In this document: piece by piece, positions 1 to 64,000 of the stretch | Position numbering within the stretch: the stretch's first letter is position 1 | Layout of the letters: every line of letters begins with the position of its first letter | Assembly (NCBI RefSeq): GCF_009914755.1 | Contig: NC_060930.1 | From: the human T2T-CHM13v2.0 reference genome, Homo sapiens | Reading direction: 5' to 3' (one strand) | Length of the DNA stretch: 64,000 nt | The notes under the pieces: generated by a model | Told to the model about the DNA's origin: nothing | Seen by the model: the letters and a program-made list of their open reading frames with translations, nothing else | The model's database searches: none | Translations under genes and position numbers: made by a program

Positions 1-2317
<2,317 letters not shown>

Positions 2318-3419
2318 TAGAAAGGCAGGAAGTTTAAAAGCTTCACCTGCTTTTAGTTTCCTTACTTTTAAAACTAAGTGGTCATAGCTGAAGGAACCCT
2401 TAGCTTTTTTGTATGTGTACATGGACCTGGTCATCTAACCCACCTCATGCTAATTTTTCTACCTGGATTGCTCTTCCTGCTTCCCTACACAAAAAGGTGG
2501 TTACTCTCAAGGCCTTCAGCTTCCTTGAGGGTCCCATCATGGATATGTCTCCATCTCCTGTTTTGGTCTCTCTCAGTATTCTATTTGTTTTCTTCATTTT
2601 ACTCACCACTCTGTGTGTATATGCATGCATATGTATGTTTATCTATTTATTTCCTATCTCCTCGCTAGAGTGTAAATTCCTACAAAGCACATACTACATC
2701 TTCTGGTTTCACTACCATAGAACTCCTGTATTTTATGTAGCATATAGTAGCCCATTAGTTAATGTTATGCGAATGAATGACTACATGAATAGGTCACTAT
2801 GTGATACGTGTGATCAGTGTTGTTTAACAATGGTTTTAGCTTTTTGCTATATTTGACATGATTGTAAAAGATATAGGACCCTTCAAAGCATGTTTTAAAT
2901 CTCTGAAACCTTGAAATGGATATGTAAACTAGACAGAAAGTAGTTTTAGCTATTGCTAGTGATTTGTCAGCATTCAAAAAATCAGAAATCCAGGATCTTT
3001 GAAAGGGATGTTTATCATTAATAACAAACACTGAATACTGTTACAGATTGTTTTATACTAAATAAATATCTTAATAAAGTTTTATGACAACATAATTTAA
3101 CAGATTTTGAAAATCTGAAAATTGTAAGAGTTTCAAAGAAATGCATATTACATGGTAAAATGCATATCATATAGCATGAGAGATGCATATACCCTTTAAT
3201 CTTGGCACTTTGGGGGAACTCTAGGACACAAGGAATTTATCAAATGATACTCTTCACGGGATTACTGAGTTGAAGTCTTTATTTTTTTGACAAAGAAATT
3301 GTAATCCAGAGAGATTAGGTGATTCAACTATTTCAAGTCCTTTTTCTGGAATGTGATGATATAAATCAATACATAACTGACTTCTCCAAGGTCACACCAG
3401 CAGATAGTGGAATTTAAAA

Positions 3420-4040
3420 TAAAAAAGAGCACATGTTTCAGAGCCATAGACACTTTGTGAGAACCTCAGCTCTATCATGACCCAGGTCAGCTTCACTGGT
3501 TCTTTATCTATATGATAGATAGTTTCTTTATCTATATGATAGATTTTCATATCTATATGAAAACGCAGAATTATACTAATGCTATGGTTTGAATGTATCC
3601 CCCAAATGTTCATGTGTTAAAAACTTAATTGGCTTTGTAACAGTTTTAAGAGGCGGGGCCTTTAAGAGGTGATTAGTCCTTGAGAGCTCTGCCCTAATGA
3701 ATGGATTCATGCTGTTATGGCAGGAATAGGTTAATTATCATAGGAGTGAGTTCTTGATTAAAGGATAAGTTCAGCTCCATTTTCTCCTTGTGTCCTGTGT
3801 TCATTTACCATGTGATACCCTTAGCCATGGGATGGCCTTCACCAGATGCTGGCACCGTGCTCCTGGACTTCCCAGCCTCCAGAATCATGAGTCAAAAAAA
3901 CTTCTGTTCTTTATAAATTACTCAGTCTGTGGTTTTCTGTTATAGTAGCAGGAAATGGACTAAGGCAACTACCTAACCCATTGTGGTTTAAATAAGAATT
4001 TAGGTATCAAGTATCTAGCACAATGCCTGTCCACACTTGG
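3420..4040 (+). mobile_element. Degenerate MIR SINE, split by the MST LTR
   Basis: MIR-like core on both sides of the LTR, ending ...tatctagcacaatgcctg...gtaaatattagttt. Confidence 0.5.
3580..3967 (+). mobile_element. MaLR solo LTR (MSTC/MSTD-like)
   Basis: Starts TGCTATGGTTTGAATG and ends GGACTAAGGCA, with the MaLR motif ggacttcccagcctccagaa. 5-bp flanks are actaa/actac (4 of 5 match). Confidence 0.85.
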
Positions 4041-4627
4041 TATTCTGTAAATATTAGTTTCCTCTGCCTTCCCTTAAATGCGGTGCACCTCTCCTTATAT
4101 AATGTCTAATAACAGGAACCCCACCATGTTTCTGCCAAATCAATCTGTTTATTAATTAAACCCATTAAAAATATTAATCATAATGACTTACAAAAATATG
4201 AGGCAAAGTACCATAGTAACTCCAATGACAAAATGTCTCAGGCAGTACCTCTCAAATTAGAAAGACAAATAGAAAAGATGTGGAAGATATGAAGGAAAAG
4301 GAGGGAAAAAAAGGTTGAGAAAGAAAAATGCAGAGTGAAATTTTAAATGTTAGGTTCATGCCCATTAATACAAGTCTTCTATTAATCTCTTGCAGAATAG
4401 ATACTTGCCTCTTGTGAGGCAGCTACCAATTTAAGGCTAGAAGTATAATGTGCAACATTTAAGAAAAAATGGAGTTTAAAATTCATACTGATAGAAATCG
4501 TAGAAATACCCACTTTGAATTTAATTATTTATTTCACAAAGATATAAAAAACTCATTTTTAGCTGAAGCAAATGAATGTAATCACAATTCATTCTTACTA
4601 TTGAAAGTGTCACTAGCTACCAACAGG

Positions 4628-4680
4628 ATGTGTGTGTGTGTGTGGGTATGTGTGAAAATATATATATATTTTATATATAA
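4628..4680. repeat. (TG)n followed by (TA)n microsatellite
   Basis: Seen directly. Confidence 0.85.
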
Positions 4681-7505
4681 GTGTGTTTACATATGATTGT
4701 TTATATTTTTTCTAAATCTCTTATAACCCTTCAAAGTTGTGTTGAAACATATGTCATTGCTCAGCTTTTTATGGCCAAATATTCAGAAAACAATCTTTTG
4801 ACAGTTGAAATGCCAGTTTTCAGAAAGAAGGAAAATTAAGCCATTTCCCTCAAGCATCATCTAGCTGATGGTTGCTGACAACAGAAGATTTTCTGACACT
4901 TAGATTTTCCAACCTTTTTGACTCACATACGTATCTATGTAGATGGCTCATGGTACAAACTTGAATAACAATCTTAAATTGTGATATTCAGAAATGTCAG
5001 CTCTGGCCCTTTACAAAATGAATACTTTGAAATTGTGTCTCTCTCCCTAATAGTTTTGTTTTGGAGGGGGGAAAATGGTGTGCTCCAGAAACCAAGCAGT
5101 CAGCCTTTTTTTTTTTTTTTTTTGAAAACTTATTGGATAAGCAGCCCAAGAAAAGGCGCTAGAAGATGTGAGAATGATTCTCCCTCCCTTCAAAAAGTTT
5201 TATTCTTATTGAGACACAATAAGAAAATAAAAAACAATTTAAGTGAGAACAAAAAAAAAGATTGCTTGTAAAAGATAATCCATGGTATGACTATTCTGAA
5301 AACTGCATTGGTACTTTTCACAAGGGAATACAGATGACCAAGTCATAATGAGTTGAACCTGATGAAAATAGATGGGCAGGAAGTATTTAATGATTCTCAG
5401 TCTTTAATAATTAAAATATAATTCAGCCAATTAGTAATATAATGTGCCAAACAATTCACTTGCAGTAACAAGTTTTGAAAGATTGGTTTGATTCAGGTAC
5501 TAAGTAGTCATCAGAGGTGGCATTGTGTTACTGTGGAAAAGCTGATTTCCTTGGGTTTCTACATACATTTTTCTATTTGGATCAGATAAAATAAGTAATA
5601 AGTAAATACATAAAAAAAACCTCTTGATATTAAGGCCTCACTATTTTTAGATGGCAAATACAAATGAATTAGTAAATTAAATACCACTGATTATTGATAT
5701 TCCAAACATGAAGTGTTAAATAAATCATAGGACTTTTCCTGATGCCTACTATAAATGATTTTAAATAGTTTTTTAGGTAAAATTCACAATTAATAACAAA
5801 CGAGTTTTTACGTCTTCAGAAAAAATGAACATAATAATAGAGAAATTATGGAGACATTGTGCAAACTTTAGATAGTGATCATTTAAAAGTTAATTTCATG
5901 ACATGAATAGTTGGCCATTAACAATCTGGGCTTAAAGAATGTTAACATCCTAAATCATAAATAACCAATTTATTTTATAATGAATGTTTTCATTTCAAAT
6001 GACCTGTAGATATTTGTTCAGAGGTTTGCTGTTGTATTTGTTCTGTTTCCTTTTGTTTTCTTTATTTTTTTAATTAACAGATAACACAAACCGCTCAAGT
6101 GAATTTTATTTATTGCTATGGAAATATATTTTTATTACATTAAATCATGTGAAATTGATATTTTTGTGGGTCAAAACTGTCAAGTCAAAAAATCTCATGG
6201 TTTAACTTAAAATAACAGAGGTCTGGGTCTAGGACTGAGCATTTTAAAATTTAATCTGTAATCCAGGCTTCTACATGAAAATGCATATAGTATGGCAACA
6301 TATAGACAGTTACCGAAGGTGGAAAGCATTTGAAATTTCATGAGGTTTGCATACTCAGTGACCTAAACTACTAACCTTTTAAAGGCAATCAGAATCCAAT
6401 TTTTTTCAATGTTGCTGAGAAATAGAATCATTAAGGAGACCAGATATTTATTCCTTCAGCATGAAAACAGTATTATTATATCTGCCTAAACATGAGTAAC
6501 CTGAGAAAACAAATTAACTAAAATGTATATGTATAGTTATTTTCCTTTGAATTTAAAATAAAAATCATGTAAATATTATTTTCTCATATTAAGTAATTAA
6601 ATATATTAAAATATGACAGTGTTTTCTGTTTATATGCTGTGAACATTGTGAAAGTTTGAGTATTAACCGCCTGTTTCTTCATTTCTAAAACTGAGTCAAG
6701 CATCGAGAATTATAAAATGATGACATGAAAAGTATGTTTTAGAATTCTCTTGTATTATATATAGAATAAACACCATGCACATCAACCACACTTAAAATGC
6801 TAAACCACATGGATGGAGTTAAACCAAATTAGAGATTAATTATAAGTGGCTTATTCTCCCCTTCAAATCTAGTTTTTAAATGCTCTGTGAGACTATGCAA
6901 AATACTGAATTTAGAACTCTTAGGTCACACATATTTACATTTTGATTTCATAACTATGGTATGGCAAACAGCATACTTTTCTCAATATTAAAGTTGAAAA
7001 ATCCCTTTCTCCATGCTACTCCAAGCCTATTGGAGTTGAAGAGATAAAAGTGTCCCTGAGAGCAGTGACCTTTGTGGCCATCTGCGGTATATACTTCTGT
7101 AGCTTTAGAAGTTGTCTGAGATGGTATCTGTACAAGGAGAACATGCCATGTTAGGAATAACCTGTCAATGTACACAAGACCAGGGGCCTTACAGGATCTG
7201 CTTTCAAAAACGCACTTCCCAGAGTATTTGGGGCTTCACATTCCATCCTCAGAATCCATATCTGATCCTCCACATGTATGAAGCAAACCCAAAACAAGAG
7301 AGAATAGAGAGACTGTTACATATACTTAAATAAACTATCTCAAAAAATGCTATTCTGTTTGGGCACCTGTGCTTTAGAATGAGATAGCTTTTATTATTGA
7401 TGAAAAACAGAAAAGTCACTGAGAAGCAGTATTACATGCAGACAGAAATAACTGTGATAATAAGTGGAGTTCTATCAGAGAATTCTGCATTTTTCCACCA
7501 CATAA

Positions 7506-7960
<455 letters not shown>

Positions 7961-9269
7961 TAAGTTAAACATAAAAGTATGAGCAGAAAGAACAGAAAGT
8001 CACTTTTTTGCTTACTCTGAAAGAATCTGGGAAGAACGTACCCAAGCGTTCTTGACCTCTTAAGTGACACTAGTTATGAAAGAAGACACCACCCATCCTC
8101 CTGCTGCACACTTCAAAAACAGACTGCCTGTGGAGGAATGTAAATGACTCTTTGAAACAGAAAAATTCTTGAAAGCTTACTAATGGATTTCTCTTCAACA
8201 AAACAATTTCAGGAAAATGGATAGAAATTTTCCTTTCTGAGTTATTCACCTCAGTGAAGTAGTCTTTTAGCTCTGGATCTAAAAAAAAAAAATTAGGTTC
8301 TACATATAGAAAATCAGATATATTTTATATGGTTTTAAATTAAAATTAAAAATCAGCCTGCAATAATGATTAGTGTATTTTTTTTGGAGTACATATCTTT
8401 ATTGATGTCAGTAAACATGACCTCATCTTTTTTTTGACAACTGAAAGTATCTAGATTTTTTTCTGTAACTACTTACTGTCTTTTTTTTTTTTAAAGCCTA
8501 TGTTGGCCTTTTTTAAATCACTTTAGTCTCAACATTGTGTTCTGCAGGGCACTGATTCTCTGTGAATAAACAAAAAAGCCTTCTATGTTCAAAATGTTGT
8601 GGTAAACAGACTAATTTGCTGAAAGCATCTAAAACTTCCTATTTAAATTATGGGTCTCCAACAAGAGAATTATACTATTCCATCACTTTAATCTTCTTCA
8701 ACTACAGAACCCTTTTTTCAGGAAGAGCCTCCTGGGTCTAATGTTTAGCAAAAAAACCCAAAACATTCTGGACAAAGTATACCATTTTCAAAATTTCATT
8801 TTATTATACAGATGTATCGCAAAAGAACATTTAAGTGTTTCTAATGACTTCTGACTCATTCTATGTTTTGAATAACTGCCTAGGTCAAATTTGTAGAAAC
8901 CATGCATACAAACACATAGCTAGTTGCATTTTCCACATGGTTAGCTATATGCTGCTGCTCTTGCATCTGGGTTTTAATGGAAAACACAGGGGTAGATCTA
9001 TTTGAATGTGCTCCTCATCTGTTGGTTATCTCTCTCCCTTCCTCACACCTTTGATGCTTATGAGCATCTATTTTTTTGGATGGCCTATGCCATCTTCTGT
9101 ATTAACTGACTGATTTTGAGCTGGAAAAAGTGAAAGTGTCTTAGACATCAAGGGGTAGCTAATTGAACAGTATTATATGACATAATGAAAGTGTGAAATA
9201 TAAGGGGAAAGTCTTGTGAAATTTATTTTATATTTTTTGTGACTTCCTTAGGTCATTTGCATACATTCC

Positions 9270-9760
9270 TATAATTTAATTCAATTTCAAGACACATTAG
9301 TGTATTCCAATTCAATTCAATTATGATGGTAACCACCTGGAATTAGTGCAGGCACTGCAGGTTACAGGCGCAGTTACTGGTGAGATTGCGCTCACTTCAG
9401 ATGCCAACTGTAAGTTCCTAGATTTCCAAGCCACCTACATTTCAAAACAAATGGATTCAAATATGAGAGAGTTCCTGCAATTTCCTTTAAGTCAATAATT
9501 TGCTGGAGTGACCTACAGAACTCAGGAAAGCACATGCATAAATCAATATCTGCCAAATAAGAAACACATAAAGTGAGGTCTGGAAGAGTCCTGAACCCAT
9601 CTTCCCATGGAATCAGAGTGCATCACCCCCCCAGTGTATCAGTGTGTTCACTAACCGGATAACTACACCAAACCTGGTGTTTCACAGAATTATTGGTGTT
9701 TTAAATAGCCATGATTGATTGAATCATCAAGCACATGATTATACTCAATCTCCATCATTT
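9270..9760. mobile_element. MER21-family LTR fragment
   Basis: Motifs ccaattcaatt...cacttcagatgccaa...ataatttgctggagtgacctacagaactcagg resemble the MER21 consensus as recalled. Confidence 0.65.
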
Positions 9761-12528
9761 CCACATTTTTCAGAATAATCATCTGTTTTTGAATTGTGTC
9801 ATAGTTATATTCTTGGAGGCAATGCAAGCATATTGAGTTTCTTTCCCACTCTGAAAGGCCCAGAAAGTTTAATGTTGGAGTTGCATGGTTTTTTTCTATC
9901 TTACCCTTTGCTCTCAATTTTCACTTTTAGGAATGTCCCTTCTTAGCATTTTGTCCTCTGACCTTCTTACCATCAGAATTAGCTCTGATGTGCGTTGAGA
10001 GGATATGAATTAGCTCTGATGTGAGTTGAGAGGTATCAGTGACTTTCCTGCACAGACTACTTTGTGTAGTCTACCAGGAAGGGTTTTGTGGAAGCCTTTT
10101 CACTGTCTCAGGGCCTGCAAATTACCAGATGCTTGACATTTTCGTTGTAGTATTAAATATATTATCTTATGTAAAGTTCTTAATGTCATTTTTATATCAA
10201 ATCCAGACAATATATTGGGACGTTAATTTGAAGAAAGAATGTAACACTCTTCTAATTTAGTTCCCCAAAAATGTAAAATTTATTAAAATCTCAGACTAAA
10301 ATTAAGAAAAAATACAAGTACTTTTAAAATGTGCTCAATTTTTATTTTAGATATATCTTTGATGTTAGCTAATGATAGTGAACTTACTATGGACATTTTT
10401 TTTCCAGAAAATAATTGCTTATAACGCATATGTCCAGGTTCGTACAAGTATCGGTTAAGTAAATTAATTGATCCATCTCACAAATGTAGGCAGTTTCTCA
10501 GAATACATGGTATTAGTTTTACCATATGTATCTGAAAAAAAGATGAGAAGAGCTTTTTTAGTAGTGTCTTTTTTAATGTATACATAATTGTACATATTTA
10601 TGGAGTATGTGTGATATTTTGCATATGATCTGTAATGATCAAATCAAGGTATTTAGGATATGCCTCATCTCAAACATTTATCATTTCTTTGTGTGGGGAA
10701 CATTTCTCATCTTCTAGCCATTTTGAAATATATAATAAATTATTGTTAATTATAGTCACCCTACAGTGCTATTGAACACAAGAACTTATGTTTTCTAACT
10801 GCATGTAAACATTAATGAACCTCTCTTCATCTCCAACCCCACCCCGCCTCCCCCCGTGAGCCTCTGCTAAATACCATTCTAATCTCTACCCTCATGAGAG
10901 CAACTTTTTTAGCTCGCACATATAAGTGACAATCTGCAATGTTGGTCTTCTCTGCCTGGCTTACTTCACATGGCACAATGACCTTCAGTTCCATCTGCAG
11001 ATGACACTTTGCTGCAAATGACAGGATTTTATTCTTTTTTATGGCACAATACTATTGTGTGTTATGTATGTTTATATACATATATATGCAATGAAATGCT
11101 ATTATGTAAGATATATATATATATATATATATATATAACTTTGTCTTTGTCTATTCATTTATTGGTGGACAGTTTGTTTTTTTTCCATATGTTGGCTAAG
11201 GTGAATAGTGCTACAGTGAACAGTGGGGGTGCATGTGTACATTTGATATACTGATTTCCTTTCTCGGATAAATACTTGGTAATGGTATTGCAGGATTTCA
11301 TGGTAGTTGTACTTTCAGGGTTTTTTTTAAAAACCTCCATACTGTTTTCCATAATGACTATCCAGATTTACATTCCCTCCAGCAGTTATTTTCCTCTGCA
11401 TCCTCACCAACGGTTGTTATTTTTTGTCTTTTGGATAATAGCCATTGTAATAGTAAGATGATATCTCATTTTGTTTTTATATTCACTTCCCTTATGACTA
11501 ATGATGTTGCATATTTTTCCTTATACCTATTGCCCACTTGTATGTCTTCTCTAAAGAAATTATTCAGATTCCTTTCCCACTTTTTAATGAGATTATTTGT
11601 TTTTGGTGTTGACTTCATGGAATTCTGTGTATATTCTGGATATTAGTTCCTTGTCAGATGAACAGTTAGCAAATATTTTCCCTCATTTAACAAATTGTTC
11701 CTTCACTCTGTTGATTTTTCCTTTGTTGTGCAGAAGCTTTTTAGTTTAATGTAATAGTAATATGTGTCTATTATTGTTTTTGTTGCTTGTGATTTTGAAT
11801 TTATAGCAATAAAATCCTTGTCTACACCAACATCCTGAAGCATTTCCCCTGTTTTCTTCTAGTAGTTCTGTAATTTGGGCTCTTACATGTAAATCTTCAA
11901 TCTGTTTTGAGTTGATTTTTATATATCATGAGAGATAGGGGTTTGGTTCATTATTTTTTCCTTTGGATATCCGGTTGTCTCAGCACCATTTATTGAAGAG
12001 AGTGTCTTTTCCCCAATGTGTGTTTCTGATACCTTTGTTGAAGATCAGTTGGCTGTAAATACATGCATTTGTTTCTAGATTCTCTATTCTTCTACTTTGG
12101 TGGATGGGCCTGTTTTTATACCAATACCATGCTGGTTTGGTTACTATAGCCATGTAGTATATTTTGAAGCCAGGTAGTGTGATGCTTCCAGCTTTGTACT
12201 TTTTGCTAAGGATTGAATTGATTATTTGGGTTCATTTGTGGTTGTATACAAATATTAGGATTTTTTTTCTATTTCTTTGGAGAGTGTCTTTGGTATTTTT
12301 ATAGTTGTTGCATTGTGTCTTTATATTACTTTGAGTAGTATGGTCATTTTAACAAGATTCACTCTTCCAATCCCTGAGCATGGAATGTTTTTCCATATGT
12401 TTGTATCCTCTTCAATTGCTTTCATCAGAAGTTTGTAATTTTCCTTACAGAGTTTTTGTCACCTCTATGGTTAGATTTATACCTAGGTGTTTTTTTGTGT
12501 GGGTATTTAAATAGGATTGCATTCTTGA

Positions 12529-12889
<361 letters not shown>

Positions 12890-13700
12890 TAGTGACTTTT
12901 GTACATTGATTTGTATCCTGCAACTATACTGAATTTGTTTATCATGTCTAAGAGTTTCTTGGTGGAGTTGTTAGGTTTTTTTTAAATGTAAGATCACATC
13001 ATCTGCAAAGAGGGATAATTTAACTTTCTCTCTTCCAATTTGGATACATTTTATTTCTTCCTTGTCTGATTGCTCTGTCTAGAACTTCCAGTACTATGTT
13101 GAATAGGTACAGTTAAAGTGGGCATCTTTGTCTTGTTCCAGTTATTAGAGGAAAGGTTTTCAGCTTCTCCCAGTCCAGTATGTTGTTAGCTGTGGGTTTT
13201 TATATATGGCCTTTATTATATTGAGGTATGTTCCTTCTGTGCCTACTTTCTTGAGAATTTTTATCAGGAGAGGATGTTAAATTTTACCAAATGCTTTTTC
13301 TGAATCTAAGATTATAATTTTTTTCCTCATTCTGTTGATATAATGTATCTTGTTTATTGATTTGTGTATGTTGCATTATTCTTACATCTCTAGGATAAAT
13401 CCCACCTGATTATGGTGTATTATCACTTTGATGTGCTGTTAGATTTGGTTTGCTAGTATTTTGTTGAAAAATTTTGCATTTATGTTCATCAGGGATATTG
13501 GCCTGTAGTTTTCTTTTTTTAATTGTTCCCTTATCTGTTATTTTCTATGAGAGTAATACTGGCATAATACAATGAGTTAGGAAGAATTCCCTCCTCCTCA
13601 ACTTTTTTGGAATAGTTGAGAAGAATTCATGTTAGTTCTTCTTAATAAGTTTGACAGAATTCATCAGTAATGCCATCAGTCCTGCACTTTTCTTTGTTGA

Positions 13701-14134
<434 letters not shown>

Positions 14135-14687
14135 TAGAGTATAATTGTTTATATTAATATTTAATGGGGCTTTGTATTTCTGTGATACTGGTTTTAATGT
14201 CTCCATTTTCATATTGATTTTATTTATTTGGGTCTTCTCTCTTTTTTTCTTTTTTGGTTGCCCAGCTAATGGTTTATCTGTTTTGTTTATCTTCTCACAA
14301 ATCTAAGTTTTTGATTAATTTATCCTTTGTATTTTTTTAGTCTCCATTTCATTTAGTTCTGCTCTATTCCTTATTACTTCTTTTTGTCAACTAATTTTGG
14401 ATTTGGTTTGTTCTTTCTTTTTTAGTTCCTTGGGGTTTATTGTTATGTTGTTTATTTGAAATTTTTCTACTTTTTGAGGTAAACATTTATTGCTGTAAGC
14501 TTCCCTCTGAGCACTGCCTTTGCAGAATCTTATTAGTATCTCATAGTATGTTGTGTTTCCATTTTATTTTGTTTCAAGAGGTTTTTTTTTTCCTTCTTAA
14601 TTTTTTCATTGACCCAGTGGTCATTCATAGTCATTTTGTTTATTTTTTTTTTTACAATTTCCAAATATCCTCTTAGTATTTATTTCT

Positions 14688-14995
14688 TTTCTTTTTTATT
14701 CTTTTTTGAGATGGAGTCTCACTTTTGTCGCCCAGGTTGGAGTGGAGTGCAGTGGCCTGATCTTGGCTCACTGCAACCTCCACCTCCCGGGTTGAAGTGA
14801 TTCTCCTGCCTTAGCCTCCTGAGTAGTTGGGATTACAGGCATCGCCCACCACACCCGGCTAATTTTTGTACTTTTAGTAGGGACGGGGTTTCACCATGTT
14901 GGCCAGGCTGGTCTCGAACTCCTGACCTCAGATGATCCACCCCCCTCAGCCTCCCAAAGTGCTGGGATTACAGGCGACAGCCACCGCACCCGGCC
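14688..14995 (-). mobile_element. AluS (Sq/Sx-like)
   Basis: Full dimer with a 17-bp TSD tctta(g/a)tatttatttct at 14671-14687 and 14996-15012. Confidence 0.92.
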
Positions 14996-16229
14996 TCTTA
15001 ATATTTATTTCTAGTTTTATTACATTGTGGTCTGAAAAGTATTAAATATAATATTGATGTTTAAAATTTTGTTGAGACTTGTTTTGTGACCTAATGTATA
15101 GTCCATCCTAGAGAATGTTCTATGTGTTGGTTAGTATAATGTGTATCTGCAGCTGTTGGATAAAATATTCTGCAAATATCTATTAGGTTCATTTGGTGTA
15201 TTGCTCAGATTGTTTTTCTTAGTTGATTGTCTCTCTAAATGACCTAATGCTAGGAAGGGGATGTTGGAATTGCCAACTGTTATTGCATTGGAGTCTGTCT
15301 CTCTCTTTAGATCTATTGGTATTGCTTTATATATCTGGATGCTTCAGTGTTGGGTGCATGTTTACTTAGAATTATTATATTATCTTCCTGAATTCATTCC
15401 TTTATCATTATATAATTACTGTCCTCATCTCCTTTTATACTTTTTGATTTAAAGTTTATTTTGTCTGATACATGTATAACTACTTCTGTTTGCTTTGGTT
15501 TCCATTTGCATGGAATATCATTTTCATTCCTTCACTTTGTATGCATCTTTGAAAGGGAAGTGAACTTTTTGTATGCAGCCTATAGTTTGGTCATTTTTTA
15601 AAATCAATTCAGCCAGGCTATATCTCCTAAGTGGATAATTTATTCTGTTGACATTTAGAATATTATTGATAGGTGAGGACTTACTCCTGTCACTTTGTTA
15701 ATTGTTTTCTAATTTTTTTGTATATCCTTTTTCTTTTTTTTTTTTCTCTCTTACTGTTTGTCATTATGGTTTCCTGACTTTCTTAATGGCAACATTTGAC
15801 TCCTTTGTTTTTCTTATTTTTGCATTTGCTCTACCCTGAGTTTAATATCTTCCTGTTTCCATGGTGATGTATATTGGCCTTTTGCTTCCAGATGCAGGAC
15901 TGCCTTAAGTGTTTCTTGAAGAGCTAGTCTACTGGTGATGAATTCCCTCAGTATTTGTATGGGAAAGACTATTTCTCCTTCACTTTGGAAGGATAACTAA
16001 TGGGCATAATATTCTTGGCTGACAGACTTTTTTTTCAATGCTTTGAATATATTATCCCATTCTCTTCTGGCCTTTAAGGTTTCTGCTGATAAATCCATTC
16101 TTAGTCTACTGGGAATATCCTTATATGAGATTTGATACTAATATGGCCTGGCTGTGTTCCCACCCAAATCTCATCTTGAATTGTAGTTCCCACAATCCCA
16201 ATGTGTTGTGGGAGGGACCCAGTGGGAAA

Positions 16230-16240
16230 TAATTGAATCA
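16230..16240 (+). promoter_or_regulatory. DUX4-type motif TAATTGAATCA in the THE1C 5' LTR
   Basis: Exact match to TAAYYBAATCA. Binding at this copy is not shown by sequence. Confidence 0.55.
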
Positions 16241-18159
16241 TGGGGGCAGTTACCCTTATGCTGTTCTCGTGATAGTCAGTGAATTCTCATGAGATCTGAT
16301 GGCGTTATAAGGGGCTTTTCCCCCTTTGCTCAGCACCTCTACTTCCAGCTGTCATGTAAAGAAGTACATATGTGCTTCCCCTTCCTCCATGATTGTAAGT
16401 TTCCTGAGGCCTCCTCAGCCCTGTAGAACTGTGAGTCAATTAAACTTCTCCTTTATAAATTACTCAGTCTCAGGTATTTCTTCATAGCAGCATTAAAACA
16501 TAAATTGATACCACAGAGAGTGGGATGCTGTTGTAAATCACCCCACTGTCTGTGGTATCTGCTGTTGTCCCCACCTGAAAATGTGGAAGCAACTTTGGAA
16601 CTGGGTAATAGGCAGAGGTTGGAAGTTTGGAGGGCTGAGAAGACAGGAAGATGTGGGAAAGTTTGGAATTTCCTAGAGACTTGTTGAGTGGCTTTGACCA
16701 AAATGCTGATAATGATATAGACATGAAGTCCAGGCTGAAGTGGTCTCATATGGAGATGAGGAACTTCTTGGGAGCTGGAGCAAAGGTGAATCTTGCTATA
16801 CTTTAGCAAAGAGACTGGCAGCATTTTTCCCCTGTCCTAGAGATCTGTGGAACTTTGAATTTGAGAGAGATGATTTAGGGTATCTGGTGAAAGATATTTC
16901 TAAGCAGCAAATCATTCAAGAGGTGACAGAGTATAAAAGTTTAGAAAATTTGCAGCCTGACAATGCAGTGGAAAAAGTAAAAAACACTTTCTAGGGAGAA
17001 ATTCAAGCTGGCTACAGAAGTTTGCATAAGTAGCAAGGAGCCAGATGCTAATTGCCAAGACAATGGGGAACATGTCTCCAGAGCATGTCAAGACCATCAT
17101 GGCAGCCACTCCCATCACAGGCCTGGAGTCCTAGAAGAGAAAAATGGTTTTGTGGGCCAGGGCCAGGGCCCTCCCTGCTTTATGCAGCCTTGGAACATAG
17201 TGCCCTGTGTCTCTGCTGCTTTAGCTCTAGCTGCGGCTAAAAGGGGCCAAGGTACAGCTCAGGCCATTGCTTCAGAGGGTGTAAGCCCCAAGACTTGGAG
17301 GCTTACACGTGGGGTTGGGCCTATGGGTACACAGAAGTCAAGAATTGAAGTTTGGGAACCTCTGCCTACATTTCAGAGCATGTATGGAAATGCTTGGATG
17401 TCCAGGAAGAAGTTTGCTGCAGGGGCAGAGCCCTCATGAAGAACCTATGCTAGCACAATGTGGAAGGGAAATGTGGGGTTGCAGTCCCCATATACAGTCT
17501 CCACTGGGGCACTACCTAGTGGAACTGTCAGAAGAGGGCCACCATCGTCCAGACCCCAGAATCATAGCTCCACAGACAGCTTGCACTGTGTGCCTGGAAA
17601 AGCTGCAGACACTCAACACCAGCCCATGAAAGCAGCTGGGAGGGGAGCTATACCCTGCAAAGCCACAGGGGCAGAGCTGCCCAAGGCCATGGGAGCCCAC
17701 CTCTAGCATCAGTGTGACCTGAATATGAGACATGGAGGCAAAAGAGATCATTTTGAAACTTTAATGACTGATGTATTGGATTTCGGATTTGCATGGGGCC
17801 TGTAGCACCTTTGTTTTGGCCAATTTCTTCCATTTGGAACAGGCATATTTACCCAAAGCCTGTACCCCCATTGCTTACAGGGAGTTACTAACTTACTTTT
17901 GATTTTACAGGCTCATAGAGAGAAGTGACTTGCCTTGTCTCAGATGAGACTTTGGACTTGGACTTTAGGGTTAATGCTAGAATGAGTTAAGACTTTGGGG
18001 GACTATTGGAAGGGCATGATTTTGTTTTGAAATGTGAGGACATGAGATTATGAGGGGCTGGGGTGGAATGATATGGTTTGGCTATGTCCCCACCCAAATC
18101 TAATCCTGAATTATAGTTCCCACAATTCCCACATGTTGTGGGAGGGACCCAGTGGGAGG

Positions 18160-18170
18160 TAATTGAATCA
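18160..18170 (+). promoter_or_regulatory. DUX4-type motif TAATTGAATCA in the THE1C 3' LTR
   Basis: Exact match to TAAYYBAATCA, with TATAA downstream at 18236-18240. Confidence 0.55.
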
Positions 18171-21100
18171 TGGTGGCAGTTACCCTCATGTTGTTCTTGT
18201 GATAGTGAATGAGTTCTCACAAGATCTGATGGCTTTATAAGGGGCTTTTCCTCCTTTGCCTGGCACATCTTCTTCCTGCTGCCGTGTGAATAAAGACATG
18301 TTCACTTCCCCTTCCACCATGATTGTAAGTTTTCTGAGGCCTCCTCAGGCCTGCAGAACGGTGAGTCAATTAAACTTCTTTCCTTTAAAAATTATCCAAG
18401 CTCAAGCCTTTCTTTATAGCATGTGAAAATGAGCTAATACAGATACTTCTTTCTTGCTGTTTTTAGAATTATTTGTCTTTTACTTTTGACAGTTTTACTC
18501 TAACATGCATTGGAAATGAGCTTTCTGAGTTGGATCTTTTTGGGATTCTTTGAGCTCCTTGTATTTGGATGTCTGTGTCTCTTGCAAGACTTGGGAAGTT
18601 TTCTGCTATTAATTTGTTAAATATGTTTTCTATTATTTTGCCCACCTTTTCACCTTCTACAGCACCGAAAATTCATGTATTTCTTCACTTTCTGGTGTCT
18701 CATATATCATATATGCTTTCTTCATTCTTTTTCTTTCTCCTTTTTTTGTCAGACAGGTTATTTTCAAGTTCAACGATTATTTTGCTTATGAAGTCTATTG
18801 TTGAAGATGTCTTTTGTGATTTGATTTTATTTATTGAAATCTCTAGTTCCAGTATTTCAGTTTGATTTCTGTTCTGATGATATCTTTCTCGTCTGAATTT
18901 CTCTTTTAGATCATGTATTGTTTTCCTGACTTTTTTGTGTTGTTTAACCTTTGCTCTCTTGTATCTCACTGTTTCTTCAATATTATTATTTTGAATTTTT
19001 TTTCAGTCATGTCATGAATTTCCTTTTTGTTGGGATCATTTAACGAAGAATTATTGTGTTCCTTTGAAATTGTCATGTTTCCTTGCTTTTTCATATTTTC
19101 ATGTTCTTTACATTGAAATTTGTGCATATGGTACAACAGTTGCTTTTTCAAGTTTTATGGATTGATTTTCATAGGGAAAGACTTTTTTATTGTTGTATCT
19201 ATAATGTTGATTCAATAAGATTATTTTGCTTTGAATGTGGGTATGCACAGTAGGTTAGATTTTGTATGATTTGAGGCAGCTGTAATCAATGTCAAGTTTG
19301 TCTGTGTCTTCCTCATTTGCTTGGGCTGCAGTTGTTAGTGGATGCTGTGGTGAGACTTTGCTGGGGACAGGAGCATCAAGAGGGCAGGTCCTTGGGCACA
19401 GGTTTGCCAGTTCTCTGGCCCCCAGGCAGTGTCCACTGACACCAGTGGTAATATGCCTGGGTGAGCCAGTTCTTGGACTTCCAGGCATATTGCTTGTGTG
19501 TTGTCAGTAGCAGTGGTGGGCTTGGTGGACAGGCATGTCCTCAGGCCTTTGAGTGGTGTACATAGTGGGTGTGGTGGTGGTGGTAGTCTGTGCAAGCCAC
19601 CCCCTACTCCCCATGATGGTGCTTGCATGTCATTGCCAGCAGCAGTGGTGGTAAAGGCAACCTTTCCTCAGGCTTCCCTGTTGAGTGCTGCCAGTGGTGG
19701 TAAGGTCAGGTTGATCTGTTGATCTCTAGGCTCCTAGACATTATGCATAGGTGTCACTGCAAGAGGCTGTAGGCAGGGTGATCCTATCCCCCACTGGTAC
19801 ACATGGGCATGGGCTGACTTGGGTAAGGCAGGCTTACCCCTGGATCTCCAGATGGCATGCTCAGACCTTGGAAGTGGTAACAGTTGGTGGTACAGGCTTG
19901 TCCCAGAACCCCCTTAGGGTGCATGCAGGTGTTCTCTGGCCCTACTGCTGGAGGGGGCAGGGTTACTGTCAGTGGCATCAGTCTCAAGCAGGTGGCTCTC
20001 AGGCTGTAGTGAGTGCATTCTATTACTCTCTCTGTCCTGGAGGCAGCCCATTTCCTAGGCTATAGGACACTGCATGGGTGAGAATGCTTGAGAACTAGCC
20101 CCTCCACTCAGTCCAGCTGGCCTTATGTCACTGCAGCTCTCTGGATAAATGTAGGATGATGTCAGTAGGAATTCAATGATGTGGAGATAGAGAGGCTGTT
20201 GGGCCCCAAACAGTATATAGTTTGGTGGGGGCTGGACTCTCCAAATGGCTCCATGCTGCATCTGCTTGGATCTTGGGGCGTGTGTGGGACCCGTAACAAT
20301 GGAATTGTGTAGATTCCAGGAAACTTTACATGCTAGTCTCAGGGCCCACAAGGGCTTAGGAACTCTCCCACAGCTGGGATTGCAGGAGCCTGCAGTGGGG
20401 ATGTCTGTGGAAAAAGATATTTTTCCCACAATGGAGAGTGCCTCCTGGCTCCAAGCCAATCCTGGCCAGGCTGTCTTCTTTGCTTCTTTCTCTTTCCATG
20501 CTTTAGAGGTTCTCTGTGATTGCCCTGCTGCATCCCAATGTTCTCTCTTAGACACTCTATTTGATGTTTGATTATCTACTGACTGTTTTTGCTCCTGCTT
20601 TGTAGAGAAGGTGAGTGCCAGGTGCCACTTGACAGCTATCTTAAAAGGCTACAAGAACCATTTTTTTTAACGTGTGTATTAACATATGCATCCTAAGTTA
20701 TTCTCCCATTTGCATTATTTTCCGTGCATTTAAGCTAATGTGAATTTCCCAGAATGTATTTAGTTGTACTTTGAAGATTTTGCTAGTTTGATTTTCTAAA
20801 CAGAGATTTGCTGAGTGTTGACTTCCTGTCAACTATAACTCATTCAGTAGCAACACTACTACGGTAACACTTTGGACATAACCGTCTTATAGACATCTCA
20901 TATTGTTCTATAATTATTTACATATGTAACGCTACCATGAATGGTAAGGCCTAAAGTATACAAAGCCGTCCTCTTTGTTGATTGTTATGTAATTTCTGTC
21001 TTAGCACTGTGCTTGACTTAGCCACTAAGGAAGTGTTATTTGAAGAGAATTTATAAAAGCATCAATAAGCCAAAGTCCCTTTCTTGTTCTATACTCCTTT

Positions 21101-21327
21101 TTTAAAAACATTTGTCATCAGGTAAGAACTCTTGCCAGCCACTAATGCAAGAAAGCTTTTTCTGGGACCATTTGGCTTTTTCTGTGACAGATAAATTGCC
21201 CCAGCTGTTTCTTAATAGGAAGATTATAAAAATAGTTAAATTGGGAAAACTATCTCATAGTTTTAAGTCTAGTTCCTTCTCCTAAGCTTTTTATATTACA
21301 TATGAACCTTCCTTAAAAAAATTTCTC

Positions 21328-21438
21328 CCATATAACAAACCTGCTCATGTACCCCCTGAATCTAAAACAAAAGTTGAAATTATTTTTAAAAAAGAAAATC
21401 ATAACTAAGAGAAAATATGTTTACTGTTTATTAAGTGG
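21328..21438 (+). mobile_element. Tiny L1 3'-end insertion (L1PA15/16-like) carrying about 45 nt of non-L1 sequence
   Basis: L1 tail aacaaacctgctcatgtaccccctgaatctaaaa. Perfect 13-bp TSD aaaaaaatttctc at 21315-21327 and 21439-21451, at a tt/aaaa site. Confidence 0.8.
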
Positions 21439-22899
21439 AAAAAAATTTCTCTAGATTATCTTCAGGCACCAGAATTATAGTTAAATGTGAAGTATTTTAT
21501 GAATTGTAGTTAGAAGCAGACTTATTGAATGGTTTATATATTTTTTAACAAAAATTATGTAGAATGTGACAAAGTGTTTGAAATATTAAATAATATCATA
21601 TACTTGTATGATTACTTTTTCTTTATGCAGAAATTTTTAATATTATGATATTTCTTTGTTCTAAAAAGTAATTTATCAAAATTAGTACATAAAGACCTGA
21701 CAAGGGTGACTTACACTGTACCTAAATTATATCGCAACAAACTTGATTAAGAAAGGCAGGTGTGGTGAATGGTGATTGATTGTATTTTTTTTTAAAAAAA
21801 AGAAAGAAACGTAATACAAGTGTCTATAAGAATACGGAATACATACAGCTTTTTTTCTTCTTTTCATTTGTTGTGCAGTTCACTAAGTCTTTCATGTCAT
21901 GTTCTGATAAACTGATTGTATCGAATTAGTGATGATACATAGTAAAAATAGGAATAAAAAGGGATAAATATGATGCCTTTTAATTTCTTTGAGTCAGCTC
22001 TGTTCAGTTGTCTTTTGTAATGTAATAATCTGAGGCTGATAAAATTTGCTTTCAATTTCTAAACAAAATTATTGGAAAGGTTCTGCTCTCTTGTGAGCCA
22101 ATCTTGTTGTCCCTAATCATGGGTTTTGTATCCACTGCTCCTAAAAAGTATACCTGCTCACTTTGGTAAATTTTTCAAAGTTTAAGCACTACCTAGGAAA
22201 TGATTTTAGCCTGTGGCTTTTGCCTGGCTGGGCAGTCACTGATGCTTCTCCAACAAATCTGGCTCCTGTATTTTGCCTGGTTGGGCAGAGTTTGATGCTG
22301 TTATAGAAAATCTTTAGAGTCCTAGGAAGAATATTTTCTGTTGATTTTACCCTCACTGGATATTTAAACATTTGTTTTCCATCAATAATGGACATACAGA
22401 TCTCTACTTTTCAATATATACCATATGTTTCACCAGCTTTGATTTCTTTTCTCAAGCCCTGTCTTAATTACTAGCCTAACACAGTGAAATATTGCATTCT
22501 CTCCCAAGAATACTGCTTTTATGCTTCCTCATGTCTATACGTATCTTCTTTCAGAGATGTAAGTATAAATGTAAGTGATTATAGTCCTCATGGATTCCAA
22601 CACACTCTTTGAGATTTTGTTAACACATAAAATTGATTTGGCCCTTGACTGCCCACATCAGGGAAATCTGGTTCCATTGTCCTACAGAAGGCTAAATTGT
22701 AAGGATTATTCTGAGTTGTTTCAGAGATTAACGACACCTCTCCCTGCTCTTCCTTTAAGTTCTCTGCCTCCTCCTTGTCTCAATGCATCATCACTAAGCA
22801 GAGCAGATACTCCTTGGTAGCAGCCAAACAGACATTTTTTCCTATACCAACAACAATTTTCAAGTCACCTCTCCTGAAGAATGCTGCCATACTCTCTAG

Positions 22900-23165
22900 A
22901 AGGAATTGAGTCTGCAGGATCATCATTCATGGTTCAGCTCATTTCCTGCCCTTCAGCATCTTCTCCCACCCTATGACTATTCCCTTTAGAGTTCTTTTAT
23001 ACAGCATGCTCTCTGCATTGCCATTATTTATTTACTTCTTTATCTCCTTAGATATATACCAGGGACTCTTATAGGTGGAGATCATGTCCTATTCATCCCT
23101 GTATCCCCAGCACCTACCCTTGAGTTAGACACATGAAAGTACCCAATAAATATTTGTGATAGGAC
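22900..23165 (+). mobile_element. L2 3'-end fragment
   Basis: catgtcctattcatccctgtatccccagcaccta...caataaatatttgtga. Confidence 0.55.
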
Positions 23166-24342
23166 AGAAGGAAGGAAGGGACTAGAGCAATGCAGACAGA
23201 CACGTAAAGTTTTAAATTTCTAAGTACCGCCAGCTGAGTTAGTCCTTAGAGAATTTAGCTGCTTTTATTCCAGTTCCTGAACCTTGTTCTTTCACATAAT
23301 AAACACTGTATTAATAAACAGATTGTCTGATCAGTATTGTTTTGTTAAGAACTGCTGTGATGATGGAAGTCCAGACTAACAAACGATCTATTTACTTTTC
23401 ATATGTGCTTGAAAAAGATTTCCAGCTTTAGATTGTAATATTGTAGTATAAAATAGGGAAAGTTTCCTATAAGTGGGGTTGACAGCCCCATAATTTAAGA
23501 CAGTGGTACTGAGAAAGTAGTGCAGCTGCAAGGTACAGTTTTTGAACACTAACTAAAGAGATTTCTGAGAACAGAGGAATGCAAGCTCTATCTATTATGA
23601 ATGCTCTTTGTGAAAAGATCAAGAATTTATATTAATGTGGCATCTATTTTATCACCATATCCACCAGTCTGCTCAATCCAATGACCAAGAAAGTGATAAA
23701 TGTGAGTCAAATCACAGGATGTTTCACCAAAGAAATGTGTGAAGATAAATTTTTAAGGCACTTGGGATTTAATCTATGATGATATTGGGTTAGACACTAA
23801 AAGAGCACATTACTTAGGGATCAGAAAATCACATCAACTTTCCTCTAGAATAGACTTGAACAAGTTTATCCATCTGACATTATTCAGATAACCAGAGAAT
23901 ATGTTTAAATAAAGAAATCAAGCTAGTTTCGTAAATACTGTGTTACATTAGGGTGTTGGAGATAGGGAATTGGTTGATTGGACCTTTTTTCAGTTGTTCA
24001 TGTCTCATAAGACTCTGTTTAACACACACTTACACCTTCTTCAGGGCCTTGTGATATTAGAAAATCTTTAAAATAATCAATTCATATTTAGATTCCTTAG
24101 TACCATCCTTCTATGCAAAAAGGAATTATCTTCTAGATTACTACTGTCTATGAAGGATTTTCTTGATAGGGAACGTAGGTAAGGTTCTTTACACATCTCT
24201 AGATGAGCAATTCACAATCAGCTTGAAATGCCTTCAATAATTCACCACAGTGTAGTACTTGAATAATACTAGTAATTTTTCTCTAGATACAAAGTAGCTT
24301 AAGAGTTGAGACTATTGTTTCACTTTGGGTAAAAATATGACA

Positions 24343-24550
24343 GTAACGATAATAACAGACAGTAGATAACACTTACTTGAACGTGTATACTCCTATGCTG
24401 TGGTTTAAATTTATAATCTTATTCTCCCAGCATCCCAATAGAGGAGTTATTGTTATTATTTCCAAGTTTTAGATGAGGAAAATGAAGTTTAGAAAGGTTA
24501 AATAACTTTCCCAGATCATATAGCTAGTAAATGACTGAACTGGGATTTAA
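24343..24550 (-). mobile_element. MIR SINE
   Basis: Core ttttagatgaggaaaatgaagtttagaaaggttaaataactttcccagatcatatagctagtaa. Confidence 0.75.
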
Positions 24551-27104
24551 TAAAGCAATTAATATACGTTAATTTGATAGCATTCCTTTACAAAGAAGGA
24601 ATTCCCCAAAAGAGTGTTACTTACAAAGTAATATTCTAGTTTCTCAAAGATCTCAACCAACAAGGGCCTCTGCCATATATGTCCTTATTGGGAGTTTCAG
24701 TAGATGTTTGTGTCAGACAAATACAAATCATCCTTTTCTTTTTACGATTCTTGTACAAACTCCTCTTTGTAGGCCTTTTCTTCAGTTTACTCATTTTGCT
24801 ATTACCTTGTTACATAAATTCAGCTTCAAGAAACAGACTTGTGAAAAGTAAAATAGATTAATGAGAAAATCATTATTTTTAAATAAGTCATATAATGACA
24901 ATTTTTTAAAATTATGTTATATATATATATCTTTCACAAATACTTATGTACACAACGTTCATACTTGTTGAACTGTTTCCAATACGAAAAAAGGGTAAAA
25001 TGTCAAGATCCAAAATACTAACAGTTTTAGAACTTTTCATCAAAGTTATCACACATATTAGACATAAACCCTTTAGAACTAGTCTCATGGATTCAACATT
25101 TTAGGCAGATAATGGCCATTATCTGTATAAAGCAAAATGGATTAATACTTACTGAGTCTTTTCATCTTTCTTTTCTGGGCACTTGGATCAAAAGATGATT
25201 CACCAATCTATACCCCTCACTCCCTTTGTACCCTGCCTTACAATTCATCTCTAGGAAATTTCCCCTAATTAACTGTACTCTGCTCTAACCAGAGCTTTAT
25301 ACTCCCTCAGTATAGGCCCAACACCTAGGTTATGGGGAGAGAGAGAGAATATAACACAACCTTTGGAAGAAACATACTTTTAAACCAGTATGTGCTTCTG
25401 TTGTAATCATGAGCTCATTGATTTTATGTATGTAAGTATGTATATAACTTGCATGTGATTTTTTGACTCTGTTCTTGAGCATTTGAGCATTGTTGCAAGC
25501 ATGGTCAGATGCTCTACTGCATTGGGCTCCTAGCTAAGCCCCTGCTTATTTGTTAGCTGCTTTGGTGCTTTCTCCTATGCTTCAGAAGTTTCAAGCTAGT
25601 TAGTAAATGGCTCATAGAGAGTTAACTTCATCCCCTTAGAATTCAGGACTAAAATTGACTGCCTTCTTTACTTTCTACTAAATAAAAAAGGATAATTTAT
25701 TAAAAGTCAGGGTAAGTTTCCTACTGAATTATCATGGTGACAACTGACCTTTTCCTTTAAAGTACCATGTTGAATGCATTCTTTTAGAGACAACTCATTT
25801 TAGTTGTTATTACTTCTGTCCTATAAAATCTGGCACATAGGAAACTGACCGAATGGTATATTATATTCAGTGAACATTTAGTTTAACATTTATGTTATAT
25901 GGCTGTGCTCCTTGACTTAATTTTCTGCTCTGTAATATTCTAAATATTTTCTTTCACTTATTGCCTTTGTAGTAGTAAGAAAAAATGTTGCTTTGTGCTT
26001 TTACCCCTTCCAGAGGAGCTTCTGAACATGTCAGACTACATCTCTGTATGTCCTTGGCTAGTGCTCATTATCAAATTGATTTAATGAACTGTTACATTTT
26101 TATATTTTACAGCATTAAATATAAACATCCAAACTACAAGTCGAACCTCAAATATACAGTCCCCTTTGTTACATTTTTTTTTATCCAAGGAATGTGACTT
26201 TCCTTTTGTCCCTTTAGATCTCTCTGTCTTTTCTGTATCAGAGATAGCAGAATGAAACACCTTTTAAAGAGTAAGGGACCTGAAGATTTCCTTCCCTGCC
26301 TAGATGAAGTCTCAAGGTTTCAATTTTAAAGGACAGAAATGGAAGAAGGGAACTCTGGCATAGTGCAGGAAAGGAACAACCATCCTTTGTGAGTATACTG
26401 GGCTGCACATTGCCATCGGGAATACGACTCTTTCTATTAATCCATGGGTGTCCCTCATTCTCAAGCTTACAAAGAAGCTATTCTACTTCCAAGCACTGCA
26501 TCTATATTTTCAAACAGGAACGTTGATAAAGGGGAATGTGAAACGTGCATATGAACATATTTTGCCAGTCATTAATGAGCTCTCCCAAATGCCTAACTCA
26601 GCTACTTATACTTAGATCTCTTTAACCAACATTAGATAAAAAGACACTCAATAATGTAAATATTTAACTGATCCATTGCCACCTGGAACAAAACTGGAGT
26701 CTGTTGATGAGGAAGAAGGAGAAATGGATATGGCTTACTATCTGGTGATTTTTTTACCAGAAAATTATCTCATTCTCTGAAAGCTCCCCATTATATAAAA
26801 TGTGATTAGATAATGATAAGTAATCATGGGATTGTAGAATTTTCCTGTCCAGCTTTTATCCAACTAAAAGACCTAGATGGAAACAGAAACTGTTAGCATT
26901 GTATCAGATATACACAGCCATCCTGCTTCAGTATCGAGGCTCATTCAGCTGCCTGGAGAATGTTCAGGCAAAACACCTTGATGCTTTCTAGATGAGCACG
27001 TTACACCTACATTGGATATTTTCCAGTGCTGGTGTGGATAAGTCCAGCTTGACTGCTAGTATGTAAAAATTACTCTAAAACTAGTGGAAGAGTATCAGCC
27101 ATCA

Positions 27105-27760
27105 CTTCATCCATGTTGCCATAAATGTTATTGCAAATGACAGTATTTTATTCTGTTTTATGACTGAATAGTATTCCACACACAGACACACATTTTCTTT
27201 ATTCATTCATTATTAGATATGCATTTAAATTGATTCCATATCTTGGCTATTTGTGAATACTGCCGTAGTAAACATGGGTGTGTAGATGTCTCTTTGACTT
27301 AAATGTAAAACCTGAAATTATGAAACTACCAGAAAAAGAAAAACAGGAAATCCTTCATGAAATTGGGCTGATCAAGAATTTTTAAATAAGACCTCAAAAT
27401 ACAGGCAATGAAAACCAAAATAGACACATGGAATCATGTCAAATGGAAAAGCTTCTGAACAGCAAAGGAAAAAAAAATGAAGAAACCCACAATGAGATAT
27501 CACTGCATCTCAGTTAGAATGGCTATTATCAAAAAGCCAAAAAATAATTATTGGCAAGGATGCAGAGTAAAGGGAACTCTTATACACTGTTTGTAGAAAT
27601 GAAATTAGTACATCCAAATTCATATATCCAAATTAGTGCTTCCAAATTTCAAATTAGTACATTATGGAAAACAGTAGGGAGATTCCTCAAAATATTAAAA
27701 TATTTCTACCATATGTTCCAACAATCTCATTACTGGGTATATATATATAGAAAGGAAATA
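27105..27760. mobile_element. Old L1M fragment with an internal inversion (minus about 27105-27297, plus about 27297-27760)
   Basis: The plus segment ends at ...gggtatat...aaaggaaat. The reverse complement of the minus segment begins gtcaaagagacatct, which is adjacent in L1. Confidence 0.65.
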
Positions 27761-27794
27761 TAGTTGTAACTTTTTAAAGTACTTCAATTCCTGT

Positions 27795-28090
27795 TCAATT
27801 CAAAACAATGAATGTGTATTGAGGATCTATTATGGGAAAGAAAGACATAGCTCTAGACTATAGAAATTATAGTGACAAGAACATACGTGCTCCCCTCAGT
27901 ATGAGTCTAAACAGGCAATAAAACAAATATATAACTAACCAGAATATAAGGCAGAATATTTAAAAATCTATAAAATTGTAGGGATCAAGAAAGGCTCAAT
28001 GAATACATGGCATCTGTGATAGGTACTGAAGGCTGATCAGGATGCTGGTAATTGGAGACTGACGATAAAAGTCATTTCAAATCAAGGGAA
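27795..28090 (-). mobile_element. L2 fragment
   Basis: attcaaaacaatgaatgtgtattgaggatctattatg... resembles an antisense L2 tail. Confidence 0.45.
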
Positions 28091-29961
28091 TATTTATTTT
28101 ATATATACATACTTACATTTTTGTGATAAGAACACTTAAAATATACTTCTTAAAACAATTTTCAGGTATATACTTATTGTCATTAACTTTACCATAATGC
28201 ACAACAGGTGTCTTGAACTTATTCCTTGTATCTAACAGAAATTTTGTGTCCGTTGACATCTCTCCAGTACCCTTATTCCTCGGTCTCTGGTAACCAACAT
28301 TTTAGTCTCTGCTACTATGAGTTCAACTTTTTTAGTATCTATATATAAGTGAGGTCATGTGGTATTTGTCTTTTTGTGCCTGGATAATTTAACTTAACAT
28401 AATGTCCTTGGGTTCATCCATGTTATCCCAAATGACAGGATTTTCTTTTCTTTTTTAAGGCTGAATAATAGTTCATTGTATATATATATAGTACATTTTC
28501 TTCACCTGTTCATCTGTTGATGGACACATAAGTTGATTCCCTATGTTGGTTGTTGTGAATAATGCTGCAATGAATGTAGTAGTACAGATATTTCTTTGAC
28601 ATAATGATTTTTATTTTCTTTAGATATATACTCAGTAGTAGAATTACTGGATCATAGGCTAGCAACATTTTTTTGAATTTTTTAGAGGCATCTCTGTTTT
28701 CTGTAATGACTCACCAATCCACATTCCACCCAACAGTTTAGAAGGGTTCCCTTTTCTCCATACCCTCACCAACAGTTATCTCTTATCTTCTTGATGATAG
28801 TCATCCTAACAGGTATGAGGTCATACCTCATTGTGGTTTTAATTTACATTTCCCTGATGGTTGGTAATGTTAATGCATTGTTTCATATACCTATTGGCTG
28901 TTTGTATGTCTTCTTTTGAGAAATGTCTGTTCAGGTCCTTTGCCCATTTTTAATCAGGCTGTTTATTTTTTTACTATTGAATTGTTTGACTTTCTTATAT
29001 ATTTTTAATATTAGCCCTTTATCAGGTATATGATTTGAATATATATTCTCCCATTATGCAAGTTATTTCTTCATTCTGTTTATTGTTTCCTTGGCTGTTC
29101 AGAAGCTTTTTAGCTTAGTATAATTCCATTTGACTAGCTTTTCTTTTCTGGCCTGTACTTTGGGATCATATCCAAAAAATAATTGCCAAGACCAATGTCA
29201 TAGAGCTTTCTCCTTTTTTATGTAGCAGTTTTACAGTTTCAGATCTTAAGTTTAAATGTTTTATCCATTTTGAGTTGATTTTTGTATATGGTGTGAGATG
29301 AGTGTCTAATTTCATTCTACATATGAATATTCAGTTTTCCCAGCATCATTCACTGAAGAGATTGTCCTTTTTCTATTGTATATTTTTGTTCTTTTTTGGG
29401 AAAGCAATTGACCATAAATTTGTGGATTTATTTCTGGTTCACTGTTTTCTGATCCACTGGACTATGTCTGTTGTTAGTCCAATACCATACTGTTTTGATT
29501 ATTATAGCCTTGTAGCAGATTTTGAAATCAGATAGTATGATGCATTCAGCTTTTCCCTATTTGTTTAAGATTGCTTTGGCTATTTGAGGTATTTTATAGC
29601 TCTTCACGATTATTAAAACTTTTTCTCTCTCTTTTTCTGTGACAAAATTCATTGGAATTTTGATAGAAATTGTATTGAATCTGTATATTATTTTGAGATA
29701 CTATAGGCATTTTAACAATTTAATTCTTCCAGTCCATGAACCACAGGCATCTTTCTGTTTAGTTGTATATTCTTCAATATCTTTAATCAGAATTTTATAG
29801 TTTTTAATGTATAGTTTTTTCACCTCCTTGGTTAAATGTATTCTTAAGTATTTTGGATTTTTGTAGCTATTGTGAATGGAATTATTCTCTTGATTGTGTG
29901 GCTAGTTCATTGTTAGTGTATAGAAGCACTACTGATTTTTGTGTATTGATTTTGTATCCTT

Positions 29962-30410
29962 TGTGAAAGGAAAATTAATCTTGGGGCCTCCAAATCACTA
30001 AGCTATAGGGAAAATTCAGGCTGGGAAGTGATTAGGGCCAACCTGTCTCCCATTCTATCCAAAGTCACCCCTCTGCTCACTGAGATAAATGGATATCTGA
30101 TTGCCTCCTTTAGAGAGGATAATCAGAAACTCAGAAGAATGCAGCCATTTGTCTGTTATCTACCTATGACATGGAAAGCCCCCTCCTGGCTTCAAGTATC
30201 ACCTTTGCTTCAAGTTGTCCCGCCTCATCATGCATATGTTGATTGATGTCTCATGTCTCCCTAGAATGTATAAAACCGAACTGTGTTCTGACCACCTCGG
30301 GCACATGTCATCAGGAGCTCCTGAGGCTGTGTCACGGATGCATGTGCTCAAATTTGGCAAATAAACTTTCTAAATTAACTGAGACCTGTCTCAGATTTTG
30401 GGGGCTCACA
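29962..30410 (+). mobile_element. MER4A1-like ERV1 solo LTR
   Basis: Termini TGTGAAAGGAAAA...GCTCACA, 4-bp TSD CCTT at 29958-29961 and 30411-30414, and AATAAA at 30359-30364. Confidence 0.88.
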
Positions 30411-30598
30411 CCTTCCACTTTACTTATTTATTCCGACATTTTTCGATGGAGTCTTCAGGGTTTTCTATATATAAGATTATATTGTCTACAAACAGAGATG
30501 GTTTAACTTCTTTCTTTCTAACTTGAATGCCTTTTATTTCCTTTTTTTCTTTCTTTTTTTTCTTTTTTGACCAACTGCTCTGGCAAGGGCTTTCAGTA

Positions 30599-30965
30599 CA
30601 GAGAGTCTCTGACTTGTGATGGTTAACTTACAAAATTTCAATTTAAAGTAGTGTCAAAGCAATGCACAATCAGCACAAACACACTTCAAGTACTCATACA
30701 ACCATTCTATTTTTCACTTTGAGGACTGTTCAGTTAATTATGTGTGATAGTCAGCACTTTATTATAAAATAGGCTTTATTTTAGATGTTTTCTTTCCAAA
30801 TGTAATGTAATCTAATGTAAGTGTTCTGAGCATACTTAAGGTAAACTAGGCTAAACTATGATGTTTGACAGGTTAGATCTATTAAACACATTTTGAACTC
30901 ACAATATTTTCAACTTACAATGGGTTTATTCAAATGTAATCCCATTGTAAGTTGAGGAACATCTG
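30599..30965 (-). mobile_element. MER47A non-autonomous Tigger-family DNA transposon
   Basis: Inverted termini CAGA.../...TCTG, TA duplicated on both sides, about 367 bp. Confidence 0.85.
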
Positions 30966-31699
30966 TACTATGTTGAATGCAAGTGGAAAGAGTGGGTATC
31001 CTTGTCTTGTACTTGGTCTTAGAGGAAAGACTTTCAACTTTTTACCATTGATTATGATGTTAACTATGGACTTGTCATATATAGCTTTTCTTTTGTGGAG
31101 GTACATCCCTTCTATCTAATTCATTGAAAGTTTTTAGCATGAAATGATGTTTAATTTTGTCAAATGCCTTTTCTGTATCTATTCAGATTATATGGCTTTT
31201 ATTCTTCATTATGATAATGTGGTGCATTACATTTATAGGAACATTTATGTTATATATAGTATAGCTACCCTTTCTATATTTAGTTTTCATTTATTTGGAA
31301 TATCTATTTCTATCCCTCCACTTTCAGTGTATTTGTGTACTTAAAGGTCAAGTCAGTCACTTGTAGGCAGCATTTAATTGGCTAATATATTTTTTATCCA
31401 TTCAGCCACTCAATGTTTTTGGATTGGAGAACTTAATCCATTTACTTTCACTAATTGTAGAAAAGTAAGAACTTAGTACTGTGGTTTTGTTGTTTTCTGG
31501 TTATTTTGTACATTTTTTTCCTTCTTCTCTTACATTCTTTGCAATTACTTATTTTTCCCTAGTGTTATGCTTTGAATTTTTACTTTTTATCTTTTGTGTA
31601 TCTACAAAGCTTTTTGCTTTGTGGTTACCATAAGACTCACGTAAAGCATCTTATAGTTATAACAGTATGTTTTAAGCTGATAACAACGTAGCTTTAATT

Positions 31700-32150
31700 T
31701 TCTTTCCAACTTTTTTTTGTTTTAGGTTCAGGGAGTACATGTGCAGTTTATTACGTGGGTAAATTGGGTGTCACGGGGATTTGGTGTACAGAATATTTTT
31801 TCACATAGGTAATAAGCATAGTACTCAATAGGTAGTTTTGCAATCCTCACTCTACTCCCACCCCCCACTCTCAAGTAGGCCCCAGTATCTATTGCTCTTC
31901 TCTTTTTGTCCATGTGTACTCAATATTTAGCTCTCACTTATAAATGAGAACATACAGGATTTGGTTTTCTGTTTCTATTTTAATTCACTTAGGACAATGG
32001 CCTTCAGCTCCATCCATGTTGCTGCAGAGGACATGAACTCATTCATTTTTATGACTGCAGAATATTCCATGATGTATATGCACCACATTTTCTTTATCCA
32101 GTCCACGGTTGATGAGCAGTTAGGTTGATTCCATGTCTTTGCTATTGTAA
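31700..32150 (-). mobile_element. L1PA15/16-like 3' fragment
   Basis: Typical 3' UTR (tttccaactttt...gtacatgtgcag) and end of ORF2, with degenerate flanking duplication. Confidence 0.8.
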
Positions 32151-32806
32151 ATCCAATTTAACTTTCATTGCATAAAGAAATCTGCACTTCTACTATCTCC
32201 CCACATTTTATGTTTTCAGTTTCACAATTTGCATCTTTTTATATTGTGTACCCTTGAACAGATTATTTTAGCTATTATTATTTTTAGTATTTTTTCTTTT
32301 AGGCTTCATACTAAGATTTAAGTGATATACATGCCACTTTTACAATATTAGAATATTCTAATTTTCCTTTATGCTTACTTTTTACCAGTGAGTTTTATAC
32401 TTTCATGTTTTAGGTTACTAATAGCATCATTTTCTTACCTTAAATAACTCCTTTTCACAATTTTTAAGACAGTTCTGGGGGTTGATAAACTCTCTCACTT
32501 TTGTCTGGGGAAGTCTTTATCTCTTATTCATTTCTGAAAGACCGCTTTGCCAGATAAATTAGTCTCGGTTGGCAGTTTGCTGTTGTTGTTGTTTTGGGGG
32601 GATTGTTTGTTTTTTCTGGGCATTTTGTATACATCATCTCTCTCTTCTGACCTCTAAAAATTCTGTTCATAGCCTTACTAAAAACTCCTTTTTCAGTATG
32701 TGATATGCTTCTTTTTCTTGCTACTCTCATGATCCTCTCTTTGACTTTGATTTTTGAATCCATGGCTATAATATGTCTTGTACAGTTTTATTTGGATTGA
32801 ATGTAA

Positions 32807-33176
<370 letters not shown>

Positions 33177-34416
33177 AGCTTTTTTTTTTTTTAATAATAT
33201 AAGATTTCTGTCCCTTTATATTTTTTTCTCTTCTTTAACTCATAATTTACAATACTTGATCTTTTCATTTTGTTCCATAAATTCAGTTTTCTTCTCTTCT
33301 TCGCATATTTTCAAATAACTTGTCTCTAAATCTTTTTTCCTACTTGATGCATTCTGCTATTGAAAATATTGTTTTTTATTTATTGTATTTTCAGCCCCGG
33401 AATTTTCCTTTTTTAATACAATTTTAATATCTCTGTAAAATTTATCATTTTTTAATTGTTATCCCGATTTCAATAAACTAATTCTGTGTATTTTCTTAAA
33501 CTGTGCTGAGCTTCCTTAAAATAATTATTTTTAATTATTTCTCAGAAAATTTGCACATCTCCATTTCTTTGGGGCAACTACTAAATTATCGTGGTCTTTG
33601 TGGTGATATGCCTCTTTGGTTTTTAATGTTTCTTGTTGCTTTGTGCTGATGTCTGCACATTTGGTGGAGAAGTCATTTATTCAGACTCTGCATACTAGTT
33701 TTGGTGTTGAAAGATCATGCCTTATGGGGTGGGTGTGTACAGCGGTGCTTGCTAGTTGGAGTTCAGAGGTTCCAGCACCAAGGGCAAAGTTGCATAGTCT
33801 CTGTATAGTTCTATCAACTGATGTCAAGGTTGATGAAGATTGCATGTATCCTTAGCAGCAAACACTGTGGATATCTACAGTTGTGATGAGAATTGCTGGG
33901 ACCTTTAATAACAATCACTACTAGGGTCCTTTCAGTCTTTTATTTTCCTGCTGGAGAAGTTGTAATTGAATAAATCCATTTTGGCATTGGGTTAAGTTTG
34001 CTAGCCCTTTTATATCCGTGGTGGCACTGGAGTCCGATGAGTTGGTCAAGCATAGGGCTGAGGCCTAACATATAGGCTTGCAGGGAGGGAATACTGACTC
34101 TGGAGTCTGGGGCAGTAATGGCACTGGGCTTAGGGCACAGGTGCATCCATTGCCACATTGGTAACTGTATGCAAGGCATGGGTGATTATGAAACACCTGG
34201 GAAGTCAAGAAAGAGAGGACAGGCAGGCTCAGAGTTCGCTGTAGATGTAGCTCTCTATGGCTGCTATGCTTAACCCAGAGCATGGGTATGCTCAAGAGAC
34301 CATGGCTTCAAAGAGAAACATCTGAACTAGCTCTGTATGACTGTGCACTACAGCGTCTGAGACATTTATACATTCTTATGTTGATAGATGCTCAGATAGA
34401 TTCTAGATCTTGGCTA

Positions 34417-38075
<3,659 letters not shown>

Positions 38076-38674
38076 GTATTGACTATTGTGAATAGGGTTC
38101 CAGTGAACATGGTGATGCAGGTATCCTTTTGAGATACTGATTTAATTTCCTTTGGACAAATAGTAGTTGGATTGGTGGATTATATTGTAATTCTATTTTT
38201 TGTTTTTTTGAGAAATCACCATACTGCTTTCCATGGCTACACTAATTTGCATTCCTACTAACAGTACATAAACATTCCTTTTTATCCACATTCTCACCAG
38301 CTTCTGGTTTTTTTTTTTTTTTTGTCTTCTTAATCATAGCCATTCTAACTGGAATGAGACGGATCACATTGTAGTTTTTATTTGCATTTCCCTGATGATT
38401 ACATTGAGCATTTTTTTGTATAACTGTTACCCATTTGTATGTCTCCTCCTAAGGCATGTTGGTTCATGTCCTTTGCCCACTTATTACTTGGATTATTTAT
38501 TTTTTATTGTTGCATTGCTTGAGTTTCTTGCATACTCTGGATATTAGTCCATTTATTTAGATAAGTAGTTGGCAAATATATTCTCTCATTCTGTAAGTTA
38601 CCTCTGCCCTCTTGATGGTTTCCTTTGCTATGCAGAATCTTCTTAGTTCAATATAGTCCAATTCAACTATTTTT

Positions 38675-39235
38675 TTGTTTTTTGTTTTCTAACTTTTACT
38701 TTAGCTTCACAGGGTACATATGCAAGTTTATTACATGGATAATTTCTGTGTCACTGCAGTTTGGTATACAAATGATCTTTTCACTGAGGTAGTGAGCACG
38801 GTACCCAATAGGTAGTTGTTCAGGTATTACCCCCTCCTTCTGACCCTACCTGCTATAGTAGTCCCTGGTGTCTATTTTTCCCATCTTGCTGTTCATGTGT
38901 ACTCAATGTTTAGCTTCCACTTATATGTGAAAATGTGTGGTATTTGGTTTTCTGTTCCTGCATTAATTAATTTGCTTAGGTAATGGCCTCTAGCTGCATT
39001 TGCACTGCTGCAAAAGACATGATTTTGTTCTCTTTTTATAGCTGCAATAGTATTCCATGATATATATAATGCATATATTATGTATATAATACATATATTT
39101 TATTTATATATATAATATATATATATATAAATACATCTTCTTTATCCAGTCCACTGTTGATGGGCATCCAGGTTGACTCCATGTATTTGCTATTGTGAAT
39201 AGTGCTTTGATGAACACGTGAGTGCATTTATCTTT
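38675..39235 (-). mobile_element. Nested L1PA15/16-like 3' fragment with TA-rich expansion
   Basis: 3' UTR ttctaacttttactttagcttcacagggtacatatgc, with a TA-rich tract at about 39060-39130. Confidence 0.75.
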
Positions 39236-41133
39236 TTGGTGTTGTTGCCTGTGTTTTTGAGGTCTTTGCCTTAAAATCTTTGCCTAGAAAAATGTCCTGA
39301 AGTGTTTTCTCTGCTTTCTTCTAGTTGTTTCATAGCTTCATGGCTTATATTTAAGTCTTTAATTGATCTTGAGTTGAATTTTGTATATGGAGAGGTAGTG
39401 GGGTCCATTTTCATTCTTCCACATATGGATATACAACTTATTTAACATCATTTACTAATGTGGGTGTCCTTTTCCCAGTGGATGTTCTTGATATCATTGT
39501 TGAACGTCACTTGGCTGTGAATATATGGAATTATTTCTGCATTTGTTATTCTGTTCAATTAGTCTATGTTTGCTTTTATACCAATACTATATTGTTTTGA
39601 TTACTTAATCATTGTAATATATTTTGAAGTCAGGTAGTGTGATCCCTCTAGCTTTGCTCTTTTTCCTCGGGATTGCTTTGGATATTTGGGCTCCTTTTTG
39701 TTTCCATGTGAATTTTAGGATTGTTTCTATTTATACGAAAAATGATATTGGTATTTTAAAAAGGATTGTATTGAATCTGTAGATTAGAGTAATATGATCA
39801 TTTCAATGTTAATTATTCCTATCCATGAGTATGAGATGCCTGTCCATTTATTTGTGTTTTCTTCCATTTTTGTTATCAGTAGTCTGTAGTTGTCCTTGTA
39901 AAGGCCTTTAACCACTGTGGTTACATGTTTTTTTTGGGGGGTAATTTTTGTAGTATTTTAAATGGGATTACCATCTTGATATCTTTCTCAATAAGTTGGT
40001 TATTAGTGTCTAGAAATTCTACAGGGATTTGTATATTGTTTCAGTTTTCTCCAACTTTACTGAGTTTATTAGATCTAAGAGTTTTTGGTGGGCATTAGGT
40101 TTTTCTAGATAAAAGATATCATTTGCCTAAAGGAACAGTTTGACTTCCTCTTTTCCAATTTGGATGCATTTTATTTATTTCTCTTGCCTAATTGCTCTGG
40201 TTAGGACTTCTAGTACTATGTGGAATAAAAATATTAGAGTTAAACTAGGTATCTTTGTCTTGTTCCAGTACCAAGAGGAAAAGCTTTCAGAATTTCTCCA
40301 TTCAGTCTGATGTTAGCAGCTGTGGGAGTATCATATATGGCCTTTATTATGTTGAAGTATGTTCCTTCTATGACTAGTTTATTGAACTTTCCCATTATGA
40401 AAAGATGTTGAATGTAATCAAATGTTTTATCTGCATCTATTGAGATGATCACATGGGTTTTGTCCTTTATTCCATTGGTGTAATGTATTGAACTATCCTT
40501 GCATTTCTGGGATGAATTCTACTTGATCGCAGTGTATTTTCCTTTTGATGCGCTGTGTATTTGGTTTTCTAGCATATTGTTGATTATGTTTGCAACTGTG
40601 TTCATTATGTTTATTGACCTGTAGTTTTATTTATTTGTTACTTCTTTGCTGAATTTGGTAGTAGGGTAATAACTGGTCTCTTAGAACGAATTAGGGAGAA
40701 TTCACTCCTCTTCAGTTGTTTGGAATAGTTTGAGGATAATTTGTGTTATTCTTTATAAGTTTGGTAGAGTTCAACAGTGAAGCCATCCAGTCCTGAACTT
40801 TTTGTGTTGTTAGAAGATGTTTTTATTACTGATACAATTTCATTACTTGTGATTGATCTGTTAAAGTTTTCTATTTCTTTCTGAATCATTTTTGGCAGGT
40901 TGTTTGTGTCCAGGAATTTATTTATCTCCTCGAGATTATCCATTTTGTTAATGTATAGTTGTTCATAATTGTCTGTGATGATCTTTTGTATTTCTATGGT
41001 ATCTGTTGCAATGTCTCCCTTTTCATTTCTGCTTGTATTTATTTGGATATTCTACCTTTGTTTCCTTGGTTAGTCTAGATAACAGATTATCGATTTTGTT
41101 TAGTTTTTTTTTTTTTAGAAAAACTTTTGTTGA

Positions 41134-41427
<294 letters not shown>

Positions 41428-43956
41428 AAAAACTTTCGTTGATGTTTTATATTGTTTATATGAGTTTCTATTTCATCATCAGTTCTGCTTGATCTTTATT
41501 AGTTTTTTTTTTCTATTAAGGGTGAATTTGGTTTATTCTTGTTTTCCTAGTTTGTTTATTGAGCTATATCATTAGATTGTTTGAAATCTTTCTACCTTTT
41601 TATGTAGACTTTTATTACTATAAACTTTCCTTTCAGTACTGCTTTTGCTATATCCCATGTTTTGATATGTTGCGTATTGATTTTTATTTGTTTCAAGACA
41701 TTTTTTAATTTTCTCCCTAATATTTTCTTGACCTAATGCTCATTCAGGCACATATTATTTAATTTGAATGTATTTGTACAGTTTCTAAAGTTCTTCTTTT
41801 TACTGATTTTATATTTTATTCCACTGTGGTCACAGAAGATACTTAATACTAATTTTTTTTTAGATTTTTAAGACTTTTGTGTTCTAACATGGTCAATCCT
41901 GGGGGATATTTCATGTGCTGATAAGAATAACTTATATTCATGGAAGAAATGTTCTGTAAGTGTCTGTTAGGTCCATTTGGTCTATGTTCAGTTTAAATCC
42001 AATGTTTCTTTGTTGATTTTCTGTCTAGATAATCCGTCTAATGCTTAGAGTTGGTTGTTGAAGTTCCCAACTATTAGAGTATTGTAACCTATCTTTCCCC
42101 TTAGATCTAATAATATTTGCTTTGTATATCTGTAGACAATGGTGTTGGGTACATATATGTTTAAAATTGTCCTATCTTCGTGGTGTATTGTACTTTTATC
42201 ATATAGATTGACTTCACTTTTTTTTGACTTAAAGTCTATTTTATCAAAGTATCACTTCTCCTGCTACTTTTCACTTCTATTTGCATTGAATATTTTTTCT
42301 ATACCTTTATTTTCAGTCTATATGTGTCTTTACAGGTGAGATGAGTTTCTTGTAAGCAGCATATAGTGGGGTTATGTTTTTAAATCCATTCAGCTGATCT
42401 ATATCTTTTAAGTGGAAAGTTTAATTTGTTTATATTCAAGGTTGTTATTAATATGTGATGGCTTATTCCTGCCATTTTACTAATTGGTTTCTGGCTGTTT
42501 GTGTGTCTTTCCTTCCTTTCCTTTTATCTATTTGCTTTCTATTGTGATTTGGCAGTTTTCTGTATTGGTAACATTTAAGTCCTTTGTCTTCCTTATTTGT
42601 TTGCTCTACTAGTTCATAATAAACCTTTGTGTATTTCCATAATGGTAGATATCTTCATTTCACTTCTGGTTGTAGGACTCCTTTCAGCATTTCTTGTAGG
42701 GCCAGTCTAATGGTGATGAGTCTCATGAGATTTTGCTTGTCTGGGAAATACTTAATTTCTCTTTATGAAGACTTCCTTTATTGGGTATGTTATTCTTGAC
42801 TGGCAGGTTTTTTCCTTTTTTTAGACTTTGAATAAATCATCCTCTTCTCTCCTGTCCTGTAAGGTTTCTGCTTAGAAATCCACTGTTCATATGGTGAGTG
42901 TTCATTAAAAGTGACCATGGGCTTTTCTCTTGCTATTGCTCTCTTTGCCTTTGACTTTTGACAGTTTTATCGGATATAAGTATTACTACATGTATCTGGG
43001 TGATCTAGTGTTGGGTGCATATGTGTTTAGAATTGTTATATCTTCTTTCTAATTGGTCCCTTTATAATTATATAATGACCTTCTTTGTTTCTTTTTACTG
43101 CAATGTAATATACAGTAGGGAAGATCTTTTTTAATTCTGTCTCTTTGGGGATCTCTGAGCTTCCTGTGTTTGGCTGTCTAAATATCTTTTTAGACTTGAG
43201 AAGTTTTCAGCTATTATTTTGTTAAATTGCTTTTCTCTCCCTTTTGTTCTCTCTTTGCATTTGGGGGTCACTGGAAATTCAAATATTTGTTTCCTTTATC
43301 ATGGTGCCAATGTCACATATTCTTTATTCATTCTTTTTCATTCTGTCATCTTTATTTTTGTCTGACTGGGTTGTTTCAAAAAACCTATTTTCAAGTTCTG
43401 GATTTTTTAATTCTGCTTGACCTAGTTGATTGAAGCTTTCAAATATATTTTGTGTTTTATTCAATGAATTATTCGGTTCTAAAATTTAAGTTCTTTTTAA
43501 TGCTATCTATCTCATTGATACATTTCTCATTCATATCATGAATTACTTTTTCTGATTTCTTTGTATTGTCTATCTGTATTCTATCTCACTGAGCTTTTTT
43601 TAAAATTGATATTTTGAATTCTTTTTCCAGGATTTCATAAATTTATTTTCCATAATAAATTGTTGCTGGAGAATTACTGTGTTTAGTGGCAAAATCTTTC
43701 CTTTTATCATGTATCTTGTGTCCTTAGTTTGATATCTGAACATCTGGTATATCAGTTGCTTTTCCCATTTTTGAAATTTGTTTTTTTAGTAGATGACTTT
43801 TTCCTAAAGATAATTCCATTATTTTGGTTATATTAGGCACATGGTGTTGGTTAGTTTGGTTGATGTTGATCAGATTCTGGGAGCATGCATTGTGTGGTCT
43901 TCTTATGATTTCCTCAGCTCTAAGCAGTATTAGTATTGTTTCTTATTTCCTCCATG

Positions 43957-49496
<5,540 letters not shown>

Positions 49497-50475
49497 TATA
49501 TATCTTACTCTGCTTATTGGGTCACCTTGTTGAAGAATATATTTGTCTCAACTCTAAAAGAATGTTCTTTCATTTTTGTATTAATACAGTGAAAATATTT
49601 CATAAATGTTCCCAAAGGAGTTTTCTTTTTTTCTCAATGTTAATACTTTCTTAATGAATTTGAACAAAAATGTACCAGGAAAATAAAAAAAGTTCTGTGG
49701 ATTTGAGTTCTAATTAGTCTACTTTTCAGAGGATCCATTTCCTTGACTGTGGAATAGTGATAAACTATCTGCTCACCTCATAGGGCTTCTGACACATTTC
49801 TTAATTAATTAGCTAATGATAAAGCCAGTTTTCATTTTTATACTGATTCTGCCATTCTCTCATTTTATGCTTGCTATTGTCTAGTTTTTAGGCCTTTCTG
49901 TGACTTGACTTATCTATCTCACATTCAACCATCTAGTCCAAATTAAAAGTTCTACAAGATGCATCTACATTTCTTCTCATGACTATGTATATGATTCAAT
50001 GCTACCCCTCCCTGAGTTGAGTTGTATCAGGAAGATTCAGTATGATATCACATCTATTCCCCTATAGATGATGAACCTACTACTCTGGGATTGTTTTATA
50101 TCAAAATAAGTACCATGAATTCAAAAGTTTTGGCAAAAGATTGAATTTAACACTGGTATGACTCCTTGCCAAGTCACTGTTAAGACCCCTTGCCAAGTAT
50201 TCTCAGATTCATTTGAGTATTCTCTGCAAGAATGCAGGGAAAGGATTTGGAGCTTCATGAAACAGCAAGAAAGAAAAGTCATTCACCATGATTGTAAAGT
50301 CTTTGAATAAAGGAAATGTTTTTTATTTCCCCCTTGTTCACCAGTGACAGGATGACAGAAGGTGTTAAATATTTCAAATATATTTCGTTTGCCTGAAACT
50401 CTGATATCTTTATATGACATTTTTCTTAGGTAATTTATAGCCAATTTTTTAAAGGAGTTTGTTGTTTATTTGTAG

Positions 50476-50733
50476 GAGCAAGCCAGTTATGATGTGTCAC
50501 GCTATGAAAACATTTTCTACCTGTTCTGGGTTCTGGAGCAGCTTCTTCAAAAGGAAACCGAAGAAGGCAACACTTCAAGTATAGGTCATGATGACCAAGA
50601 AATCAAGAAATTTCTTCAGAAGCATGATGAAACTATTTTCCAACTTTCTGATGCATTTCCTTTGTTTACTTTTTATTTATGGAGAGTGGGCATTCTTTTG
50701 AGCTCAGCACAGATAGAAACTCTTAGAAAATAA
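50476..50733 (+). CDS. MEI4: Terminal coding exon (85 codons plus TAA) of meiotic double-strand break formation protein MEI4
   Basis: Acceptor tttgttgtttatttgtag|GAG, then a non-repeat open frame EQASYDVSRYENIFYLFWVLEQLLQKETEEG...DAFPLFTFYLWRVGILLSSAQIETLRK*. Recognised from memory as the MEI4 C-terminus. Upstream exons were not seen in the window. Confidence 0.92.
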   Translation, partial: EQASYDVSRYENIFYLFWVLEQLLQKETEEGNTSSIGHDDQEIKKFLQKHDETIFQLSDAFPLFTFYLWRVGILLSSAQIETLRK

Positions 50734-51815
50734 CTCCATTCCTTAGCAATTTACCACGTTTGAAGCATAATAAAGTAGAATATATGAAAATCTCATACTG
50801 AAAAGATTTTCAATAGTATTTTAATTAGCATTTTAGAATTGATCTCTAAATATAATTATCAATTCAACTTAATGGTTAGTCTTAAATTGTATGAAATTTT
50901 ATGAGTCATATTTCTATACTAAAATCAGCCAGTTTCGGTTGGTAATGCCATCCTTATTCCCATGTAACTGTATCTTATTTCACTCAATATAGTTTAGCTC
51001 TATTATTCTGTAAAATGGACCATTAATTGTCTGTCCCTTAAAAGATATTGAAGTTGTAAAAGATTTCCATATAATTGATGCTAAATGGTAATCAAAGAAA
51101 GAGATTTTTAAAGTTTAGTTGCATTATCAACACAAAGTGTTGGAATATAAGAAGTGGTCATAAATGCAATTTTTAAAACTTTTTCTTACATAGTTGAACT
51201 TATATCATTGCTTTCACCTTAGACGAGAATCATATAGAAGTAGAACTTTTTTAACATTTGGAAACTTAATTGCTTTTTATTTATTTCAATTTCATATGGC
51301 TAATACATTTGTCGAGCTCTTTTGAAAATACTATTAGTTGTTTAAAATGTTCTTTGTTTTTCAACAAATACTTGTTTCAATTCTGTTAATTAAATATGTT
51401 ATAATAGTCTTGTAATTGTTAAATAGTATACAATTAAGTCACTAGACATATTTTATAAATTCTAATATCCATCTAAAAGTGAAATTTATAGTTATTTGGT
51501 GGAATTTTTCAGTTATACAATTTCATTGACTTCATTTCAATGATTAAAATCATAACCGCAAACTTAATGAGCATATGTTACATTTCCTATAGTGCCATTT
51601 AGGGAACACAAAATATAAATTTCCTTTATTAATGATATGTGATGGTGTTTCATAAGTTAATTAGCATTCCTAAATGTCGTTGGCATTAAAAGTAATCTTG
51701 ATAATTCCATCTACAATGTATATACAATTATGTCATCTGGCACAAACAATTATCTTTGGAATTATTTCTAGCATTTTTGAAAAGATAATGCCTTTTTGAT
51801 AATCCTGAAACTACA

Positions 51816-52302
51816 TGTATGTCAGTCAGCTTTTGTTATGTGACAGATAGATAATCAATCACAAAATATCTATCAGTGGCATACAACAATAATATTTCTC
51901 AGATATATGCAGGTCACTCAAGGATCAGCTGATTTGGACTGGACTTGACTTTAATGAAAAGCTCTGCTGAGGTTGCACATACCACAGGAATAGGCTTCTT
52001 GCTAAAAGTCAGGCTTTCTTCTCTTCCACATGTGCATATTCTGAGAACCAGACTTGGGGGATAGTAGCTTCTCAGTGGAAGCTCCTCTCATGGCAGTGGC
52101 AATTGAGCAAGACGAAAGGCTAGGCTGAGAAATGTCACATTAGCACTTCCATCCACATGCATTGTCAAAGTACATCAAATGGTCAAGCCCAAAGAAAAGT
52201 GACTGACAGGGGAGTAGACTTGAGTGGGAGAACTTGCAGTTACAGGGCAATGAGCATGGATGTAGGTAGGTAATTATTAGGGCCAATAATTTACTTCACA
52301 AC
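51816..52302 (-). mobile_element. Old MLT1-family solo LTR
   Basis: TG...CA termini, with ggctaggctgagaaatgtcacattagcacttcc...ggtcaagcccaaa resembling antisense MLT1. Confidence 0.65.
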
Positions 52303-53109
52303 AAGTACCAGTTGAATACAAGAAGTATATTCCAAATCTTGGATTAGGAGGGATTTTTCTAATGTCTGATTCCTGTGAACACCTGTGAAGGCTTATGGAA
52401 GTCACTTCAGTTGATATAGCATTACACAAAATCCACTTTCCATGACACCTTCATCTTCTTTCATTGTGATTAAACAAGATTGGTAAATACACAAGTATCA
52501 GCAATGGCCCTTTCCCTATTGCAGCCAGCCAACGTAATGATCAGCTAAGAGACTTTTGGAGCTACAACAAATTTATTAATTTCAGTGGTCTCCAAGGCTT
52601 CAAGGTCTGAAAATTAGCCTAGGAAATATATTTATTATAAAAGAAGATGCAAGATGTTGGGATCACTGTGAATGCACAAAATGGAGAAACATTTTATTTC
52701 CATTTGGTATCCATTTTATATAAACATTTAACTTCCACCAAGTATATGATACTTTAATTATCCTGGGTTTCAGTCTATATCAGAGTGAATGGTGTAGTAA
52801 ATTAGTATTAAGGTCCAAATCTACTGGTCAAAAAGAAGATAAAATGATAAAATGAGACATTTTTATCTGTGTTTCAGTAAAGCAGTGAATTAATGAATGA
52901 TTTAAACTGGTATTACAATGTTTAAGAATGTTATAACAGTTTATATTTAGGTAATGTCTAACTTTAGAATTAAGGTTTTAGGGATAAGAGTAATGGAGTC
53001 AGTAGTAATTGGGCAGCATTGAAACTGGATATAAGATAGGATAGGAAATAAAGAGAACCATAGAATGATCATAAAAATGAAGCAAATAAAAAGTGATGAT
53101 AATTGCTAT

Positions 53110-53260
53110 AACTCTTATACTATTTAATATAAGCTATAATAAATATATGATAATATATTTTATATGAGAGTAAATATATATTAAATATTTTATATACATT
53201 TATATAATAAAATATATGAATAAGTAATATTATACATATATATACGATATGTATAATAAA
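53110..53260. repeat. AT/TA-rich low-complexity tract
   Basis: Seen directly. Confidence 0.8.
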
Positions 53261-53264
53261 TACC

Positions 53265-53480
53265 AAATAGCCAGGTACTTACCTAAGCATTTTACATATA
53301 TTAAACTGTTTGATTCTCCCAGCACCTGTAATGAGAAAGGTACGATTATTTCCTGAATCTGTATTTTAGAGATGAAGAACTCAGAACTTGCCCAAGTTCA
53401 CAACACCAGGAAGTGGCAGTTAGGTTTCATCCTGAGGCAGTCCATCTTCCAATTCCACACTCCTACTTTACTGCACTGCC
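53265..53480 (-). mobile_element. MIR SINE
   Basis: gccaggtact...ttttagagatgaagaac...acttgcccaagttcacaac. Confidence 0.7.
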
Positions 53481-54754
53481 TGTTATGTGCAGCTCTCCTG
53501 GCACTTCAGTAAACTTTCACAAACACAGCTTCTTTGCAATTGTCATCAAAGCTTTATACATGCTTAACTATGAACCTTAAGGCACAACAGTGGAAATTAC
53601 TAGCTTATGATTAGCTTATTTTGGATTTTTTAATTGCTGTAAACAAGTTGTCCTATCTATAAGTAAACCAGAGGAACAGCATCTTTGACCTTTTCAGGGT
53701 TGTAGCATCTTGCTACTCAAGACTGTAGCCAAGTTACAGATTGTCTTCAAACGATAATGTCCTAAAAGGTACAGAGCTCCCTCCAGAGGTGTTTAGGTAG
53801 ACTGTGAGGCTGTAATGATAAGCAAAATGGGGAGAGAAAACAAATCTGACTGGTTTGTTCTTGGAAAAATATATACGATTATCTCACAGGCCTTGTACTT
53901 TTTAATGGTATTTGTTGTCTTTTAGCCAAGGTCAGCATATTTCAAGAGAGGCAGGGAAACAAGGCATTTGCATTTCCAAAATTTTATGTACATTTACAGA
54001 TTTTCTGAACGCCATATTATGGGGAAAATATTGACAGCTCTGCTTTATTGTAACCTAATTTCATTTATTCATCAAATATGAAGCACCAATTGTCTACAAA
54101 CCAATTATTTGCAAAAATAAAACATACTAAGCTTTAACTTTTGTCAGATTTATGAAACCAAGCTTTCTCTTAGCAGTCAATATAATGACCCAACTACATC
54201 AATATTTGCTGAAGGAGATAATTAACTTGTTAATGTTTATCTAATATTGAAAAAATATATAGGATTTTATTATTGTTAAAAGTTAATTGATTCCGAATTA
54301 TTTATAGAATTGTATAATACAAAATTTATCTGGTTAATAAATATACTGGTCTTGTAAGAACTTTCTAAATATTACAGAGTATTACAAACATAAAAAATAA
54401 ACTCAGCCTCTTTTTTGTTTCTTAATATGAAAGTCCTTTGTTTTTATTTAATATGAAAGGAATTTTAAGGATCTATTCCTAATAGGAAGCAAAGCTTCTG
54501 AAAATAATGTTCTAACATTTAAGACATTTAAATAATTCAATTATATATTTCATAGGCATTTACCCTATATTTGTAGTATTTTCTTCTGATATTTTAATCT
54601 AAATTTTGCTCTAACTGCTTAAATTGTTGGTGAACTTTTGTTGTATTTCTGTCAGCAGTTGTGTTTATGTAAATGTTTAGTCAGTCCACTGAAGCAGCAA
54701 GATTTCCAGGTGATAACATTAATTAACCTTAGTTGTCTCTGACCATATATAAAA

Positions 54755-56664
54755 CAGTGGTCCTCAAATGCGGTCCCCAACCCAGCCATATTAGCATCAC
54801 TTGGAAATGTGTAAGAAATAAAAAATTTTAGGCAGTATGGCCATTTTCACGATATTGATTCTTCCTACCCATGAACATGGAATGTTCTTCCATTTGTTTG
54901 TATCCTCTTTTATTTCATTGAGCAGTGGTTTGTAGTTCTCCTTGAGGTAATTTATAGATCCAATGCCATCCCCATCAAGCTACCAATGACTTTCTTCACA
55001 GAACTGGAAAAAACTACTTTAAAGTTCATATGGAACCAAAAAAGAGCCCACATTGCCAAGTCAATCCTAAGCCAAAAGAACAAAGCTGGAGGCATGACGC
55101 TACCTGACTTCAAACTATACTACAAGCCTACAGTAACCAAAACAGCATGGTACTGGTACCAAAACAGAGATATAGACCAATGGAACAAAACAGAGCCCTC
55201 AGAAATAATGCCACATATCTACAACCATCTGACCTTTGAACAACCTGACAAAAACAAGAAATGGGGAAACGATTCCCTATTTAATAAATGGTGCTGGGAA
55301 AACTGGCTAGCCATATGTAGAAAGCTGAAACTGGATCCCTTCCTTACACCTTATACAAAAATTAATTCAAGACGGATTAAAGACTTACATGTTAGACCTA
55401 AAACCATAAAAACCCTAGAAGAAAACCTAGGCAATACCATTCGGGACATAGGCATGGGCAAGGACTTCATGTCTAAAACACCAAAAGCAATGGCAACAAA
55501 AGCCAAAATTGACAAATGGGATCTAATTAAACTAAAGAGCTTCTGCACAGCAAAAGAAACTACCATCAGAGTGAACAGGCAACCTACAGAATGGGAGAAA
55601 ATTTTTGCAATCTACTCATCTGACAAAGGGCTAATATCCAGAATCTACAAAGAACTCTAACAAATTTACAAGAAAAAAACAACCCCATCAACAAGTGAGT
55701 GAAGGATATGAACAGACACTTCTCAAAAGAAGACATTTATGCAGCCAAAAGACAAATGAAAAAATGCTCATCATCACTGGCCATCAGAGAAATGCAAATC
55801 AAAACCACAATGAGATACCATCTCACACCAGTTAGAATGACAATCATTAAAAAGTCAGGAAACAACAGGTGTTGGAGAGGATGTGGAGAAATAGGAACAC
55901 TTTTACACTGTTGGTGGGACTGTAAACTAGTTCAACCATTGTGGAAGTCAGTGTGGCGATTCCTCAGGGATCTAGAACTAGAAATACCATTTGACCCAGC
56001 CATCCCATTACTGGGTATATACCCAAAGGATTATAAATCATGCTGCTATAAGGACAAATGCACACCTATGTTTATTGTGGCACTATTCACAATAGCAAAG
56101 ACTTGGAACCAAGCCAAATGTCCAACAATGATAGATTGGATTAAGAAAATGTGGCACATATACACCATGGAATACTATGCAACCATAAAAAATGATGAGT
56201 TCATGTCTTTTGTAGGGACATGGATGAAGCTGGAAACCATCATTCTCAGCAAACTATCACAAGGACAAAAAACCAAACACCGCATGTTCTCACTCATAGG
56301 TGGGAATTGAACAATGAGAACACATGGACACAGGAAGGGGAACATCACACACCGGGGCCTATTGTGGGGTGTGGGAGGGGGAGGGATAGCATTAGGAGAT
56401 ACACCTAATGTTAAATGATGAGTTAATGGGTGCAGCACACCAACATGGCACATGTATACATACGGAACAAACCTGCACGTTGTGCACATGTACCCTAAAA
56501 CTTAAAGTATAATTTTAAAAAAAGATATAAAAAAGAAATAAAAATTTTAAGCCTTCACCCCAGACCTACTACAGGATCAGAAACACCGGGGTTGTGGTTC
56601 AGTAATCTGTGTTTTATCAAGTCTTCCAGGTGATTCTGATGTCCACCAATGTTTGAGAAGCACT
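54755..56664. mobile_element. MER5A hAT element split by the L1 (54755-54830 and about 56550-56664)
   Basis: cagtggtcctcaaa...agcatcacttggaaa on the left and cccagacctact...ccaggtgattctgatg...tttgagaagcact on the right. Confidence 0.8.
54831..56532 (+). mobile_element. L1PA5-like element with a short 5' inversion (54831-54945)
   Basis: ORF2 C-terminal frames 54986-56310, 3' UTR and A-tail. TSD aagaaataaaa(a)atttta at 54813-54830 and 56533-56549. Confidence 0.93.
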
Positions 56665-57746
56665 AATATTGTTTTTACTGATTAGGAAGGTTTAATACTT
56701 ATAAAATTATTCAGAAAGTAGAAATTTAGTCATCCCATAGTATTGATTTTTTTTAGGTTTCCTTATATGTGCCTTAAAATTCCGAAGGAAGATTTTTTGG
56801 AAACCAGATTATTCCAGGTTCACTGAAGTAGCATATTTATGAACAGATTAACCTTAATAGCACTTAAAAAATAGCATTTTAATACTTAGCTTTTAGCTCT
56901 CTTACTAAAATATATCTTTATTCCCCATAGTAGTACTTTAAAAATTATTATAATCTGGGTTTAGATCAAATTAACTATAGCTTTTTGCATTTGTCCTGGG
57001 ATAGAGCAATGAATGTGCAGAGAGATGCACACATGGTGTTACTTTCCTCTTATTAGCTGCCCCAAGTAATATCAGAATATTCCTTTTATTCCAGGAGATC
57101 TGTTTAATACATGTAGTAAATATAACTGAATTATAAACATATTATTCTATTTCTCAACCCTAGAGATGGAATTGTAGCTGCCATGAATCCTTCTAGAATA
57201 TGGTGAGCTATAAATAATTAATAAACAGTGCTTAATTAGGTTCAACTTTGCTGCTTAATTTGATTCTACCACTTTGGGTCTTTCCTATGTTACTGTGAGC
57301 TCCAGAGTTGCCTAAGGACAGCGCCCCTGACACATGAGGAGGGAACAGAACAATCTCTGCTGTTAGCTTTAACAACTTAACTAAGAAGATATTTTCATGA
57401 ATAAGTAATCATTTCAGGAACACTGGAAATGCCAGACACTTAAACCAGCATTTGTTCTTATTTCTCTCTCAAACACACACTCAAATTCCACATTTTCTAA
57501 AAAGAGATCCAAACCTCTTGAAACGAATTCTGAAGTTTGAAAAAGAAAATATTTCCTATATTTTACCTGGAGTTTTTAAGGGGAGCCACCACAAGCAGTA
57601 ACACGACCGTTGGTGCCTTTTTGTTCTATCCGGCATTGAGGACATGGAATACACCCTGGGATCTCGTGGCATGACATTTCTCTTTAGGATAGTTCCAGAG
57701 CCAGTCCACTGCAAAGAGTGACATGAACCTTTAAAATGAGGAGGGT

Positions 57747-57900
57747 AGCCAGGCACGGTAGCTCACACCTCTAATCCTAGCACTTTGGGAAGCTAAGGTA
57801 GGATGCTCGCTTGAGGCCAGGAGTTTGAGGTGAGCCTAGGTGACAGAGAAAAAAACTTGTCTGTTTAAAAAAGAAAAAAAAAAAAAAGAAGAAGAAAAAA
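57747..57900 (+). mobile_element. Free left Alu monomer (FLAM-like)
   Basis: Single Alu arm followed by an A-rich tail. Confidence 0.8.
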
Positions 57901-58284
57901 TAGCATGTCCCCTTCCACCATGGCTCAGGACTAAGAAGTGGAGTTTGCCATAGCTGACTAGGCATTTTATCTTGCAACTTGATAAAACCTATTAATAGAA
58001 GAGAACATAAGAGACCAGGCGAAGCAAACACAGCCATTCCAAGTGCAAAATGGAAAAAAAAGCTAGAAGAAATGTTATAGAAATGTGAAGATGTCTCCAA
58101 CTCCAAATTAATATGCTGATACTATTCCCAAGTGAAGACTTCAAAAAATAATTTCTAAGGCTTGTATAATCGTGGCTCATGTGGTGAATCCCTTTTAAAT
58201 AGAATTCTATTCCAGAGATTCTATTTAAAAGAAAATCACGTACCATAATCCATATGGCTTTGCACCATCACTTTAGTAAGGCAG

Positions 58285-58500
58285 ATAGTACCCAGCATTT
58301 ATTTAGCCTTTCTGACATGTGCTAGGCACTCCATACTTGTTCTTTATTATTTTGTTTAATCCTTCTAACAACCCTATGAGGTAAGTATACTGATTATCTC
58401 CAATTAGGTGAAAAGCAAGCACAGGGCATTTAAGTAATTTGCCCAAGGTGAAAGCTAGAAAAAAAATCAAAACCAAGATTTAGATAGGCAGCAAGCAACT
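58285..58500 (-). mobile_element. MIR SINE
   Basis: catgtgctaggcact...aatccttctaacaaccctatgaggtaag...taagtaatttgcccaagg. Confidence 0.75.
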
Positions 58501-59809
58501 GAGTCAACATGTACTCCACATTCTTGGCACTCAGATACAAACAGCTGTCATGTTCCTAACTGCAGAAGTAGAAACTGAGTGTAGAGCATAAAGTTATCCT
58601 GACAGCAGAACTCCAGTTTGCACACTTCTTAAAGTGTTCTTTTTAGACATATGCAGCATGTGCTTATGATAATTATAGTGGTGGGAAATTTACATTATAT
58701 TAAGTAAAATTTGATATTGAAATATTCCTTTATATTTGGAAGAATAAAAGAAGTGCAGTAAGATGTTAGAGATGGCCAAATTGGTGGCATTTATTTAAAA
58801 GAAATAGACATAAATTCTACTTTGCTATCTGATTGCTTTGTAAGTCAGTCTGAGTAACACTTTCTGAGGATAAAGTGCGTTAAATCTTTCAAAACATAAG
58901 GATCAAGATCAGACATCCATACATGGATTAGAGTTAATTCCTAAGACTTAGAAGTGAAAATAAATAATACATTTGAAGCATAGTTTACACTAGCTTCAAA
59001 ATTATACTTTTTGTCATAAAGGAGAAGAAAAAAATCTCTATTTCAGGATAAGCATTAATCAGTATGATCCTGTTGACAGTGTTTGACATTTCTGAACCAT
59101 CTTATGAAGTTAGAAAGAAAATGTCTTTATAACTTTTTACATCACAAGAGAAAATATATAAAATTTAAATAATTAGAAACATCTCTGTGATATTTTCCCC
59201 CCAAAAAAACTTTATTTGGACAAATATTGTTTACTCATTTTTCTTAGGTATGGGGAAAAGATGTAAGGACTATTACTTGCTCTGTGCCTTGTCAATCAGC
59301 ACTATATTAAAGTTTCATTTGAAAATAGGCCTTTCTGTTTCTTGCCATATTAAAATAGCAATGAAGCCCAGAGAGACCATTTTGCAGAAGATACAAGTAG
59401 AAGTGGGGAGGTGTGGGGTTGTGGGTGGAGATGGGAGGAAAGAGGGTAGAGGACCATCGTTGGCCAAGTAATCTTGTGACTTAGGACAAGTCATTTAATA
59501 TTCTTATTTTCGCATTATAAAAGCATCTGTTTTTTATTCATAAAGTTAAAGAACAAAGACTATCTGTATTTCTGCTAGAATCACTTATGTATACATCACT
59601 AAAATCGTGAAATATAACTACCAATTATTATTAAATGTTAAATGTAACTATCAATTATTATTAAATGTTATTACCCAGAATTGGGGAGTTTTGTCTTTTT
59701 TCTGTCTCCATGGAGGTCCTTCAGTGATATAATTTTGTATATATCTATAAGGTCTAGTAGAATAGACTCACAGTTAAAAGATGAGAGTATCACTATCCAT
59801 ATCATAAAA

Positions 59810-60145
59810 ATAAAATATCTTTTTTATTGTTAAAATTTTAAAGAAGAATACCTTCACCACAGAATTGTTTTTGCATGAATGAAGTTAATATATGTGAAAA
59901 GCACTTTGTGAACTCTAAAGTAATAATAATGATACTAAGAAAAGGAGATAACACTTATATGATGTTTATTATGTATCAGGCACTGTCCCAAGCACTTTTC
60001 ATGTGTTATCTCATTCAGTTCTAATAACGACCCTATACAATAGGTAGTATTACTATTCCTATTAATTCCATTTTACATAGGAAGAAGCAGGTGCAGAGAG
60101 GTTCAGTGACGTGTCCAGAGTCACAGAGATAGTGTCAGAGACAGT
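59810..60145. mobile_element. Tail-to-tail MIR fragments (plus about 59810-59930, minus about 59940-60145)
   Basis: MIR tail ...atgtgaaaagcactttgtgaac, then antisense core ccattttacataggaagaagcaggtgcagagagg. Confidence 0.65.
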
Positions 60146-60779
60146 ATTAAATTTTATGTATTCATATCTTCTCCTATTCCAAGTATTCTGCCTGAATTCT
60201 AAGTGGACTTAAAGCCAAACCATACTGAAATAGTTTCTTTCCCTGAATCTCTTCTCATTCAACCTATGTTTAATGGCAACTACAATGATTATGTTATAAT
60301 AATGTTATATCAACATTAATATTAATGTTACTCATAATTTCTGTGTGCTTGAAACTGTGGAAAGTGCTTAATTATACACTTAACTTGTTAGTATGCCAGA
60401 GATGAATCAGTCCTTCAGAGATTTTCAGTTGGCGAGATCTGGAACCAGTGGTATATTTAGGAGACCTCTTTCCTACCAGTGAGGGAGCCATGGAATAGAA
60501 TTCAGGTGCCTACAGCCTAGGTGACAATTCTTTGTGCAAGGTTCATATGCCCAGGCTTCCTGCCCTAGCTCCTTGTTACCATTCCAATTCTCCATGAATA
60601 TGGATCCTGGCCCTTGCTCTGGCTAAGGATAGTGGATTTGGAAATAACATCCTAATTTCCTTTTGTGAATTTTCTTGCCGATTATGCACAGTCTTCTTTA
60701 AGGCTGAAAAATCAAGATGCTGTTTTTTTCTAGTTGAGAAGTGTTCACATATTTGCTAGGCCATTTGGAAACTCCTTCT

Positions 60780-61050
60780 CTGGAATGTCAATCCTGTGCA
60801 GAATCACTGAAATCAGTTGTAGGTCATCCTTTATGATGGCAACACACTGATGATGAAATTGTTGAGTAGTTCTTGCTGCTAAGCCCTCAGAGCTACCTGC
60901 TTCTTGCCTTTTTCCAAATATGATCTTCCAGCTTTCCAGTTGAATCTATGAGCTACCACAGTTGTTCTTTAAGCAAAGCTATAACTTGTCTGCTTATGTT
61001 AACCAAAGACAGTTTCTGTAGCTTAGACCCACTGATCCCTAACTAATATA
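60780..61050 (+). mobile_element. Old ERVL/MaLR-type LTR 3' fragment
   Basis: Ends cagtttctgtagcttaga...ccctaactaatata. Family uncertain. Confidence 0.4.
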
Positions 61051-61427
61051 CCTATAGAACTACTGTCCTATTACCCTTCTTTGTTCCTATGAGTGCCTTC
61101 CAGAACATAGCTAGAACATGCTTGCAGTATTTTATTCTTCAGTTCTCTCAGCATCCAATGATACTCCAGCCACTAGCTAATACTGCATCAGTCAACATAG
61201 GCCTCATGTGAACTATAACTTTTTTAGTTACTTTGCACTAAAGTCCACTGTTCTTTGAAGCATAAGCTACCACACACCCACCATCTCCCAATCTGACCTG
61301 CCTGAACTGAATTTGAATTCTGCACAGCCCTTGGACCATGTGATTTCATTTATTGACAATTTCATTGGCAGTCCACTCAATTTTTCAACTGAAAAACCCT
61401 TCAAGTTCATTTATCCTCATTTTATAG

Positions 61428-61869
<442 letters not shown>

Positions 61870-64000
61870 ACTGGAAGAGTATTTCAAAACTTAAATCTTG
61901 ATGTTTAGCGTAGGTTTGTGCTATGTTTCTGGAACATAGTAAATGATCAATAGTTGTTGACTGCATTGCTGTATTAATTTCTAAACTTACTATTAGTTTC
62001 CTCATTCTCTGTCACACATGGGAGTTAGAAAAGATGAAGCATATTTTGCAATGGGGAACAATTTTCCAAATTGTGAATGATTTGCACCCAAGTAGGTGAG
62101 TGAATATAAGTTTGAAGCACCCTTGATGACTTCCAGTCCAGGCAACTCTCCTTTCCTTTCCTTCACAGGGACCATAACTGAATACAAATCTGCAAATCTA
62201 GTCACATAGGCAGATGTATTCTCTCTTGTAGTTATCTTGTTTCTAGATGCTGTTGCCTAGGTGAAGAATGAATTGAAATTTAGAAAATATTTTTTCTTTA
62301 GGAAAAAAATGTTGCCAATTGTGGGTAGTCATAAATCAAATAACACTACAAGGTACATTAAGTTCATCATGAATTAAGCTGACTTTATGTCCTGATGAAA
62401 AACCTCATCACTATGTATAAAATTATTTTTGTGAAAAAAATATATTCCATTTTTAGTTACCCTCCTTACAGATGAACTTGGGTGTCTCAACTCATTTGTA
62501 ATATGTAGACTGATAATAGAAATTTCAAACCTTTTCCACCCTTGACAACCATAACTTGTTATAGTTTTTAACTAGGTTACTGAAGAACTGCATCAAGTGT
62601 TGCACAGCCTGTAGGTGACAAAGTTGTCATGTATGTCTTTTCCTTTAGTATCTAAAATAAAATAATGTTTAGAGAAAAGAATGTCTTGAGGTTATGTGTA
62701 TTGCTCAGACACAGTGGAAAGAAGGATTTAGGTTTTATATATTTATGTATAGTTTTGATTGACTATTGGATAAATGAATGAATGAATGATGCTGTGCTTT
62801 CAATTATCATTTCCTATGAGGTGCATTTCGTAGTAAGAAAGAAGAACCAGACAGCTGATGCAGTCCAATACTGATTGCTCCACTATTCTACAAATCTGGA
62901 ACCCTATTAGGCCCCCATCTTTTTTTCCAACTCAAGAGAAAGGGAAGTTACGAAAATGGGGAAGAGCCTCAGGATATGAACATAAGAATAAGAAATGAGA
63001 GCTTAGTTTACTTTTGCTTCACTTTCAACAGTTACTGTTTACTGTGTCTGCTTCAAACCTTTAATCACTCAAAAAACAGATAAGCCTTTATCTGCTCATG
63101 GATACTTTTGCTGAACAATACAGAGAGTAATTCATAGCAAATTTTGTGTATTCAGAGGGATTATATGCAAATTTATCTATATTTTCTCCTCAAAATGGGG
63201 CAAAGGAAACATAGCAGTAAATGGGATCAATTATGGCAGAATGATGGCAGAATTTATTAATAGTCTGAGGACTATCATCAAGTCAACCTGCTATTCAGAG
63301 GAAATATGAAAAATTCATTAGAATGTTACAAAACATATTGTAGACGCAGTGTTTACAAGCAGGATACACTGAATAGACAATTACATAATAAAGAGTTAGT
63401 CTTGATCCCTGCTTCCAGGGGATGCAACATGATTTGACTTTCACCAATTTCAGTTTTGGAAATAAAATTACTGGCATCGTAGTAATTGTGAATGTGTTAA
63501 AGTGGGTAGAGATAATACAAAAGCAGTATGCCACATTGCAGGAAATACTGAAAATCTAACAAATTAATAAAAGTTAATAAGGCATGAAGTGATAGATCTA
63601 TGAATATAGACGTCATCTTCCCTGAAAGTTGTTCTTTATAATGGAGAAAACATTTTCAATATTTCCATATAAAATCGACCTTTATTCATCTCCTTGTGGT
63701 ATCATATACCTGCCAAGTATAGGGTTATAACTGTGTCAGTATGACATTTTATTTACAATTAATCTCAATGAGTATAAGGAAATGAAAGACATTATGACAA
63801 AATGAGCTTCTCAAGGTACAAGCACACCCATTTATAAGTAATTTTTCTACATTATTTACTGTTGAACTCTTTCAAGTCAAAAATAGATCATGTTACTTTT
63901 GAAATGTCATTGAAGAAAAAAGACTTCCTATTCGTTTTCCTTTCTTAATTTAGTTTTAAATAATGACTACTAAAGCTGGATAAATATCCATAGCAAATGT

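What the first reader, a model, noticed from the sequence alone, without database searches (positions are those of the whole stretch)
18069..50733. THE1C 3' LTR is configured as an alternative first exon in frame with the MEI4 terminal exon
Seen: the LTR is on the MEI4 strand and carries TAATTGAATCA (18160) and TATAA (18236). It has two in-frame ATGs (18298 gacATG; 18319 ccaccATG) and two donors, ATT|GTAAGT (18325) and ACG|GTGAGT (18361). Both donors are phase 0, like the acceptor at 50476. Splicing would give (MFTSPST)MIVSFLRPPQACRT-EQASYDV...LRK (99 or 106 aa) or (MFTSPST)MI-EQASY... (87 or 94 aa). The 5' LTR is poorer: ACT|GTGAGT, T at Kozak -3, and upstream ATGs at 16354 and 16370. Established: MaLR LTRs act as oocyte, embryo and DUX4-induced promoters and first exons, and the MEI4 N-terminus binds REC114. 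Inference: a germline or embryo MEI4 C-terminal mini-protein lacking the REC114 interface. Caveats: the ATG and donors are family-wide features, a phase match has a 1-in-3 chance, and the intron would be 32 kb.
Basis: partly seen in the sequence, partly recalled or inferred. Interest (0 to 1): 0.72.

Follow-up and report, generated by a model that had tools for sequence, protein, structure and literature searches.

The report
Old THE1 repeat in MEI4 intron
An ancient retrovirus-like repeat in the last intron of the meiosis gene MEI4 does carry a start codon and splice signals in frame with the gene's last exon, but thousands of sister copies carry the same signals and nothing I could reach shows that this one is used.

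Summary
Every letter and coordinate of the observation checks. The object is a full-length, 2,303-bp THE1-group MaLR element at 16139-18441 on the + strand, flanked by a 5-bp target duplication and nested in an older repeat. Its two LTRs differ at 64 of 371 sites (K2P 0.20), which puts insertion at about 45-65 Myr ago. Comparison with print-named copies supports the C subfamily: it is not B-like and it lacks the D-type block. The "alternative first exon" kit is family inheritance. The ATG2-plus-donor-1 16-mer occurs 8,555 times in the genome. 3,431 copies keep both donors in register, and about two thirds of a listed sample are open through donor 2. 11 of 98 sampled copies lie sense in protein-coding genes. 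The phase match has a one-in-three chance. RefSeq has four MEI4 mRNAs and none starts here. No paper I searched links MEI4 to this LTR. Three letters are copy-specific: G at -1 of donor 2, an in-frame upstream ATG, and an AATAAA between the expected start site and the ATGs. The 85-residue exon is the tail of a single helical Mei4 domain. Verdict: an ordinary relic. Use as a promoter is unproven and unlikely.

The parts
16134..16138 (.). target-site duplication GATAC, 5' copy
   Evidence: the same five letters directly precede the 5' LTR and directly follow the 3' LTR
16139..16513 (+). 5' LTR of the THE1-group element (the end is uncertain by about 2 bases)
   Evidence: aligns with the 3' LTR over 371 sites at 82.7% identity
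16514..18068 (+). internal region of the element (its frames were not read; naming did not need it)
   Evidence: it lies between the two LTRs; the whole element is 2,303 bp
18069..18441 (+). 3' LTR, 373 bp, TG...CA ends, 2 CpG left
18442..18446 (.). target-site duplication GATAC, 3' copy
18160..18170 (+). TAATTGAATCA, a double-homeobox-type motif (the link to DUX4 is recalled, not shown by a call)
   Evidence: with its 3' anchor it occurs 10,428 times in the genome against a control of 16
18236..18240 (+). TATAA box; the expected start site is near 18265
   Evidence: the RefSeq 5' bound of WNT5A lies in a kin LTR at the position that maps to window 18265
18289..18294 (+). copy-specific AATAAA hexamer between the expected start site and ATG1
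   Evidence: present at this spacing in 2 of 8,555 anchor-bearing copies
18298..18360 (+). open frame of 21 codons in the LTR, from ATG1 (18298) through ATG2 (18319) to donor 2
18325..18330 (+). donor 1, ATT|GTAAGT
   Evidence: family-wide
18361..18366 (+). donor 2, ACG|GTGAGT; the G at -1 is copy-specific
   Evidence: the ACG form occurs 70 times against 8,862 for the ACT form
18369..18374 (+). ATTAAA, the family's own polyadenylation-type hexamer, 3 bases after donor 2 (a donor-PAS pair)
   Evidence: the donor-PAS architecture of LTRs is described in PMC12999487
50476..50733 (+). coding part of the MEI4 terminal exon (the exon runs to 54425), 85 codons plus stop, phase-0 acceptor
   Evidence: RefSeq table; Pfam Mei4 PF13971 E=7.1e-27, profile positions 268-339 of 340

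Best explanation
This is an ordinary fossil. A full-length THE1-group (most likely THE1C) ERVL-MaLR retrotransposon inserted about 45-65 million years ago, in the sense orientation, into an older interspersed repeat inside the 94-kb last intron of MEI4. Its 3' LTR still carries the generic kit that this family brought to every insertion site: a double-homeobox-type motif, a TATA box, a short ATG-initiated frame, two 5' splice sites, and a polyadenylation hexamer next to the second donor. The frame agreement with MEI4's last exon is a one-in-three coincidence. The LTR is most likely silent in most tissues. At most it fires sporadically where MaLR LTRs are derepressed. Shown: the anatomy, the age, the family-wide nature of the signals, and the absence from annotation. 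Inferred: silence.
For: Anatomy: paired LTRs, a 5-bp duplication and a 2,303-bp length.

Age: 64 differences in 371 sites, K2P 0.200 (0.191 without CpG sites), which gives 45 Myr at 2.2e-9 and 67 Myr at 1.5e-9 per site per year (the rates are recalled). Print places THE1D/C/B/A after the tarsier split (under 70 Myr) and active until about 45 Myr ago.

Family: 8,044 first-look kin, the best at 85% identity. Kin LTRs sit exactly where papers place the THE1D-WNT5A, THE1B-HEY1, THE1B-CRH, THE1B-CSF1R and a THE1C locus.

Family-wide kit: 8,555 copies of the ATG2-donor-1 16-mer. 3,431 copies also have GTGAGT exactly 30 nt on. 706 of those 3,431 have an in-frame TGA. 66 of the 98 listed copies are open through donor 2 (my count by eye). 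11 of 98 lie sense inside protein-coding genes, which extrapolates to roughly 385 such copies genome-wide.

No use recorded: 0 of 4 RefSeq MEI4 mRNAs start in the window. Among 3 short MEI4-tail proteins in named sources, none is from a primate and none has an LTR-derived head.

Against: This copy keeps every element of the kit intact after about 10% decay per lineage. First, G at -1 of donor 2 (70 copies against 8,862). Second, an in-frame upstream ATG (495 of 8,555). Third, A at -3 of ATG2. The stop codon lies in the last exon, so a chimeric mRNA should escape nonsense-mediated decay (inference). A kin LTR at WNT5A marks a RefSeq 5' gene bound at the position equivalent to 18265, so such LTRs do start annotated transcripts. 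I could not consult RNA-seq, CAGE or ChIP data. Supplementary tables were closed, for example the list of 238 DUX4-activated promoters in PMC3836709. RefSeq is poor in oocyte and embryo isoforms.
Confidence: 0.85

Rival explanations
1. The 3' LTR is a tissue-restricted promoter (oocyte, cleavage embryo, testis or DUX4-driven). Its transcript starts near 18265 and splices from 18361 or 18325 to 50476. It encodes an 87-106-residue protein made of a short LTR-derived head and the last 85 residues of MEI4, without the REC114-binding N-terminus.
For: The configuration is verified. There is no upstream ATG between the expected start and ATG1. Donor 2 matches the splice consensus better than the family norm. 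There are precedents for MaLR-gene chimeras with LTR-encoded heads: MLT1E1A-NT5C1B, with 17 LTR-encoded residues, and THE1B-HEY1. 32.9% of THE1C copies are bound by DUX4. ERVL-MaLRs supply 41.7% of TE-derived start sites in human oocyte isoforms.
Against: No annotated transcript exists and there is no mention in print (and six main texts). Base rates of use are 0.4-3.6%. A copy-specific AATAAA sits about 24 nt after the expected start, and ATTAAA sits 3 nt after donor 2. Promoter-proximal PAS recognition is reported to end LTR transcripts early. The 85 residues are the tail of one HEAT-like domain. Constructs of that helical domain could not be made soluble. The fragment alone folds with low confidence (pLDDT 62.5, pTM 0.40).
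Confidence: 0.05
2. The LTR matters to MEI4 in another way. It could act as an enhancer, or as a sense-strand polyadenylation site (AATAAA 18289, ATTAAA 18369, and the same hexamer type in the 5' LTR) that ends some MEI4 pre-mRNAs inside the last intron and lowers full-length output.
For: Two PAS-type hexamers lie on the gene's strand in the 3' LTR. The AATAAA is rare in the family (2 of 8,555). Sense copies are depleted in genes, 11 sense against 27 antisense of 98, as expected if sense LTR signals are harmful. THE1B and THE1C copies can score as enhancers in STARR-seq.
Against: No RefSeq MEI4 transcript ends in the element. The two strong donors next to the hexamers would be expected to suppress cleavage (recalled U1 effect, not tested). 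There is no upstream acceptor to define a terminal exon. The annotated MPRA fragment nearby (19825-19994) lies outside the LTR.
Confidence: 0.05

Closest known systems
DUX4-activated MaLR-gene chimeras (THE1B-HEY1, MLT1B-PPCS, MLT1E1A-NT5C1B; PMC3836709)
   Same: A MaLR LTR on the gene's strand, with a TATA box and LTR-internal donors, splicing to a downstream coding exon. For NT5C1B two alternative donors are used and one product has an LTR-encoded head.
   Different: Those were shown by RNA-seq, RT-PCR, 5' RACE and sequencing, and they lie upstream of the gene. The MEI4 LTR lies deep in the last intron and has no transcript evidence. It would leave only 85 of 385 residues.
THE1D-WNT5A and THE1B-CSF1R LTR-driven transcripts of Hodgkin lymphoma (PMC6558280)
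   Same: The same LTR group. Kin LTRs were found at the published places. The WNT5A RefSeq 5' bound maps to the position equal to window 18265.
   Different: Identity to the MEI4 LTR is only 76.4% (WNT5A) and 72.6% (CSF1R). The B-type LTRs lack the GTAAGT donor block. Those promoters are used; this one is not known to be.
Mouse intronic or upstream MaLR (MT, ORR1) LTR first exons in oocytes, including truncated-protein isoforms (PMC5538554)
   Same: The 'plug-and-play' platform of promoter, donor and sometimes AUG supplied by a MaLR LTR. Examples yield N-terminally truncated proteins.
   Different: These are rodent families and are backed by oocyte transcriptomes. The co-option frequency is 3.6% even for the best family.
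RefSeq model XM_054354001.1 of MEI4
   Same: An N-terminally shortened MEI4 from an alternative first exon. Its coding part starts 294 nt into the reference coding sequence, so it lacks the first 98 residues, including the REC114-binding helix.
   Different: It starts about 172 kb upstream of the THE1 element at another first exon and keeps 287 residues. It is a Gnomon prediction.

Membership tests
ERVL-MaLR, THE1 group | Two LTRs of about 350-380 bp with TG...CA ends around a short internal region, about 2.3 kb in all (size recalled from the first descriptions) | tested here: met
   LTRs of 375 and 373 bp; the element is 2,303 bp
ERVL-MaLR, THE1 group | 5-bp target-site duplication | tested here: met
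   GATAC on both sides
ERVL-MaLR, THE1 group | Sequence kinship with copies that print names THE1 | tested here: met
   A single kin LTR was found at each published place: WNT5A THE1D 76.4%, HEY1 THE1B 74.2%, CRH THE1B 72.7%, CSF1R THE1B 72.6%, chr2 THE1C 70.3%. There are 8,044 first-look kin in the genome.
THE1C subfamily | LTR states that set C apart from B/A and from D | tested here: inconclusive
   Both MEI4 LTRs share the GTAAGTTTCC block and an 8-column block with the C- and D-named anchors; the 3 B-named anchors lack both. The MEI4 LTRs lack the extra 6-bp block shared by the two D-labelled anchors and match the C-named anchor there. Both states are abundant, 1,117 against 451 exact matches. 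This rests on one C anchor, placed via recalled hg38 gene bounds, and on two D anchors, one of whose labels is recalled. No repeat library with names was available.
THE1 group, age class | Simian-specific, under 70 Myr old, active until about 45 Myr ago (PMC10735291) | tested here: met
   LTR-LTR K2P 0.200 gives 45-67 Myr at 2.2-1.5e-9. Presence or absence in other primates was not testable here.
LTR-initiated chimeric transcript / co-opted LTR first exon | Sense orientation, with an LTR donor that can join a downstream host exon with the reading frame kept | tested here: met
LTR-initiated chimeric transcript / co-opted LTR first exon | Transcription start inside the LTR | not testable with these tools
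   No CAGE, RACE or RNA-seq access. No RefSeq transcript starts in the window.
LTR-initiated chimeric transcript / co-opted LTR first exon | An observed LTR-to-exon splice junction | not testable with these tools
   Absent from the 4 RefSeq MEI4 mRNAs. MEI4 occurs 0 times in six main texts. Supplements were closed.
Mei4 protein family (PF13971) | A match to the Mei4 profile | tested here: met
   The 85-residue exon scores E=7.1e-27 but covers only profile positions 268-339 of 340.

The most novel reading that the evidence does not exclude
In a narrow window (oocyte, cleavage embryo, male germ cells or DUX4-positive cells) this THE1C LTR fires and splices to MEI4's last exon. The product would be an 87-106-residue tail of the MEI4 HEAT-like domain, or merely a stable non-coding chimeric RNA. 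Because it lacks the REC114-binding helix, it could compete for whatever the tail of MEI4 contacts. This would be a simian-specific modifier of the meiotic break machinery.
Probability: 0.03. Interest if true: 0.55.

Novelty: already known. Interest (0 to 1): 0.12.

Why it matters
If the LTR were used, it would be a primate-specific, retroelement-born isoform of a gene needed for meiotic double-strand breaks and linked in print to early embryo arrest. As it stands, the value of the result is a calibration. A perfect-looking "promoter + ATG + donor in frame" arrangement in a MaLR LTR is the default state of thousands of copies. By my extrapolation (11 of 98 sampled, times 3,431), several hundred of them lie sense inside genes. 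Sequence configuration alone should therefore not be scored as evidence of an isoform.

Tried and rejected
1. Subfamily naming from print. PMC10735291 gives an order and ages but no diagnostic letters for THE1C in the text I read, and its figures and supplement are not held. I fell back on print-named anchor copies. Whole-LTR identities to single anchors (70-76%) were too noisy to rank subfamilies, so only block-level states were used.

2. A stand-alone fold of the 85-residue exon gave low confidence. I therefore did not run fold search, because a poor model gives meaningless matches.

3. The short-protein search found 3 proteins. All are non-primate partial models. 17 sample-only candidates were left out by the tool, so the blank means little.

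4. A splice-strength score such as MaxEnt could not be computed, as no model tables were available. I only counted matches to the recalled 9-base donor consensus: donor 1 matches 7 of 9, donor 2 matches 8 of 9, and the family norm ACT|GTGAGT matches 7 of 9.

5. A PRDM9-type 13-mer was considered. The LTR stretch read by eye misses it by one letter, so I dropped it.

6. I did not read frames of the element's internal region, because naming did not need it.

7. The joined chimeric protein was not typed, folded or searched. Each piece was translated apart.

What I saw of each paper:
- PMC3836709: passages plus section 9.
- Preprints 10.1101/2023.01.11.523614 and 10.1101/2022.12.16.520760: passages.
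- PMC5538554, PMC10616205, PMC13233917, PMC6558280, PMC11925782, PMC12984818, PMC12884080, PMC10038261 and 10.1101/2022.12.16.520732: passages.
- PMC12999487: one passage plus section 9.
- PMC10735291: passages plus section 10.
- All other titles: search listings only.

Recalled, from no call:
- the DUX4 site consensus;
- the U1/donor consensus;
- the neutral substitution rates;
- the 2.3-kb size of THE1;
- the L1-like look of the host repeat;
- the hg38 bounds of ERBB4 and IKZF2;
- the THE1D label of the IL2RB LTR;
- suppression of cleavage by nearby donors.
Full report
**The observation.** Reading 15900-18600 and 50380-50800 confirms every quoted letter at its quoted place.
- The LTR starts at 18069.
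- TAATTGAATCA is at 18160 and TATAA at 18236.
- ATG is at 18298 and 18319, 21 nt apart.
- ATT|GTAAGT is at 18325 and ACG|GTGAGT at 18361.
- The acceptor is at 50476 and the stop at 50731-50733.

Translating the two pieces apart gives 21 residues without a stop for 18298-18360 and 85 residues plus a stop for 50476-50733. The phases agree, and the predicted lengths (106, 99, 94, 87) are right by arithmetic. Two things were missed. An AATAAA lies at 18289-18294, between the TATA box and the first ATG. ATTAAA lies at 18369-18374, three bases after donor 2.

**What the object is.** The two LTRs (16139-about 16513 and 18069-18441) bracket a 1.55-kb internal region. The five letters GATAC flank the whole on both sides (16134-16138 and 18442-18446). 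It is therefore one complete insertion of 2,303 bp on the + strand, the strand of MEI4. The 254 bases upstream of it are themselves a high-copy repeat: 2,059 first-look candidates, with the best kin at only 73-79% identity. This repeat is older than the element, whose best kin reach 85%. I recall it as L1-like, but no call names it. I did not read the frames of the internal region, because naming did not need it.

**Age.** The LTRs align over 371 sites with 64 differences (43 transitions, 21 transversions) and 7 gap columns. The p-distance is 0.173 and K2P is 0.200, or 0.191 without CpG-context sites. At recalled neutral rates of 2.2e-9 and 1.5e-9 per site per year, this gives 45 and 67 Myr. 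A rate of 1e-9 would give 100 Myr, which print excludes. PMC10735291 finds THE1D, C, B and A only in simians, hence after the tarsier split (under 70 Myr), with MaLR activity until about 45 Myr ago (passages and section 10 read). I put the insertion at about 45-65 Myr ago.

**Family.** No named repeat library was at hand, so I tied the letters to names through loci that papers name. A single kin LTR lies at each published place:

| Published place | Locus | Identity to the MEI4 3' LTR | Source calls |
|---|---|---|---|
| THE1D about 20 kb upstream of WNT5A | L008 | 76.4% | 44, 50 |
| THE1B about 40 kb upstream of HEY1 | L007 | 74.2% | 12, 50 |
| THE1B at CRH | L006 | 72.7% | 10 (title and abstract), 50 |
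| THE1B at CSF1R | L005 | 72.6% | 11, 44, 50 |
| THE1C LTR in the gene desert beyond ERBB4 | L013 | 70.3% | 53, 54-56 |

The THE1C place was derived from recalled hg38 gene bounds. In the alignment of these copies, both MEI4 LTRs share two features with the D- and C-named copies: the block that holds donor 1 (GTAAGTTTCC) and an 8-column block. The three B-named copies lack both. Just upstream of ATG2, the two D-labelled copies share an extra 6-bp block that the MEI4 LTRs and the C-named copy lack. These are the WNT5A copy and the LTR holding the IL2RB 5' bound; the label of the latter is recalled. Both states are subfamily-sized in the genome: 1,117 exact matches for the short state and 451 for the long state. 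So "THE1" is established. "Not B or A" is well supported. "C rather than D" is supported but rests on few anchors.

**Is the configuration special?** No. Exact genome counts, with reversed-pattern controls of 0-16:
- The ATG2-plus-donor-1 16-mer occurs 8,555 times.
- The same anchor with GTGAGT exactly 30 nt on, that is both donors in the same register, occurs 3,431 times.
- The homeobox-type motif with its anchor occurs 10,428 times.
- Of the 3,431, 706 carry an in-frame TGA one codon before donor 2.
- In the 98 rows that one search lists, I counted by eye 32 with an in-frame stop and 66 open.
- Of those 98 (chr1, 0.7-88 Mb), 11 lie on the sense strand inside a protein-coding gene, 27 lie antisense only, and 60 lie outside genes. 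Gene bounds cover 55.5% of that span.

Scaled to 3,431, roughly 385 copies genome-wide sit sense in a gene with the same kit. A third of them would match the phase of the next coding exon by chance.

**What is specific to this copy?** There are three letter states.
1. G at -1 of donor 2. The ACG form has 70 matches and the ACT form 8,862. 0 of the 98 listed rows have G. This brings the donor closer to the recalled consensus. At 0.8%, though, it is about what neutral decay gives.
2. The upstream in-frame ATG, found in 495 of 8,555 copies.
3. AATAAA about 22 nt before ATG2, found in 2 of 8,555 copies.

The third does not. PMC12999487 (section 9 read) reports that donor-PAS pairs are typical of LTRs and that the cleavage machinery recognises such a site. 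[quoted passage not shown]

**Where would transcription start?** The RefSeq 5' bound of WNT5A falls inside its THE1D LTR at the position that maps to window 18265, which is 29 nt after the TATA box. The IL2RB bound maps to 18201, upstream of the TATA box, so annotated bounds are not uniform. No ATG lies between 18255 and 18297.

**Evidence of use.** RefSeq holds four MEI4 mRNAs. None starts in the window. The exon before the last ends at chr6:79006417, so the intron is 94 kb. Searches for MEI4 with THE1 gave 2 papers, both on hotspot motifs. MEI4 with LTR gave 30 papers, of which 25 were listed. None is on this LTR by title or abstract, and of the three I opened none concerns it. MEI4 occurs 0 times in the main texts of PMC3836709, PMC5538554, PMC10616205, PMC13233917, PMC12999487 and PMC6558280.

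Base rates from print are low:
- 9,874 THE1C copies, of which 32.9% are DUX4-bound and 43 activated.
- 238 new DUX4-activated gene promoters in all, 144 of them in repeats.
- 214 chimeric of 12,871 intragenic LTR-gene pairs.
- 3.6% co-option for mouse MTA.

**The protein side.** The 85 residues match Pfam Mei4 at E=7.1e-27 but cover only profile positions 268-339 of 340. MEI4 orthologues are modelled as flexible N-terminal helices that bind REC114, followed by one domain of four HEAT-like repeats. MEI4 1-43 suffices for REC114 binding, and constructs of the helical domain could not be made soluble. The exon is well conserved in three non-primate partial proteins (69-82% identity). Folded alone with that 4-row alignment, it gives five helices at low confidence (pLDDT 62.5, pTM 0.40). 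A free-standing tail of one repeat domain is a poor candidate for a stable protein. This is an inference.

**Verdict.** The reading as a configured first exon is literally true but describes the default state of the family. The mini-protein is unsupported. I take the locus to be an ordinary THE1C-type relic (confidence 0.85). I give 0.05 to real LTR-to-exon-5 transcripts in some tissue and 0.05 to another cis effect (enhancer or intronic termination). Only transcript-level data can settle the matter.

Noticed in passing
window 18289-18294: A canonical AATAAA hexamer lies between the LTR's expected start site and its ATGs. At this spacing it occurs in only 2 of 8,555 anchor-bearing copies genome-wide. 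The other copy is also on chr6.
   Followed up: partly
window 19825-19994 and 19910: RefSeq lists an MPRA reporter fragment and a 'Neanderthal adaptively introgressed variant' (rs13219006) 1.4 kb downstream of the LTR, outside the element.
   Followed up: no
chr6:78894180-78894237, outside the window: The Gnomon model XM_054354001.1 gives MEI4 an alternative first exon and a coding start 294 nt into the reference coding sequence. That is a predicted 287-residue isoform lacking the REC114-binding N-terminus.
   Followed up: no
a MEI4 intron, place not looked up: PMC12884080 lists MEI4 among genes with a near-complete HERVK locus in an intron. PMC11925782 names a HERVH locus 'downstream to MEI4'. 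I did not locate or fetch either.
   Followed up: no
window 15880-16133 and 18447-18600: The THE1 element is nested in an older high-copy repeat: 2,059 first-look kin, the best at 73-79% identity. It looks L1-like from recall. The pieces were not joined.
   Followed up: partly
window 16146-18257 in the repeat-mask table: The reference's soft-mask table covers the element only in patches and stops at 18257. The half of the 3' LTR that holds the ATGs and donors is not listed as masked in any stretch of 100 bases or more.
   Followed up: no
L008:9281-9653 and L016:4795-5171: The RefSeq 5' gene bounds of WNT5A and IL2RB both fall inside THE1-type LTRs. Such LTR starts are therefore already part of the reference annotation for other genes.
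   Followed up: partly
genome-wide sample, chr1 0.7-88 Mb: Copies with the full ATG-and-donor kit are depleted on the sense strand of genes: 11 sense against 27 antisense of 98.
   Followed up: partly
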